64,000 nt of DNA. Origin: Rhizobium sp. Q54 (lineage in GTDB: Bacteria; Pseudomonadota; Alphaproteobacteria; UBA2966; CAIVPW01). Of this stretch, positions 1 to 64,000 are shown piece after piece. Within the stretch, counting starts at the first letter, position 1; each line of letters begins with the position of its first letter. Position numbers and translations under genes: made by a program. The stretch is taken from NCBI GenBank assembly GCA_945904955.1, contig CAMDPO010000007.1:11839-75838 (forward strand). Reading direction: 5' to 3'. Below the pieces are notes generated by a model that did no database searches, was not told the origin of the DNA, and saw only the letters and a program-made list of their open reading frames with translations.

Positions 1-1
1 C

Positions 2-1615
2 AACGCACCCACCGGCATGGAAGCGCGTGCCGCCTTCGACGCGTGCGAGCAGGCGCGCGTCGAAGCGTTGGGGAGCCGCCGCCTGGCCGGCCTCGCGCTG
101 AACATCGATCAATGGGCGGCGCGCGAGATCGCCGCGGGCGGCTACGAGCGCATCGAGTCGCGCGAGCAGGCGCCCTTAGCGCTCGGCCTGCGCATGGTGC
201 TGCGCGAGCAGCTCACCGGCCGCACCCTGCCGCCCACTGCGCGCCACATCGCCAACCTGTGGCGCGGCTACATCGAGGGGCGCGCCGGTGCGGCGCTCAC
301 TGCCCTCGGCCGCGTCCTGCACGACCAACAAGAATTCGGCACGGCGGTGCACAAGGTGCTCGCCGATCTGGGCCTCGAAGAGGAGAAGCGCTCGACGCCG
401 CGCGAGGACGACGAGCGCGACAAAAAAGACGACTCCGACAAGGAGGAGGGCAGCGACGACGCCGGCCGCCAGGGCGAGTCGTCTGGCGAGCCGACGGTAT
501 TCACGTCGGGCGCCGATGCGGCCGCCGGCGAGGTCGAATCGGGGTCACCGACCGAATCCGCCACCGACATGCCCGGCTTCGGCGCGGAGCAGCCAGGCGG
601 CGCCCACCAGCCGCCGTGGCTCGGCCCCGCGCCGTTGGGCCACAACGAGCCGGCGTATCGTGCCTACAGCGAGGAGTTCGACGAGACGGTCGACGCCAGC
701 GAGCTCGCCGATGCGGACGAGCTCGCGCGCCTGCGCGCCAACCTCGACCAGCAGCTGCAGCAGTTCCAGAACATCATCGGCCGTCTTGCCAATCGGCTGC
801 AGCGCCTGTTGCTGGCGAAGCAGATTCGCTCGTGGGCCTTCGACCTCGACGAGGGCGTGATCGACTCGGCGCGCCTTGCCCGCATCGTCGCCAATCCGGA
901 CAACCCGCTCTCCTACAAGCAGGAGAAGGAGACCGACTTCCGCGACACGGTGGTGAGCCTGCTGATCGACAACTCCGGCTCCATGCGCGGCCGTCCCATC
1001 ACGGTGGCGGCGATGTGCGCCGACATTCTCGGCCGCACGCTGGAACGCTGTGGCGTCAAAACCGAAATCCTCGGCTTCACGACGCGCGCCTGGAAGGGCG
1101 GGCACTCGCGCGACCGCTGGGTCGCGGCGGGCAAGCCCGCCAATCCGGGACGCCTGAACGACCTGCGCCATGTCATCTACAAGAGCGGCGACGAGCCGCT
1201 GCGGCGTGCGCGGCGCAAGCTCGGCCTGATGCTCAAGGAAGGGCTGCTCAAGGAGAACATCGATGGCGAGGCACTGCTGTGGGCGCACCAGCGCCTGCTG
1301 CTGCGCCCCGAGGAACGTCGTATCCTCATGGTGATCTCCGACGGCGCGCCCGTGGACGACTCGACGCTGTCGGCCAACGCCGGCCACTACCTCGACCACC
1401 ACCTGCGCCAGGTCATCCATTCGATCGAAACGCGCTCGCCGGTCGAGCTCGTCGCCATTGGCATCGGCCACGACGTGACGCGCTACTACCGCCGCGCCGT
1501 CACCATCGTCGATACCGAGCAACTGGGCGGCGCCATGATGGATCAGCTCGCCGAGCTGTTCGACGAGAAGCCGGCCGCCAAAGGGCGCGGCCGCGGCCGC
1601 GGCCGTCTGCACTAG
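2..1615 (+). CDS. cobT: Cobaltochelatase subunit CobT (probably 5'-truncated by the window edge)
   Basis: Acidic linker followed by a vWA domain ([42 protein letters not shown]) typical of CobT; the frame is open to the window start. Confidence 0.93.
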
Positions 1616-2584
1616 GTGTCGCGCTTCCCATTCGTTGTCGCGTTGATCGCAGCGACGGTGACGGCAGATGCCGGCGCCGCCGAGGTGAACGTCGTCGCTA
1701 CACCGATCACCCTCGAGTTCGCCGATTCGCCGCGCACCACGGTGGGCGCGCTGGAGTTCCGCGGTGGCTTACGCCTCGCCACCACCAGCGCCGCCTTCGG
1801 TGGATTGTCGGGCCTGCGGGTCAGCGCCGATGGTGCGCGCGTGTTGGCCGTCAGCGATCGAGCCGGCTGGTTGCGCGCCGAGTTGCGCTACGACGCGCGC
1901 GGCTTCCTCACCGGCCTGGAGCGCGCGGATCTAACGCCGATGCTCGACGCCGATGGCCGCGCATTGGTGCCGCCGCGCTCGGACGCTGAGTCCCTGGTGC
2001 GAACGCCAACCGCCGTCTTCGTGGCCTTCGAGCGCCAGCCCCGCGTGCTGCGCTTCGACGCCGATGCCAACGGACCCGCGGCCGGCGCACGCGGGCGGCC
2101 AGAAGCGATGCCCGCCGAGATCGCCGGTGTGCCGATGAACGAAGGACTCGAGACGATGACAGCCCTCGCCGACGGCCGGCTGTTCGTCATCAGCGAGGGC
2201 GCCTTCGACGGCGACGCCGTGCGCGGCTGGATTCTTGCCGGCGGCGGACGTCCGGCAGAGGCCCTGCACTACGTCCCGGCGGCCGGGTTCAATCCGACCG
2301 ACGCGGCGACCCTTCCCAACGGCGACGTGCTGGTGCTGGAGCGGCGCTTCACGGTGTTCGACCGCGGCTCCCGCATCGTGCGCGTGACAGCGGCCGACAT
2401 CAAAGAAGGGGCGCGCCTAGTCGGCACGGAAGTGGCGCGGCTGCTGCCACCGATGCAGGTCGACAACTTCGAAGGCATCGACGCGATCGCCGACCCCCAG
2501 GGGGGCACGCGCATCTTCCTCGTATCCGACGACAACTTCAGCGCGTTCCAGCGCACGCTGCTGCTGCAGTTCTGGATGCCCTGA
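1616..2584 (+). CDS. Esterase-like activity of phytase family secreted protein
   Basis: Signal peptide; FGGLSGL, DAESL, NEGLE, DNFEG and LVSDDNFS motifs; usual neighbour of cobT. Confidence 0.8.
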   Translation: MSRFPFVVALIAATVTADAGAAEVNVVATPITLEFADSPRTTVGALEFRGGLRLATTSAAFGGLSGLRVSADGARVLAVSDRAGWLRAELRYDARGFLTGLERADLTPMLDADGRALVPPRSDAESLVRTPTAVFVAFERQPRVLRFDADANGPAAGARGRPEAMPAEIAGVPMNEGLETMTALADGRLFVISEGAFDGDAVRGWILAGGGRPAEALHYVPAAGFNPTDAATLPNGDVLVLERRFTVFDRGSRIVRVTAADIKEGARLVGTEVARLLPPMQVDNFEGIDAIADPQGGTRIFLVSDDNFSAFQRTLLLQFWMP

Positions 2585-2605
2585 CGTCTGTATGCCCAGA
2601 ACGAC

Positions 2606-2631
2606 AAAAACGCCGGCGGTGACGCCGGCGC
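2606..2631 (-). terminator. Intrinsic terminator downstream of rpmB
   Basis: CGCCGGCG-GTGA-CGCCGGCG hairpin preceded on + by an A-tract (T-tract on -). Confidence 0.55.
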
Positions 2632-2656
2632 TTGGGTTGCCTCAGGTCACTGAGGA

Positions 2657-2944
2657 CTAGGCCGTCGCGGTGCGGCCCTCGATGAGGCGCTTCAGGCGGC
2701 GAGCGCGCTGGGAGAGCTTGTCGTCCTTCTGCTTCAGCAAGAACGCGTCGAGGCCACCCTGCTTCTCGACCGAGCGCAGCGCGGCGGTCGTGAGACGCAG
2801 GCGGATGGTGCGGCCGAGCGAGTCGCTCAACAGCGACGTCTCTTGCAGGTTGGGCAGGAAGCGACGCTTGGTCTTGTTGTTCGCGTGGCTGACGTTCCGC
2901 CCCACCATCGGCTTGGTGCCGGTGAGCTCGCACTGTCTGGACAT
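2657..2944 (-). CDS. rpmB: 50S ribosomal protein L28
   Basis: [29 protein letters not shown] signature; start ATG at 2944. Confidence 0.97.
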
Positions 2945-3062
2945 CGGAATTCCTGGTCTGGCCGGCCCCAGGGACAACCAAGGGGCGGCGAAGGCGGTCT
3001 TGTAGGGGGTGGGCGGCGGGGCCGTCAAGCCTTGGCGGCGGCCGTTCTCGAGCTTGACGACC

Positions 3063-3581
3063 CTACTTGGGCGCCATGCGCTCGGCAATCGCTCGCACCC
3101 GATCCTTCAGGCCGGGGTCGAGGCGCTCGTAAATCTGGTGGCCGTGGGCCCAATGCCGCATCGCTTCGGTGATCAAGGCTTTGCGTTGGGGCGACAGCAG
3201 CGCAACCGGGGCCGGGGCCCGGGCCGGAGCCGCGGCCGGGGCGGCCGCGCGGGGTGCCGGCGGCACCGTAACGCCGATCGAGGCGAGGATCTGGCGCGCC
3301 GAAGCGGCGGCTTGTTCCCGGCGGACAGCCTCGGCAGCCGCCTTGGCGGCGGCAGCCTGGGCGGCCAGAAGGGGTGCCACGGGCCGGTTGGAGGGCTTGG
3401 CAGGGCGCAGAGCCGCGGGCACAACCGGAGCTGAGGTGACCGGACTCGCGGCGACCGCGGGCGCCACTGTCACGGGCGGCTCCTCGGCCCCCGGAACCGA
3501 CACGGGCGCAGCCACGGGCGCAGCCCCCTCCGGGACCGGCGGGTGACGCAGCAGATCGGAAATGCGCTTCATCCACGACAT
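3063..3581 (-). CDS. Hypothetical Pro/Ala-rich protein
   Basis: ORF fills the gap between rpmB and the alkD-like gene; low-complexity body with a helical C-terminus. Confidence 0.5.
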
Positions 3582-3607
3582 GGGCGACAACTCTACAATG
3601 ACCCCCA

Positions 3608-4366
3608 ATGGTTAACAAAGTGGCGCACAAGCCGCCCAAAGCAACCAAGCCAAGGAAATCGTTCACGAAAGACGAGGTCCTGGCGCGCATGGCGGCCCAC
3701 GCCGACCCAGTCGCCGTCGCGGGCAAAGCGCGCTACGGCATCGTCGTGGCCCAAGCGTTCGGCGTCTCGCTGCCCTTCGTGCGTGGGCTCGCCAAGGAGA
3801 TCGGCACCGACCACGCCCTGGCCAAGAGCCTTTGGGCGACCGCCATTCCCGAGTGCCGCCTGCTGGCGCCCATGATCGCCGACCCGGGGCAGACGGACGA
3901 CCGCCTGCTCGAAGGTTGGGTCGCCGACCTCAACTCGTGGGACGTGTGCGATGGCTTTTGCGCCAGCCTTGTCCATAAGTTGCCCGTTGCTTGGGACAAG
4001 GCAGTGACATGGAGCAAGCGCGACGAGGAGTTCGTGCGGCGTGCCGGCTACGCCCTGATGGCCACGCTGGCGGTACACGCCAAGGACGCGCCCGACACGG
4101 CGTTCCGCCCATTCCTGAAGCGCATCGAGGCCGGCGCCGGCGACGCGCGCAACTTCGTCAAGAAGGCGGTCAACTGGGCGCTTCGCCAGATCGGCAAGCG
4201 CAACGCGGCCCTGCGCGCCGAAGCCGTGGCGGCGGCACAGCGCATCCTGGCGCAGGACACGCCGCCGGCGCGCTGGATCGCCCGCGACGCCCTCAAGGAG
4301 CTGGAAGACCCGGTGCAGATGGCCCGCATCCAGGCCAAGAAGTCGGTCCAAAATAGGGGTGTGTAG
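3608..4366 (+). CDS. DNA alkylation repair protein (AlkD-like HEAT-repeat glycosylase family)
   Basis: SWDVCD, WSKRDEEFVRRAG and DARNFVKKAVNWALRQIGKRN motifs. Confidence 0.88.
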   Translation: MVNKVAHKPPKATKPRKSFTKDEVLARMAAHADPVAVAGKARYGIVVAQAFGVSLPFVRGLAKEIGTDHALAKSLWATAIPECRLLAPMIADPGQTDDRLLEGWVADLNSWDVCDGFCASLVHKLPVAWDKAVTWSKRDEEFVRRAGYALMATLAVHAKDAPDTAFRPFLKRIEAGAGDARNFVKKAVNWALRQIGKRNAALRAEAVAAAQRILAQDTPPARWIARDALKELEDPVQMARIQAKKSVQNRGV

Positions 4367-4456
4367 GCTCGTATTGGCCTTGCAGTCGGTCGCACCCTGC
4401 CTATGTATCGAGAGTTGGGTTGTTTGTTGGCCCAACGGCAACCTGGAAGCCCTTCG

Positions 4457-4795
4457 ATGGAAAACCGCACCGAACGCGACGAGAGCGTGTGGCTCCGCCT
4501 CGTGTTCATGATTCTGTTCGCGATCGCCTTCAACATCTCCGAGTTCGTTCTCTTCGTGGTCGCGTGCGTGCAATTCCTCGTCAAGGCGTTCACCGGTCGT
4601 GTGCTGGCCGCTGGTACCGACTTCGGCCAGAACCTGGCGACGTACATTTACGAGATCATTCGTTTCCTGACGTTCCGCACCAACGACATGCCGTGGCCGT
4701 TCGCGCCGTGGCCGGATGGGGCGCCGGATGATGCCCGCGCACGTACCACCACCACCCGCACCGCTGGCCCCGCGCCCGCGGACATGGTCGACTAG
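4457..4795 (+). CDS. DUF4389-like small membrane protein (copy 1)
   Basis: WLRLVFMILF...FGQNLATYIYEIIRFLTF..PWPF pattern. Confidence 0.8.
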   Translation: MENRTERDESVWLRLVFMILFAIAFNISEFVLFVVACVQFLVKAFTGRVLAAGTDFGQNLATYIYEIIRFLTFRTNDMPWPFAPWPDGAPDDARARTTTTRTAGPAPADMVD

Positions 4796-4819
4796 CGTTT
4801 CGCGCAGGGGAGGAACCCG

Positions 4820-5224
4820 ATGGACCCGCAAGCAGCGGCCGAGAACTTGAAGGATCGGAGCACCTGGCAACGCCTGGTGTTCATGGTGCTGTTCGCGCTG
4901 ATCATCAACGTCGTGAACACCATCCTGGTGGTGTTCATCGTCGTGCAGTTTCTCTTCCGCCTCGTCACCGGCAAACTGTTCGACAACGCGGCGCCGTTCG
5001 CCCAGAGCCTGGCGACCTACGTCTATGAGATCGTCCGCTTCCTGACGTTCCGCAGTGACGTGCTGCCGTGGCCGTTCGCGCCGTGGCCCGATGGCACGCC
5101 CATCGTCGGCGACGATCCGGCGCGGCCGACCTTCGAGTTCGGCCGCGGCGACAGCGCAACGCCGCCCCGCCAACGCCGCCGCGGCCCGCGGCCGTCCGGC
5201 GAGCAGCCCTCGACGACCCCCTAG
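4820..5224 (+). CDS. DUF4389-like small membrane protein (copy 2)
   Basis: WQRLVFMVLF...LATYVYEIVRFLTF..PWPFAPWP; GGAGG RBS upstream. Confidence 0.8.
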   Translation: MDPQAAAENLKDRSTWQRLVFMVLFALIINVVNTILVVFIVVQFLFRLVTGKLFDNAAPFAQSLATYVYEIVRFLTFRSDVLPWPFAPWPDGTPIVGDDPARPTFEFGRGDSATPPRQRRRGPRPSGEQPSTTP

Positions 5225-5283
5225 TCCGAATCTCTCAGCGCGCGCGGCTTGTCGGCCGCGCGCGCTGCTCTACCATCTAGGCC

Positions 5284-7788
5284 ATGGAAGCGCGTGCGCA
5301 GAGCGGCCGCCGCGTCGTCGCGGTGCTGGGTCCCACCAACACCGGCAAGACGCACCTGGCCGTCGAGCGCCTGGTCGGGCACGCCTCGGGCGTCATCGGC
5401 CTGCCGCTGCGCCTGCTCGCCCGCGAAATCTACGATCGCGTCGTGCGCCACAAAGGGGCAGCCGCCGTCGCGCTAGTGACGGGCGAAGAGAAGATCGTCC
5501 CGGCCCACGCCACCCATTTCGTCTGCACCGTCGAGTCGATGCCGACCGATCGCGAGTTCGACTTCCTCGCGGTGGATGAGATTCAGCTTGCCGCTGACGG
5601 GGAGCGCGGCCACGTCTTCACCGACCGCCTCCTGCACGCGCGCGGCCGCTTCGAGACGATGTTCTTGGGCGCCGAAACCATGCGCGCAATCGTGCGGCAG
5701 CTCGTGCCCCACGCCGAGTTCATCTCGCGGCCGCGCCTCTCGACCCTGAAGTACGGCGGCCATCGCAAGCTCGCGCGCCTGCCGCGGCGCAGCGCGGTCG
5801 TCGCGTTCTCGGCCGAAGACGTCTACGCCATCGCCGAGCTCGTGCGCCGCCAGCGCGGCGGCGCTGCCGTCGTGTTGGGCGCGTTGAGCCCGCGCACGCG
5901 CAACGCCCAGGTCGCCATGTTCGAGAGCGGCGAGGTCGATTTCCTGGTGGCGACCGACGCCATCGGCATGGGGCTCAACCTCAACGTCGATACCGTCGCC
6001 TTCGCGGCGACGCGCAAGTTCGACGGCTCCCACGAGCGCAATCTCGCACCCAGCGAGGTCGGCCAGATTGCCGGCCGCGCCGGCCGCCATCTCACCGACG
6101 GATCGTTCGGTACCACGGCGAAGGCGCCCGAGTTCGAGCCCGAGATGATCGAGCGCGTCGAGAACCACCGCTTCGATCCGGTGCGCACCATTTTCTGGCG
6201 CAACAGCGAGCTGAGCTTTGCCTCGCCGCGCGCGCTGATCGACAGCCTGGAAGAACCGCCGCCGCCGGAGTGGCGCAAGTTCGCCGTTCGCCCGCGCCGT
6301 GCCGTCGACCAGGCCGCGTTCGAGATTCTATCGGCGGCCCACGAGGTGCGCGGGCGAGCCGCCGTGCGCTTGCTGTGGGACGTGTGCCAGGTCCCCGACT
6401 ACCGCAAGACCATGGCGGATGCGCACAACCGCTTGCTGGCCCAGATCTACGAGCACCTGTCGGGGCCCGCGGGCCTGCTGCCGAACGATTGGCTTGCCGA
6501 CCACGTCGCGCGCCTCGATCGGATGGATGGCGACATCGATACCCTGGCGGCGCGCATCGCCCACATCCGCACGTGGACGTACGTTACTCACCGCACCGAC
6601 TGGCTGCAAGATGCGGCCCATTGGCAGGAACGTACGCGCGAAGTCGAAGACCGTTTGTCCGACGCGCTGCACGAGCGCCTGACTCAGCGCTTCGTCGATC
6701 GCCGCAGCGCGGCACTGACGCGCAAGCTCGGCGACCGCACCGACCTGCTCAGCGCCGTCGATGAGCGCGGCGTGGTGTCGGTTGAAGGGCACGCCATCGG
6801 CCGCCTCGACGGTTTCCGCTTCAAGGCCGACGTCGCCGATACCAGTGCCGAGGCGCGCCTTCTGCGCACGGCGGCGCAGCGCTCGCTGCGGCCGGAAATT
6901 CAGACGCGGGCCGCTCAACTCATCGCCGCGGCCGACACAGCGTTTATCCTCGAACCGACGGGAATCGTTCAGTGGCACGGTGCGGCGATCGCGCGCCTGC
7001 AAGCCGCCACCAGCGTGCTGGCACCGCGCCTCGAGCTGCTGCACGGCGACCTGCTCGAGGGCGGGCTGCGCACCGAGGTCGAGGCGCGCCTCGACCAGTG
7101 GCTGAACGCGCAACTCGACAAGGGTCTGGCGCCCCTGCATCGGCTGGGCGCGGACGGCCTCAGCGGTGCCGCGCGCGGCATCGCATTCCACCTGCAAGAG
7201 AGCCTTGGTTTCGTACCGCGCACGCGCATCACGGACCAGATCCACGTGCTCACCGGCGTGGAACGCAAGGCGTTGCGTTCGCGCGGCGTGCAGATCGGAG
7301 CGCACGCGGTGTTCCTCCCCGCGCTGCTCAAGGCGCGCGCCACCGCCCTGCGCACGCTGCTGTGGGCGGTACATCACCGCATCGAGCCGCTGCCGCCGGC
7401 CCTAGCAGATGGCCGCGTCTCGGTTGACGTCGATCGAACGCTGGCGCTCGGCTACTACGAGGCGGCCGGCTACACCGTGTTCGGCACGCGCGCCATTCGC
7501 GTCGACATGGTGGAGCGCCTCTCCGCCACCATGAGCTCGCGTGCGCGCAAAGGCCCGGTGCCCGTCACCGGCGAGCTGCAGGCGCTGGTCGGCTGCAGCA
7601 AGGAGGCGTTCGAGACGGTGCTGCTTGGCATCGGCTTCCGCCGCACCGAGACCGAGGGCGGACCGGCGTTCGTACCAGCGCCGGTGCGCCGGCAAGCGGC
7701 GCCCCGCCGCCCGGCCCAGCGCGTCGAGCATTCGCCGTTTGCCGCGCTGCAGTCCCTGTCGCCCCGCACCAAGACGCGGCGCGGATGA
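5284..7788 (+). CDS. SUV3-like superfamily II helicase (MgpS family)
   Basis: GPTNTGKT Walker A, VDEIQ, ATDAIGMGLN and QIAGRAGR motifs. Confidence 0.92.
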   Translation: MEARAQSGRRVVAVLGPTNTGKTHLAVERLVGHASGVIGLPLRLLAREIYDRVVRHKGAAAVALVTGEEKIVPAHATHFVCTVESMPTDREFDFLAVDEIQLAADGERGHVFTDRLLHARGRFETMFLGAETMRAIVRQLVPHAEFISRPRLSTLKYGGHRKLARLPRRSAVVAFSAEDVYAIAELVRRQRGGAAVVLGALSPRTRNAQVAMFESGEVDFLVATDAIGMGLNLNVDTVAFAATRKFDGSHERNLAPSEVGQIAGRAGRHLTDGSFGTTAKAPEFEPEMIERVENHRFDPVRTIFWRNSELSFASPRALIDSLEEPPPPEWRKFAVRPRRAVDQAAFEILSAAHEVRGRAAVRLLWDVCQVPDYRKTMADAHNRLLAQIYEHLSGPAGLLPNDWLADHVARLDRMDGDIDTLAARIAHIRTWTYVTHRTDWLQDAAHWQERTREVEDRLSDALHERLTQRFVDRRSAALTRKLGDRTDLLSAVDERGVVSVEGHAIGRLDGFRFKADVADTSAEARLLRTAAQRSLRPEIQTRAAQLIAAADTAFILEPTGIVQWHGAAIARLQAATSVLAPRLELLHGDLLEGGLRTEVEARLDQWLNAQLDKGLAPLHRLGADGLSGAARGIAFHLQESLGFVPRTRITDQIHVLTGVERKALRSRGVQIGAHAVFLPALLKARATALRTLLWAVHHRIEPLPPALADGRVSVDVDRTLALGYYEAAGYTVFGTRAIRVDMVERLSATMSSRARKGPVPVTGELQALVGCSKEAFETVLLGIGFRRTETEGGPAFVPAPVRRQAAPRRPAQRVEHSPFAALQSLSPRTKTRRG

Positions 7789-8174
7789 GCGAAGCGCTGC
7801 GCGTCGACCGCTGGCTGTGGTTCGCCCGCTTCTACAGGAGCCGCACCTTGGCAGCGGAGGCGTGCGCCTCCCATCGCGTGCGCATCAATGGCGCACCGGT
7901 GGCAAAGCCGGGCCACGGGATTCGTATCGGCGACGTGCTGACATTCCCGCTCGGACCGCACATCCGTGTCATCAAGGTGGCGGCGCTGGCGGCGCGGCGC
8001 GGTCCGTTCGCCGAGGCACGCCTGCTCTACGAAGACCTCTCGCCTCCCGTTGCGGTGACCGCGCCGCCGCCGACCAGTGGTTTGCGCGACAAGGGCGAAG
8101 GTCGTCCGACCAAGGCCGAGCGTCGCGCCATCGATCGGCTGCAGTCGGAAGATCACGAGGAATCAGGAAGCTAG
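7785..8174 (+). CDS. S4 domain RNA-binding protein (Hsp15 family)
   Basis: RVDRWLWFARFYRSR...GRPTKAERR; ATGA overlap with the helicase stop. Confidence 0.9.
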   Translation: MSEALRVDRWLWFARFYRSRTLAAEACASHRVRINGAPVAKPGHGIRIGDVLTFPLGPHIRVIKVAALAARRGPFAEARLLYEDLSPPVAVTAPPPTSGLRDKGEGRPTKAERRAIDRLQSEDHEESGS

Positions 8175-8221
8175 CAATGGTGGGTGGTGCCTCGGCGCGC
8201 GCCATGGTAGGCCCGGCATCC

Positions 8222-8701
8222 ATGCTCGACCGCATCCGCACTCTGTTCGCTCGCGTCGCCGCGCCGCAAGGCGCGAAAGGCGCAAACCCGCTCGGGGATC
8301 GCAACCTCGCCGCTGCGGCGCTCCTGGTCGAGGCGGCCCTGCTCGACGGCACCTTCGCCGACAAGGAACGCGCCGCGATTCAGGCGATCCTGATGCGCAA
8401 CTTCGGCCTCGCCGTCGAAGAAGCCACCGAGCTGGTCGCGCAAGCGGAGAAGGCCCAGTCTCAGGCGAACCACCTGGTGCACTTCACGCGCACCCTGAAA
8501 GACGCCTATGGCCCTGACGAGCGTACGGCCATTCTCGAGATGCTGTGGGAGGTTGCCTACGCGGACGGCGTCCTTCATCACTACGAGGCGAATCTATTGC
8601 GCCGGATCAGCGGTCTTCTCTATGTTTCCGACCGCGAAGCGGGGGCCGCGCGCAAGCGTGTGCAGGCGCGCCTCGGCATCGAAGATCTCCCACCCGCGTA
8701 G
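8222..8701 (+). CDS. TerB-family protein
   Basis: AAALLVEAA.LDG...LEMLWEVAYADG.LHHYEANLLRRI pattern; start could also be 8177 or 8204. Confidence 0.82.
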   Translation: MLDRIRTLFARVAAPQGAKGANPLGDRNLAAAALLVEAALLDGTFADKERAAIQAILMRNFGLAVEEATELVAQAEKAQSQANHLVHFTRTLKDAYGPDERTAILEMLWEVAYADGVLHHYEANLLRRISGLLYVSDREAGAARKRVQARLGIEDLPPA

Positions 8702-8737
8702 GACCACGCGGCACTCGAACATAGGAATGCGCGGCGG

Positions 8738-9079
8738 ATGACGTACGTCGTCAACGAGAACTGCATCAAGTGCAAGTACACCGACTGCGTCGAGGTGTGC
8801 CCCGTCGACTGCTTCTATGAAGGCGAGAACATGCTCGTCATTCATCCTGACGAGTGCATCGACTGCGGCGTGTGCGAGCCGGAGTGCCCGGTCGGGGCGA
8901 TCTTGCCCGACACCAAGGGTCAGGACGTCAGCTCGCTCATCGAGCTGAACCGCAAGTTTGCCCAGGCGTGGCCCAACATCACGCGCCGCAAGGACGCGCC
9001 GGCCGACGCCGACAAGTTCAAGGACGAGAAGGGCAAGCTGGAGAAGTACTTCAGCGACAAGCCCGGCTCGGGCGACTAG
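8738..9079 (+). CDS. fdxA: 7Fe ferredoxin FdxA
   Basis: [26 protein letters not shown]...[12 protein letters not shown]. Confidence 0.96.
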
Positions 9080-9103
9080 GCCGTCGCGCCGACGGCGCGC
9101 AAC

Positions 9104-11551
9104 CTACAACGACTGGATGGGCAGCGACCGGCAGCGCGTGCGGGTCGCGGCGAAGAACGCGTTGGCGACCGCCGGCGCCACCGGCGGCACGCCGGGCTCA
9201 CCCGCACCGCCGGGCGCCTCAACGCTCGGGACGAGATGCACCTCGACGAGCGGCGCTTCGTGGAAGCGCACGATCGGATAATCGGCGAAGCTCTGCTCGA
9301 CGACCGCCCCATCGCGGAAGGTGATCTCGCTCAGAAGCGTCGCACCGAGCGCGAATATGACCGCACCTTCCATCTGCGCGGCCACCGCGTCTGGAGTGAT
9401 GACAACGCCGCAATCGGCGGCGACGACCACGCGATCGATGCGCGGCACACCGGCTGGACGCGCAGTCACCTCCACTACGATCGCCACGTAGCTGCCGAAC
9501 GAGCGGTAGCACGCAACGCCGCGGCCGCGACCGGCGGGGAGCGGCTCGCTCCATCCCGCCTTGGCGGCGGCAAGGGACAGCGTGCCGGCGAGCCGTGGCT
9601 GCGCCGACAAGTGCGCGATGCGGAACGCGAGCGGATCAGCGCCCGCGGCGTGGGCGAGTTCGTCGACGAACGACTCGACGTGGAATGCGTTCTGGCTTGC
9701 GCCGACCGCGCGCCACGCGCTCGTCGGCACCGGCACATCGACGCGCACTTGCTCTTCGCGGTAGTGCGGTACGTCGTAGAGCATGTTGATGCCGTCCAGC
9801 GACATGCTGGGCCCCGCCACCTTCATCGCGATAGCCTCGATGCGCTCGCCCTTCACCGCGCCGCGCATCTGCGCGCAGTTGGGCGGGCGGAAAGAGCCGT
9901 GGCGCAAATCGTCGTCGCGCGACCACAGGAGTTGCACCGGGCGGCCGATGGCCTTGGCGACCTCGACCGCTTCCTGCACGAAGTCACTGTCCATGCGGCG
10001 GCCGAACGAGCCGCCGAGGAACGTGGTGTGGACGGCGATGGCCTCGGGCTTGAGCCCGGCGACTTCTGCGGCCACCGCGCGCGCGTCGGCGGGCGATTGG
10101 GTTCCCACCCAGATCTCGCCGTCATGGGTGCCGAGACGCACGGTGCAGTTCATCGGCTCCATCGGCGCATGCGCCTGGAAGGGTGTCGCGTAGGTCGCCT
10201 CGACGACGCTGCCCGCGCGTTTGAGCGCGGCATCCGGCTCGCCACTGCTGCGCCCGATGCGGCCAGCCTTGGCGAGGCCGGCGGAGATCGCGCGCGCAAT
10301 GGTGGCGCTGTCGAATCCGGCGCGTGCCTTCCAGCGCAGGGCGAGCGCCGCGCGACCGCTGAAGGCAGCCCACGGACTGTCCGCGACAACGGCAATGCCC
10401 GCCTGCACCTCGAGCACTTGCAGCACGCCGGGCGTTGCTTCGGTGCGGCTCGTGTCGGCCTCGGCAAGGCGCGCCTCGGCGCCGGGCGGGCGTTGAATGA
10501 CGGCGTAGACCATGTCCGGCACGCGCACGTCGAAGCCGTAGACCGTCTCGCCCCGCACATGCCCGGGCAATTCCATGCGTGGCACTTTCGTGCCGATCAG
10601 GCGGAACGACGCGCGCTCCTTCAGAGTGACGCGGGCGGGCGGCGTGCGCGGCGCGGCGTCCGCGGCGAGCGCGCCGTAGCCGAGCACCTTGTTGCTGGGG
10701 AGGTGACGCACGGCGCCGGCGTCGGCACGGCACTCGGTCGATGGGACATTCCACGCCGCTGCTGCGGCCGCAACGAGCATCTCGCGCGCGGCGGCGCCGG
10801 CGCGGCGCAACGGCTCGTAGCTGGAGCGGATACTGGTGCTGCCGCCGGTCGACTGCTCGCCGAACATCGTGTTGGCGTAGGCGCGATCGACGGGGGCGAA
10901 TTCCGCGCGTACCTGGGCGAGATCGACCTCAAGCTCTTCGGCGACCAGCATGGCGAGGCCGGTCACGACACCCTGCCCCATCTCGGCGCGATCGATGCGC
11001 ACCGTGACCATGCCGTCGTCGCCGATCGCCACCCACGGGTTGAAGGCATGGGGCGTCGCGGCAGGGCGCGGGGCGGCGGGCAGGCGGGCCGATGCAGCGC
11101 GGGGCGCATGGGCGGCGGCCAGGTGGGCGAGGGCCTTCCGGGCGCGCGTGTAGCTGCCGCAGCGGCAAAGAACTTCGGTCAACGCACGTCCGACCGCGGC
11201 GGGGGACGCGCCGGCCTGCGCAGTGGCCGCGGCCGCCGCCATGACCATGGCGGGTTGGCAGTAGCCGCACTGGGGCACCTGCTCGGCGATCCAGGCCTCA
11301 ATGACGGGATGGCCGGCCGCGGCGAGGCCTTCGATGGTGGTAACCGCCCGGCCAGAGACCTCGGCGAGGGTGATCTGGCAGGCTTTGGCCGCTTTTCCAT
11401 CGATGTGCAGGGTGCAAACCCCGCAAACGCCGACGCCACACCCATATTTGGTGCCGAGGAGCCCCAATTCGGTGCGCAAGATCCACAAAAGAGGGGTATC
11501 CGGGGCGGAGACGATATTGGTCGAACGACCGTTCAGTTGCAGGGTGACCAC
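9104..11551 (-). CDS. Fused 2x[2Fe-2S] / molybdopterin oxidoreductase (IorA-IorB-like, xanthine dehydrogenase family)
   Basis: N-terminal GCGVGVCGVC, QCGYCQP and CRCG; C-terminal RAEMGQG, TGGSTSI, HAPMEP, GGSFGRR and GAGEP. Confidence 0.88.
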   Translation of the reverse strand: MVTLQLNGRSTNIVSAPDTPLLWILRTELGLLGTKYGCGVGVCGVCTLHIDGKAAKACQITLAEVSGRAVTTIEGLAAAGHPVIEAWIAEQVPQCGYCQPAMVMAAAAATAQAGASPAAVGRALTEVLCRCGSYTRARKALAHLAAAHAPRAASARLPAAPRPAATPHAFNPWVAIGDDGMVTVRIDRAEMGQGVVTGLAMLVAEELEVDLAQVRAEFAPVDRAYANTMFGEQSTGGSTSIRSSYEPLRRAGAAAREMLVAAAAAAWNVPSTECRADAGAVRHLPSNKVLGYGALAADAAPRTPPARVTLKERASFRLIGTKVPRMELPGHVRGETVYGFDVRVPDMVYAVIQRPPGAEARLAEADTSRTEATPGVLQVLEVQAGIAVVADSPWAAFSGRAALALRWKARAGFDSATIARAISAGLAKAGRIGRSSGEPDAALKRAGSVVEATYATPFQAHAPMEPMNCTVRLGTHDGEIWVGTQSPADARAVAAEVAGLKPEAIAVHTTFLGGSFGRRMDSDFVQEAVEVAKAIGRPVQLLWSRDDDLRHGSFRPPNCAQMRGAVKGERIEAIAMKVAGPSMSLDGINMLYDVPHYREEQVRVDVPVPTSAWRAVGASQNAFHVESFVDELAHAAGADPLAFRIAHLSAQPRLAGTLSLAAAKAGWSEPLPAGRGRGVACYRSFGSYVAIVVEVTARPAGVPRIDRVVVAADCGVVITPDAVAAQMEGAVIFALGATLLSEITFRDGAVVEQSFADYPIVRFHEAPLVEVHLVPSVEAPGGAGEPGVPPVAPAVANAFFAATRTRCRSLPIQSL

Positions 11552-11791
11552 AAGCCCTCGACTGCCTTCGCACCAAGATTTGTGAGAATTTCTGCCGCTT
11601 GCCGGGTTGGGAAGGCCCTACGGAGCCCCGCGCCCTAGGTTTTGGCCCCTGTTTGTGCTATATTGTCACACAAGGGTAGCGATCAGCGCAAAAGACGGAC
11701 CGGGGGCCCACGATCGCCACGAACGGCGGCGAATCGGCGGTGAGGTGCGTTCCGGCGCAAGACGCGAACCAAAGCTCATGGAGAAAAGATC

Positions 11792-12679
11792 GTGACGCCG
11801 AAAAGCAAGTCGAAGCGCCCGGCGGAGCGCGCGCCCGTGAAGGCGGCCGCAGCGAGCGGCCACGGCCGCACTCCGGCGCGACCGGCGAGTGCGGGGACTC
11901 GCCGGAAGGTCGAGAAAGAAGCGCCGCGGCCCCAGGCCGCGCGGCCCGCACCGAAGAGCGTCGCGCCCAGGAGCGTGGCAAAGCCGGCGACCAAAGTCGC
12001 GGCCAAGCCGGTGGCTCCCAAGGTCGCCGCGCCAACCATCAAAAAAGCGGCGGCGCCAGCGAAGGCGATGCCGCGTCCAGGACAGGTATCAGTGGTACGC
12101 AAGGGTGTAGAGAAGCCGGAGGTCATCAAGGCGCCTCCGATCAACGCGAAGCTCGCCGCTAAGCAGAAGGCGAAGGAGCACGCTGAGGCGCTGCAAGAGT
12201 TCGGCGCCAAGGACTACATCGTCTATCCGACTCACGGCGTCGGCTTTATCCAGGCGGTCGAACGCCAGGAGATCGCCGGCATGCACGTCGACCTGTTCGT
12301 CATCACGTTCGAGAAGGACAAGATGACGCTGCGGGTACCCGTCTCGAAGGCGAAGCACGTCGGCATGCGCAAGCTGTCGACGCCCAAGATCATGGACTCG
12401 GCGCTGGCGACCCTGAAGGGCCGCGCTCGCGTCAAGCGCACCATGTGGAGCCGCCGCGCCCAGGAGTACGAGGCAAAGATCAACTCGGGCAATCCGGTGT
12501 CGATCGCCGAGGTCATCCGCGACCTGCACCGCAGCGCCAACCAACCCGACCAGTCGTACAGCGAACGCCAAATCTACGAGGCGGCGCTGGAGCGCTTGGC
12601 GCGCGAGCTCGCTGCGGTCGAGAAGATCGACGAGCAGGCGGCCACCGAGCGCCTCGAAAAGGTTCTGAAGGCGGCCTAG
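11792..12679 (+). CDS. carD: CarD/CdnL transcription factor with a basic low-complexity N-terminal extension
   Basis: DYIVYPTHGVG...MWSRRAQEYEAKINSG..QSYSERQIYE; GGAG upstream of the GTG start. Confidence 0.9.
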   Translation: MTPKSKSKRPAERAPVKAAAASGHGRTPARPASAGTRRKVEKEAPRPQAARPAPKSVAPRSVAKPATKVAAKPVAPKVAAPTIKKAAAPAKAMPRPGQVSVVRKGVEKPEVIKAPPINAKLAAKQKAKEHAEALQEFGAKDYIVYPTHGVGFIQAVERQEIAGMHVDLFVITFEKDKMTLRVPVSKAKHVGMRKLSTPKIMDSALATLKGRARVKRTMWSRRAQEYEAKINSGNPVSIAEVIRDLHRSANQPDQSYSERQIYEAALERLARELAAVEKIDEQAATERLEKVLKAA

Positions 12680-12846
12680 CCGTCCTCGTCCCCTGCCTGA
12701 TGCCGAGCGGCATACGCCGCTCGGCATCGATCTCAAGTCAGAGCTTGAAGCCATAAGTCTGGGCTTGAAGCCCACAGGCATCTACGTCAGTAGATGCAGC
12801 GTGCAGATGCGCGTGGGCGCGGGCATCGTGCGCGGTTGCGCGGGGA

Positions 12847-13665
12847 GTGCGCACACGAGTGGCCGCTGAACCGGCAAGCTTCTTCTCGGTGTTGGCGCCC
12901 GGGCGGCGCGTGTGGGCGGTGGGCGCGATCCACGGTGAGGCTGCGCGCCTGGCCGCCCTGCACGACACCCTGCGCGAGCGCTTCGCCACCGGCGATCGCC
13001 TGGTCTACCTCGGCAACTACCTCGGCCACGGGCCCGACGTGCTTGGCGTGCAAAACCAGATGCTGGCGTTCCGGCGCGAGATCATCGCGCGGCCGGGGGT
13101 ATTCGCCTGCGACGTCGCCTTCCTGCGCGGCGCCCAGGAGGAGATGTGGCGCAAGCTGATGCAGCTGCAGTTCGCCACCAGCCCCGGTGAGGTGTTGGAG
13201 TGGATGCTGGGTCAGGGCGTCGAGCCCACGCTGAAGGCCTACCGGCAGGATGCACGCGACGCCAAGATCGCCTGCCGCGAAGGGGCACTCGCCATCGCCA
13301 AGTGGACCGTTCAGGTCCGCAACGCAGTCCACGCGCACGCCGGCCACGACGAGTTGTTCGCGTCGCTGCGCCGCGCCGCCCACACCGCCGGCCAAGAGCT
13401 TCTGTTCGTCGCGGCCGGCATTGATCCGAACCGCCCGCTCAAGCAGCAGGGCGACGTGTTCTGGTGGGGGTCGGGCTACTTTTCGCAGCTCGCCACCCCA
13501 TATGAGGGCTTCCGCCGGGTGGTGCGCGGCTACAGCCGCACGCGCGATGGGGTCGACGTCGAAAGCTACGGCGCGACCATCGACGGCGGCAGCGGCCGGG
13601 GGGGCACCCTCAACGCCGTCTGCTTCGACTACCACGGCAAGGCCGTCGACTGGATCGAGGCCTAG
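12847..13665 (+). CDS. Metallophosphoesterase-fold protein with degenerate metal ligands
   Basis: Motif order of PPP/ApaH phosphatases (GAIHG, LGNYLGHG, LRGAQE, FVAAGI, VVRGYS) with ligands substituted. Confidence 0.7.
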   Translation: MRTRVAAEPASFFSVLAPGRRVWAVGAIHGEAARLAALHDTLRERFATGDRLVYLGNYLGHGPDVLGVQNQMLAFRREIIARPGVFACDVAFLRGAQEEMWRKLMQLQFATSPGEVLEWMLGQGVEPTLKAYRQDARDAKIACREGALAIAKWTVQVRNAVHAHAGHDELFASLRRAAHTAGQELLFVAAGIDPNRPLKQQGDVFWWGSGYFSQLATPYEGFRRVVRGYSRTRDGVDVESYGATIDGGSGRGGTLNAVCFDYHGKAVDWIEA

Positions 13666-13759
13666 GACCACGCGCTAGGCGGGCTAAGTCCTACGCCCTT
13701 AGTAGTCTTTTGGCAGGGACCGGCCGGGGAGGCCTGCGGCTCTGCGCCTGGCCGCCATC

Positions 13760-13787
13760 TTGTAATAGCCGAGTTAGTGACTATACT
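13760..13787 (+). promoter_or_regulatory. Candidate sigma70/sigma32-type promoter upstream of rpoH2
   Basis: TTGTAA-N16-TATACT in an AT-rich patch. Confidence 0.45.
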
Positions 13788-13960
13788 ATTATTCGTGCTC
13801 CTGACGAAAACTCAGGGGCTATTTTTTCCCCCGCAACGCGCGGGAAACCTCGTTACTCCGGCCGGGACACCGGCCCTCGTGCCCTAGCCGGCGGCCCGTG
13901 CCCCGGCCGGAGTAGACGCCTTTGATGAGGCCGCGCGCGCAGCGCGGATGGGACATTGCC

Positions 13961-14839
13961 ATGAGCTACATCGACACCCGTGAGGGCCGGCTGGCGATTC
14001 GCCAGTACGTCCGTGCCGCCATGAAAATCCCGCTCCTCGAGCGCGACGAGGAGCAGAAGCTTGCCCGCCGTTGGCGGGACAAGCGGGACGTGCGCGCGCT
14101 CCACGCCCTGGTCGAGCCGCACATGCGCCTCGTCATCAGCATTGCCGCGCGCTATCGCGCCTACGGATTGCCGCAGGCTGACCTCGTCCAGGAGGGCAAC
14201 GTCGGCCTGATGCAGTCCGCCGAGCGATTCGATCCGGATCGGCTGGTGCGCTTCTCGACCTATGCCGGCTGGTGGATTCGTTCGGCGATCCAGGAGTACG
14301 TGCTGCGCAACTGGTCGATCGTGCGTACCGGCACGACCGCTGCGCAGAAGTCGCTGTTCTTCAACCTGCGTCGCTTGCAGGCGCGTATCGAGCGCGCCGG
14401 CGGCAACCCGTCCACGCCGGAGTCGGCGAACGAGATCGCGCGGGTGCTGCGGGTTCCTAAGCGCGACGTCGACAACATGCGCGAGCGCCTGGCGGCGTCG
14501 GACCGTTCCTTGAACGCGCCGCTCGGCGAAGAGGCGGACGCGGAATGGCAGGACGTGCTGCCCGACGATCGCCCGGGGCCCGAGGACATCGTGCGTACCC
14601 AGCACGACTCGGCGATGCGGTCGCGGTGGATCGAGTCGGCACTGTCCGAGCTCAGCCCGCGCGAGCAGACCATCGTGCGCGCGCGCCGCTTGAGCGAGAG
14701 CACGCGCACGCTCGAATCGCTCGGCGACTCGTTGGGCATCAGCAAGGAGCGGGTGCGCCAGATCGAACAGGAGGCGCTCAACAAGCTCCGCCATGCGATC
14801 TTGCGCCAAGCCGGCGACCTCGAAGCGGTCACCGGCTAG
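13961..14839 (+). CDS. rpoH2: RNA polymerase sigma-32 family factor (RpoH2-like)
   Basis: DLVQEGNVGLM, RFSTYAGWWIR, RpoH box TTAAQKSLFFNLR, and ISKERVRQIE. Confidence 0.88.
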   Translation: MSYIDTREGRLAIRQYVRAAMKIPLLERDEEQKLARRWRDKRDVRALHALVEPHMRLVISIAARYRAYGLPQADLVQEGNVGLMQSAERFDPDRLVRFSTYAGWWIRSAIQEYVLRNWSIVRTGTTAAQKSLFFNLRRLQARIERAGGNPSTPESANEIARVLRVPKRDVDNMRERLAASDRSLNAPLGEEADAEWQDVLPDDRPGPEDIVRTQHDSAMRSRWIESALSELSPREQTIVRARRLSESTRTLESLGDSLGISKERVRQIEQEALNKLRHAILRQAGDLEAVTG

Positions 14840-14864
14840 CCGCACCATACGTCGAAGAAAAGCG

Positions 14865-14897
14865 AAAGCGCCCCTCCCACCGGAGGGGCGCTTTTTT
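14865..14897. terminator. Bidirectional intrinsic terminator
   Basis: AAAGCGCCCCTCC-CACC-GGAGGGGCGCTTTTTT between convergent genes. Confidence 0.85.
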
Positions 14898-14899
14898 CG

Positions 14900-16378
14900 T
14901 TAGTGGACGACGACCTTGACCTTGTCGCCCGGCGCAACGCCGGCGGCCGCGTCGAGATGATTGAGCATGCGCAGCCAATCGAGCGGGTGGTCGAGCATGC
15001 GCATCTGCGCGGCCAACGCCTCAATGCCGGTGCCCGGTTCCGCGGTCAGTACGCGCAGTCGCATGGGCTGGATGCTCGCCACCTCGGCGGCCGGCAGGCG
15101 CCGCAGCGAGACGGGCGCTTCGAGCATCCGCTCGGCCATCTCCGCCGACAGCGGTCCCGGCAGGAAGAACCGGAAGCGGAAGTACGTCGTCGGGTTGACG
15201 CGGATGGTTGCGAACAGCACCTGGGCCGGCACGCCGTCCTGGCCGATTGCCGTGGCGCGCCCGAACGCCGCCTGCATGTCGGCGACGGTTTGCTCTTCGA
15301 CGTGTTCGAGCTCGAACGTCGAGATGACGCTGCGGCGTAGATAGGCGGCGAGGCTTTCGGTCTGCACGCTGCGCAGCTGCTGCATGTCGAACAGCATCGA
15401 CGCGCCGTGCGGCCCTTCGGCCGAAATCGACGTCGGGCGCGTGCGGCTGAAATGGAACCCCGGCGGCAAGGTGAACGTGTAGCGATTGAACGTGTCGACG
15501 TAGGTGTTGCCGATCACCATGCCTTCGGCGGGCCGGCGCCCATAGACGAGGCCGTCGATCATGCCGAGGAACGGCTCGCGGCCAATGGTCCATTTCGGAC
15601 CGTCCGACGCGGCGGCCGGCAGGTAGCCGGCGGCGAGGGCGTCGGCGAGGGCGCCACCCCCGGCCCGGGCGCGCTCAACGGCCTGCGCCGCCTGGGTGGC
15701 GCGGCGCAGGCGCTCGGCAATCGACGGGTGGGTGTTGGGATTGCGCGGGCGTGGCTCGCCTGCGCGTTGGGCGAGCTGGACGTGCTCGCCGATTGCCGCC
15801 AGGAAGCGCGCCTGCGCCATGGGGTCATAGCCGGCGTCGGCCAGCATGCGGATGCTGACCGCGTCGGCGTCCAGCTCTTGCTCCTGGTTGAACTGGTTCC
15901 ACGTGTCGGCGAGGGCGCTGACCGGCGCGCCGGGGAGTTGGTCCTGCAACAGGCTGCGCTGATTGGCGTGGCGCTGGGCGAGATGCGAAATCTCGTGGGC
16001 CAGCACGGCGGCGAGCTCCGCCTCCGAATTGGCGACGAGCAGCATCTGGCGCGTGATGTAGATGTAGCCGCCCGGCATGGCGAAGGCGTACGGGTCGCCG
16101 AAGTCCAGCACCGTGAAGATGTAGTCGTAGGCACGTTCCGGCAGAGTGGCGATGAGGCGCTTGCCGATGTCGGCGACGTACTGGCCGACCTTGGCGTCCA
16201 TGTACTCGCCGCCGAAGCGCTGAACGACGCCGGGATGTTCGCGCTGTCCGATGCGGACTTCCTGCGCGATGGTGAGCTCGGCGGCAGCTGCCGGCAATGC
16301 ACTGCCGAACGCTAAACTGGCCACGGCCAGCGCGCCCAGGAGAACGGAGAGTCTCGCACCCCTCATGGACGCCGCCAT
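14900..16378 (-). CDS. M48 family zinc metalloprotease, secreted
   Basis: AFAMPGGYIY, AVLAHEISH (HExxH), QELDAD and THP motifs; signal peptide. Confidence 0.88.
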   Translation of the reverse strand: MAASMRGARLSVLLGALAVASLAFGSALPAAAAELTIAQEVRIGQREHPGVVQRFGGEYMDAKVGQYVADIGKRLIATLPERAYDYIFTVLDFGDPYAFAMPGGYIYITRQMLLVANSEAELAAVLAHEISHLAQRHANQRSLLQDQLPGAPVSALADTWNQFNQEQELDADAVSIRMLADAGYDPMAQARFLAAIGEHVQLAQRAGEPRPRNPNTHPSIAERLRRATQAAQAVERARAGGGALADALAAGYLPAAASDGPKWTIGREPFLGMIDGLVYGRRPAEGMVIGNTYVDTFNRYTFTLPPGFHFSRTRPTSISAEGPHGASMLFDMQQLRSVQTESLAAYLRRSVISTFELEHVEEQTVADMQAAFGRATAIGQDGVPAQVLFATIRVNPTTYFRFRFFLPGPLSAEMAERMLEAPVSLRRLPAAEVASIQPMRLRVLTAEPGTGIEALAAQMRMLDHPLDWLRMLNHLDAAAGVAPGDKVKVVVH

Positions 16379-16433
16379 TCTATGGCTCGGCTGAGGCCGG
16401 GTCCATGCACGAAGCAGGGAACCGGCCTTCCCT

Positions 16434-17219
16434 TCAGGGCAGCAGCTGGATTTGTTCGGGGTGCGTGACGTCGATCACCGGACCGTTATAGGAGCGGAGC
16501 CACCCGCGCACGCGGATGCGCTTGCCGGCCATCTTGAGGAGATCGATGCCTTCGCGCACGAAGGTGCGCACGTCGGTGGGCGCCACCGAGACGGTGAAGT
16601 CGTTGCGCCAGTCAGGCCCGAAATTGAGGTAGATGCGCCCGCCGACCTGCTCGGCGGCCAGCACCTTGCCCTCGACGATCTCGAAGCGGTTCAGGAAGCG
16701 ATCGGTGTCCTCGGCTGCACGTACCCCGTAGCGGCCGTCGGCCCAAATACCGAGGCGGGCGACCCTTGCTGCGTCTTCGATCTCTTGCATGGCGACAATC
16801 ATTCCTCTGTTCTCGGCCGCGCTTTCGACGCGGGCGAGGCCCATGCGCACCAACTCTCCCTGGATCCATCGCTCCTGGTCGAAGACCTGGGCGACGAGGC
16901 GCCCGTAGCGATCGATGGCGGGACTAGAAACGCGCAGGTGCACGGTACGCCCAAGCACAAGGCTCGACAGGGCGCCTTTGGCGATATCCGCAAAGGGGGT
17001 AGCGAACCGGAACGCGGTATCCCCTTCCGGGGTTGAGGGAGCGCCGATGGCGGCGAGGCGAACGACGCGCCCGTCGGCGAGCACGAGGGTGCGTCCATCC
17101 AACACCTCGCGCACTTCCCCCGCGCCGCCGTCGATCAGGCGCGGCTCGGCAGCGGACGCCGCGGGCGCCGCTAAGAGCAGCGCCACAAATGCGAACCACG
17201 CGGAGCCGATGCGGGGCAT
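16434..17219 (-). CDS. Thermonuclease (SNase) family secreted protein with a C-terminal OB-like domain
   Basis: VRLAAI, DRYGRLVAQV, GLARV and E.AAR.ARLGIW; then YLNFGPDWRNDFTV; start ATG 17219. Confidence 0.85.
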   Translation of the reverse strand: MPRIGSAWFAFVALLLAAPAASAAEPRLIDGGAGEVREVLDGRTLVLADGRVVRLAAIGAPSTPEGDTAFRFATPFADIAKGALSSLVLGRTVHLRVSSPAIDRYGRLVAQVFDQERWIQGELVRMGLARVESAAENRGMIVAMQEIEDAARVARLGIWADGRYGVRAAEDTDRFLNRFEIVEGKVLAAEQVGGRIYLNFGPDWRNDFTVSVAPTDVRTFVREGIDLLKMAGKRIRVRGWLRSYNGPVIDVTHPEQIQLLP

Positions 17220-17297
17220 GGCGTAGACTGTAGCCCATGCGGCTTGCGCCGCGCGCGCCTGCGGCGCGACGGCACCCAGGGGTGGCGGAGGAGCGAC

Positions 17298-17648
17298 ATG
17301 AAGGCGAGCAAACGGTTCGGTTGGCTGGTGGCGGCGGGTCTCGGTCTGGCGGGCGTCGGCGGCGCGCCAGCGCACGCAGAGTACTGGCAAACGCAGGTGT
17401 TCCTGCAGCAGCCCCAGGACCATCAGCGCGCCTATGTCAGCGGCCTGCTCGACATGTACCAGCACGCCCGCGCGCAGCTGGCGCCGGTGCCACGCGACCC
17501 GATCTGGGAGTGCGCGCGCCAGATGAACGGCGAGACCATCCGCGCCCGGTTCATCGAGTGGGTCCTGGCCGAACCGGCCCTATGGCGGTTCAGCCCCGCG
17601 GACCTGTTCCTCCAGGCGATGGAGGACTTCTGCCGCACTGGACGGTAG
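17298..17648 (+). CDS. Secreted hypothetical protein (Rap1a/Tai-like pattern)
   Basis: GGAGG RBS, signal peptide ending AHA, YVSGLLD and two Cys. Confidence 0.65.
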   Translation: MKASKRFGWLVAAGLGLAGVGGAPAHAEYWQTQVFLQQPQDHQRAYVSGLLDMYQHARAQLAPVPRDPIWECARQMNGETIRARFIEWVLAEPALWRFSPADLFLQAMEDFCRTGR

Positions 17649-17662
17649 TCTTTGGCCCGGCT

Positions 17663-17739
17663 GCGCCCGTAGCTCAGCAGGATAGAGCAGCAGATTCCTA
17701 ATCTGCAGGTCGTGGGTTCGAGTCCCGCCGGGCGCACCA
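17663..17739 (+). tRNA. tRNA-Arg (CCT)
   Basis: GCGCCCG acceptor stem, anticodon arm GCAGA-TTCCTAA-TCTGC, GTTCGA T-loop, encoded CCA end. Confidence 0.95.
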
Positions 17740-17752
17740 TCCGCGAGGCATC

Positions 17753-18571
17753 ATGAAATCGTTCGCCTGGTTGCTGTGCGCGAGCCTCGCCGCTGTCTTG
17801 GTGGCGGCGCCGGCGCTTGCCCAGCAGGCGCGGCCGGGGCAGCAGCAGCCGGCACAAACCAACCAGCTCGCCCCCCTCGACGTGCTGATGCGCAACTTCG
17901 AGTCGATGGCGTTCGGGGACGCTGGCGAGCGCAGCAAATGGACGGCCGTGACGCGCTGGCGCGAGCCGGTGCGCGCCGTCCTGATCGGGGAAAAGTCGGA
18001 TCAGTTTCGCAACGACGTGCGCGGCCTGTTCGCCGTGTTCGAGATGCTGACCGGCGTGCCGTTCTCCCTCGCCGACGGTGACGGCGGCGCCAACGTGCGC
18101 ATCTATTTCTCCGAGCGCGATTGGTATCGCACCCAAGTGGCGCGCTCGTTCCCGCGGCCGGACCAGGTCGTGTGCTTCACCAACACCAGCGTCGACACCA
18201 ACGGCGTCATCGGTGCGGCGAACACGGTCATCCCCGAGGACTTGAGCGCACGCGGCGTGCGGACCTGCCTGGCGCATGAGCTCCTGCACGCCATCGGCTT
18301 CCAGGGCCATCCGATGCGCTCGTTCGACTCCGCCTTGCGCAACGGCATCGGCATCGACCGGCTGACGGTCAACGATCAGGTGCTGATCCGCACCCTCTAC
18401 GACGAGCGCTTGCGCTTCGACATGGCGCCGGACGAGGCCCTGACCGCCGCCACCGCCATCGTCACGGCTTTGCAGGCGAAGGTGCTGGAGGCCAAGGATC
18501 CTCTTGATGTCCTCGCCCAGCGCGGCCGCCTTCCGCTGACGATACCGCCCTGGAACGGCGGGCCGGTCTAG
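17753..18571 (+). CDS. DUF2927-family secreted protein (HExxH)
   Basis: Signal peptide; RWREPVR, CLAHELLHAIG and LT.ND.VLIRTLYDERL. Confidence 0.75.
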   Translation: MKSFAWLLCASLAAVLVAAPALAQQARPGQQQPAQTNQLAPLDVLMRNFESMAFGDAGERSKWTAVTRWREPVRAVLIGEKSDQFRNDVRGLFAVFEMLTGVPFSLADGDGGANVRIYFSERDWYRTQVARSFPRPDQVVCFTNTSVDTNGVIGAANTVIPEDLSARGVRTCLAHELLHAIGFQGHPMRSFDSALRNGIGIDRLTVNDQVLIRTLYDERLRFDMAPDEALTAATAIVTALQAKVLEAKDPLDVLAQRGRLPLTIPPWNGGPV

Positions 18572-18657
18572 TTCTTGCCAGGCGCGCGGCCGGCGGCCGC
18601 CACACCCTGACCCTGCGGCCGGTTCTCCCGGCCCCGGTTTTCTGGTACGCGGCATGG

Positions 18658-19212
18658 GTGGGCGCCCCGATCCTTGTCCTCTATGCGCATCCGCGCCCGG
18701 AACTATCGCGCGTCAACCAGGCGATGGCGGAGGCGGTACGCGACCTCCCCGAGGTCGTCGTGCGCGATCTCTACGGCCTCTATCCGGACTACGTCATCGA
18801 CGTCGACGCCGAACAACAGGCGGTGCGGCAAGCGGACATCCTCGTTTGGCACCACCCCCTGCAGTGGTACAGCGGCCCGCCCATTCTGAAGGAGTGGATC
18901 GACGTCGTGCTGGCGCGCGGCTGGGCGTATGGCCACGGCGGCACTGCATTGCGGGGCAAGCTGGTGTTGTCGGCGGTCTCGACCGGCGGCAAGCCCGAGG
19001 CGTACCAGCGCGAGGGATTCCATGGCCACACCGTGCCGGACTTCCTGCGTCCCTATGAGCGCACCGCGACCCTGTGCGGCATGAAGTACCTCGAGCCGTT
19101 CGTCTTCTACGGCTCCTACGCGGCAACGGAGACCCAGGTGCACGAACACGCCGAGGCATACCGCGCCCACCTACAGTCCCTCGCCAAGCAGCGCGCGGCG
19201 GAGCACGGCTGA
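18658..19212 (+). CDS. kefF: Kef ancillary NAD(P)H oxidoreductase (flavodoxin-like)
   Basis: ILVLYAHP, DLYGLYPDY.IDV.AEQ, WYSGPPILKEWID.VL..GWAYG; abuts kefC; KefF vs KefG not resolved. Confidence 0.82.
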   Translation: MGAPILVLYAHPRPELSRVNQAMAEAVRDLPEVVVRDLYGLYPDYVIDVDAEQQAVRQADILVWHHPLQWYSGPPILKEWIDVVLARGWAYGHGGTALRGKLVLSAVSTGGKPEAYQREGFHGHTVPDFLRPYERTATLCGMKYLEPFVFYGSYAATETQVHEHAEAYRAHLQSLAKQRAAEHG

Positions 19213-21044
19213 TGGACGGCCACAACGTCCTTCTCAGCGCCTTCTTCTTCCTCGCTGCGGCGGTTGCGGTGGTGCCGTTCGCGCGGCGCGGCGGCCTTGG
19301 CTCGGTGCTGGGCTATCTGCTCGCGGGCGTGTTCATCGGACCGTACGCGTTGGGACTCGTCACCAACGCCGAGGACATCCTGCATTTCTCCGAGTTCGGC
19401 GTCGTCATGATGCTGTTCCTCGTCGGCCTCGAGCTCGAGCCCGCCAAGCTGTGGCGGCTGCGCGTACCGATCCTGGGCATGGGTGGCGCTCAGGTCGTGG
19501 GAACCGCGCTCGTCTTGGCGCTCATCGCGATCCTGCTCGGCCAGACGTGGCAGACGGGCATCGCGATCGGCATGGCGTTGTCGCTGTCATCGACCGCCAT
19601 TGCCCTCCAAATCCTCAACGAGCGCCACGTCCTCGGCACCACGGCCGGGCAGTCGGCGTTCTCGGTTCTGCTGTTCCAGGACATCGCCGTCATCCCCATC
19701 CTGGCGATCCTGCCGCTGCTGGCGACCGGCCTGCTCGACGGCAGCGCCGTGGCAGCGGCGAGCGACGACGGACCTGCGTGGCTGCGCGCCCTTACGGTCA
19801 TCGGCGTGGTAGCGGGCATCGTGCTGGCGGGCAGGTACGCGCTGCGCCCGGTATTCCGCTTCATTGCCGGCAGCGGCATCCGCGAGATTTTCACCGCCAC
19901 GGCACTCCTGCTGGTGGTCGGCACGGCGTTGCTGATGCAGCTGATCGGGTTGTCACCGGCCCTGGGCACGTTCTTGGCCGGCGTCGTGCTCGCCAACTCC
20001 GAGTATCGCCTGGCGCTCGAGTCCGACATCGAGCCGTTCAAGGCGCTGCTGCTCGGGCTGTTCTTCATCTCGGTCGGCATGTCGATCAATTTCGGGGTGA
20101 TCGGCGATCATCCCGTGCTGATCGGCGGCCTCGTGGTCGGCATGATCGCCGTGAAGCTGGGCGTGCTGTTGGTGCTGGCGCGCGCCTTCGGCTTGCCCGG
20201 CGAGCAGAACCTTCTGTTCTCGTTCGTGCTGGCCCAAGGCGGTGAGTTCGCCTTCGTGCTGTTCCAGTTCGCCGCAGCGGAAGGCGCGCTGACCAGCGAG
20301 GTCACGGAGATGCTGGTCGTCGTCGTGGCGCTGTCGATGGCAACGACGCCGCTCCTGATGATCCTGCTCGACCGGGTGTTGCGGCGCATGCGCTCACCGG
20401 CCAACCAACGCGAGCCCGACAAGATCGAGCTCGAGGGCCACCCGGTCATCGTCATCGGCTACGGCCGCTTCGGCCAGATCGTCGGCCGATTCCTGTCGGC
20501 GAACGGCGTCGGCATGGTCATCCTCGACAACGATCCCGACCACGTCGAGGTGCTGCGCCAGTTCGGCGTGCGCGCGTTCTACGGCGACGCCACCCGCCTC
20601 GATCTTTTGGAGCGCGCCGGCGGCGAGACCGCCAAGCTGTTCGTGGTCGCCATCGACGACAAAGAGAAGACCGTGGCGACCGTGCAGGCCATCCGCGAGC
20701 GGTTCCCCCAGGCCAAGGTGTTCGCCCGGGCGCGCAACCGCGACCACGTCTACGACCTGTGGAGCGCCGGCGCCCACTTCACGCACCGCGAAACCTTCGA
20801 TGCCGCCCTGACGATGGGCCGCGAAGCCCTGGTGGCGCTGGGCGAGCATCCCTTTGCGGCGCGGCGGCGGGCGCGCATGTTCTCCGAGCACGACGAGAAG
20901 ATGCTGGCGGACGGCTACGCCGTGCGCGACAGCGACGAGTCGTTGGTCAAGCTGTCGCGGCAGGCGCGCGAGCAACTCGAGCGCCTCGTCGCCGTCGACA
21001 AGGGCGTGACGCCCGCCGAGAAGGATCACGGCTGGGGCGACTGA
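19212..21044 (+). CDS. kefC: Glutathione-regulated K+ efflux protein (CPA2 + KTN domain)
   Basis: LGSVLGYLLAG, SEFGVV, LLFQDIA, DIEPFK and KTN GYGRFGQ; KefC vs KefB not resolved. Confidence 0.88.
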   Translation: MDGHNVLLSAFFFLAAAVAVVPFARRGGLGSVLGYLLAGVFIGPYALGLVTNAEDILHFSEFGVVMMLFLVGLELEPAKLWRLRVPILGMGGAQVVGTALVLALIAILLGQTWQTGIAIGMALSLSSTAIALQILNERHVLGTTAGQSAFSVLLFQDIAVIPILAILPLLATGLLDGSAVAAASDDGPAWLRALTVIGVVAGIVLAGRYALRPVFRFIAGSGIREIFTATALLLVVGTALLMQLIGLSPALGTFLAGVVLANSEYRLALESDIEPFKALLLGLFFISVGMSINFGVIGDHPVLIGGLVVGMIAVKLGVLLVLARAFGLPGEQNLLFSFVLAQGGEFAFVLFQFAAAEGALTSEVTEMLVVVVALSMATTPLLMILLDRVLRRMRSPANQREPDKIELEGHPVIVIGYGRFGQIVGRFLSANGVGMVILDNDPDHVEVLRQFGVRAFYGDATRLDLLERAGGETAKLFVVAIDDKEKTVATVQAIRERFPQAKVFARARNRDHVYDLWSAGAHFTHRETFDAALTMGREALVALGEHPFAARRRARMFSEHDEKMLADGYAVRDSDESLVKLSRQAREQLERLVAVDKGVTPAEKDHGWGD

Positions 21045-21062
21045 CGCCGCCCGAGCCAGGTC

Positions 21063-21590
21063 TTAGTGCAAGCGGTCGGGAACGATCTCGACCGGCGCGC
21101 CCTCGGTGTGCACGGCGAAGTCGAGGTCCCACTCGGCCTTGGTGACGATCTGGCCGAGGATGTGGGTGAACGAGTGCAGCAGTTCGTCGGTCAAGGCGAT
21201 GGTGATCTCCTTGCCGGTGAGCGGCGAGATGTGCAGCACCTTCATGCCCTGGGCGTTCGTCGACAGGCGCAGGCGCGCGGCAACGATGGGCTGCTCGCCG
21301 AGCGGCCGGTCGGTGATCTTGGGCGCCTCGTATTCCTTGGAGAAGTCGGTCTTGGAGAGCGCCGACTCACGCCGGAACGCGGCGACCGACTTGCGCGCAG
21401 CGGGGCTCGAGTGGCGCACCACGTCGGGGTGCGTCTCGATCGACTGCTGCAGCTGACGCCACAGCAGCTTCACGTACCGCCGCGTGAACCAGATCAAGTA
21501 CTCGGCGTGGTCCGTCGTGCTGACGCGAAACAGCACGCGGTCTTCCTCCGCGCTGTACTCGAAGCGGAACTGATAGAGACTCGCGACCAT
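21063..21590 (-). CDS. Conserved hypothetical protein
   Basis: Clean ORF with typical codon usage; YSAEEDRVLFRV...WFTRR...AEWDL. Confidence 0.7.
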   Translation of the reverse strand: MVASLYQFRFEYSAEEDRVLFRVSTTDHAEYLIWFTRRYVKLLWRQLQQSIETHPDVVRHSSPAARKSVAAFRRESALSKTDFSKEYEAPKITDRPLGEQPIVAARLRLSTNAQGMKVLHISPLTGKEITIALTDELLHSFTHILGQIVTKAEWDLDFAVHTEGAPVEIVPDRLH

Positions 21591-21710
21591 GTGCCCCCGG
21601 CCTCCCCCGAGGCCGGGGCAACGCTACCGCGACCGTGAATTTCGTCAAGACCCTCAGGCCCTTAACCATCATGGGCGGGCGGAATCCTTGGATTCCGCGC
21701 ACCTCCGCGG

Positions 21711-22499
21711 CTAGGGGCGGATCAGGCCGTATTCGATAAACTTTTCGCGATAGACCGCCTCGTCGGGGTCCAGCTCGAACGCCAGGGCGAAGTCGTCGCG
21801 CGCCTCGGCCTCGATACCGAGCGCTTCCCATGCGAGGCCGCGATTGAATACCGCGACGACCCCGTCTGCCGGGGTGAGCGCCATGTCCATGGCGGTGGTG
21901 AAGTCCTCGATCGCTTCTTCGTAGAACTTGAGGCGCAGATACGCCTGGGCGCGGTTCGCGAAGTACGGTCCGTTGTTGGGGCTGAGGCGGATCGCCGTGG
22001 TGTGGTCGGCGAGGGCCTGATCGTGCAAGCCGTTCAGGCTGCGCAGCGCGCCGCGATTGTTGAACGCCTCGGCAAAGGTCGGATCGAGGGTGACGGCGCG
22101 CGTGTAGTCCTCCAGCGCGAGATCGGGACGCTCCATGCGCAGGTGGGCGAGGGCGCGGTTGTTGTGCACGCGCGCGGCGAATTGCGGCGGCAGTCCGATG
22201 GCGAGCGCCTGGGCATAGTCCTCGATGGCGCCTGTGTAGTCCGCCTGCCGCCGGCGCGCGTCGCCGCGGTACGACAGCACTCCCGCCTGGTCCCCGCGGG
22301 CGAGCGTGCCGGCATCGAGAGCGCGCGTCGCGTAGAACTGCGCCAGCTGCCAGTTGCCGGCGCGCAGGGAGTCGAACGCGCGCAAGGCGTCTTGCATCGC
22401 CGTCTCGGGCGCGAGCTGTGCCGAGGCGGGCGCGGCGGGCGCGGCGACGCCCAAGGCAAGACACGCGACAAGGAGAAGAAGGAGCCTGCGCATGCGCAC
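21711..22499 (-). CDS. Secreted tetratricopeptide-repeat protein
   Basis: Signal peptide; about five NNR(G/A)...A..D(Y/F)..A TPR repeats. Confidence 0.85.
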   Translation of the reverse strand: MRMRRLLLLLVACLALGVAAPAAPASAQLAPETAMQDALRAFDSLRAGNWQLAQFYATRALDAGTLARGDQAGVLSYRGDARRRQADYTGAIEDYAQALAIGLPPQFAARVHNNRALAHLRMERPDLALEDYTRAVTLDPTFAEAFNNRGALRSLNGLHDQALADHTTAIRLSPNNGPYFANRAQAYLRLKFYEEAIEDFTTAMDMALTPADGVVAVFNRGLAWEALGIEAEARDDFALAFELDPDEAVYREKFIEYGLIRP

Positions 22500-22505
22500 A
22501 GCTTA

Positions 22506-23489
22506 TCACGCCGGCGCGGGCCCCTTCGGCTTGCGGCGTGCGCGCAACCAGAGCAGCGGCGTCGCCAACAGGCCATGGGGCGCTAGCGCGACGGAGAGCA
22601 TGAACAAGAGCCCGAGCGCGAGAATCCACCACTCGCCGAGTGCCTCGGACAGGTAGGACTCGGCGACACGCAACAGGATTGCGGCGAGGAACGCCGCGAG
22701 CAAGACCGAGCGGCCGCCGAGGGCGACCCAGATCAGCACCTCGGCCGACAGCGCAAAGCCGATCAGGCTGGGCGAGGCGAACGCGTCGGTGGCGACGAAC
22801 AACGCACCGGCAAGTCCAGCCACCGCACCGCCGATGACGAATGCGGCGATGCGCAGCACGACTACCGAGTAGCCGAGGTAGGTCAGGCGTTGCGGATTGG
22901 TGCGCAGCGCCGTCAGCAAGACGCCGAAGCGCGAAGCGAGCAGCATCGCCAAGCCGGCGTACAACACCGCCGCGATGGCGAGCAGGACATAGTAGGTGGG
23001 GCGCGGGTCCCACGGATTGTCGCCGACGGGAAGCGGCGGCACGCCGGACAGCCCGTTGTCGGCGCCGAGGGTGTACCAGCCGCGCACGAGCTGCTCGAGG
23101 ATGACGGCGAGCGCCAGGGTGACGATCGCAAGGTAGGCGCCGCTGATGCCTCCACCCCAGAACAGGAACACGCCGACGAGCAACGCGAACAGCGTTGCCG
23201 CGAGCACGGCGAGGCCGAGTGCCGCCCACGCATCGGCGAGCACCGGAATGTCGACGACGCCCAGGGTGAGCAACGCCATCGCATAGCCGCCGACGCCGAA
23301 GAACATCGCCTGGCCAAAGCAAAGGATGCCGGCGCGGCCCCACACCAGGGCGAGGGAGGCGGCGAACAGGCCGAACAGCAGGTAGCGGGCCATCTGGCCG
23401 GTCCAGTAGTCGCCGAGCACGCTGGGCACCGCGGCCAGAGCGGCGAACACAAGGAGAGCCAGCCACGGCGGCGCGTCCCAGCGGCTCAT
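22506..23489 (-). CDS. ABC permease, LivM/UrtC type
   Basis: VWGRAGILCFGQAMFFG and WVALGGR motifs. Confidence 0.88.
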   Translation of the reverse strand: MSRWDAPPWLALLVFAALAAVPSVLGDYWTGQMARYLLFGLFAASLALVWGRAGILCFGQAMFFGVGGYAMALLTLGVVDIPVLADAWAALGLAVLAATLFALLVGVFLFWGGGISGAYLAIVTLALAVILEQLVRGWYTLGADNGLSGVPPLPVGDNPWDPRPTYYVLLAIAAVLYAGLAMLLASRFGVLLTALRTNPQRLTYLGYSVVVLRIAAFVIGGAVAGLAGALFVATDAFASPSLIGFALSAEVLIWVALGGRSVLLAAFLAAILLRVAESYLSEALGEWWILALGLLFMLSVALAPHGLLATPLLWLRARRKPKGPAPA

Positions 23490-24346
23490 GGAGCCCGCAC
23501 TAGGCCGGTCGGGCGCACGCGGATGGCGAGCACGGCGACGACGAAGACGACGATCTGCGCCGCGAGCGGCGACAGCCAATGCCCGAGCAGGCTGTCGGCA
23601 CCGCCGACGATGCCGGTGCCGACGAGCACGCCCGCGAACGACGCGCTGCCGCCGACCAGGATCGACAGGAACGCCGGCACCAGGAAACCGAGGCCCATGT
23701 AGGGATCGACGCTGATGAGCGGCGCGATGAGGGCGCCGGCGAGTCCCGCAAGGGCTGCGCCGAGAACGAACGTGCGCCGCCACACCCGGCGTACGTCGAT
23801 GCCGAGCGCGGCCGCCATGTCGGGACGCGCCATCGCCGCACGCGCCGTCAGGCCGAAGCGCGTGCGCGCAAAGAGCAGCAGCGTCGCGATCAGAACGGTC
23901 GCGGCGAGCGCCATGAGGTACAGGCGATAGGCGGGATAGCTGATGGCGCCGAGCACGACGTCGGCGTCGGTCGGCGCATCGAGGTTGCGCGACTGGGGTC
24001 CGAAGGCGAGGACCACGCCTTGGCGCAGGGCGATCGCAAGGCCCCACGTGGCGAGGATGGTATCGAGCGGTCGCGCCGCGAGACGCTCGATCAGGACGGC
24101 CGAGATCAACCAGCCGACCGCACCGACGGCCAGCGCGGCAAGTGCTGCGGCGAGCCAGAACGGCACGCCCCACCCGACGGCAAGCGCGACGGCGTAGGCG
24201 CCGAGCATGAACAACTCGCCGTGCGCCAAGTTGATGACGCCGAGCAAGCCGAAGATGACGACGAGTCCGAGCGAGACGAGCGCGAGCACCAACACGAACG
24301 ACAGCGCGTCGAGCAGCAGGGGCGCCCAGGCGATCATTGCGTCCAT
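23486..24346 (-). CDS. ABC permease, LivH/UrtB type
   Basis: GLLGVINLAHGE and TILATWG motifs. Confidence 0.88.
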   Translation of the reverse strand: MDAMIAWAPLLLDALSFVLVLALVSLGLVVIFGLLGVINLAHGELFMLGAYAVALAVGWGVPFWLAAALAALAVGAVGWLISAVLIERLAARPLDTILATWGLAIALRQGVVLAFGPQSRNLDAPTDADVVLGAISYPAYRLYLMALAATVLIATLLLFARTRFGLTARAAMARPDMAAALGIDVRRVWRRTFVLGAALAGLAGALIAPLISVDPYMGLGFLVPAFLSILVGGSASFAGVLVGTGIVGGADSLLGHWLSPLAAQIVVFVVAVLAIRVRPTGLVRAP

Positions 24347-24352
24347 GGGCGC

Positions 24353-25045
24353 CTACAGACCGAGATGGCGGTGGATCACCGGCGACTCCGGCGAGAGGTC
24401 CCGCGCCGCGGCACCGCCGGCAATACGGCCATCGACGAGGAATGCGGCGATGGTGGCGATGCGGCGGACCAGCGCAAGATTCTGCTCGACCAGGAACACC
24501 GTGAGGTGCCGGTCGGCGACGATGCGCAGGAGCAGCGAGCCCATCTCCTCGACCAGCGACGGCTGCAGGCCTTCCGATGGCTCATCGAGAATGAGCAGGC
24601 GGGGTTCCGAGACGAGCGCACGGGCAATGGCGAGCGCCTGCTGCTCGCCGCCGGACAAGGTACCGGCCGTGCGGCGGCGCAACTCCGCGAGCGTCGGGAA
24701 CCAGCGATAGACGTGGGCCGGCACGCGGCCGCCGCGCGCCGCAACGCCGAGCTCGAGGTTCTCCTCGACCGTGAATCGCTCGAAGATGCCGCGCCCCTGC
24801 GGCACGTACGCGACGCCGGCGGCGGCGATGCGATGCGGCGGGCGCCCGCCGATCTCGAGCTCATCGAGGCGGATCGATCCGGCGCTGGGGGCGAGCAACC
24901 CCATGAGGGCGCGGCACAGCGTCGTCTTGCCCATGCCGTTGCGCCCCATGAGTGCGGTGACCGTGCCGCGCGGCACGATCATGGAGACGCCCTGCAGCAC
25001 CGTGCCGTGGCCATAGCCGACGTGGAGATCGCTGATCGTCAGCAT
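24353..25045 (-). CDS. ABC ATPase, LivF/UrtE type
   Basis: GRNGMGKT, YVPQGR, LSGGEQQ and LDEPSEGLQP. Confidence 0.9.
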   Translation of the reverse strand: MLTISDLHVGYGHGTVLQGVSMIVPRGTVTALMGRNGMGKTTLCRALMGLLAPSAGSIRLDELEIGGRPPHRIAAAGVAYVPQGRGIFERFTVEENLELGVAARGGRVPAHVYRWFPTLAELRRRTAGTLSGGEQQALAIARALVSEPRLLILDEPSEGLQPSLVEEMGSLLLRIVADRHLTVFLVEQNLALVRRIATIAAFLVDGRIAGGAAARDLSPESPVIHRHLGL

Positions 25046-25049
25046 CGCG

Positions 25050-25751
25050 CTAGGCCGCGTTGCCGAAGTACAGCGCCCGCACTTCCGCGTCGGCGCGCAC
25101 GTCGACGAACGAGCCGGTGCGCAGGATCTTGCCCTTGGCCATGACGGTAACGGCGCAATCCAGGCGCTCGAGGAAGCCGATGTCGTGCTCGATGACCAGG
25201 ACGGTAACGTCCCCCGTTGCGGCGATGTCGCGGATGAGATCGACGGTCGCGGCCGTTTCCGGCGACGTCATGCCGGCGGTCGGCTCGTCGAGCAGCAAGA
25301 GCTTCGGATCGGCGGCCAGCACCATACCGATCTCGACCCATTGGCGCTCGCCGTGGGAGAGCACGCCGGCCGGCACGTCGCGCCGCTCAGACAAGTGCAG
25401 GCGCGTCAACAACGCGTCGATCGGCAACGCGGCGCGCGGGCCCTGCGCGACGCGCAGGTTGTCGGCGACGCTGAGCTCGTCGAACACCGAGGTAACCTGA
25501 AACTTGCGGCCGACACCGAGGCGCGCGATGCGGTGCGCGGGCAGTCCGGCAATGTCGCGCTCATTGATGCGGATGCGTCCGCTGGTCGGACGCAACGCGC
25601 CAGTGATGAGATTGAACAACGTCGATTTGCCGCACCCGTTCGGCCCGATCAGCGCACGCAGCTCGCCGCGCTCGAGGCAAAGGTCGATGCCGTCGACAGC
25701 GTGCACGCCGCCGAAATGACGATGCAGACTATCCAGCTCTAGGAGGGCCAT
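25050..25751 (-). CDS. ABC ATPase, LivG/UrtD type
   Basis: GPNGCGKST, LSHGERQW.EIGM and LDEPTAGM. Confidence 0.9.
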   Translation of the reverse strand: MALLELDSLHRHFGGVHAVDGIDLCLERGELRALIGPNGCGKSTLFNLITGALRPTSGRIRINERDIAGLPAHRIARLGVGRKFQVTSVFDELSVADNLRVAQGPRAALPIDALLTRLHLSERRDVPAGVLSHGERQWVEIGMVLAADPKLLLLDEPTAGMTSPETAATVDLIRDIAATGDVTVLVIEHDIGFLERLDCAVTVMAKGKILRTGSFVDVRADAEVRALYFGNAA

Positions 25752-25917
25752 GGCCTGGACCCGAGGGTTCGGTAGGCTATATTCCGCGCCGTCGCGGGCG
25801 CGCCGCGCGCTTTCCGCTGAAGTGTGTAGCGGTTCAGCGCAGAAAGCGCGCCCTGTACCAACGAAGCATGGGGCGAGAGCTTAGCTCCGGTCCTTCTCGA
25901 AAAGACGAGGAAAAACA

Positions 25918-27120
25918 GTGATATCAACCTCCGCTCGGAAGTTGGCTGGCCGTAGAACCTTTTTGGCCGGTGCTGGCGCCGCGACGTTCGCGGGCGCCTT
26001 CGGTTTTCCCGCCATCGCCCAGGCGCGGCCCATTCCGGTCGGGGCTGTGCTGCCCTTCTCCGGCGGCCTCGAGCTGTTCGGCGAGCAGGCGCGCATCGGC
26101 CTCGATCTGGCGCGCGCTGAGATCAACGCGCGCGGCGGCATCCTGGGCCGGCCGGTCGAGATGCTCTATCGCGACAGCCGCACCGATCCGAAGACGGCGG
26201 CCGAGCGCGCGCGCGAGCTGATCCAGCGCGACGACGCGATCGCCATCGCCGGCGAAATCCTGTCGTCGTCGCGTGAGGCGATGGCGCCGATCATGGACGG
26301 CCTCAAGACGCCGCTGCTGTACGCCACCAACTATGAGGGCGCCAACGACCAGGGCGGCGGCTGTGGCCGCTACCTGTTCTTCTTCAACACGGTGCCGAAC
26401 CAGGATACCGCGCCGCTCATCCCGTGGCTCAACGCTCAGGGCAAGGGCAACCGCTACTACATGTTCGGCCAGAACTACGTGTGGCCGCGCAATATGTTCA
26501 AGGCGGCCAAGCCGATGATTACCCAGGTCGGCGGCTCGGTCGTCGCCGAGGAGTATACCGCCGGCGACGAGAAGGATTTCGTTCCGGTGATCCGCAAGAT
26601 CGCCGATTCGGGCGCGCAGATCCTGTTGTTCGCGCTGCCGGGCGCGCCGGGCATCACCTTCATCAAGCAGGCAGAAGAGTTCGGCTTGCTACGCCGCGTC
26701 ACCATCGCGTTCTTGGGATTCAGCGAGACGTACCTGGGCGCGTTCGGCGAAGGCAAAGGCGAGAACATGGTGGCGGGTGTGCCGTTCGTCGCCAGCGATC
26801 CGGACGCCGGCGTGCGCGACTTCGTTGCGCGCGTGCGCGCCATGCACGGCGCCAGCACCGGCGTCTCGCACTATGTGTTCGCCCACTACAACGCGCTGAT
26901 GGCGCTCAAGGGCGGCATCGAGCGTTCCGGCGAGGTCAGCCGCGAAGGCGCGGTCAACGGCATGACGGGCCTGACTCTCGCCACCGCGACCGGCAACATG
27001 ACGATCACGCCCGACCATCACCTGGCGATGCAGATGTACATCGCCCGCACCGAGGCCGGTCAGCTGCGCGTGGTCGACAAGCTCGGCGTCATCGCGCCCC
27101 AATCGGGCTGCCGCGTCTAG
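25918..27120 (+). CDS. Urea/amide-type ABC substrate-binding protein (UrtA/AmiC-like), Tat signal
   Basis: GRRTFL Tat motif; EINARGGILGR, YEG, PNQ and YVWPR motifs. Confidence 0.85.
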   Translation: MISTSARKLAGRRTFLAGAGAATFAGAFGFPAIAQARPIPVGAVLPFSGGLELFGEQARIGLDLARAEINARGGILGRPVEMLYRDSRTDPKTAAERARELIQRDDAIAIAGEILSSSREAMAPIMDGLKTPLLYATNYEGANDQGGGCGRYLFFFNTVPNQDTAPLIPWLNAQGKGNRYYMFGQNYVWPRNMFKAAKPMITQVGGSVVAEEYTAGDEKDFVPVIRKIADSGAQILLFALPGAPGITFIKQAEEFGLLRRVTIAFLGFSETYLGAFGEGKGENMVAGVPFVASDPDAGVRDFVARVRAMHGASTGVSHYVFAHYNALMALKGGIERSGEVSREGAVNGMTGLTLATATGNMTITPDHHLAMQMYIARTEAGQLRVVDKLGVIAPQSGCRV

Positions 27121-27229
27121 CTCGGATTCCCCTGGATTTCCGCGGCGTTAGGGGCGGCATCGGCCGCCCCTTGCGTCCGTGCGCCGATGCCTGTTTGATC
27201 GCCCGGCTGGGGTAGGAGCAACAGGTATC

Positions 27230-27835
27230 ATGAAGTCGTCCGACGGGTTCTTTTACGAAGGCGAAGTGTTCTATCCGTTCCAGGACATGCTGTTCAACGC
27301 GTTGCTCAGCTTCACGTTCATGTTCCTGGTCGCCTTCATGCTGATCAACCCGGTCGATCAGGACGCCAAGGTCGATCCGAAGGCCGAGTTCCTGATCACC
27401 ATCAATTGGCCCGACAACCACCCCGACGACATGGACCTGTACGTACAGGATCCGCAGGGCGGCATGGTTTGGTACAAGGGCCGCGAAGCCGGCCTGATGC
27501 ACCTCGATCGCGATGACCGCGGCAACTTCCGCGACGTCATCACCGTCGACGGCGTGCGCATCCAGAATCCGCTGAACCAAGAAACCGTGTCGATGCGCGG
27601 CTACATGCAGGGCGAGTACACGGTGAACATTCACCAGTACCTGGCGCAGAACGCAGTCGACAAAGTGCCGGTGTCGGTGAAGGTCGAGAAGCTCAATCCG
27701 GTGGTGACGCTGGTCTACTACGCGACCATCGAGATGCACGACCAGATGGAGCAGACGGTCACGCGCTTCACCCTCGACAACAACGGCGCCGTAACCGACA
27801 TGAAGTTCGACCCGAAGCCCCTGGCGCGCCGCTAG
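27230..27835 (+). CDS. Single-TM protein: ExbD/MotB-like TM with Asp plus periplasmic YfaP/DUF2135-like domain (paralogue A)
   Basis: AGGAG RBS; PFQDMLFNALL TM; W.D..PDDMDLYVQDP.G, LDRDDRG, NQE and GEYTVN. Confidence 0.78.
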   Translation: MKSSDGFFYEGEVFYPFQDMLFNALLSFTFMFLVAFMLINPVDQDAKVDPKAEFLITINWPDNHPDDMDLYVQDPQGGMVWYKGREAGLMHLDRDDRGNFRDVITVDGVRIQNPLNQETVSMRGYMQGEYTVNIHQYLAQNAVDKVPVSVKVEKLNPVVTLVYYATIEMHDQMEQTVTRFTLDNNGAVTDMKFDPKPLARR

Positions 27836-27878
27836 CGCGCCAGCAGCGCAAGTCGGGCGCGCCACCGACCGTGCGTCG

Positions 27879-28415
27879 ATGCGCGGGGGCTTTCTAGCAC
27901 TCGCGCTTCTCGCCTTTTCCGCCGGGGCCGCACCCATCGCGGCCTCCGCCGATCTGGACGGCCCACCGGCGTTTCTGATCACCGCTGTCTGGCCCGATCG
28001 CGACCCGGCCGACGTCGATCTGATCGTGCAAGACCCGCGCGACGGCATCGTCTGGTACAGGGCCCGCGAGACCGAGGTGTTGCGCCTAGATCGCGACGAT
28101 CGCGGCAACTTCCGCGACCCCGAGCCCCTCAACCAAGAGATCGTCTCCGTCCGCGGTGGCCTGCCGGGCGAGTACGTGGTCAATGTCAGCCAGTACGCCC
28201 TGACGGACGTCGAGGAACCCTTGCCGGTGTTCGTGCGGGTCCAGGCGATCAGCCCGGTTGCCCTGACGGTCTACGAGAAGACCGTAGAGATGCGCCGAGT
28301 CTACGAGGTGACCGTCGTGCGCTTCGTGCTCGACGATGCCGGACGCATCACATCCTTCACCTTCGAGGACAAGCCTCTCGCCGCGGCCGCGCGGACGAAG
28401 GTGGGACTGCGGTAA
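27879..28415 (+). CDS. Secreted YfaP/DUF2135-like domain protein (paralogue lacking the TM anchor)
   Basis: Signal peptide ending ASA; FLITAVWPD..PADVDLIVQDP, LDRDDRGNFRD, PLNQE and GEYVVNV shared with the upstream gene. Confidence 0.72.
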   Translation: MRGGFLALALLAFSAGAAPIAASADLDGPPAFLITAVWPDRDPADVDLIVQDPRDGIVWYRARETEVLRLDRDDRGNFRDPEPLNQEIVSVRGGLPGEYVVNVSQYALTDVEEPLPVFVRVQAISPVALTVYEKTVEMRRVYEVTVVRFVLDDAGRITSFTFEDKPLAAAARTKVGLR

Positions 28416-28439
28416 CCAAGCGGCCCCTCCTCGCGTGCG

Positions 28440-29438
28440 CTACGCGGAGAAGGTGCGCGTGTTGCCGTCCGGATAGGTGACGTAGGCGGTGGCGTTGCCG
28501 TGACGGCGCAGGATGCGCTCCGTCTCGGACGCAGGCGATACGTACACCGACGTGGATAGCGCGTCGGCATGGGTCGCGCGCGGAGCGACGATCGACACAC
28601 CGATGTGATGCGCCGCGCTGGCGCCGGTGCGTGGATCGAACAGGTGATGGAAGCGGCCACGGGCATCGAACACGGTGCCGTAGCCGCCCGAGGTTGCCAG
28701 CGACATGTTGGCGAGGTCGATCGACTGTGCGACGCGCGTCGGCTGGCGCGGATCCTTGAGGCCGATGACCCAGGGCCGCCCCTCGGGATGGTTGCCGAGA
28801 GCGCGTGCCTCACCGAGGTCGACCAGGACGTGGGCGATGCCTTGCTCGCGCAACAGGTCGGCGACCTTGTCGGTGATGTAGCCCTGGGCGATGCCGTCGA
28901 GGGTCACGCCCATGCCCTTGCGATCCAGCGCAACGAACAGCGGATTGACGTCGATGCGGCGATAGTCGACCAGGCCGACCGCGGCGCGAACGTCGGCGGC
29001 AGTTGGCCCCTCGGTCGCATCGGGCGTGCGCTTGAAGTGGACGGAATACAAATTCCAGAGCGGCTGCACGGTGACGTCGAACGCACCGTTGCTCAGCTCG
29101 CCGAAGCGCTTGGCCTCGGTCAGCAGGATGAGCATGTCCTGGGACGGCCGCGTGATGCGTCCGTCGCGATTGAGACGGGCAAGCTCGCTGTCCGGCTGGT
29201 GCAGGCTGAAGATGGCTTCGAGCCGGCGCACCTCCGTGACGGCCATGTCGATGATGCGCTTGGCCGCCTCCGCAGAGGTGTGGGCCAGGGTGAGCGAAGC
29301 GTCGGCGCCGAGCGCCGTGCCCTGCCACGTGAAGAGCTGAGCGTCCGCGCGGGCCGGGCGCATCGCGCCGGCGAGAGACATTCCTGCGGCGGCGCCGAAG
29401 ATCGCTAGAACACGACGACGGCTTGGAGCGGCGGCCAT
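28440..29438 (-). CDS. apbE: FAD:protein FMN transferase (ApbE/NosX-like), Tat signal
   Basis: SRRRVL Tat motif; GAFDVTVQPLW, LDGIAQGY, ATSGGYG, HHLFDPRTG and ADALST. Confidence 0.92.
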   Translation of the reverse strand: MAAAPSRRRVLAIFGAAAGMSLAGAMRPARADAQLFTWQGTALGADASLTLAHTSAEAAKRIIDMAVTEVRRLEAIFSLHQPDSELARLNRDGRITRPSQDMLILLTEAKRFGELSNGAFDVTVQPLWNLYSVHFKRTPDATEGPTAADVRAAVGLVDYRRIDVNPLFVALDRKGMGVTLDGIAQGYITDKVADLLREQGIAHVLVDLGEARALGNHPEGRPWVIGLKDPRQPTRVAQSIDLANMSLATSGGYGTVFDARGRFHHLFDPRTGASAAHHIGVSIVAPRATHADALSTSVYVSPASETERILRRHGNATAYVTYPDGNTRTFSA

Positions 29439-29558
29439 GACGGTGTGAACTCCTCCCATGCCGCGCCGAAGCACCGGTCCGCGCGGCGAACCCTTTTACC
29501 ACACCTTACGGTGGACATGGCTGCGCCCGGGCGACCGCAGAAAAACTAGGTATTTCCG

Positions 29559-30464
29559 TTAGTTAGCGCGTCCGATGCGCTGGATCATGCCGCGCTGCGG
29601 GTCATAGCCGATGGCAGCGAGAATGAAGCACGCCAGCGTGACGCCCACCACCACCGCCAATGCGACGGCGTTGAACTGGCCGTAGATCGCATAGCGGATC
29701 AACTCGATGACGTGGGTGAACGGATTGATCTGGGCGCCCCAGTACACGACGTCCGCACCGACCTCGCGCAGCTTCCACAGCGGGTAGAGCGCGGGCGAGA
29801 TGAAGAACATCGGGAAGATGACGAAGTTCATCGCGCCGGCAAAGTTCTCAAGCTGGCGGATGTACACCGACAGCAGCAAGCCCACCGACGACAACATCAT
29901 GCCGCTGAGGAATAGCGGTCCGAGCGCGTACAGCCAACCCGACCACGGGAGCGCCGCGGTAAGGCGCGGGAAGATGAAGCTGAAGCCGTAGGTGATCAGC
30001 AGAAAGATGTACGCCTGGATCACGGCCAGGAACGTCGCGCCCAGGAGCTTGAACAACAGGATCGCCCAGCGCGGCAGCGGCGCCGTCAGCAACAGGCGCA
30101 TCATGCCCATCTCGCGGTCGTAGACCATCGAGAGCGACGACTGCATGCCGTAGAAGAGCAGCACGATGCCGAGCAAGCCCGGCATGATGTACTCCTGGTA
30201 CGTCACGTAGGTCTGGTACGGCGGCACGATCGAGATGCCGAGCAGGCTGCCGATGCCGGCGGCGAACACGATCAGCCACAGCACCGGGCGGATCAACGCC
30301 GACGCCCAGCGGCCACGCTGGCGAATGAACTTGCCGATCTCGCGATTGGCGATGGCGTAGAGCGCCAGGCCCCAATGCACCATCGGCGATGCGCGCCGGG
30401 CGCGCCCGTCTTCGCCCTTGGCCGCGCCCGCCTGTGTCATCTCCGTGCTGAGTTGTGCGGTCAC
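29559..30464 (-). CDS. ABC-2 permease of PQQ-ADH-associated systems (PedC/LutF-like)
   Basis: PPYQTYVTYQEYIMPGL, GMQSSLSMVYDREMG and QLENFAGAMNFVIFPMFF. Confidence 0.85.
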   Translation of the reverse strand: MTAQLSTEMTQAGAAKGEDGRARRASPMVHWGLALYAIANREIGKFIRQRGRWASALIRPVLWLIVFAAGIGSLLGISIVPPYQTYVTYQEYIMPGLLGIVLLFYGMQSSLSMVYDREMGMMRLLLTAPLPRWAILLFKLLGATFLAVIQAYIFLLITYGFSFIFPRLTAALPWSGWLYALGPLFLSGMMLSSVGLLLSVYIRQLENFAGAMNFVIFPMFFISPALYPLWKLREVGADVVYWGAQINPFTHVIELIRYAIYGQFNAVALAVVVGVTLACFILAAIGYDPQRGMIQRIGRAN

Positions 30465-30469
30465 GGCGC

Positions 30470-31717
30470 CTAGAACCTGCAGGTTGTCTCGGGCCGATCG
30501 GCACCGAGAGTATCAAGATCGTTGGTGGCGTGCTCGAACTTCTCCATCGGCGCGCGCGCGATGACCGCATTCGGCAGCGTCAGGAAGACGTTCATGCGCA
30601 ACTGGTGGTCCCATGTGCGGAAGTCGAGCTGGCTGCCCATGTACCCGTCGAAGCGCAGCTGATCACTGAGGACGTATTCGCGGATCTGGCGATAGTCGAG
30701 CGACTTGACGCGGCTCTGGGCGAGCGTGAGCGCACGCACCGCAGCCCATGCCGACCAATCCGGTCCGTACATGAAGCGATTGGTGGCGGTGTGGAAGCGG
30801 CTGGACAGCTGCGGCGCGCCCTGGCGCTCCCAGGTCCAGTGCCACGCTTCCGGCGTCAGGCCGGCCGCACCGACCACGGGGCGCGCGCGCACAGTCTGAT
30901 ACGGGAACGTGCGCGCGAACTCGCCGTCCGTGTCGGCGATGAAGACGACGTCGTAGTCGCGATTGCCGCCGGTGAGTAGGCGCGTATTGTTGAGCTCGCG
31001 TTGGCGCGGGTCGTTGGACGGAAGGAACTTGCGCTCCTCGACCAAGCGCGCGCCGTTGCGCCGGATCGAACGCTTGAGCGCTTCGGCGACCTTGATGTCT
31101 TCGTCGAGCGGGCCCGTGAGCAGCAGAATGTTCACCCAGCCCTGGAACACCAGGTACTGCGTCACCGCGTCGGTGAGCATGTTGTAGCTCGGCGCCGTGT
31201 GGGCGAGGTTCTGCGAACAGAACGCGCCGCGCAGGCGATCGTCGGGGTTGGCGACGTTGAACAACATCACCTCCTGGCCGCGCACCGCCTGGCTGACCGC
31301 GCGCATGGTGTCGGTATCGGCGTCGATCAGGAAGAAGTTGACGCCCTGGTCCGCGCGGGCCTTTTCGATCCAGGCGACCAAGGCGGCGGCATTGGCGCCG
31401 CTGTGGCGGATCATCTCGAAGGACTGCCCGGAGAAGCGGCCGGTCTGGTTCGACTCGTCGATGCCAAGCTGGGCGCCCGGGAAGGGCTGATAGCGCGCGA
31501 CGGACGGTATGCGTACGCGCTCGCGGCCTGGCTGCGTGAGCGCATAGACGAACTCGCGGTCGTAGCGCGGGTCATTTTCGATGTCGACATAGCCGATCTT
31601 GAACAACGACGGCGCGGCCGGCGTCGCCGCGGGCGCGACGCCTTGTTGTGCCCACGCAGCGCTGGCGCCGAACGCCAGCAGGAACGCTGCGCCGATAGTA
31701 GCGATCAGGCGGTTCAT
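30470..31717 (-). CDS. ABC substrate-binding protein of PQQ-ADH-associated systems (PedA1/LutA-like)
   Basis: WHWTWERQGAPQLSSRF, DWSAWAAV, FRTWDHQLR and LDTLGADRPE..C motifs. Confidence 0.83.
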   Translation of the reverse strand: MNRLIATIGAAFLLAFGASAAWAQQGVAPAATPAAPSLFKIGYVDIENDPRYDREFVYALTQPGRERVRIPSVARYQPFPGAQLGIDESNQTGRFSGQSFEMIRHSGANAAALVAWIEKARADQGVNFFLIDADTDTMRAVSQAVRGQEVMLFNVANPDDRLRGAFCSQNLAHTAPSYNMLTDAVTQYLVFQGWVNILLLTGPLDEDIKVAEALKRSIRRNGARLVEERKFLPSNDPRQRELNNTRLLTGGNRDYDVVFIADTDGEFARTFPYQTVRARPVVGAAGLTPEAWHWTWERQGAPQLSSRFHTATNRFMYGPDWSAWAAVRALTLAQSRVKSLDYRQIREYVLSDQLRFDGYMGSQLDFRTWDHQLRMNVFLTLPNAVIARAPMEKFEHATNDLDTLGADRPETTCRF

Positions 31718-31738
31718 GCTCCGTCCCTCCCAGGCGGA

Positions 31739-32779
31739 TCAGTTGCCGACGGGTGCCCAGCCAATGCGGTCGTTGACCAGCGGCGTGTACGGCACGCGAC
31801 CCGTGGGGACCGACTTCTGCACGCGCTTCGACGCAATATCGACGATCGACAAGTCGTCCGAGAGGCAGTTGGCAACCAATGCGGTCTTCTCATCGGACGT
31901 GAACGTGATGCCCCACGGGCGCGAGCCGACCAGGATGTACTGGTCGATCTTGCGCGTCGCCACGTCGACGACGGCGACATGATTGGCGCGGCCCAGGGTG
32001 ACCCACACCTTTTTGCCGTCGCTGGTCATCTCGAGGCCGACCGGCGTGACGTCGACCTGGCGGAAGCCCGGTGGCAGGAAGTTGATGACGTCGGTCACCT
32101 TGTAGCTGGCGACATCGACGATGTAGACCTCACCGGACAGCTCGCAGGTGATCCACAACTCCTTCTGGTCGGGCGTGATGCGCATGCGGCGCGGACGCGT
32201 GCCGACGACGACGTTGTCGAGGATGATGCCGCGCGCCACGTCGACCTTGTGGATCATGTCGGCGACTTCCGACGTCAGGTAGACGGTCTTGCCGTCGGGC
32301 ACGACGAGCACACCCTCCGGCTCGGCGCCCGAGGGCACCTCGTGCAGCAGCACCTTGTCCTCGATGCTGATGATCCACATCGAGGAGTCTTCCTCGTTGG
32401 CGATGAACATCGTCTTTTCGTCGGGACTGATGGTCAGCACCTCGGGACTCGGACCCGTCGGGATGGCATCGACGACCGTCTCTTTGGCGACGTCGATGAT
32501 GTCGACCACGTCCTCATCGCCGCACGCGACGTAGAGCAGCGTGTGCGCCGGGTTGAACACCATGCCGCGCGGACGGCGCGAGGTCTTGATGCGCTTGACC
32601 ACCTGGAAGCTGGTGCCATCGAGCACGGTCAGCTCGTGCGACTTTTCGTGGCTGATGTAGATACGGCCGGTGCCGACTGCCTGCGCGCCATTGGCGACCG
32701 GCATGCCGGCGAGGGCTGCGCCTGCGGCGCCCGCCTTGAGCAAGCCGCGGCGATTGGGGGTCCAGAAAGAGTTGGTCAT
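31739..32779 (-). CDS. YVTN beta-propeller protein (PedA2/LutB-like), Tat signal
   Basis: NRRGLL Tat motif; [28 protein letters not shown] and LVGSRPWG repeats. Confidence 0.85.
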   Translation of the reverse strand: MTNSFWTPNRRGLLKAGAAGAALAGMPVANGAQAVGTGRIYISHEKSHELTVLDGTSFQVVKRIKTSRRPRGMVFNPAHTLLYVACGDEDVVDIIDVAKETVVDAIPTGPSPEVLTISPDEKTMFIANEEDSSMWIISIEDKVLLHEVPSGAEPEGVLVVPDGKTVYLTSEVADMIHKVDVARGIILDNVVVGTRPRRMRITPDQKELWITCELSGEVYIVDVASYKVTDVINFLPPGFRQVDVTPVGLEMTSDGKKVWVTLGRANHVAVVDVATRKIDQYILVGSRPWGITFTSDEKTALVANCLSDDLSIVDIASKRVQKSVPTGRVPYTPLVNDRIGWAPVGN

Positions 32780-32847
32780 GGCCGAGCTCCCTGTCGATGG
32801 TCCGGGCGCCGATGGCGGCGGCGCGGACCCTGAATCCGTGACGCGTC

Positions 32848-33273
32848 TTAGCGGACGATGAACTTGCCCTTCATGCCGCGGCCCTCATGGCCGGGCACAT
32901 AGAAGTCGTAGTCGCCCGGACGGATGGGCACGAACCAGACCTGCAGCAGCCCCGGGCCGTCGAACTCGACTTGATAGGGGGCGCCGGCCATATGGACCTC
33001 GATGTCGCCGACCTTGAACTCGTTGATCCACGAGTTGCGCCATAGCTCGGGCGCTGCAACGGCGAACTCTTCGCCGTCGGCGGCCATAGTGATGTCCCAG
33101 CGGTAATACTTCCCTGTCTCGAGCGTGTACTCGTAGTTGGACATCGTCAGGTCCGACTTGAGCGTCAGTTCAAGAGCGACGGGGCGGGATGCGAGATTGC
33201 CGGCCGAAAGCGCCGGTGGCGCGGTCGCCAAGAAGAGCGCAAGCGCAGCTCCGGATAGAAGTGCCTTTTTCAC
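32848..33273 (-). CDS. Secreted cupredoxin-like protein lacking the Cu-binding Cys
   Basis: GGGAGG RBS with GTG start at 33273; LETGKYY, FVPIRPG.Y.FYVPGHEGRGMKG. Confidence 0.75.
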   Translation of the reverse strand: MKKALLSGAALALFLATAPPALSAGNLASRPVALELTLKSDLTMSNYEYTLETGKYYRWDITMAADGEEFAVAAPELWRNSWINEFKVGDIEVHMAGAPYQVEFDGPGLLQVWFVPIRPGDYDFYVPGHEGRGMKGKFIVR

Positions 33274-33354
33274 GGTGTACCTCCCAGTCCCCGTGGTGGC
33301 CGCAGGACCAAGGGCGTCCATCCGGCCGGTCGCGTTTTCCGATCCCCTCACTAG

Positions 33355-33369
33355 GCAAGGCTCGTGCCA
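33355..33369 (-). promoter_or_regulatory. Sigma-54 (-24/-12) promoter
   Basis: TGGCAC-GAGCC-TTGC on the - strand, an exact consensus match, upstream of the 33273 start. Confidence 0.85.
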
Positions 33370-33454
33370 CGAAAAGAACCACCAATTCGTACAACCACCA
33401 AGGCGGATTCTGTGGCTCGGGCACCCAATGTTGGTCGATGACCATCGAAATCGC

Positions 33455-33504
33455 AAAAGAAAGGCCGGCTTGGTGGCTACTCACAACCACCAGCCGGCCT
33501 TTTC
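33455..33504 (-). terminator. Intrinsic terminator after 33526-33942; its stem contains a TGGTGG..CCACCA palindrome
   Basis: - strand: AAAGGCCGGCTGGTGG-loop-CCACCAAGCCGGCCTTTCTTTT. Confidence 0.7.
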
Positions 33505-33525
33505 GAACGTGTGTGCGCGGTGGCG

Positions 33526-33942
33526 CTACTTGACGGTGATGGTCCCCGTCATCGTGCCTTCCTGGCCGAGCACGTAGTACTTGAACGAGCCGATGCGGAC
33601 CGGGACCAGCTGAATGCGGATCGTGCCGGCCGCGTCGAACTCGAGGAAACGCAGGCCGGACGGCTTGATCTCTTTGCCGTCGACGACGACCTGGAAGATG
33701 TACGAGTTGCCGAACAGGTCCGGAGCATGGAACTGCATCTCGGTGGTGCCGATCTGGGTGATGTCGAGGTTGTAGCCCTTGCCGGTCTCCATCTCGATGG
33801 CGGTGGTGGAGAACTTCTTGTCGGCGGTCATGTCGATCTTGATGGTCGTCGCGCCGGTGGTCAGGTTGCCGGCAGCGCCGGCCGAACCGGCCACGCCGAG
33901 CGCCACCAAGCTGGCGGCGGCGAGAGTACGAACAAGCTTCAT
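33526..33942 (-). CDS. Secreted cupredoxin-like protein, paralogue of 32848-33273
   Basis: GGGAGG RBS; mature N-terminus AGNL; METGKGY, APDLFGNS, LEFD and LVPVRIG. Confidence 0.75.
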   Translation of the reverse strand: MKLVRTLAAASLVALGVAGSAGAAGNLTTGATTIKIDMTADKKFSTTAIEMETGKGYNLDITQIGTTEMQFHAPDLFGNSYIFQVVVDGKEIKPSGLRFLEFDAAGTIRIQLVPVRIGSFKYYVLGQEGTMTGTITVK

Positions 33943-34035
33943 TGGAGCCTCCCTAGTCGTGAATTGGCGCACCGCGCCCTGGAACAAAACCGCGGGACCC
34001 CGCGTCCCGATCAGTGATTCCTAAGGCGGCCATTG

Positions 34036-34050
34036 GCAAGGCCTATGCCA
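34036..34050 (-). promoter_or_regulatory. Sigma-54 (-24/-12) promoter
   Basis: TGGCAT-AGGCC-TTGC on the - strand upstream of the 33942 start. Confidence 0.8.
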
Positions 34051-34130
34051 GACCCCAGAACGGCGAAAATTCGCAGTTTTGTGCCTAAGCCCGCTGACCC
34101 CTGGGCGGTCGCAGCGATGGCGAATCGCCA

Positions 34131-34154
34131 ATGGTGGTTGTCTACAACCACCAT
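34131..34154. promoter_or_regulatory. Candidate enhancer (UAS) palindrome for the adjacent NtrC-family activator
   Basis: Perfect inverted repeat ATGGTGGTTG-TCTA-CAACCACCAT about 80 bp upstream of a sigma-54 promoter. Confidence 0.55.
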
Positions 34155-34174
34155 TAAAGGACCCGTCCCGGTTC

Positions 34175-34438
34175 CTAGCGCGCCTGTCCGAGGGCCCGGA
34201 AACCGCGTTGCAGTGAGGACCGGCAGCGATCCCAAAGGCCGAAATCGGCCGCGCCGTCGGCGAAGTCGAGCTGGTTTTCCGCTACGGTCTGGGCGTTGAT
34301 GCCGCCCGGCCAGTTGGCGATGGCGGCCTCGAGTTGGTCGATGCCGCTGCGGCAGGCGCGCTCGTCGGCGCGTTCGCTTGCGCCGGCACAGGCCGCAAGA
34401 GTTAGACAGGTGGCCACGCAAACGGACCAGCCGCGCAC
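34175..34438 (-). CDS. Small lipoprotein, LanD (LutD)-like three-helix pattern
   Basis: Lipobox LAAC; D..AC..GI...Q...L..A......G.WD.C...L....RAL; starts 9 bp after the regulator stop. Confidence 0.6.
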   Translation of the reverse strand: MRGWSVCVATCLTLAACAGASERADERACRSGIDQLEAAIANWPGGINAQTVAENQLDFADGAADFGLWDRCRSSLQRGFRALGQAR

Positions 34439-34447
34439 GGCCGCCGG

Positions 34448-35917
34448 TTACTCGCCGAAGTCCGCAGCGCGAATGCCGTACTTCTCCATGCGGTAGCGCA
34501 GCGCCATGCGCGTCACGCCGAGACGGCGCGCCGCTTCGGAGGTGTTGCCGCTGGTTTCCTTGAGAGCGGCGACGATCATGGTGCGCTCGGCGCCGGCAAG
34601 CGTGCTGACGCCGTCGTCCGCGCCCAGCATGGGCGCCGCAGTCCGGGCAGCGACGGTGTTGCGATTCGGCGTGACGTTGGCGAGGTTGAGCGAGTCGGCC
34701 GTAAGGCCATCCTCGCCAGACAGCAGCGCGCTCCGCTCGATGACATTCTTCAGCTCGCGCACGTTGCCCGGCCACGAGTAGGCCTTCAGCGCCTCCACCG
34801 CATCGTCCTGCAAGGTCGGTGTCGCACGGCCGTAGGAGCGCGCCGTCGCCTCGAGAAAATGGCGCGCCAGCATCGGAATGTCCTCGCGGCAGGACCGCAG
34901 CGGCGGCAGCGCGATGGTCAGCACGTTCAGGCGGTAGAAGAGGTCGTCGCGGAACTCGCCGCGCGCCACCATCTGGGCGAGATCGCGATTGGTGGCAGCG
35001 ATGAACCGCGCCGCCACGGGTACTTCGCGGGTACTGCCGACCCGGCGGACCAAGCGGCGCTCCAGCACGTTGAGGAGCTTGGCCTGCAGCTCCGGCGGCA
35101 ACTCGCCGATCTCGTCGAGGAACACGGTGCCGTCCTCGGCAGCCTCGATCAGTCCGGCGCGCGAGATATGCGCGCTGGTGAAGGCGCCGCGCACGTGGCC
35201 GAAGAGCTCGGCCTCCATGATGTCCTTGGGAAGAGACGCGCAGTCGACATGCACGAAGGGCCGGTCGGCGCGCGGCGACAGGCGGTGCAGGAGGCGCGCG
35301 GTGACGTCCTTGCCGGTACCCGTCTCGCCGAGCAGCAGCACCGTCGGCGACGCATCGCCGGAGATCGTGGCGATCGTCTGAATCTGCTTGCGCGTCTCGC
35401 GCATCGCGGCGCTGTTGCCGAGCAGCGACGCCACGTCAGCCGAGCGGCTCTCGCGGGCGCGCGAGTAGTTGAGGCGCGAGCGCAGGCGGGCCGAGCGCAT
35501 CACCTTGTCCAAGGTGACGAGGAGCTCGTCGAGATCGACCGGTTTCTTGAGATAGTCGGCGGCGCCGAGCTTCATGGCGCGGACCGCCTGGCTGACGTCG
35601 CCGTAGGCGGTGACGACGATGACCGTCGGCGCCGCGTCGCCCATTTCGGCGAGCGTGGCGAGGAAGTCGAAGCCTTCGCCATCGGGCAGGCGCATGTCGA
35701 GGATGATCAGGTCGGGCGGCTTGGCCGCGGTCGACGCCACGTGCTTGGTGGCCTCAGCGAGCGTGCCGGCTACCGAGCACGTGTGCCCGGCGCGCTGCAG
35801 GCAGGTCGCGACGGCGCGCGCGAACATGGTCTCGTCCTCGACGACGAGGATGCGCCAGGACTGCGCCGAGCGGGGGCTCGGGCCGGCGTCGTCGAGCTTG
35901 CGCGCGGGTTCGCTCAT
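34448..35917 (-). CDS. Sigma-54-dependent response regulator (NtrC family)
   Basis: REC domain (VVEDE, LDMRLP), GETGTGKD, GAFTSA, FLDEIGE, WPGNVREL and a Fis HTH. Confidence 0.93.
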   Translation of the reverse strand: MSEPARKLDDAGPSPRSAQSWRILVVEDETMFARAVATCLQRAGHTCSVAGTLAEATKHVASTAAKPPDLIILDMRLPDGEGFDFLATLAEMGDAAPTVIVVTAYGDVSQAVRAMKLGAADYLKKPVDLDELLVTLDKVMRSARLRSRLNYSRARESRSADVASLLGNSAAMRETRKQIQTIATISGDASPTVLLLGETGTGKDVTARLLHRLSPRADRPFVHVDCASLPKDIMEAELFGHVRGAFTSAHISRAGLIEAAEDGTVFLDEIGELPPELQAKLLNVLERRLVRRVGSTREVPVAARFIAATNRDLAQMVARGEFRDDLFYRLNVLTIALPPLRSCREDIPMLARHFLEATARSYGRATPTLQDDAVEALKAYSWPGNVRELKNVIERSALLSGEDGLTADSLNLANVTPNRNTVAARTAAPMLGADDGVSTLAGAERTMIVAALKETSGNTSEAARRLGVTRMALRYRMEKYGIRAADFGE

Positions 35918-37398
35918 GCGCTCCTAGCGACGGTGGCATGCGCGGACTGCGCCGCCGGTAACGTTACGATGACTTCGGTGCCCCCGCCTTCGCGGGCGGC
36001 GAACTCAAGCATGCCTTGGTGCAGGCCGCAAATCTTGAATGCGAACGGAATGCCGAGGCCACTGCCGTAGCTCTTGGTCGTCGGTCCCGGATGCAGGTCG
36101 CCCTGCATCGGCCGGAACGGCATGCCAGGGCCGCGATCGGAGATGACCATCTGCACGTTCGCTCCGGCCGCGCGCACGGTCAGGGTGATCGGCGCGCTGT
36201 CGGGCGATGCCTCGACGGCGTTGCCGAGCAGCCCGTAGACCGCCTGCTCCATCAGATGCACGTCGATGGAAGCGACCGCGGGCACGTCCCACCCGACGCG
36301 ACGCAGGCGGATCTGCTTGGCCTCCAGGCGCGGCGCCAGGAACATGACCGCCTGGTCGACGATCTCCGAGAGGCGCACCTCGGCGCGCGCGAGGCGCAAG
36401 GGGTTCAGATACGACAGCAGCGCACTCAACCAGCGCTCGAGGCGATCGACGGTAGCGCGGATGTCCTTCAGCCCCTGCACGACTTCGCGCGGCGTGCCGG
36501 GTCCCTCGTGGACCTGGGCGGTAGCGCGGATGGCCGCGAGCGGGTTGCGGATGTTGTGCGCGACCACCGGCACCAAGGCGCCCAACGCAGCCTGGCGCTC
36601 GGCGCTCACCAGCGCCTCGCGACTCTGGGCGAGCTCCTGTGCCATGCGGTTGACCGCACGCTCCAACGTGACGAGCTCGGTCACACCGTGCTCGGGCACC
36701 TTGTGGTCGAGCTGACCCTTGGCATAGGCATCGAACGCGTCGAGGAGCGAGCCGATCGGTCGCACGAAGGCGCGTTGCACGAACGAACGCGAGAACAACA
36801 GCAGGATCGCCGCGAGGGCGATGGGAATGAGCAGCACCAAGCCGGAGATGCGGCTGAGAGCGTCAACGCGCACCTTCTCTGCTGCCTGCGCCACCGTGAG
36901 CAGCTCGTCGTTGAGGGCGAAGACCAGCTCGTAGTCGTCGAGCCAGACCATGCGCAGGTCGGCGGTGAAGAATACCGCCAGTTGGTCGGCCTGGCGCACG
37001 GCGGTCGACGGCGTCGACATGATCTGGTCGGTGCGGCGGCGCACGGTCTGGTACGCCTCCTTGAGGCCGTCGATGGCGGTGCGCTCGGCGGGCAGGCGGG
37101 CGACGTCCTCCATGTGGGCGAACGTCGACAGGATGCGGGCGCTGGTGCGGCGATAGTCGGTGACGGCGCCGACCTCGCCGAGGAAGTGATGGTCGAACAC
37201 CTCGGTCATCTGGCGGTAGACGTCGCCGCGCGTCTCCTGCACGAGGCTCATCAACGTATTGAGGCGCAAGGATTCTTCAGAGGCGCGCTGACGCAACTCG
37301 ACGCCCACCCAGCCCATCGCGCCTGTGACGATGATGAGCAGCAGGAACGCCAGGTTGTGACCCAGCAGCAGGCCACGCAGGGAATAAATACGGATCAC
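35914..37398 (-). CDS. HAMP-domain sensor histidine kinase with a periplasmic sensor domain
   Basis: Two TMs; AHNIRNPL H-box, NAVEA, DRGPG and GSGLG. Confidence 0.88.
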   Translation of the reverse strand: MIRIYSLRGLLLGHNLAFLLLIIVTGAMGWVGVELRQRASEESLRLNTLMSLVQETRGDVYRQMTEVFDHHFLGEVGAVTDYRRTSARILSTFAHMEDVARLPAERTAIDGLKEAYQTVRRRTDQIMSTPSTAVRQADQLAVFFTADLRMVWLDDYELVFALNDELLTVAQAAEKVRVDALSRISGLVLLIPIALAAILLLFSRSFVQRAFVRPIGSLLDAFDAYAKGQLDHKVPEHGVTELVTLERAVNRMAQELAQSREALVSAERQAALGALVPVVAHNIRNPLAAIRATAQVHEGPGTPREVVQGLKDIRATVDRLERWLSALLSYLNPLRLARAEVRLSEIVDQAVMFLAPRLEAKQIRLRRVGWDVPAVASIDVHLMEQAVYGLLGNAVEASPDSAPITLTVRAAGANVQMVISDRGPGMPFRPMQGDLHPGPTTKSYGSGLGIPFAFKICGLHQGMLEFAAREGGGTEVIVTLPAAQSAHATVARSA

Positions 37399-37501
37399 GA
37401 CAACCCTTCGGGCACAACGCTGCGGCCCGTTCGAGATTGGTCTACCAGCGCGATCATAGCGCCGATCATCTTGGCGCCGTGATCTGCTGCTCGGCTTGCC
37501 C

Positions 37502-38310
<809 letters not shown>

Positions 38311-38311
<1 letters not shown>

Positions 38312-39126
38312 CAGGCTCCTCCTACGGCCACGCGTTTCACCGATTCGCCTTCGGCCAGGCGCGAGGCCTCGAGCCCGGCAAGCAGCGCCGGATGCTCGCG
38401 CAGCAACTGCTCGCGGAACTTCTCCACCTCGGGCCCCTCGGCGAGGCGCGGGCGATCGAGCGGCACCGGGACGTCGAGCACGACCCGGCCAGGCGTAGCC
38501 GACATGAATACGACGCGGTCGCCGAGCTGGATGGCTTCGCGCAGGTCGTGGGTGACGAACACGATGGTCGCGCTGCGTGCGCGCCACTGGTCGAGCAAGA
38601 GATCGCGCAGGCGATTGGCGACCGGCGTATCGAGAGAGACGAACGGCTCGTCGAGCAGGAGCAGCGGCGGCTCGTTGACGAAGGCGCGGGCGAGCGCCAC
38701 GCGGCGCTGCATGCCGCCCGAGAGGCGGTTCGGGTAGGCATCGACGGACGCAGCTAGGCCGACCTGCTCCAAAAGCTTGCGCGGCATGCCCTGGGCGACG
38801 GCGCGGTGGGTGGCGACCAGGGCAACATTCTGCTCGACGGTGAGCCACGGCATCAGGCGCGGCGACTGGAACATGTAGCCGAGCCGCGGACCGGCACCCG
38901 GCGGCTGCCCGGCAATGCGCACGTCGCCTTCGAAGCCCGTGTCGAGGCCGCTGACGATGTTCAGGAAGGTCGTCTTGCCGGAACCGGACGGCCCGATGAT
39001 GCAGCAGAATTGCCCGCGCGGTACCGAAAAGCGCAGCTGCGACAGCGCCAGGAACTCGCCGCCGTCCGGCGACGCGAAGACCTTGCGTTGGATATCGACC
39101 TCAAGCGCGTTCATGGACGGGGTCAT
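38311..39126 (-). CDS. ABC ATPase, NitT/TauT family
   Basis: GPSGSGKTT, FQSPRLMPW, LSGGMQRRV and LDEPFVSLD. Confidence 0.9.
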
Positions 39127-39133
39127 GGATGCG

Positions 39134-40030
39134 TTACATCCGCCACTTGGTCGCGCGCCGCTCCAAGGGACGCACGATGAAGCCCTCGATGAGCATCACC
39201 ACGCAGATGAACGAGAACGCGTAGGCAAGCAGCAAGTCCACGTCGAGCATCGAGAAACTGTTGGCCAGCATGAAGCCGACGCCGTTCGAACGCCCCAACA
39301 ACTCGTAGACGAGAACGATCTTCCAGATGAGCGCGATGCCGTTGCGCGCCGCCACCATGAAATAGGGATAGAGCTGGGGCAGGAACACCCGCCGCAGAGT
39401 CTGCCAGCGCGACAGCCGGAAGGCGCGCGCCACGTGCAGCAGGTCCGGCTGTACGGCCGAGGCGCCTTCGCGCGTCGTCACGGCGACGAGCGGCACCTTG
39501 TTGATGATGACTGCCACGATGAGCGCGAGGTCGTTGAGGCCGAGCCAGATGTAGCAAAGGATGCCCACCACCAGCGCCGGCATGTTCAGGCCGAGAAGCA
39601 CCCACCCGTCGAAGAAGCGATTGAGGGCCTTGATGCGGCCAAGTGCGATGCCGATCGTGCCGCCCAAAATCATGGAGAAGACAAAGGCGACCACGGCGCG
39701 GCGAAGCGTCTGGTAGATGTTGAAGATCAAGTCGCTCGTCGTGAACGAGAAGCCGAGCAAATTGATGTCGTTGCGCGTCAGCCCCGAACTATGGGTGGCG
39801 GCGTGCCAAATCGCCTGCGCCACCGCCACCGGCGACGGGAAATAGATGGCATTGCGGACGCGCTGATACTGATCATCGACGAACAGTTCCGATGTCATCG
39901 CCCACGCCGCCACATGCCACACCGCGATCAACGCGATGAAGGATGCGAGGCGCACCCAGGGTGGCGAGGAAAACGGAGAAGCAGTCAGGAGCCGCGAACT
40001 GCGGCTCCTGACTCCAACATTAGCTGTCAT
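39134..40030 (-). CDS. ABC permease, NitT/TauT family
   Basis: LNMPALV..ILCYIWLGL, NKVP and LIWKIVLVYELLGRSNGVG. Confidence 0.88.
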   Translation of the reverse strand: MTANVGVRSRSSRLLTASPFSSPPWVRLASFIALIAVWHVAAWAMTSELFVDDQYQRVRNAIYFPSPVAVAQAIWHAATHSSGLTRNDINLLGFSFTTSDLIFNIYQTLRRAVVAFVFSMILGGTIGIALGRIKALNRFFDGWVLLGLNMPALVVGILCYIWLGLNDLALIVAVIINKVPLVAVTTREGASAVQPDLLHVARAFRLSRWQTLRRVFLPQLYPYFMVAARNGIALIWKIVLVYELLGRSNGVGFMLANSFSMLDVDLLLAYAFSFICVVMLIEGFIVRPLERRATKWRM

Positions 40031-40066
40031 CTGCGGTTACTACAAGACCGAAGCGCTGCGCGCGTT

Positions 40067-41086
40067 CTAGAACGTGAAGCCGCCATAGAAGGTGCCCGGA
40101 GCGACAGTCTTCGCTCCAGTCACTTCCGGCGCAATCTCGGCCAGGATCGTGAAGGCCTTTTCGGCGGCGGCGCGATCCTCGGCCGTGTACGAGGTGACGA
40201 TGCCGCGGCGGTACTGATCGCGCAGCGCCGTGAACAGCGCCGGATCCGTGGCGGCGCCCATCCGGTCCTTGAGCGCATCCCACGCGGCGTTGTCGGTGCG
40301 CAGTACCTGCTTGGTGGCGAGCGAAGCCTTGAGGAAGTTCTGGACCAGCGCCGTATTCTGGCGCGCCCAGCCATCCTTGAAGACCCAGCCGATCAGCGGC
40401 ATCGGACGGGCGACGCCGAGTTCGACCAGGATCTTGTCGGTGCCGATCAGCTCGACGAAGTTCGGCTTCGCCAACAGGCGAGCGTTCCAGTTCCACATGT
40501 TCATCGTCGCTTCGGCCTCGCCCTTCTCGAGGGCGTCGTTGACCAGCTGCGGCGCGGCGAACTTCACTTCCTTGGCGGCCTGGGCGACGTCCAGGCCGAT
40601 GTTGGCCTTGGTCCAGGTGCGGAGCAGAAGATAGCTCTTGTCGTTGGCGCCGCCCGAGACGGCGATCGTCTTGCCGGCAAGGTCACGCACGGACTTTACC
40701 GGGCCGTCCTTCTTGACGATGACGCCGCCCACGGTGAGCGAATGCGGCACCCAGGTGTAGTCGAGGCCGCGCGAGCGCGCGATCGACACGACCATATAAT
40801 CGCTGACGATCAGGTTGACCGCGTCGCCGGCGAGCGCGATGTCGGTCGCCGGGTTATCGGCGTAGCCCTGGATCTCGAGCTGGAAGCCGTTGGCCTTGTC
40901 GAGGCCGCGCGCCTGCATCGTCACGAGCTCCCAATTGACGGTGCCGGTGGCGAGCACGCCGGCCTTCACCGTCGGCAGTGCGCCTTGCGCCCAAGCGCGA
41001 CCCGTTCCCAGGGTACTAACGGCTGCCAGACCGCCCGCACCAATCGCCGCCTTCTTCAGGAAGGCTCTCCGTTGAACCAGTGCCAT
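40067..41086 (-). CDS. NitT/TauT-family substrate-binding protein, PqqT-like, Tat signal
   Basis: QRRAFL Tat motif; GTVNWEL, GLDK, IVSD, GGANDKS.LLL and LRD.YR.GI. Confidence 0.8.
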   Translation of the reverse strand: MALVQRRAFLKKAAIGAGGLAAVSTLGTGRAWAQGALPTVKAGVLATGTVNWELVTMQARGLDKANGFQLEIQGYADNPATDIALAGDAVNLIVSDYMVVSIARSRGLDYTWVPHSLTVGGVIVKKDGPVKSVRDLAGKTIAVSGGANDKSYLLLRTWTKANIGLDVAQAAKEVKFAAPQLVNDALEKGEAEATMNMWNWNARLLAKPNFVELIGTDKILVELGVARPMPLIGWVFKDGWARQNTALVQNFLKASLATKQVLRTDNAAWDALKDRMGAATDPALFTALRDQYRRGIVTSYTAEDRAAAEKAFTILAEIAPEVTGAKTVAPGTFYGGFTF

Positions 41087-41433
41087 TTGTCCTCTCCTCA
41101 CGTTCGAATCGGGCCGAACCCCGGTTTCCGGCCCTGGCCTGGTGGCCAGTCCCGTGCGCACGCGACCCCTGCGCGAAAACCCGGTCGCTACCATAGCATC
41201 CCCCCTACTCCCGGACCACGCGGGCGCCCTGGTCGCGGCGCCCCTGCCGAGCCGACGAGGCGGTCTGCAGCTGGTCCGGAATCAAGAGGTTGGCCCTCTT
41301 CCGGTACCTGCTCACTCGCCCGAGAGTGGCGCCCGAATCAACCTATGTGCGGTATTGGGTTTTCCGCTGTTCGCGGCGCGCGGCGCTGGCCGTAAGGTGC
41401 GCGCGCGGAGGTGCCGACGATGACGATCAACCC

Positions 41434-41826
41434 ATGACGATCAAAGTCTTGCGACAGGCCGCCAGCCTGCTCGGCGTGGCCTGCCTGCTGGCGCTCGCGA
41501 GCCCGGCCCAGGCCCAAGACCCGGGCCTGCTCAAGTTCTGGACGACCTGCGGCGCCTGCCACACCCTCGATACGACAGGGGGCCATTCCGAGGGCCCGAA
41601 CCTGTGGGGCATCGTCGGCAAGACCATGGGTGTCCTGCCGCGCTTTGCGACCTATTCGGCGGCCATGAAAGAAGCGGCCGGCCGCAACGTCGTGTGGACC
41701 GAGGAGCTCCTCGACCGCTGGCTGCAGAACCCCCAAGCGATGGTGCCGGGCAACGAGATGGAGTTCAGCCTCGACGCCGCCGCCGACCGCGCAGCAGTCA
41801 TCGGCTACTTGCGCACCCAGCGCTAG
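41434..41826 (+). CDS. Class I c-type cytochrome (c2-like)
   Basis: Signal peptide; CGACH, GPNLWG and PGNEM. Confidence 0.88.
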   Translation: MTIKVLRQAASLLGVACLLALASPAQAQDPGLLKFWTTCGACHTLDTTGGHSEGPNLWGIVGKTMGVLPRFATYSAAMKEAAGRNVVWTEELLDRWLQNPQAMVPGNEMEFSLDAAADRAAVIGYLRTQR

Positions 41827-41867
41827 ACTAGCAGCCGCGCGCGCAGCACTCGCTGCTCCCGTCTCTC

Positions 41868-41908
41868 AAAAACAAAAGAGCCGCCGGCTTCCCGGCGGCT
41901 CTTTGTTT
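41868..41908. terminator. Bidirectional intrinsic terminator
   Basis: AAAGAGCCGCCGG-CTTC-CCGGCGGCTCTTT between convergent genes. Confidence 0.85.
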
Positions 41909-41937
41909 GCTGCGAAGCGAAGTGCGGGGCTAGCTGC

Positions 41938-43188
41938 TTAGGCCCACATCTTCAGGGTGTTGAACTTCGTGCCGCTGAGGACCTTCTCGGATTCCTTGTA
42001 GCCAAGGAACTCCTCGATGAGGGTCGCGTACACGCGGCGGAAGTCGGTGGTGTACTGCAGGTTGTCGTCCAGCACGAGGTTGGTGAGCGACATCTTCTCG
42101 CCGTAGATGCCACCCTTGACGCCGCCGCCGACGATGAACGCAACGTTGCCTGCGCCGTGGTCGGTGCCGAGGCTCGTGTTCTCCGGAACGCGCCGGCCGA
42201 ACTCCGAGTGGATCAGCATGGCAACGTCGTTCTCCTTACCCATGCGCTTCATCTCTTGATAGAAGCCCCACACGGCGTCGGAGTTGTACTGCACCTGGCG
42301 GTCGTGCGGGCTCTGCTGGTTGACGTGGGTGTCGAACAAGCTGCCACGCAGCGGCACGTAGTAGATGCGCGCCGGGAAGTCGCCTTCGATCAGCGCAGCG
42401 ACGCGGTCGAGGTCGCGCAGGTTGAGGTCCGGGTTGCGCGTGCGGCCGTACTTGGCCCACGCCTCACCGACCAACGCGGAGGCATCACGAGCGCTCTTGG
42501 TGACGTCCAAGAGGTACTTGTGGGTGTCGCCGACGGCGACCTGGTCCTTGTCGATGTTCTGCAGGACCGCGCGCTGCTGGTAGTAGAAGTCGCGCGCGAA
42601 GGTGTTCGGATCCATGAACACCACCGGCACGTGCTTGTTGGCGCGCACCGCCAGCGTCTGGCTGGTCGATACGTTGACGAGGAAGTTCGCCTTGCCGGTC
42701 GGCTCGATGGCGTCGGCGGTGCGGGCGACCCAACCGAACGGCTCGCCCGAATTCGGCGCGCCGGTGTGCCAGTAGCTGATCGACGAGAAGTGCGAGAACG
42801 ACGGCTGCTCATAGCCGACGCCCTGGACGATGCCGAGCTTGCCCTCGTCCCACAGGCGCTTGAAGCCAACCATCGACTTCTGCAGGCCGTGCATGCCATC
42901 GCCGAGCGGCAGCGTGTCCTTCTCCTTGTAGGCGAGGGTCGGGCGCTGACGGTACAGAGCGTCGTCACCGTACGGCACGACCGTCGAGAGACCGTCGTAG
43001 CCGCCGAACCACTCGAACACGACCAGGATCTTGCCCGGCGTGGCAGCGACGGCTTCCGCCATGCCACCGAACACGGGCGGCAGCGGAGCGAGACCGGCGC
43101 CGAGGCTAAAGCCGACGCCACCAGCCCCGATCGCCAGTGCCTGCCGGCGAGAGACGCCAGCATCACAGCAAAGATTGTTCATACGCAT
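41938..43188 (-). CDS. DUF1501 family protein, Tat signal
   Basis: SRRQAL; GGYDGL..VVPYGD..Y..RP, SHF, FDTH, SEFGRR.PEN.S.GTDHG. Confidence 0.87.
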   Translation of the reverse strand: MRMNNLCCDAGVSRRQALAIGAGGVGFSLGAGLAPLPPVFGGMAEAVAATPGKILVVFEWFGGYDGLSTVVPYGDDALYRQRPTLAYKEKDTLPLGDGMHGLQKSMVGFKRLWDEGKLGIVQGVGYEQPSFSHFSSISYWHTGAPNSGEPFGWVARTADAIEPTGKANFLVNVSTSQTLAVRANKHVPVVFMDPNTFARDFYYQQRAVLQNIDKDQVAVGDTHKYLLDVTKSARDASALVGEAWAKYGRTRNPDLNLRDLDRVAALIEGDFPARIYYVPLRGSLFDTHVNQQSPHDRQVQYNSDAVWGFYQEMKRMGKENDVAMLIHSEFGRRVPENTSLGTDHGAGNVAFIVGGGVKGGIYGEKMSLTNLVLDDNLQYTTDFRRVYATLIEEFLGYKESEKVLSGTKFNTLKMWA

Positions 43189-43215
43189 TGTTGAATCCTC
43201 TTCTGGGCTGGGTCG

Positions 43216-45069
43216 CTAGTTGATCTGGTATTCCGGCGTGCTCATGATCATGTGCGTGAGCATGCGCAGCGGGCTTTCCATGTAGGTCGTCGCCCGACTG
43301 ATGTCCTTGGTGCCGAGCTCGGTGTTCAGGAACGCGACCATCGATCCACGCGTTGTGCTCGACACGGGGATGCGCAGGAAGCGGCCCATCAGGTAATCGA
43401 CCGCCTCATCGGTGGTCTTCACGCCGGCGTCCACGACCATCTTGCTGAGGTCGACGCGCGCAGCGCCACGCGGCGTCGGGATCAGCTTGCGATAGGCGAG
43501 CTCCCACGCGTAGTAGCCGGAGACGCGGGTGTTGAAGAGCTCATCGCGCTCCTTCGCCACCATGTCGAAGGCGCCCATCATGCCGGGGTCGGCAAGCGCA
43601 GTGGCCTGGGTAAAGTCCTGGCCCTGGCGCAGGCGCGCACCGATCTGGCCGTCACCACCGGTAGCGGTCAGCAGGTTCGGGGCACGGAAGCCGGAGATGT
43701 CCGGGAACAGGAAGTCGCGCGCGACGTTGCCGCGTTCCAGGATCAGCGCCGGGGTCACCCACGACTTGCCCTGGGCCCAGCCAGCCACGGACGGCGGGTT
43801 GAGCAGGTGCTGGCCGAGAGCGACGGTGATGCTGTTGAAGTCCGGGATGCCGGGAACGTCTTCGGCGCCCAGCTGCTTCAGCATGGTAACGACGTGCTCG
43901 ACGGGGCCCTTGATGTGCGAGCCGTACGAGGCCGCGCTGTAGAAGTCCTTCGACAGGAACATTGCCTGCAGCAGCGGCTTCATCTCGTAGTTGCTGTCGC
44001 GCAGGATCTTGCCGAGCTGGGCCTGATACTCCGGCGACAGATCGTCGCGCACGAAGAAGCGATAGGTCTTGCCCGCGATGTAATTCGCGGTGACCGGCTG
44101 CTCCATGATGATCTTGAGCACGTCGACGCCGTTGAAGTTGCCGGTACGGCCAAGGAACGTCTTCACGCCGTCGTCGTGCTTGTCCTTGTCGACGACGAAG
44201 TCGAGGTTGTCGAAGTTCCAGCCGGTGAAGGCGCGGGCGGCTTCGCGGACGTCCTTCTCGATGTAGTTGCCGACGCCCATGGTGAAGAGCTCCATCACCT
44301 CACGAGCGAAGTTCTCGTTGGCGGCGCCCTTAACGTTCACGCCAGCGTCGAGGTAGTAGAGCATCGCCGGGTTCTGGGCGACGGCGACGGCCAGCTGCGA
44401 GAAGTTGCCGGTGGCGTACTTCTCGAACATGTCGATCTGCTGAACCATCTTGCGATAGTCGCGGACCTTGCCCTCGGCAGTGGCGAAGTGGCCGTGCCAG
44501 AACAGCGCCATCTTCTCTTCGAGCGGGTGCGAGGTGTCGAGCATGCGCTCGGCCCACCAGTAGCCGACGCGACGGGTCTCGAGGTCGGTGGCGCGCAGCC
44601 AGAAGAAGAAGCGATCGGACGTCGGCTGGACGGCGCGGTTGCCTTCCGGCTTGTTCATCACGCCGATGTTGCCGCCGTCCTTGAGCGCCTTGTCGGTCGC
44701 CGCCGGGCGGCTGTCCGGGAAGTAGGTCAGGGACGGGTCCCAGAAGCCCGACTCTTCGAACGGCTTGAGCTTCGGGTTCGGGGTGGTCTCGTAAAAGACC
44801 AGCGAGCGGACGGCGCGGTCCGGAGTCATCGCGGCGAGGCGCGCGATCTCTTCCGGGGTGCCGCTGAAGCCGGCGCGCGACAACAGGTGCGCTGCGCGGT
44901 CGTAATTCCAGTCGGCCGCGGTGATGGGCGACATGTCGCCCTTCCAGTTGGCCGGACCCGGGCTGAACGCGCCCAGTCCCGCTGGACCGGCGGACATCGC
45001 CGCTCCGGTCACGGCGATGGCCATGGCCGCCCCCGCGAGGGCGGCAATGCCGCGCTTGCGAATCGTCAT
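43216..45069 (-). CDS. DUF1800 family protein
   Basis: AAHLLSRAGF, EKMALFWHGHF, NENFAREVMELFTMG and PPSVAGW; GAGG RBS. Confidence 0.88.
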   Translation of the reverse strand: MTIRKRGIAALAGAAMAIAVTGAAMSAGPAGLGAFSPGPANWKGDMSPITAADWNYDRAAHLLSRAGFSGTPEEIARLAAMTPDRAVRSLVFYETTPNPKLKPFEESGFWDPSLTYFPDSRPAATDKALKDGGNIGVMNKPEGNRAVQPTSDRFFFWLRATDLETRRVGYWWAERMLDTSHPLEEKMALFWHGHFATAEGKVRDYRKMVQQIDMFEKYATGNFSQLAVAVAQNPAMLYYLDAGVNVKGAANENFAREVMELFTMGVGNYIEKDVREAARAFTGWNFDNLDFVVDKDKHDDGVKTFLGRTGNFNGVDVLKIIMEQPVTANYIAGKTYRFFVRDDLSPEYQAQLGKILRDSNYEMKPLLQAMFLSKDFYSAASYGSHIKGPVEHVVTMLKQLGAEDVPGIPDFNSITVALGQHLLNPPSVAGWAQGKSWVTPALILERGNVARDFLFPDISGFRAPNLLTATGGDGQIGARLRQGQDFTQATALADPGMMGAFDMVAKERDELFNTRVSGYYAWELAYRKLIPTPRGAARVDLSKMVVDAGVKTTDEAVDYLMGRFLRIPVSSTTRGSMVAFLNTELGTKDISRATTYMESPLRMLTHMIMSTPEYQIN

Positions 45070-45232
45070 AGTGAGGTACCTCCCAGAAAATTCTGTGGCC
45101 GGAATGTGCTTGGGCTCGGGGAGGGGTTTCACCTATACGAAGCATAGGCCTGGAAAGCCGCCGCTGGGGCCGGACTCCGGGCGGTTGCGGCCGGGCCGGC
45201 GGTCGGCCGATTCCGCTGAAAAGCTGCCTATT

Positions 45233-47293
45233 TCACGCCGCAGGAGCGTTGATTAGCTCGACGCGGGCCTGGCGCCGCTTGGCTCTTTGGACCAGGGGCG
45301 GGCAGACGGCTTCGTCGTGGTAGGCGACCTGGCAGTCGAGGCACTGCAGGCACTCGTTCATGTCGATGGCGCCCGTTGGCGCGATCGCGCCAACCGGGCA
45401 GTGCGTCTCGCAGATGCGGCACTCCGACCCGCATTGGGACCGCCGTCGCAGCCACCGCACCATGCGCAGGCGCCCCATCACGGCGAGGGACGCGCCCAGG
45501 GGACACAGGAAGCGACAATAGAAGCGCTCGACGAACAGGCCGATCAGCAATAGCCCCGCCGCATAGAGCACGTAGGGTGCCTCGCGCGCGAACTTGACGC
45601 TGATGGCAATCTTGAATGGTTCGACCTCGGCCGCGCTGTGCGACAGCGCCGGCGCGACGAACACCAGCACGATGATGACGATGGCAACGAGGTACTTCAC
45701 GGCCCACAGCCGCTCGTGCACCGCGCGCGGGACGCGCACCTGCGGCACGCGCAGTGCGGTGGCGACGCGGTTGGACAGCTCCTGCAGCGCGCCGAACGGG
45801 CACAGCCAGCCGCAATAGACGCCCCGCCCGACCAGCAGCAGCGTGAGACCGGTGTAGGCGCACAGCACCAATACAATCGGATCGAGCAGCAAGGTCGAGA
45901 GCGGCGTGCCGGTGAACGGCGCCTGCAAGAACGCGAGGACGTTGACGACGGACAACTGCCCGCCGGCCCACCAGCCAAGCCAGACGAGCGTCACGGTCAG
46001 GACGGCAACGCGCGTCCAGGCGTAGACGGCCGGCCGCCGCACGAGCGCATCCTGGAACACGAACACGGCGGTGACCGCCGCCAGGAGCGCCAGCAGAATG
46101 ACGATGTCGGTGCGCTTGTGCTGCCACGCCTCGACCCACGCCGGGGGCGGTTCGGGCGGCGGCAGGAGAATGTGTTCGGCGGGCAGCGTGTAGGGGACGC
46201 TGAACGGCACCGACAGAGCGGCGCCGTTCGCTGTGCGGCCGGCGACATCCACGACCAGCCGCCACGGCGACAAGGAATCGATCCCGGCGGACGGCGGCAG
46301 GAAGACGAGCGCCGCGTCGAGTTCGTCGAGCTCGGCACCGCCGCCGACGGCGCGCAGGGCGCGCAACATGGACGGCACAATGCGCACGGTGGTGCCGCCC
46401 TGGACGATCGACACGACTTCCTCAAAGAACCCGGTCGGCAGCCGAGCGCGCTCGGTGCTGGCGTACGGATACTGGCCGACGCTGGCGATCCAGACGGTGA
46501 GTCCGCCCTCGCCCTGGCGATCCATCGCCTCGTTGAAACGCTGAAGGCCGACGATGTTGGCGCCGATCGCCGGCGGCGTCAGCAGCGCCACGGAGATGTC
46601 GAGAAACGGCGCCGCCGAGTCGCGGGGTTCGTGCACCGGCGCGCCACCAACCCCTGCAAACGCGCGCACGACGTCGGCGTAGGACGCGCGCAGCGTGATG
46701 AGCGCGCCGCTGCGGCGCAGCTCGTCGGTGCTGGCCGTGGCGACGCGGGCGCGATCGAGGGTGGGCACGAGCACGTCGGCCTTCGGCAGGCGTTCGGAAG
46801 AGACGACCCGCGCCGCCGACTGCATGCCGCTCTTCATGAGACGCGCGCTGGTCGTCGCGCCCTTGACCTGGTCGGGGCGCACGGCGCGCCAATCGTTGAG
46901 GGTTGCCGCCGCGAACCCAGCAATGAAGGTCTCCATCACCCCGCGGCTGACGCCGCGGTTCAAGATCGACTCGTGCTCCTCGAGCAGCGCCGCGCCGGTG
47001 ATGCGCCCATCCAGCGCGATGCCACCGATGAGATCGAAGGCCGTGCCGGAATATCCGGTGGCATTGACGGTGTCGCGCGTCGAGAAGATGTAGCCCGCCA
47101 GTGCACCGCCGATGCGCACCGGCAAAGCAGGCGGTGTTCCTTCCGCGTCACCGACGTCTTCGGCGCCGGGAAATACTTGCTCGATCAGCGCCGGTGTCAG
47201 GCGCGCGCGCAGACCACCGATGTCAGCGGCACGCGCCGGCGACACCGCGGCGAGCAGCAGCAACGCAACGAGCAGTGCGCGGCGACGAAACAT
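45233..47293 (-). CDS. NosR/NirI-like membrane protein: FMN-binding domain plus 4Fe-4S C-terminus
   Basis: TGYSG and D..KGATTS flavinylation-type motif; YCGWLCPFGALQE, FYCRFLCPLGA, C.ICETHCP and ECLQCLDC. Confidence 0.88.
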   Translation of the reverse strand: MFRRRALLVALLLLAAVSPARAADIGGLRARLTPALIEQVFPGAEDVGDAEGTPPALPVRIGGALAGYIFSTRDTVNATGYSGTAFDLIGGIALDGRITGAALLEEHESILNRGVSRGVMETFIAGFAAATLNDWRAVRPDQVKGATTSARLMKSGMQSAARVVSSERLPKADVLVPTLDRARVATASTDELRRSGALITLRASYADVVRAFAGVGGAPVHEPRDSAAPFLDISVALLTPPAIGANIVGLQRFNEAMDRQGEGGLTVWIASVGQYPYASTERARLPTGFFEEVVSIVQGGTTVRIVPSMLRALRAVGGGAELDELDAALVFLPPSAGIDSLSPWRLVVDVAGRTANGAALSVPFSVPYTLPAEHILLPPPEPPPAWVEAWQHKRTDIVILLALLAAVTAVFVFQDALVRRPAVYAWTRVAVLTVTLVWLGWWAGGQLSVVNVLAFLQAPFTGTPLSTLLLDPIVLVLCAYTGLTLLLVGRGVYCGWLCPFGALQELSNRVATALRVPQVRVPRAVHERLWAVKYLVAIVIIVLVFVAPALSHSAAEVEPFKIAISVKFAREAPYVLYAAGLLLIGLFVERFYCRFLCPLGASLAVMGRLRMVRWLRRRSQCGSECRICETHCPVGAIAPTGAIDMNECLQCLDCQVAYHDEAVCPPLVQRAKRRQARVELINAPAA

Positions 47294-47328
47294 GGCGTCC
47301 CCTTTCCGCGCAGAGTAGCGTAGCCGCC

Positions 47329-47748
47329 ATGCGAAGGCTGACTTTGCCGCTGGCGGCGGCCGCAGCGGCGTGGCTCTCCGGCGCGACGGTACCGTCCGCG
47401 CAGTTCTTTGGCATGGATCCGGGCGAAGTCCTGTTCGGCGAATGCCGCGACTGCCACAACTTTGCGGAAGGTGCGGGGCCGGGGCGCAAGGCGCCAAATC
47501 TGTGGGGCGTCTTTGGCCGCACCGCCGGAACCGTGCCGGGCTGGGACTACACGCCGGAGCTCAAGGGCTCCGGCATCGTGTGGACCGAGACGACCATGGA
47601 CAAGTGGTTGCGCAATCCGGGCGCCGTGGTGCCAGGCACCAAGATGGACTTCCAGGTGCCGAACGACGAGCAGCGCGAACTCGTGCTCGAGTACATCCGG
47701 AACGCCGACCTGGCGGGCTACGTGCGCGCCATTCAGGGCTTGAAGTAA
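47329..47748 (+). CDS. Class I c-type cytochrome (c2-like)
   Basis: Signal peptide; CRDCH, APNLWGVFGR and PGTKM. Confidence 0.88.
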   Translation: MRRLTLPLAAAAAAWLSGATVPSAQFFGMDPGEVLFGECRDCHNFAEGAGPGRKAPNLWGVFGRTAGTVPGWDYTPELKGSGIVWTETTMDKWLRNPGAVVPGTKMDFQVPNDEQRELVLEYIRNADLAGYVRAIQGLK

Positions 47749-47759
47749 CGCCCTCGGGC

Positions 47760-47859
47760 GTCATTGCGAGCGCAGCGAAGCAATCCAGGCTTTGTTCTTG
47801 TTCCTCGGCTGCGACGGAACCCTTGGATTGCCGCGCTCGCTACGCTCGCTCGCAATGAC
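47760..47859. repeat. Palindromic repeat element (alphaproteobacterial RPE/REP-like)
   Basis: GTCATTGCGAGCGCAGCGAAGCAATCCAG...TGGATTGC...CTCGCAATGAC with terminal inverted repeats. Confidence 0.8.
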
Positions 47860-47868
47860 ACTCGAACG

Positions 47869-47897
47869 AAAAAGGCCGCCCGAGGGGCGGCCTTTCC
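47869..47897. terminator. Bidirectional intrinsic terminator
   Basis: AAAAAGGCCGCCC-GAG-GGGCGGCCTTT. Confidence 0.75.
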
Positions 47898-47918
47898 GTT
47901 TCAGAAATGCAGCGTACT

Positions 47919-48521
47919 TCAGTTCGCGCCGGCGGTGAAATCCTTGTCGGGCAGCGTGACGTTCTGCAGAGCGCCGAGCCTCAAGACCTGATCCTCGACG
48001 CGCAACTCGGTCGGATCGGTATAGCCGGTGTCGGTGCGATCCATCTGCTGCAACTGCGCCAGCTGCTGGTCGTCCGTGCCGCGATCCTGCTCTTCCTCGT
48101 CATACATCTCGGCAGTGCCACCGACCTCTTGGCCGTTGGTGATCATGTCGAGGGCGTTCTGGATGCCGGTCTCGAGCGGCTGCGTGTACGGCAGGCGGTA
48201 GGCGCGCGGCACGCCGTTCGGCACGTTGTTCTTGTCGAGCGCTTCCACCCACATGTAGACGGCACCCGCCTGGTTCATCAGCTTGTCGGGCTCGTTGACC
48301 TTGGCCCACAGCAGCTGGAACTTTTCAGGCAGGCGATCTTTCACCGGCCAGCCCATCAAGTCGATCATCGAGTAGTACGAGATGACGAAGAAGGCCGAGG
48401 TGACGACGATCGCCGTAGCCTTGACCCACCACGCCCAGCGCGGCGCGATGTTCAGGCTGAGCAGCAGGACGGCCATGATCACGTAGGCCGCGAGAACTCC
48501 GATGAAACCGAGGGACAACAT
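47919..48521 (-). CDS. Two-TM hypothetical protein, third gene of the MotA-like operon
   Basis: Two N-terminal TMs; GWP..LP..F.LLW..V.EPDK and PRAYRLPY; acidic C-terminal tail. Confidence 0.75.
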   Translation of the reverse strand: MLSLGFIGVLAAYVIMAVLLLSLNIAPRWAWWVKATAIVVTSAFFVISYYSMIDLMGWPVKDRLPEKFQLLWAKVNEPDKLMNQAGAVYMWVEALDKNNVPNGVPRAYRLPYTQPLETGIQNALDMITNGQEVGGTAEMYDEEEQDRGTDDQQLAQLQQMDRTDTGYTDPTELRVEDQVLRLGALQNVTLPDKDFTAGAN

Positions 48522-48526
48522 GGCGC

Positions 48527-49144
48527 TCAGGCTCCCTTCCTGGAGCGCACAAGGGTCTTGGGCCGGCGGTTGACGTCGGCGATGGCTCCCTTTTCGTCCA
48601 TCGTGAAGCGGACGGCGGTGAGCTCCTGACCCTTATGGTCGAGGTGCAGCGTCGTGTAGAACACGAGCGAGACCTCTGGATTCAGCTTTTCCACCTTCAG
48701 CTCGACCGGCACGTCTTCGGTGCCGTTGGCGAGATAGTGGTGGACGTTGATGACGTACTCGCCCGGCACGATGCCGCGGATCGTCACCGTTTCCTGGTTG
48801 AGCGGGTTCGAAATCTTGTTGTTCCCGAGGGCGATGGTGTCGCGGTAGTTGCCGCGATCGTCGCGATCGAGGTGCATCAGCCCGGCTTCCTTGACGTGGT
48901 ACCAGACAACGCCGCCGTTCGGATCTTCGACGTAGAGATCGACATCGTCCGCGTGGTTGTCCGGCCACTTCATGGTGATGAGCACTTCGGCCTTCGGGTC
49001 GATCTTGCCCGACTGCGCCGTCGGATTGATCAACATGAAGGCGATCAAGAACATGAAGGTGAAGCTCAACAGGGCATTAAAGAGCATGTCCTGGAACGGA
49101 TAGAAGACTTCACCCTCGTAGAAGAAGCCGTCGGATGACTTCAT
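48527..49144 (-). CDS. Single-TM protein: ExbD/MotB-like TM with Asp plus YfaP/DUF2135-like domain (paralogue B)
   Basis: First 41 aa are 40/41 identical to 27230-27835; lies directly downstream of the MotA-like gene. Confidence 0.8.
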   Translation of the reverse strand: MKSSDGFFYEGEVFYPFQDMLFNALLSFTFMFLIAFMLINPTAQSGKIDPKAEVLITMKWPDNHADDVDLYVEDPNGGVVWYHVKEAGLMHLDRDDRGNYRDTIALGNNKISNPLNQETVTIRGIVPGEYVINVHHYLANGTEDVPVELKVEKLNPEVSLVFYTTLHLDHKGQELTAVRFTMDEKGAIADVNRRPKTLVRSRKGA

Positions 49145-49177
49145 GACGCGCCCCGCGTGCCTAGACGGATGTGACTG

Positions 49178-49972
49178 CTACGCGGCTTCGCTCTGGAGCG
49201 CCGGCACCACGTACATGTCGGTCGTCTCGGCGATCAGGGAGTGCAGTTCGATCGTGCCGATCTCGAGGAAGTAGTACTGCAGCTTCAGCACGATCGAGCC
49301 GATCAGCGCGGTGAGGGTCACCGACAACGCGGTGGCCATACCGACCGACATGTCGGACATCGCGGCGCGCAGGGTCAGCGGATCGAAGCTGTCGATGCCG
49401 CGGATGGGCCCCAGCATCAGCATGAAGCCGATGACGGTGCCGACCAGGCCGATCTTGGGCAGGGCGTCGACGATGAACACGCCGACCTGCAAGCGGGCGC
49501 GCAGAGAGTCGGCCATCGCGTGCATGAGGAGCGAGTGATCGAGCGGCTCGCCGCTCGGATTGCGCGCCTTGACGATGACGTTGCGGACGTGATCGGTCAG
49601 CGCACCGGCAGGCAACACCGCTCCGTCGCCAGAGGTGACGTCGCCGTTCTCGTTGATGCGGAAGTTGGTGGGGTTCTTGCGGATCGTGCGCGCGACGCGG
49701 CGGGCAACGTTGAGTTCACGCGACACTGCAACCGTCGAGAAGCCGCAGTGGATGGTGGCGCCGATGAACACCAGCGTCACCAAGCTGGACAGATACGTGC
49801 GGTCGGATGCGACCATGTCGTGGAAGAGGCCGACCTGGAAGATCGCGAACAGCGCCACGACGATGAGCGACGCGACGATCAGCCAACGCAGCAACAGCAT
49901 GTAGTCACGCAGCTCGAAGGGCGTGACGATGACTCGCGGCCCCGGACCGCCGGTAAGTTCAGAAGTGCTCAT
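49178..49972 (-). CDS. MotA/TolQ/ExbB proton channel family protein
   Basis: LPKIGLVGTVIGF and GMATALSVTL.AL C-terminal helices; two N-terminal TMs. Confidence 0.85.
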   Translation of the reverse strand: MSTSELTGGPGPRVIVTPFELRDYMLLLRWLIVASLIVVALFAIFQVGLFHDMVASDRTYLSSLVTLVFIGATIHCGFSTVAVSRELNVARRVARTIRKNPTNFRINENGDVTSGDGAVLPAGALTDHVRNVIVKARNPSGEPLDHSLLMHAMADSLRARLQVGVFIVDALPKIGLVGTVIGFMLMLGPIRGIDSFDPLTLRAAMSDMSVGMATALSVTLTALIGSIVLKLQYYFLEIGTIELHSLIAETTDMYVVPALQSEAA

Positions 49973-50122
49973 GGAATTTTGCCCACCCAAGTGCTGCGCG
50001 GATTCGAAGGCCCGCGCCCGTACCCCGCCCAAAACTAATGGACACCATAGTGTGGAAGCTCACACTGAATCAAGCGGCCCTTACCGCGCGGGAACCCTTG
50101 TGATCCGCGGATTTCCGTGTTC

Positions 50123-50644
50123 TCAGCGCAAGCGTTGCCGGTACTCCCACGGCAAGATGAACGGGCCCTGCCAGGCCCCCACGCCGGCCACGTCGGCGAC
50201 CTTTTCGGCGGCGACGTAATCCATCGTCTGCTCGCGCACGGCCAGTGCCATGCCACGCCGCACCAGCAAATCGGCGATGTCCTTGCCGTTGATGATGCAG
50301 GTGCCCCACGGCGTGCCACGCCGGCGCGGATCGGGGTCTTCGCGTGGGGTGCACGCGACCGGCCCGCCCTCATCGAACAGGATCTTTTCCATCTCGCGGT
50401 AGGCGACGGCGCCGCACGACCACGGCTTGCCGTTCAAGAAGCAGCTTTGGTCCTGCTCCAGCGCGTCGATCCCGAAAAGGTGAAAGCGCCGTCCGTTCAC
50501 GTACAGGACGTCGGTGTCGATTATCTGGGCGTTGCCGACGACGTTCTTTTCGTCGGCGTCAGGCACGGGCGCCACGGCCTGCGCCGGCGCACTACCCGCG
50601 CTCAGACAGACGATCAGTGCCGCAGCAGTGTTCGTTCGCCACAT
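50123..50644 (-). CDS. Thermonuclease (SNase) family secreted protein
   Basis: LFGIDALE..Q.C...G..W.CG, LVRRGMA, Y.AAE..A...G.W.G.F..PWEYR. Confidence 0.83.
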   Translation of the reverse strand: MWRTNTAAALIVCLSAGSAPAQAVAPVPDADEKNVVGNAQIIDTDVLYVNGRRFHLFGIDALEQDQSCFLNGKPWSCGAVAYREMEKILFDEGGPVACTPREDPDPRRRGTPWGTCIINGKDIADLLVRRGMALAVREQTMDYVAAEKVADVAGVGAWQGPFILPWEYRQRLR

Positions 50645-50716
50645 GGAAACCCACCGTTCGACGATACGCGTATTCTAGGCAGCGCCGCGCGACGACGCAA
50701 AACCTCGACTAGCGCT

Positions 50717-51421
50717 TCATAGGCCGGCGAAGGTCGCCACGGTCGCACCGGTCCACAGATCGTTGGCCGGCGGCACCTCGCCCGGCCGCAGCACGCGCAC
50801 CCCGTGCATGCCGGCCTCCGTCGCGGCGCGCACTTCGCCGACGTGATCGGACAGGAAGGTCACCAAGCTTGGCGCCACGCCGATGCGCCCGGCGATGGTC
50901 GTGTACGACTTTGCCTCGAGCTTGCCGCCCACGGTAGTGTCGAAGTGTCCCTCGATCAGCGGCAACAGATCGCCGCGATCCGAGTAGCGGAAGATCAGCT
51001 GCTGCGCTTCGACCGAGCCGGACGAATAGATAAAGACGCGCACGCCGCGCTTCTTCCACGCGCGCAACGCTGCCTCCGCATCGTCGAACACGGGGCCCTT
51101 CAGGGCGCCCGACTCGTATCCCTGGCGCCAGATCATGCCCTGCAGCGCTTTGAGCGGCGTGACCTTGCGGTCCGCGTCGATCCATTGGATCAGCGCGTGT
51201 ACCGCCGCCGCGGGATCGGGCCGCGCCGCGCCGAGCTCCTTGGCAACTGCCGCGATCTGCTCCGCGACCTTCGGCTCGCTCGCGTGCTTCATGACGAAGT
51301 CGGCGACGCGCTGGCGCGCGTACGGAAACAGCGTCTGTTTGACGAACGCGATCGGCGTCGTCGTGCCCTCGACGTCGAGCAGCGCAATGCTGCCTGCGGT
51401 CAGTAGGGTGAGCTTAGACAC
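50717..51421 (-). CDS. mtnC: Enolase-phosphatase E1 (acireductone synthase)
   Basis: LLDVEGTTT..FVK.TLFPYA, DRK.TPLKALQG and YSSGSVEAQ. Confidence 0.92.
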   Translation of the reverse strand: MSKLTLLTAGSIALLDVEGTTTPIAFVKQTLFPYARQRVADFVMKHASEPKVAEQIAAVAKELGAARPDPAAAVHALIQWIDADRKVTPLKALQGMIWRQGYESGALKGPVFDDAEAALRAWKKRGVRVFIYSSGSVEAQQLIFRYSDRGDLLPLIEGHFDTTVGGKLEAKSYTTIAGRIGVAPSLVTFLSDHVGEVRAATEAGMHGVRVLRPGEVPPANDLWTGATVATFAGL

Positions 51422-51974
51422 TGCGTACTTGTTCGCCGAACGGCGGGAACTTGTCCGCGATGGTCTCGCCGGTGAACTTCGCAACCCAACCCTCGGGGTT
51501 GGTGAACAGGCGGATGGCGGTGAAGCGCGGCGCCGGCCCCATGTCGAACCAGTGCTTCGTGTTGTGGGGCACCGAGATCAGGTCGTCACGCTCGCAGATC
51601 ACCTGGTACACGCGCGGGCCGAGGTGCAGATAGAACGAGCCGATGCCCTCGACGAAGAAGCGCACCTCGTCCTCCGCATGCTGGTGCTCGTTGAGGAACT
51701 TCTTGCGCGCCTCGACGCGATTGGCCGATTCCGGAACCATGCGCACCACGTCGGCAGTCACGTAGCCCTTGGCGCGCTTCAGCTTGTTGATGCCGTTCGC
51801 GTAGGCCGCGAGGACCTTCTCCTGTCCGTCGCTCGGGGCGAGCTCGACGTCGGCCTTCCAACGCTCGAAGAGAATGCCTTCTTTCTCCAGCGCCTTGGCG
51901 ATGCCCGAGCCGTCGGTGATCACGCGCTCCGCTGCACCCGGCTTGTCGTCGCGAAAGATTCTGAGTTCGCTCAT
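51414..51974 (-). CDS. mtnD: Acireductone dioxygenase
   Basis: KFLNEHQHAEDEVRFFVEG and HWFDMG. Confidence 0.93.
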   Translation of the reverse strand: MSELRIFRDDKPGAAERVITDGSGIAKALEKEGILFERWKADVELAPSDGQEKVLAAYANGINKLKRAKGYVTADVVRMVPESANRVEARKKFLNEHQHAEDEVRFFVEGIGSFYLHLGPRVYQVICERDDLISVPHNTKHWFDMGPAPRFTAIRLFTNPEGWVAKFTGETIADKFPPFGEQVRSV

Positions 51975-52600
51975 CGGCTGACCTTTCGTCTCTCCAGCTC
52001 GCACCCGAACAGGAATTCCAGCGCCTCGGTGTGGCGCAACGCGTCGGCCATGGTGCGTCCCCACGCATATAGGCCATGACCCGCCAAAAGATAGCCGAAG
52101 CGCGGCACGTTGTCGGACAGGCGCGCACGCACGTTGACGGCGAGCGCATCCATGTCCTGGGTGTTGCCAAACACCGGCACGGCGATGCCCGTCTCGTGGG
52201 TGCGGATGCCGTCGAGTGCCTTGAGCAGCTCGTATCCGTCGAGGCGAATCTCGCGCGTGGGCCCGCTCACCATCGACAGCACCGTCGAGTTGCGTGCGTG
52301 GACGTGCACCACGGCGCCGACGCTGGGGTCGGCGGTGTAGCGCTCGACGTGGAGCGCGGTCTCCGCTGACGCAGCGCGGCCGCCCTGCACCTTGCTTGCC
52401 GTGAGGTCGTAGACCAGCACGTCGGGAGAGCGCAGCGAGCCTTTGTCGACGCCTGAGGCCGTGATGGCCATGGCGGTCTGGTCGATGCGGGCCGACAAAT
52501 TGCCGGCGGTCGCGGGGGTCCAGCCCTTGGCCGAAACGAAGGCGCCGGCGGCAATGATGTCCTCGGCGATGCGGCTCGGGACGCTGTCGGGTGCGGTCAT
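51971..52600 (-). CDS. mtnB: Methylthioribulose-1-phosphate dehydratase
   Basis: GWTPATAGNLS, ITASGVDKG, SAETALH and GHGLYAWG. Confidence 0.93.
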   Translation of the reverse strand: MTAPDSVPSRIAEDIIAAGAFVSAKGWTPATAGNLSARIDQTAMAITASGVDKGSLRSPDVLVYDLTASKVQGGRAASAETALHVERYTADPSVGAVVHVHARNSTVLSMVSGPTREIRLDGYELLKALDGIRTHETGIAVPVFGNTQDMDALAVNVRARLSDNVPRFGYLLAGHGLYAWGRTMADALRHTEALEFLFGCELERRKVSR

Positions 52601-52676
52601 GACCGCCACATACGGGCGGCCCGCACCGGGGTCAAGGATTCGCCGCGCCGCGGCCAGGATGCTAGGGTTGCGCCCG

Positions 52677-53102
52677 ATGAAGTCGTTGATGGAAAGACGC
52701 GCCCTGCTCGGGCGCTTGGCGGCCGCGCTCCTGCTGTTGCTGGCGGCGCCGCCCGTCGTGGCCGCCGAGAAGGGCAAGGTCGACCCCAACGCGCCGATGT
52801 TCATCAAGCTGCAAGCGCTCAACGTCTCGGTGTTCGACCGTGGTATCACGCGCGGCAAGCTGACCATCGAGTTGCAGCTCGACGTGGTGCAGAAGACGCG
52901 CGTCGCCAACATCAATTCGCGCCTGCCGCGCCTCTACGACGGCTACCTGGCCGCCGTCACCGAGTACTCGAACTCGCGCACGGCCGTCGATCGCGCCCCC
53001 GACCTCGACTATTTGTTGGAGCGCTTCCAGGCCATCACCGACGAAGCAGTCGGCGCCGGCGTCGTCAAGGTGCTGTTCCACACCGCGGTCCGCACGCTCT
53101 AG
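52677..53102 (+). CDS. FliL-like secreted/anchored protein
   Basis: N-terminal hydrophobic segment; FI.L..LNVSV, LPRLYD and VKVLF pattern. Confidence 0.55.
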   Translation: MKSLMERRALLGRLAAALLLLLAAPPVVAAEKGKVDPNAPMFIKLQALNVSVFDRGITRGKLTIELQLDVVQKTRVANINSRLPRLYDGYLAAVTEYSNSRTAVDRAPDLDYLLERFQAITDEAVGAGVVKVLFHTAVRTL

Positions 53103-53108
53103 CGCGGA

Positions 53109-53810
53109 CTACGCCGCCGCCTTCTGCGGCTCGGCTTTCAGCCAGCGATCGAAGAACGCATCGAGCCACTGTCCGACCACCGGATCGTGGGTCGGCGATA
53201 CGGCGAACTGTTGCGCGCGCGGCTGCGCCTCCGGGCGCAAGAGATCCGGGTCGCTCTCGGTCCAGCGCGTGACGATCGCCGGCGTAACCTCGGGGTGGAA
53301 CTGGACGCCGACAGCGCCGCTGTAGCGGAACGCCTGATGCGCGAACACGTCGCCGGCCGCCAGCAGCTCGGCGCCGGGTGCGACGTCGAAGCCCTCGTTG
53401 TGCCACTGATAGACGTGCATCGGCGCGGGAAAGACCTCGTGTCCCGCGACCACCGGGCGAACCGGCGCGTAGCCGATCTCGTGCAGGCCGCGCGGATGGC
53501 GCGCCACGCGCGCGCCCAACGCACGCGCCAGCAGTTGGCCGCCCAAGCAGATGCCGAAGTACGGCGTGCCCTGCGCCAGCACCGTCGGAATCCAGTCGAG
53601 CTCGGCGCGAATGAAATCCAGGTGCGCGTCGTTGGCGCTCATGCGGCCACCGAACACGACGACGCCCGCAAGCTCGCGCGCGGCGGGCAGCGGGTCGCCC
53701 AGGAACGGGCGGCACAGCACGGTGGTGTACCCGCGGGCGCGCAGCACTTCGCCGACCCGGCCGGCGCAGGCCGTCTTCTCGTGGGTGACGAACAGGATGC
53801 GCCCGCTCAT
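53109..53810 (-). CDS. Class I glutamine amidotransferase
   Basis: FGG.MSAND, GICLGGQL, QWH.EGF and QFHPE. Confidence 0.88.
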   Translation of the reverse strand: MSGRILFVTHEKTACAGRVGEVLRARGYTTVLCRPFLGDPLPAARELAGVVVFGGRMSANDAHLDFIRAELDWIPTVLAQGTPYFGICLGGQLLARALGARVARHPRGLHEIGYAPVRPVVAGHEVFPAPMHVYQWHNEGFDVAPGAELLAAGDVFAHQAFRYSGAVGVQFHPEVTPAIVTRWTESDPDLLRPEAQPRAQQFAVSPTHDPVVGQWLDAFFDRWLKAEPQKAAA

Positions 53811-53921
53811 GTGCAACCCTATACGGTGTGGGGACTTGGTGCGCAACCCTCAGGCCTGCCTCGAAATTCAGCAGCCGCAGGACTGCTTGCGGCAGGTGCC
53901 GATTCCGGAGTTTGATCGCGC

Positions 53922-55895
53922 ATGGGTCAGCGCAGCCGCGGCCGCGACGAGGGGCCGGCGGAGGCCGGCACCCCCCTCTACGAACGCGCGCTGGCGGCGG
54001 CCCAGCAATCCCTTCTCGAGTGGCGCCCCGGCGCCGACCGCATGACGGTGGGGCCAGCGTTCTGGGCGCAGATCGGCCGGCCGGAGCTCGGGCCGTCGCT
54101 GCCGCTGGCCGACTTCCTTGGGCTGGTCGCCGTCGACGATGGGTTCGACCTCGGCGAGATGCTGCGCGGCTGCGCCGCCTACGAGGGCGATCCCGTCGCC
54201 GACGTCTCCACGTCCGTGCGCGTCGTGACGCCGCAAAGCGACGTGCGGGAGTTCACGGTCGCCTTGTCGCGGCCGGGCGTCGGCACCGGCCGCGAGCGCG
54301 TCGTTGTCGGCATCGTCAGCGACGCGACGGAAGCACGCCGCCTGCGCCGCGAACTCGTCGAGGCGCGCAACCTCGCCGAGGGCGCCAACCGCGCCAAGTC
54401 GGAATTCATCGCCACCATCAGCCATGAGATCCGCACGCCCATCAACGGCATCCTCGGCATGACAGGACTGCTGCTCGACACCAAGCTCGGCGAGGAGCAG
54501 CGCGACTTCGCGCGCACGGTGCAGGAGTCGGGACAAGCGCTGCTCGATATCGTCACGGACATCCTCGACTTCGCCAAGGTCGAGTCCGGCAAGCTCGAGC
54601 TGGAACAGATCGCCTTCGAGCTGCCCGAGGTGGTGGCCGGCGCCGTGCGCATGACCGAGGCGCGGGCGCGCGCCAAAGGGCTCGATCTTCGGTGGGCGCC
54701 GGACGCCAATCTGCCGCGCGACGTCCAGGGCGACCCGGGCCGCCTGCGCCAGGTGCTGCTCAACCTGATCAGCAACGCCATCAAGTTCACCGAAAAGGGG
54801 CGCGTCGTCGTGCGCGCCCGCGCCCTCCAGCGCAAGAACCGCGTGGCGCGCCTGCGCTTCGAGATCGAGGACACCGGCATCGGCATCAGCGAGGCGGCGC
54901 TCCCCAAACTGTTCCAGAAGTTCAGCCAGGTCGACTCGTCGATCGCGCGCCGCTACGGCGGCACCGGGCTCGGCCTGGCCGTCTGCAAGAGCCTGATCGA
55001 CCTCATGGCGGGCGACATCGGCGTCGAGTCGACGGTGGGCTCGGGCAGCACGTTCTGGTTCGAGATCGCGCTGCCCGAGGGCAGCGCCAAGCTCGACCGC
55101 CGGCAACCGACGGGAGCGCGGCGCGCCAGCGTGCCGGTGCTGGTCGTCGATGACAACCATGTCAACAGCCGCCTCCTGGCCGCGCTGCTGACGCGCATGG
55201 GGCATTCGTCGGATGTCGTCGACACAGGCTGGAAGGCAGTCGAAGCGGCGCGCAAGGGCAACTTCGGCCTGGTGCTCATGGACGTGCAGCTGCCGGGCCT
55301 CAACGGCTACGAGGCTGCCGCCGCGATCCGCGCCTTGCCGGGCAAGCGCGGCGAGGTTCCCATCATCGCGGTGACGGCTGACCCGACCGAAGGCGACCGC
55401 GAGCGCTATCGCCACTCCGCCATCAACGACTTCGTGCCGAAGCCGGTTGACGCAAGCGAGCTCACCAACGTCGTGAAGCGCTGGGCCGGAACCTGGGTCG
55501 GCCGCGGCGCGCCGCGCACCGACGCGCCCACCCTGCGGTCCGACGAGATCATCGACCGCTCGGTGCTGAGCGCGCTTGCCGCGCGCATCGGCACACAGAA
55601 GACCGGCGAACTGGTCGACCTCTATATGGACGACCTGAAGGAGCGCATGGAGCGCATGCGCGTCGCGCTGGAGGCGCGCGATATGAACGCCTTGCATCGC
55701 GAGGCCCACGACCTGAAGGGCACCTCCGGCAGCCTCGGCCTCACCCGCCTGTTCGCCCTCGGCGAAGGCATCCAGGGCGCCACCCAGGACGGCAACGAGA
55801 AGCTGGCCTTCGCCACGGCTGCCGAGGTCGGGCCGGTGGCCGAGCTGACCATCGCAGCCCTCGCCGACGCCGACCCCCGCAAGCGGCCGACCTAG
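53922..55895 (+). CDS. Cytoplasmic hybrid histidine kinase (HisKA-HATPase-REC-Hpt)
   Basis: SHEIRTP, NAIKFT, GGTGLGL, MDVQLP and AHDLKG. Confidence 0.9.
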
Positions 55896-56038
55896 AAGCG
55901 TGGGCGCGACGACCGGATAGCGCGCGGTTCTCGGCTGGGATACCAACTACGGACATCCTCGCGCCCGAATTGCGCAACAGATTGCCCCTGAGAGGCCAGA
56001 GGATTCTTCGGCCACCGCCCTTTCCTGGGAGGAACGCT

Positions 56039-57283
56039 ATGCACACGCTGCACCGCGCCGCCGTCACGGCCGCGCTCACCTCGCTGATCCTGACCATGGG
56101 CACGATTTCCGCCCCGGCCCATGCCGCCGACGAGCCGGGTCAACGCTTCAGGCTCACGTTCGCCGACCTGCCGCGCCCCGGCGCCACCCAATCCGCTTCG
56201 AATCCCTCGCGCACCATCCCGCGTCCCGCCAATGCGACCTTGAAGGTGCCGCCGGGTTTCCAGGTCAACCTGTTCGCGGAGCGCCTCGAGAATGCGCGCT
56301 GGATGACCGTCGCACCGAATGGCGATGTATTCCTGGCGGAGCCGGCCCGCGACAAGATCACCGTGCTGCGCGACGCCAACAACGATGGCGTCGCCGAGAT
56401 GCGCAACACGTTCGCGACCGGCATCGACAACGTGCATGGCATCGCGGTCAATGGCGACTTCCTCTATGCGACCACGCCGACCAACATCGTCCGCATTCCC
56501 TACAAGGCCGGCGATACGACGGCGACGGGCCAGCCGGCGATGGTGGGCGGGCGGAATTCGCTGGGCGACGGCGCCGGGCATTTCACGCGCAACATCGCGT
56601 TCTCGCCGGACGGCCAGGTGTTCGTCGCTGTCGGCAGCCGTGGCAACATTGACGTCGAGCCGGAGGTGCGCGCCTCGGTGCAGCGCTTCGATGCCAACGG
56701 CGGCAACCAGACGACGTTCGGCGGCGGCCTGCGCAATCCGGTCGGCATCGCCTTCCGGCCGGGCAGCAGCGACCTCTACGTCGTGGTCAACGAGCGCGAC
56801 GGCTACGGCGACGGTCTGGTGCCCGACTACCTGACGCGGGTCCAGCAAGGCGACTTCTTTGGTTGGCCCTATGCGTACCTGGGCCCCAATCCCTCCATGG
56901 GCAATTTCGGCACCCAGCGCCCCGACATGGTCACCAAGACCAAGACGCCCGACGTGCTGTTCGAGGCGCACTCCGCGCCCCTGGGCCTCGCCTTCTACGA
57001 AGGCACCCAGTTCCCGGCCGAATACCGCACCGGCGCGTTCGTCGCCCTGCACGGCTCGTGGAACTCTGGCAAACCCACCGGCTACAAGGTCGTCTATGCG
57101 CCGTTCGCGAACGGCCGCCCGACCGGCGAGTACGTCAACTTTGCCACCGGCTTCTGGGCATCCGGCACGACCCGCGCCGAAGTGTGGGGCCGCCCGGTCG
57201 GAATTGTGGTGGCGCGCGACGGCAGCCTGCTCGTTGCCGACGACGTCGGCCAAGCAATCTGGCGGATTTCCTACCGCGGCTAG
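56039..57283 (+). CDS. PQQ-dependent sugar / L-sorbosone dehydrogenase family beta-propeller
   Basis: Signal peptide; GLRNPVG, NERD..GD.LVPDY, FFGWPY, HSAPLG, HGSWN and GRPVG. Confidence 0.87.
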   Translation: MHTLHRAAVTAALTSLILTMGTISAPAHAADEPGQRFRLTFADLPRPGATQSASNPSRTIPRPANATLKVPPGFQVNLFAERLENARWMTVAPNGDVFLAEPARDKITVLRDANNDGVAEMRNTFATGIDNVHGIAVNGDFLYATTPTNIVRIPYKAGDTTATGQPAMVGGRNSLGDGAGHFTRNIAFSPDGQVFVAVGSRGNIDVEPEVRASVQRFDANGGNQTTFGGGLRNPVGIAFRPGSSDLYVVVNERDGYGDGLVPDYLTRVQQGDFFGWPYAYLGPNPSMGNFGTQRPDMVTKTKTPDVLFEAHSAPLGLAFYEGTQFPAEYRTGAFVALHGSWNSGKPTGYKVVYAPFANGRPTGEYVNFATGFWASGTTRAEVWGRPVGIVVARDGSLLVADDVGQAIWRISYRG

Positions 57284-57535
57284 TGCGCGCAACGCGTGTG
57301 TCCGGCGTTGCGCGCAACGCGACCGTGTGTGACGCCGGCGATGCACGTGTGACAACAGGCGCAAAGCGCCTGTTTGTGATCGTGATCAGCGCGCGCCAAC
57401 CATAACCGCGGCGAATTGTGTGACGGCGGTGGGTCTTGCCACAGCGTCCGCCGGATATCCATGTACAGTTGCGTGCGAGACAGTTGTCTCGCGTGATTCC
57501 TCCAAGAGCACGGCCTCGGTGCTGGAGAGAAGCCC

Positions 57536-57943
57536 ATGAGTAGTAGTTTGCAGAGCCGTCAGGTCCAGCTTCCGGATGACGGACCCGACCTTGAAGTGGT
57601 GCGGTACGCTCCCGGCAGCGTCATCTTCTGCGAAGGCAGCCCCGGCTATCGCGCCTTCATCGTCCAATCCGGACTCGTGGAGATATCCAAGGTCGGTCCG
57701 CGCGGTGAACGCGTCATCGGCTACGTCGGTGGCGGCGAAGTGTTCGGCGAGCTTGCACCGCTCGACGGCGAGCCGCGCATGGCCTCGGCGACCGCCATCA
57801 AGGAGACGGTGTGCATCGTGATGCCGGAGCAGAACTTGCGCCAGCATCTGTCGGCCGCCGATCCGTTCGTACGCGACCTGCTGTTCGTGCTCGTGCGCGG
57901 ACTGCGTCAGGTCACGTCTGAGTTGGTAGCGAAGCCGCGTTGA
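57536..57943 (+). CDS. Stand-alone cyclic nucleotide-binding domain protein
   Basis: IFCEG.PG..AFIVQSG.VEI and FGELA..DGEPRMASA; no HTH domain. Confidence 0.83.
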   Translation: MSSSLQSRQVQLPDDGPDLEVVRYAPGSVIFCEGSPGYRAFIVQSGLVEISKVGPRGERVIGYVGGGEVFGELAPLDGEPRMASATAIKETVCIVMPEQNLRQHLSAADPFVRDLLFVLVRGLRQVTSELVAKPR

Positions 57944-57974
57944 CGCAGGCATCGCTCATGGCGTCATACCGCCC

Positions 57975-58400
57975 ATGAAGGTGCTGCAGGAGTTCAAGGA
58001 GTTCGCCCTCCGCGGCAATGTCATCGACATGGCCGTCGGCATCATCATCGGCGGCGCCTTCGGCACCATCGTCCAGTCGCTGGTCAAGGACATCCTGTTG
58101 CCGCCCATCGGCTTTTTGGTGGGTGGCATCGACTTCTCCAGCATCCGCATCGTCCTGCGCGAGGGCGTCGCCGACGCCGAACCAGTCGCCATCAACATCG
58201 GCGTGTTCCTCAACAACGTCATCAGCTTTGCGATCGTCGCCGTGGCGGTGTTCGCTCTGGTGAAGGGGATCAACACCCTGCGCCGCCGCATGGAGCGTGG
58301 CATCGAGCCGGACGTCGCGCCCGCGCCGCCGCCCTGGGAGGGATATCTCAAGGACATCCGCGACGCCGTCGTGAAGGGCGACGTCGAGCCGAGGCGCTAA
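57975..58400 (+). CDS. mscL: Large-conductance mechanosensitive channel
   Basis: EFKEFALRGNVIDMAVGIIIGGAF...LKDIRD. Confidence 0.95.
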   Translation: MKVLQEFKEFALRGNVIDMAVGIIIGGAFGTIVQSLVKDILLPPIGFLVGGIDFSSIRIVLREGVADAEPVAINIGVFLNNVISFAIVAVAVFALVKGINTLRRRMERGIEPDVAPAPPPWEGYLKDIRDAVVKGDVEPRR

Positions 58401-58420
58401 CGGGCGAAGATTTCCGAGAC

Positions 58421-58496
58421 TGGTGGAGCCGAGGGGGATCGAACCCCTGACCTCGACATTGCGAACGTCGCGCTCTCCCAGCTGAGCTACGGCCCC
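58421..58496 (-). tRNA. tRNA-Ala (CGC)
   Basis: - strand GGGGCCGTAGCTCAGCTGGGAGAGCG-CGACGTTCGCAATGTCG...GGTTCGATCCC...CCACCA. Confidence 0.95.
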
Positions 58497-58543
58497 AGTC
58501 CTGTCGCGGAACGGGCGGATAATGGGTAGGGGCCCCTGCCCTG

Positions 58544-59032
58544 TCAACCCGAGCCACCGCGTCCTTTCGCGCCCCCTGGCGCGCCGTCACCAAGGTCGTC
58601 TGCGAGGCGCGCGATGCCGCCGCGGATCAGCCGGCCATAGCCGTCGTCGGCAAGCACGAGGCTCGCGGCTTGCGCTTGCGCCACCGTCGCGCGCGCCATG
58701 GCGACGTCGCCCACCCGGCGATAGCTCGCCGCCACGTTGAGCAGCAGCGACGGACGGAAGCCGGCCACCGAGAGCGTGGGCTGCCACATGTGCAGCCGCG
58801 CGTCGCTGAGGTCCGCCGCCGCCTCCAGAGCGCGCCGGTCCCAGGACAACTCCTGCGCCGGATCGGGCTGCGCATCGGCCAGGAAGTGCGCGAGCAGGCA
58901 CCGGTGCAAGCCATCGCCGCGCGCGGCGTCGGGCCACAAGGCCGCCATGCGGTCGCGCCCGTCGGCAGCACCGGCCTGCCAGGCGGCGATGGCCGCCAGG
59001 ATGCGATCAAGGAGCGGATCGGCCAGCTGCAT
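58544..59032 (-). CDS. Hypothetical helical (TPR-like) protein
   Basis: AHFLADAQ.DP..EL.WD.RAL and PSLLLNVA..YR..GD. Confidence 0.6.
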   Translation of the reverse strand: MQLADPLLDRILAAIAAWQAGAADGRDRMAALWPDAARGDGLHRCLLAHFLADAQPDPAQELSWDRRALEAAADLSDARLHMWQPTLSVAGFRPSLLLNVAASYRRVGDVAMARATVAQAQAASLVLADDGYGRLIRGGIARLADDLGDGAPGGAKGRGGSG

Positions 59033-59121
59033 TTAGCCAGCCTCCCATCCTTGTGCGCTCCGGCCCAGGCCTTTACATAAGTGCGGAGCGTCCGCGCCTG
59101 GGCGCGCTGGGGGAGGCGTCC

Positions 59122-59406
59122 ATGGGTGCGGTCTTCTGGCTGGTCGACACGGTCCTGACGCTCTTCATCTGGGCGTTGATCATCAGCGCCATCATGAGCT
59201 GGCTGGTGGCCTTCGGTGTGCTCAACATGCACAACCGCATCGTCTACATGGTCGGCGACTTCTTCCACCGCATTACCGAGCCGGCGCTGGCGCCGATCCG
59301 GCGCATCCTGCCCAACCTGGGCGGCGTCGACATCTCGCCCGTGGTGCTGATTCTGCTGCTCGTCTTCGCGCGCCGCCTGCTGGGTGAGTTCTTCGTCGCC
59401 ATGTAG
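59122..59406 (+). CDS. yggT: YggT family membrane protein
   Basis: ITEPALAPIRRILP.LGGVDISP. Confidence 0.9.
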   Translation: MGAVFWLVDTVLTLFIWALIISAIMSWLVAFGVLNMHNRIVYMVGDFFHRITEPALAPIRRILPNLGGVDISPVVLILLLVFARRLLGEFFVAM

Positions 59407-59424
59407 CGGCGCGGGGCCGGCGGC

Positions 59425-59736
59425 GTGACGGGCCCCTTCTCTGCCACCAAGGACGGCGTGCTGGTCGCGGTGCACGTGCAGCCGCGCGCCAGCAGGCCCG
59501 GACTCGGACCGGTTGTTGCCGACGCGAGCGGCGGCGCAGTCCTCAAGGCACGCGTCGGCGCGGCGCCGACCGACGGCCAGGCCAACGCGGCGCTGTGCGA
59601 GCTGATCGCCAAGGAGCTTGGCGTGCCCAAGTCGCGGGTGCGCATCGAGCGCGGCGAGACCTCGCGCCACAAGCAGGTTCATGTTGCGGGTGCGCCCGAA
59701 GCGCTGCTCGCCAAACTCGCGGCGCTTGCCGGCTGA
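59425..59736 (+). CDS. DUF167 (YggU) family protein
   Basis: [19 protein letters not shown] and GETSRHK. Confidence 0.88.
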
Positions 59737-59760
59737 GGGAGGGAGCGAATATACAAACCC

Positions 59761-59836
59761 TACCTGCGCGACTGGCGAGACTGGATGGAATGACCATCGG
59801 GGAGCGCAGGTAAACCACCCGCCGATCGCCTGGGCG
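59761..59836 (+). ncRNA. ZMP/ZTP riboswitch (pfl motif)
   Basis: CCTGCGCGACTGGCGA..GATGG-loop-CCATCGGGGAGCGCAGG, linker, then GCCGATCGCCTGGGC; directly upstream of folD. Confidence 0.9.
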
Positions 59837-59881
59837 CCGAGACCAAGTCTCGGACGGACACCTTCCCTAAGGGAGTCGCCC

Positions 59882-60748
59882 ATGGCGGACGCACGCATCC
59901 TCGACGGCAAGGCACTGGCGGCGAGCCTCCGCGCGACGCTCGCGGCCCAAGTCGCCGACCTCAAAGCCAAGCACGGCATCACGCCCGGCATCGCGGTGTT
60001 GCTGGTCGGAGAGGACCCGGCGAGCCAGGTCTACGTGCGCAGCAAGGGCAAGGCCGCGGCCGAGGTCGGCTTCTATCCGCGCGAGGTGAAGCTGCCCGCC
60101 AGCGCCAGCCAGGCCGAGGTGCTTGCCGCAGTCGACGAGTTCAACAACGAGTCCGCCATCCATGGGTTTCTCGTGCAGCTGCCGCTCCCCACCCAGGTGG
60201 ATCCGCAGCGCGTCATCGACGCGGTCGACCCAGCCAAGGACGCCGACGGCTTCCACGTCGTCAACACCGGCCTGGTCGCCATGGGCCGCGGCGGCGTGGT
60301 GCCGGCGACGCCGCTCGGCTGCATGGCGCTGATCAAGCACGCGCGCGCCGACATCGCCGGACTCGAAGCGGTCGTCATCGGCCGCTCCAACACCGTCGGC
60401 AAGCCGACCGCGCAGCTCCTGCTGCGCGAGAACTGCACCGTGACGGTCGCCCACTCGCGCTCGAAGGACTTGGCCGCCATCGTGCGCCGCGCCGATATCG
60501 TCGTCGCCGCGGTCGGCAAGGCCGAGATGGTGCGCGGCAGCTGGATCAAGCCCGGCGCCATCGTCATCGACGTCGGCATCAACCGCGTCGCCGACGGCAA
60601 GCTGGTGGGCGACGTCGCGTTTGACGAAGCAGTCAAGGTTGCCGGCGCGATCACGCCGGTGCCGGGCGGCGTCGGTCCGATGACCATCGCCTGCCTGCTG
60701 CAGAACACGTTCGTGCTCTGCTGCAAGGCGCACGGCGTTTCCCTTTAG
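59882..60748 (+). CDS. folD: Methylenetetrahydrofolate dehydrogenase/cyclohydrolase
   Basis: [30 protein letters not shown] and [11 protein letters not shown]. Confidence 0.96.
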
Positions 60749-60766
60749 TCGCGCCGGGAGTGGTGA

Positions 60767-61993
<1,227 letters not shown>

Positions 61994-62016
61994 AGGGACT
62001 CCGGAGACTGCGAGGG

Positions 62017-63156
62017 TTAGGCGGTGGCTTCGGTGCTGCGCGCCTTCTTGGCGCGCAAGCTATCGGATTTCAGCTGGCCGCAGGCGGCGAGGATGTCGCG
62101 GCCGCGCGGGGTGCGGATGGGCGAGGAGTAGCCGGCGCGGTTCACCACTTCGACGAACTTGGCGATCGAGTCGGCGTCCGAGCACTCGTAGGGGCTGCCG
62201 GGCCACGGATTGAAGGGGATCAGGTTCACCTTGGCGGGGATGCCGGCGATGAGCTGGACCAGCTCCTTGGCGTCTTGCACCGAGTCGTTGATGCCCTTGA
62301 GCATGACGTATTCGAACGTGATGCGGCGCGAGTTGGCGCTGCCCGGATAGTTGCGGCACGCGTCCATCAGCGCGGCGATCGGATACTTCTTGTTGAGGGG
62401 CACGATCTCGTCGCGCACTTCGTCGCGCGTCGCGTGCAGGGAGATGGCGAGCGCCGCGCCGGTCTCGTCACCGAGCTTGCCGATCATCGGCACGACGCCG
62501 GCCGTGGACACCGTGATGCGGCGGCGCGAGATGGCGATGCCCTCGTTGTCCATCATCAGGTGCAGGGCGGCGACGACGTTGTCGTAGTTGTAGAGGGGCT
62601 CGCCCATGCCCATCAGGACGATGTTGGTGATCATGCGGCCCTCGGGCTCGGAGGGCCATTCGTTGAGCTCATCGCGCGCCAGCATGACCTGGCCGATGAT
62701 CTCGGCGGGCGTCAGGTTGCGCACCCACGGCTGCGTGCCGGTGTGGCAGAAGCGGCAGGTGAGCGTGCAGCCGACCTGGGACGAGACGCACAGCGTGGCG
62801 CGGTCGTCGTCGGGGATGTAGACGGTTTCGATCAGCGCGCCGTCGGCGAGACGCACCAGCCATTTGCGCGTGCCGTCCTCGGAGACTTGGGCGCGCGCGA
62901 TGTCCTCGCGGCCGATGCCGTAGATGTCTGCGAGACGACCGCGCGTCTCCTTGCTGATCGTCGTCATGTCGTCGTAGGAGCGCGCGCCGCGGAAATAGAG
63001 CCAGTGAAACAACTGGCTGGCGCGCATCTTGCCCTTGGACGGCAGTTCGCCGGCGGCGATCGCGGCCGCGGCCAGGGCAGGCCGGTCCATGCCGACGAGG
63101 CGCGGCTTCTGCGGAATGCGCAGGGCCTCGGGAACGATGGTGCTGGCGACGTTCAT
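62017..63156 (-). CDS. rlmN: 23S rRNA m2A2503 / tRNA methyltransferase RlmN
   Basis: [21 protein letters not shown] and DILAACGQL. Confidence 0.96.
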
Positions 63157-63163
63157 CGGCCGT

Positions 63164-63667
63164 TCAGCGCGGGCAGGCGCGATCCATCGCGCCGTGGGCG
63201 GCGGTGAAGCCGGCGAGCGAATAGGTGTCGGTCGTCTCGGTGCCGCGGTTGGACTTGCCCTTCACCGTCATGCGCGTGCCGGCCGCCATGGCGCGCGCCA
63301 TCTTGGCGTCGTCGTCCTTGGTGTAGGTCCACGCGGTGTCTTCTTTGGTAAACAGCTTGAACTCGGTGGCGTCGACGGTGACGACGACGACGTTGTTCGC
63401 CTCGAACGCGTAGCCGCCGGTGATGCTGACCTCGTCGCGACTGCCCGGCTTGTGCGCAACGTTGACGTAGACGTCGCCGCGATTGACGTTGCGCGGTTGG
63501 CGGTCGAGGGGCGTCGACGCGATGTAGCAGACGCGGTTGCGGCCATCCATGTACTGCCACGCCGTCCAGTCGTTGAAGGTGCCGACGAGAGTCGGCTCCT
63601 GCCCCGCAGCGGGACCGGCGAGCGCCAGGAAGATCGGCGCACCGAGCAAAATGTTCTTTGAAAACAT
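63164..63667 (-). CDS. Invasion-associated locus B (IalB) family secreted protein
   Basis: F.DW......CY..S.P and [17 protein letters not shown]...C. Confidence 0.82.
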
Positions 63668-63683
63668 CGGCACGAAAGACCCG

Positions 63684-63998
63684 TTATCTGCAGGAGATGC
63701 CAAGAGCATTGTGGGCCGCTGTGAAGCCGGTGAGCGAATAGGTGTCGGTGCTTTGGGTGCCGCGGCCGGATGCGGCGCGCACCACCATCCGCGTACCGGA
63801 GATCATCGCGCGCACCATGGTCTGGTCCTGGGCGGGCGCCGGGCTGACAGCGCCCGCGCCGGCGCCACCGCCGGCCGGCCGCATGCGAAACTCCGTGTTG
63901 TCGATGATCACCACCGCGTTTCCTTCTGCCTCGACCGTGTAGCCCGGGAGCACGCTCACGGCCTCCCGTACCTCGCTCTCACGGGTGACGCGCACCGA
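63684..63998 (-). CDS. IalB family protein, 3' part (5' end beyond the window)
   Basis: RAM.SG.RMVV...SGRGTQSTDTYSLTGFTAAH.AL..C, paralogous to the downstream gene. Confidence 0.72.
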   Translation of the reverse strand, partial: SVRVTRESEVREAVSVLPGYTVEAEGNAVVIIDNTEFRMRPAGGGAGAGAVSPAPAQDQTMVRAMISGTRMVVRAASGRGTQSTDTYSLTGFTAAHNALGISCR

Positions 63999-64000
63999 AG

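Follow-up and report, generated by a model that had tools for sequence, protein, structure and literature searches.

A putative lanthanide- and PQQ-supply gene core within a composite 23-kb region of Rhizobium sp. Q54

The region at 27230..50644 of the window (the whole stretch analysed, 64,000 nt of contig C7, CAMDPO010000007.1, from the 2.4-Mb genome examined of Rhizobium sp. Q54) is a composite of about 23 kb assembled about one real unit, a core at 28440..41194. Judged by sequence matches, this core holds the genome's only high-scoring ABC system of the predicted lanthanide-acquisition (Lut/Ped) type. The original prediction described a stand-alone hub that scavenges cofactors and routes electrons; cofactor supply for enzymes encoded elsewhere stands, but the treatment of all 23 kb as a single unit does not. 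The best joint reading, which we regard as fairly probable, is a lanthanide- and PQQ-supply core accompanied by a redox module and lineage-specific neighbours. The island would thereby supply lanthanide and the PQQ cofactor to a dozen alcohol dehydrogenases encoded on other contigs, and two helper families of which little is known are encoded in it, the cupredoxin-like proteins without a copper site and the NosR-like membrane redox protein. Ten of the eleven items in the predicted parts list were recovered, the LanD-like lipoprotein being lost and the SNase label remaining below threshold.

The transport core and its regulation

The Lut/Ped-type genes, all on the minus strand, encode an ABC-2 permease of the PedC/LutF type (29559..30464; TIGR03861, 323.5 bits, cut-off 241.35), a periplasmic binding protein of the PedA1/LutA type (30470..31717), a Tat-exported YVTN beta-propeller of the PedA2/LutB type with a TAT signal (31739..32779; TIGR03866, 305.9 bits, cut-off 287.3), and an ABC ATPase of the PedB/LutE type (37502..38311; TIGR03864, 324.8 bits, cut-off 302.25). 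Three of the four TIGRFAM models exceed their cut-offs and TIGR03863 falls just below (403.1 bits against 413.6); the binding protein is the sole strong TIGR03863 match genome-wide, with the next best at 57 bits. Two genetic studies in Pseudomonas putida and Methylorubrum extorquens (PMC6839425, PMC7391723) tie homologous systems to lanthanide-dependent growth and describe periplasmic La accumulation in their mutants.

Joined to this system, also on the minus strand, is a second ABC system of the PqqT type, predicted to bind PQQ, which was correctly anticipated (38311..41194). It consists of a NitT/TauT-type ATPase (38311..39126; ABC_tran E = 9.4e-29, the best NCBIfam models being of the SaoA, SsuB and TauB types, each below its cut-off), a permease (39134..40030; BPD_transp_1) and a PqqT-like periplasmic PQQ-binding protein (40067..41194), which matches the PqqT structures 9b1u/9b1v in PDB (E = 1.1e-44; 286 residues of 9b1u). 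The PedB/LutE-type ATPase is translationally coupled to the ATPase of the PqqT system: its ATG at 38311 overlaps the stop codon of the upstream gene and is preceded by AGGAGG. In unbiased scans of 301 genomes, 33 of the 34 that encode a PqqT-like protein have the Lut binding protein as well, and in 18 of the 34 no more than 25 kb separates the two genes; such co-occurrence counts overstate significance because kin are not independent.

The operon with the ABC ATPases probably continues into a sensor histidine kinase (35914..37398, minus strand), which has HAMP, HisKA and HATPase domains and a periplasmic loop of about 150 aa between two hydrophobic segments, and a sigma-54-dependent response regulator (34448..35917, minus strand; REC-AAA+-HTH_8, Sigma54_activat E = 1.1e-62). 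Domain matches bear out the proposed sigma-54 two-component system (34448..37398). The regulator may activate two putative promoters on the minus strand, TGGCAC-N5-TTGC upstream of cup1 (33355..33369) and TGGCAT-N5-TTGC upstream of cup2 (34036..34050), both of which would head the operon cup-lutB-lutA-lutF-apbE. These sites, defined solely as exact matches to the -24/-12 consensus, number two in the window against 0.29 expected, a count reached in 5 of 100 shuffles. There are 19 exact sites genome-wide, six of which precede cup2, cup1, a PedA2-like propeller gene on contig C37, a TonB receptor gene on C9 (two sites) and the regulator paralogue on C9; three others precede flagellins, which supports the motif.

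The genes cup1 (32848..33321) and cup2 (33526..33942), both on the minus strand, encode secreted cupredoxin-fold proteins that are 34% identical and lack Cys/His copper ligands. Their description as cupredoxin-like holds at the level of the fold, since the top Foldseek matches of the AlphaFold2 model of cup2 (pLDDT 83.8) are all cupredoxins (E from 1.3e-6; for example 4hcf, AcoP and azurin), but the Pfam matches are sub-threshold. No Cys or His is conserved in a 90-row alignment of 88 family representatives with cup1 and cup2, in which E91, E101 and D103 are conserved; the fold would have lost its Cys/His copper site and retained the carboxylates. In an unbiased scan of 301 Alphaproteobacteria, 17 of 21 cup-family places were 4 kb or less from a gene for a Lut binding protein. 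Public pipelines label cup relatives 'copper-binding protein' and the ligand assignment is putative; we infer that both proteins have an accessory role in lanthanide trafficking in the periplasm.

A predicted lipoprotein of 87 aa with the lipobox L-A-A-C, read from the sequence (34175..34438, minus strand), had been called LanD-like. This identity was not supported: the open reading frame, although present, lacks R69, E70, E73, E75 and E78, which are given as strictly conserved in the LanD report (PMC11551332); a six-frame genome scan for the residue motif as given there found only two chance places. Neither PDB (E<=10) nor Pfam gave a match to the lipoprotein, and homologues were found only in the related genomes L024 and L025. 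It is lineage-specific and not LanD-like.

The redox module and enzymes encoded elsewhere

As originally proposed, the region encodes both ApbE and a NosR-like protein. The ApbE FAD:protein FMN transferase (28440..29474, minus strand; Pfam ApbE E = 1.6e-66), the single PF02424 match genome-wide, is the final gene of the cup-lutB-lutA-lutF operon and also follows PedC in G096, a genome of the same family and another genus. The NosR/NirI-family membrane flavo-iron-sulfur protein (45233..47293, minus strand), 16 kb from ApbE, scores 493.9 bits with the NosR model, below the cut-off of 1000, and spans model positions 18-680 of 680. It keeps a flavinylation-type motif D-x-x-K-G-A-T-T-S, two CX3CP motifs that are conserved, and clusters of Cys toward the C-terminus. 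No match to nosZ at E<=1e-30 and none to NirS was found in the genome. In a tree built from 47 NosR-like proteins, those adjacent to NosZ or NirS fall on one side (28 rows) and all 10 PQQ/lut-adjacent ones on the other, a split with SH-aLRT of 100 and a bootstrap of 82, below the mark of 95; of the 19 rows making up the non-NosR/NirI side, 9 have uninformative neighbours. By this placement the NosR-like protein is assigned, together with its paralogues in the genome, to a NosR/NirI-family branch unlinked to nosZ or nirS, whose genes adjoin those of PQQ dehydrogenases, the cytochromes c of these enzymes or lut genes.

NosR-like genes lie within 0.4 kb of a PQQ dehydrogenase gene in three other genomes (G182, G275 and G119), 2.6 kb away on the organism's own contig C42 and 5.5 kb away in G096. 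Beside lutA, G253 has the order cytochrome c, XoxJ-like, NosR-like and ApbE, and the G275 protein is fused to a cytochrome c domain. The nearest relative of the cluster gene, in G096, adjoins neither lut nor dehydrogenase genes. The three NosR-like paralogues of the genome may all be flavinylated by ApbE, and they most likely connect the electron flow of periplasmic cytochromes c or dehydrogenases with the membrane or cytoplasm; another possibility is that they are required for expression or upkeep of periplasmic enzymes, as are NirI and NosR. Two secreted monohaem cytochromes c, both with the expected CxxCH motif, are encoded on the plus strand, one with CGACH and a signal peptide (41434..41826; Pfam Cytochrom_C E = 5.1e-5), the other with CRDCH, divergent from the NosR-like gene (47329..47748).

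No catalytic partner was found within the cluster, against one form of the original prediction, and all matches to dehydrogenases, pqq genes and TonB receptors map to other contigs, in agreement with another. We identified 14 PQQ-dehydrogenase open reading frames, in 12 of which the lanthanide position has D-x-D (one alignment pairs D-Y-D with the D-F-T found in the Ca-type enzyme 1kv9); none of the 17 genome matches to TIGR03075 is on C7. The genes pqqB, pqqC and pqqE are on C17, all above their cut-offs, and only two TonB-receptor matches exist genome-wide, on C9 and C15. The C9 receptor, which shares 41% identity with that of the lut neighbourhood in G228 across 762 aligned positions, is accompanied by TonB and probably belongs to the same regulon, because it follows sigma-54 promoter-like sites and adjoins a paralogue (65% identity) of the sigma-54 regulator in the cluster. 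Other contigs would accordingly provide the outer-membrane step (C9), pqqB/C/E (C17) and roughly 12 PQQ dehydrogenases of the lanthanide type. The absence of a dehydrogenase is not the unusual feature it was taken for: among 20 lut loci sampled at +-20 kb in other Alphaproteobacteria, 8 lack a PQQ dehydrogenase, and a dehydrogenase-less lut locus is common.

Neighbouring genes and gene order in other genomes

Outside the core, the minus strand encodes a DUF1501 protein with the Tat-type signal SRRQAL (41938..43188; E = 9.1e-21) and a DUF1800 protein (43216..45132; E = 1.5e-107), both as predicted. The motor module was likewise recovered through its MotA/TolQ/ExbB-family proton-channel protein (49178..50032, minus strand; PF01618, 31.3 bits, cut-off 22.9), one of five such genes in the genome. 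Next to it is TMjr (48527..49144, minus strand), which combines a single Asp-bearing TM helix with a beta-sandwich periplasmic domain; its AlphaFold2 model (pLDDT 64.1) shows the TM helix at residues 16-39 and beta strands, and family leads are all weak (PPC, E = 0.03; DUF2135/YfaP; TerD fold, E = 6e-3). TMjr may thus partner the MotA-like protein in the manner of ExbD/TolR. The third gene of the module encodes a 200-aa membrane protein of no family with an acidic C-terminal tail (47919..48521, minus strand), syntenic in L024, L025 and G096.

Two TMjr paralogues on the plus strand flank the core on its other side. One, with a TM helix, a beta-sandwich periplasmic domain and no Pfam family (27230..27835), is 67% identical to TMjr in inverted orientation (I1, 321-nt arms, 80% complementary) and is probably a neighbour outside the lanthanide/PQQ unit; the other (27879..28415) is a secreted periplasmic-domain form that has a signal peptide but lacks a TM anchor, 41% identical to TMjr (alignment A3), in which the acidic loop L-D-R-D-D-R-G-N is invariant. 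The label of the secreted SNase-fold-like protein (50123..50644, minus strand) is a weak one, the Pfam SNase score being sub-threshold (17.1 bits against 21); paralogues elsewhere reach E = 6e-8. Its paralogue family is expanded, with tblastn matches on C21, C40, C42 and C44. Lineage-specific neighbours of the core are the NosR-DUF1800-DUF1501-cytochrome block, the MotA/TMjr module and the SNase-like gene.

Gene order is preserved in four related MAG records. G096 has ApbE, PedC, binding protein, propeller, two cup genes, response regulator, histidine kinase, PedB and the PqqT ABC genes, followed directly by the MotA module. The four core genes are present together at 18 of the 20 sampled lut loci, the PqqT-like ABC genes at 8, a cup homologue at 9, and a NosR-like gene and/or ApbE at 5; cup and PqqT-ABC genes are both adjacent at one only, that of G096. 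The motor-module protein has matches in 41 of 301 genomes and, on contigs with a Lut binding protein outside G000 and G096, is always more than 190 kb away; it adjoins lut genes only in the source family.

Alternative readings and known systems

That all 23 kb, including DUF1800/DUF1501, the cytochromes, the motor and the SNase-like gene, form one scavenging and electron-routing hub is unlikely in our view. L024, L025 and L027, the closest relatives, preserve the entire order, the MotA module abuts the cluster in G096 too, SNase-like genes adjoin NosR-like paralogues on C42 and on contig C8 of G096, and the Lut binding protein occurs in 13 of 18 genomes with strong TMjr matches. However, the NosR-DUF1800-DUF1501-cytochrome block is missing from the equivalent site in G096, DUF1800/DUF1501 genes occur at none and the MotA module at one of the 20 other lut loci, TMjr genes of other genomes lie on separate contigs or hundreds of kb from lut, and the 23 kb is divided among six or more transcription units that use both strands.

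It is also quite improbable that the ABC-2 system and the cup proteins handle a non-lanthanide cargo (calcium, copper, or export and recapture of PQQ or an alcohol-derived compound), the island then serving PQQ/quinoprotein maturation and not metal uptake. ABC-2 permeases are mostly exporters, NCBIfam names TIGR03861 an 'alcohol ABC transporter' permease, the PqqT-type system shares the operon, and the copper-binding labels of cup relatives point the same way; against this stand the genetics of the homologues cited above, the D-x-D type of most of the dehydrogenases and the cup family's lack of conserved Cys/His. The parts list also resembles a nos cluster (NosR-like protein, NosX-like ApbE, NosYF-like ABC-2 permease and ATPase, propeller, cupredoxins, NosL-like small lipoprotein), and a Nos-like assembly or N-oxide system servicing an unrecognised split N2O-reductase-like copper enzyme might be considered, since the clade III L-NosZ model matches part of the propeller with 111 bits and Foldseek matches of cup2 include NosZ cupredoxin domains. 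This reading is largely refuted and very improbable: the L-NosZ match is far below its cut-off of 700 whereas the propeller exceeds that of TIGR03866, the propeller has only six His against the seven of a CuZ site, the cup family offers no conserved Cys/His for a CuA site, the genome yields no match to NosZ at E<=1e-30, and the NosR-like protein is placed outside the NosR/NirI side of the tree.

The outcome that the original prediction named as refuting, ABC components outside the Ped/Lut/PqqT clades together with a genome devoid of quinoproteins, was not observed. The presumed specificity of the core for lanthanide and PQQ is transferred by analogy from the P. putida and M. extorquens homologues, which are 31-59% identical to the sampled Lut loci. 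Compared with PqqT itself, the PqqT-like protein has the same contact residues T41, L37, G112 and K142, the PQQ-contacting Lys, but differs at A42 (V) and N143 (S).

Gene order and conservation of the lut island

The window (C7:11839-75838) has a GC content of ~68% and carries no compositional island signature; it lies on an 86-kb contig of a 2.38-Mb genome assembly of 64 contigs that is 94% complete. Genes were called from codon-position GC and then scanned against Pfam and NCBIfam. Unprefixed coordinates are window positions; G000 is the genome of the window, other G-numbers denote genomes in a sample of 301 Alphaproteobacteria, C-numbers contigs and L-numbers fetched loci. Read from 50644 downward, the minus strand encodes an SNase-like protein, a MotA/ExbB-like protein, TMjr, a single-TM beta-sandwich protein (48527-49144), and a 200-aa membrane protein. 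A plus-strand gene for cytochrome c follows, then minus-strand genes for a NosR-like protein (45233-47293), DUF1800 and DUF1501, and a second cytochrome c gene on the plus strand. The minus strand continues with a PqqT-like binding protein (40067-41194), its permease and ATPase, a PedB-type ATPase, a histidine kinase, a sigma-54 response regulator and a small lipoprotein ORF (34175-34438) and, down to 28440, with two secreted proteins of cupredoxin fold, cup2 (33526-33942) and cup1 (32848-33321), a PedA2-type propeller, a PedA1-type binding protein, a PedC-type permease and ApbE (28440-29474). Beyond ApbE, two TMjr paralogues lie on the plus strand, convergent with it. The flanks hold a Urt/Liv-like ABC system (23486-27120; permease, two ATPases and binding protein, all below the urea-transporter cut-offs) and the methionine-salvage genes mtnC and mtnB (50717-52915). 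An inverted repeat (27228-27548 and 48826-49146) was considered as a mobile-element boundary and rejected, as it reflects the paralogous TMjr genes.

This gene order is kept in full in four related MAG records, in which the PqqT-like protein is 57-92% identical. A TIGR03863-type protein (E<=1e-40) was found in 42 of the 301 Alphaproteobacteria, including G000; for 20 of the other 41 genomes, selected for long contigs with their content unseen beforehand, the lut locus was fetched with 20 kb on either side. Within these bounds all four core genes were present at 18 loci, a PQQ dehydrogenase at 12, a cup homologue at nine, a PqqT-like ABC system at eight, and a NosR-like gene and ApbE at four each (one or both at five). 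The original prediction had taken all 23 kb for a single unit, which does not agree with these data: in G096, from another genus of the same family, the MotA module comes straight after the core and the NosR-DUF1800-DUF1501-cytochrome block is missing, and among the 20 loci DUF1800/DUF1501 occurred at none and the MotA module at one, that of G096. Nor is a lut locus lacking a dehydrogenase unusual, as had been supposed, since eight of the 20 loci have none. Contigs from a lake-water RNA library (X1) that are 90-99% alike to the window cover 27 of the 30 bins of 28001-48000; they derive from related strains and may reflect DNA carry-over, so they are not proof of transcription.

We treat the MotA/TMjr module as a neighbour of the lut core. 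The MotA/ExbB-like protein matches PF01618 with 31.3 bits (against 22.9), and TMjr consists of a TM helix (residues 16-39) carrying D19 and a beta-sandwich domain in which the acidic loop L-D-R-D-D-R-G-N is invariant (AF2 pLDDT 64.1). ExbD is recognized as a single-TM partner with an Asp in its helix; TMjr has no ExbD match in Pfam. Foldseek gave no TMjr match at E<=0.001, the best being TerD-family proteins (6e-3); further weak leads are the PPC domain of a protease (phmmer against PDB, E 0.5) and DUF2135/YfaP (Atlas). TMjr is encoded in 41 of the 301 genomes and adjoins lut genes only in G000 and G096. The loop is common to all four paralogues of the family (48527-49144, 27230-27835, 27879-28415 and G000:C43:9444-10055), three of them membrane-anchored and one secreted, and TerD, the weak fold match, binds Ca.

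For the gene at 50123-50644 the SNase label stays below threshold, and the secreted protein has no match in the PDB at E<=1. Its family is expanded to ~20 copies (tblastn) on C21, C40, C42 and C44, with tandem arrays of up to six on C44 and four on C42; on C42 and in G096:C8, copies are no more than 0.7 kb away from NosR-like paralogues. A second DUF1800/DUF1501 pair, with two thioredoxin-like genes next to it, is located on G000:C12 (L019:6917-9538), and C27 has one more DUF1800 gene.

Transport systems, their regulation and the enzymes encoded elsewhere

Apart from the SNase label and that of the lipoprotein, discussed below, the original prediction described the gene content largely correctly. 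Three components of the Lut/Ped-type system exceed the curated TIGRFAM cut-offs (TIGR03861, TIGR03864 and TIGR03866) and the TIGR03863-type protein reaches 403.1 against 413.6, a cut-off that is also missed in 10 of the 42 positive genomes. The core is not contiguous: between the gene for the ATPase (PedB/LutE, 37502-38311) and those for the propeller (PedA2/LutB), binding protein (PedA1/LutA) and permease (PedC/LutF; 29559-32779 together) stand cup1 and cup2, the lipoprotein ORF and both genes of the two-component system. At other lut loci, the four core genes are adjacent in most of the 18 that hold all of them. A second, divergent Ped-like ABC system is encoded on C37 beside three dehydrogenase ORFs.

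The assignment of the NitT/TauT system as PqqT-like is borne out by homology of its NMT1-type binding protein (40067-41194) to solved PqqT (PDB 9B1U; chain 9b1u_A, E 1.1e-44, 156 bits, 286 residues). In PqqT from Methylorubrum extorquens AM1, PQQ is contacted by the side chains of T41, K142 and N143 and by the backbone of L37, A42 and G112 (PMC11331073). In the window protein T41, K142, L37 and G112 are identical, A42, a backbone contact, is replaced by V, and N143 by S. PqqT-type transporters go together with Lut systems: of the 34 genomes, among the 301, in which a PqqT-like protein was found, 33 also have the Lut binding protein, and 18 encode both on one contig, no more than 25 kb apart. 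Among the 20 lut loci, adjacency of cup genes to the Lut core and adjacency of the PqqT-like ABC system to it are almost mutually exclusive, and both are found beside the core only in G096 and in the window itself.

The ATG of the PedB-type gene (38311) follows AGGAGG and overlaps the stop codon at the end of the gene for the PqqT-system ATPase; production of the Lut ATPase is therefore tied to that of the PqqT transporter and of the two-component system. The sigma-54 consensus TGGCAY-N5-TTGC has two exact matches in the window, both on the minus strand, directly upstream of cup2 (34036-34050) and cup1 (33355-33369). With 0.29 expected, two were reached in 5 of 100 shuffles; allowing one mismatch gave six sites against 8.1 expected, that is, no enrichment. 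The 19 exact sites of the genome precede, among others, cup2, cup1, the C37 propeller, a TonB-dependent receptor on C9 (two sites), a regulator paralogue on C9 and three flagellin genes. The sigma-54 regulator of the cluster probably drives the promoters before cup2 and cup1, and sigma-54 control would cover the cup-lut operon and the C9 receptor. In this lineage the Lut and PqqT-type systems would thus be subject to it jointly with the TonB receptor. A 517-nt X1 contig (32834-33349, 11 differences) spans cup1 and stops six bases short of the site at 33355-33369, which is only a hint because contigs cannot define RNA ends.

The model for PQQ alcohol dehydrogenases has 17 matches in the genome, none of them on C7 and none above the cut-off (best 468.2 against 480.05). 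We aligned 14 of these ORFs, omitting three that are only short fragments, one at C18:45440-45700 and two on C59. The D-x-D motif, formed by the catalytic Asp and the +2 position, is found in 12 of the 14, including one with two in-frame stops and two cut by contig ends; the C11 enzyme aligns D-Y-D to D-F-T of the Ca-type enzyme 1kv9. We take the +2 Asp to be the lanthanide ligand in these dehydrogenases. With all dehydrogenase matches located off C7 and D-x-D in most of the aligned ORFs, the proposal that the cluster serves enzymes encoded elsewhere stands. The pqqB, pqqC and pqqE genes, all above cut-offs, are on C17. Only two TonB-dependent receptors are encoded in the genome. That on C9 has tonB behind it and, in front, a gene for a sigma-54 regulator 65% identical to that of the cluster. 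The receptor in the lut neighbourhood of G228 shares 41% identity with it across 762 aligned positions, and the best solved relative of the C9 receptor is PqqU/YncD, at only E 1e-16 and in the C-terminal part. The gene just upstream of the C9 regulator and receptor (L020:5098-7461) encodes a protein of 787 aa that contains a MauG/di-haem cytochrome c peroxidase domain.

The 87-aa lipoprotein (34175-34438) had been labelled LanD-like, a designation that finds no support. According to PMC11551332, LanD has strictly conserved R69, E70, E73, E75 and E78 (R-E-x-x-E-x-E-x-x-E), none of which is present in the lipoprotein. A six-frame scan of the genome found this pattern only in two chance matches in unrelated frames. 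In a copy of the PDB whose LanD entries are not assured, no chain matched the lipoprotein at E<=10.

The cup family and the NosR-like proteins

The cupredoxin fold, predicted originally, is supported for cup2 by a model with pLDDT 83.8, whose best Foldseek matches are all cupredoxins; type 1 cupredoxins (azurin, AcoP and Cupredoxin_1 4HCF) are matched with probability 1.00 and a TM-score of up to 0.86 on the target. In an alignment of 90 rows (88 representatives of 125-165 aa, cup1 and cup2), G54, Y57, E91, E101, D103 and R116 are conserved and no Cys or His is. Searching 1.84 billion representatives with the cup profile yielded 319 with E<=0.001, of which 145 reach E<=1e-10. In public databases they appear as 'hypothetical' or as 'cupredoxin-like copper-binding protein'; the named ones belong to Methylobacterium crusticola, Marinivivus, Marinobacterium and Pelagibacteraceae, and no Methylorubrum extorquens record is among the best 120 of 336 profile matches.

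The strongest evidence that the cup family belongs to the Lut system is an unbiased count: the profile found 21 places in 17 of the 301 genomes, and 17 of these places lie within 4 kb of a Lut binding-protein gene. The others are on G000:C8, in G064 and, twice, in G084. The paralogue on C8 (G000:C8:49313-49804; L018:7314-7805; 163 aa) adjoins ATP synthase genes, away from lut. Complex prediction with LutA-like, LutB-like and cup2 proteins scored 0.00 for cup2 as the partner against a mark of 0.32 and is uninformative either way. Judged by title and abstract, none of the literature matches listed treats a cupredoxin-like Lut protein.

The NosR-like protein of the window (45233-47293) has the complete architecture, with a periplasmic FMN-type flavinylation motif, two CX3CP motifs and ferredoxin-type C-terminal Cys clusters, and scores 493.9 bits with the NosR model NF046105, whose cut-off is 1000. 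NosR serves N2O reductase and NirI serves nitrite reductase. The genome has no NosZ match and no NirS, the NirS model giving only weak matches to two PedA2-type propellers; it encodes three NosR-like paralogues and a single ApbE, that of the window. Across the 301 genomes, NosR-like matches occur in 50 and NosZ in 32. We fetched 31 NosR-like places not beside nosZ and nine beside it, and added four from lut loci and the three of the own genome; the tree omits four rows: two that are second segments of long ORFs, an ORF truncated at the end of its locus and the second copy within a 1137-aa ORF. At many of the non-nosZ places the neighbours are nirS and genes for nir cofactors, frequently together with ApbE, which is the NirI-NirX arrangement; of the 17 NirS-adjacent rows in the sample, 12 have an ApbE gene no more than 0.2 kb from that for the NirI-type protein.

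The tree of 47 rows is split in two (SH-aLRT 100 in a quick tree; bootstrap 82 and SH-aLRT 100 in a careful one). One side, of 28 rows, contains nine NosZ-linked and 17 NirS-linked proteins and two at contig ends, and the other all 10 PQQ- or lut-linked rows together with nine lacking informative neighbours. The distance from the NosR-like gene to a PQQ dehydrogenase gene is at most 0.4 kb in G182, G275 and G119, 2.6 kb on C42 of the own genome and 5.5 kb in G096:C8, and in G253 genes for cytochrome c, a XoxJ-like protein, a NosR-like protein and ApbE stand in a row beside lutA. The NosR-like protein of G275 carries a fused cytochrome c domain, a fusion of the Rosetta-stone type that links NosR-like proteins to c-type cytochromes. 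Proteins of 1279 and 1178 aa with NosR-like modules are encoded directly beside a PQQ dehydrogenase in L118 (G275:C1:1240642-1260641, at 9923-13762) and L120 (G119), the cytochrome c domain of the former being N-terminal to its NosR-like modules. An IS-type integrase (rve) gene is present at the edge of the C42 cluster of dehydrogenase, NosR-like and SNase-like genes (L016:14592-15668). No paper among the matches listed links, by its title or abstract, a NosR-like protein to PQQ systems.

Proposed roles and comparison with known systems

The island is a variant of the Lut/Ped-PqqT kind with two under-studied protein families. By analogy with the homologues described in PMC6839425 and PMC7391723, its Lut-type system would move lanthanide from the periplasm inward, and the second ABC system, judged from PqqT (PMC11331073), probably binds PQQ. 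The cup proteins may be periplasmic accessories of lanthanide trafficking. ApbE is likely to flavinylate the three NosR-like proteins, which would link cytochrome c and PQQ dehydrogenases to the membrane or cytoplasm. A bolder, tentative proposal, which we consider somewhat unlikely to hold in both its parts, is that cup proteins are periplasmic chaperones of lanthanide (or a lanthanide chelate) for the Lut system, with conserved carboxylates standing in for the copper site, and that the NosR-like/ApbE pair forms a third functional branch beside NosR and NirI. This branch would connect periplasmic lanthanide-PQQ dehydrogenases, via cytochrome c, to a redox pool of the membrane or cytoplasm, or else gate their expression, as NosR does for N2O reductase and NirI for nitrite reductase. 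Alcohol oxidation that depends on lanthanides is common among bacteria of soil and water, and the periplasmic trafficking of metal and PQQ and the destination of the electrons are only partly known. If the proposal is true, two unstudied families are missing parts of bacterial lanthanide/PQQ biology: a small secreted family tied to the Lut transporter, and a flavo-iron-sulfur membrane protein of NosR type that recurs beside PQQ dehydrogenases in several alphaproteobacterial families, also in genomes without denitrification enzymes. Metal-binding proteins of such a kind would be relevant to rare-earth separation.

In M. extorquens AM1, the Lut cluster (lutABCDEFGH, lanM) serves lanthanide enzymes of the XoxF/ExaF type (PMC7391723). 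The window system appears to serve enzymes of this type too and resembles that cluster in its binding protein, exported propeller-type protein, ATPase, ABC permease and small periplasmic proteins of unknown function. In contrast to it, the TonB receptor is encoded on another contig, the genome has no LanD signature, the ATPase gene belongs to a separate operon coupled to a PqqT-type system, control is probably exerted by a sigma-54 two-component system, and ApbE is the last gene of its operon. PedA1A2BC of Pseudomonas putida KT2440, which comprises the same four families (TIGR03863/03866/03864/03861), is needed for growth at nanomolar La and is not adjoined by a lutH-like receptor (PMC6839425); its genes are predicted to be transcribed as one unit, next to pedE and pedH, whereas the window homologues are split over two operons 5 kb apart, with no dehydrogenase anywhere on the 86-kb contig.

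Like PqqT of AM1, the PqqT-like protein is a group II periplasmic binding protein predicted from its sequence to bind PQQ, but its gene is the first of an operon from which the Lut ATPase and the regulators are made as well. The modelled cup2 shares the beta-sandwich of the type 1 copper cupredoxins, whereas of their His/Cys/His/Met ligands the cup loop keeps only Met/Leu. Finally, the NosR-like protein and ApbE have the architecture and partnership of the NirI-NirX and NosR-NosX pairs; unlike the denitrifier pairs, they occur in a genome without nosZ or nirS matches, the NosR-like protein of the window falls outside the NosR/NirI side of the tree, and the neighbours are cytochromes c, PQQ dehydrogenases or lut genes.
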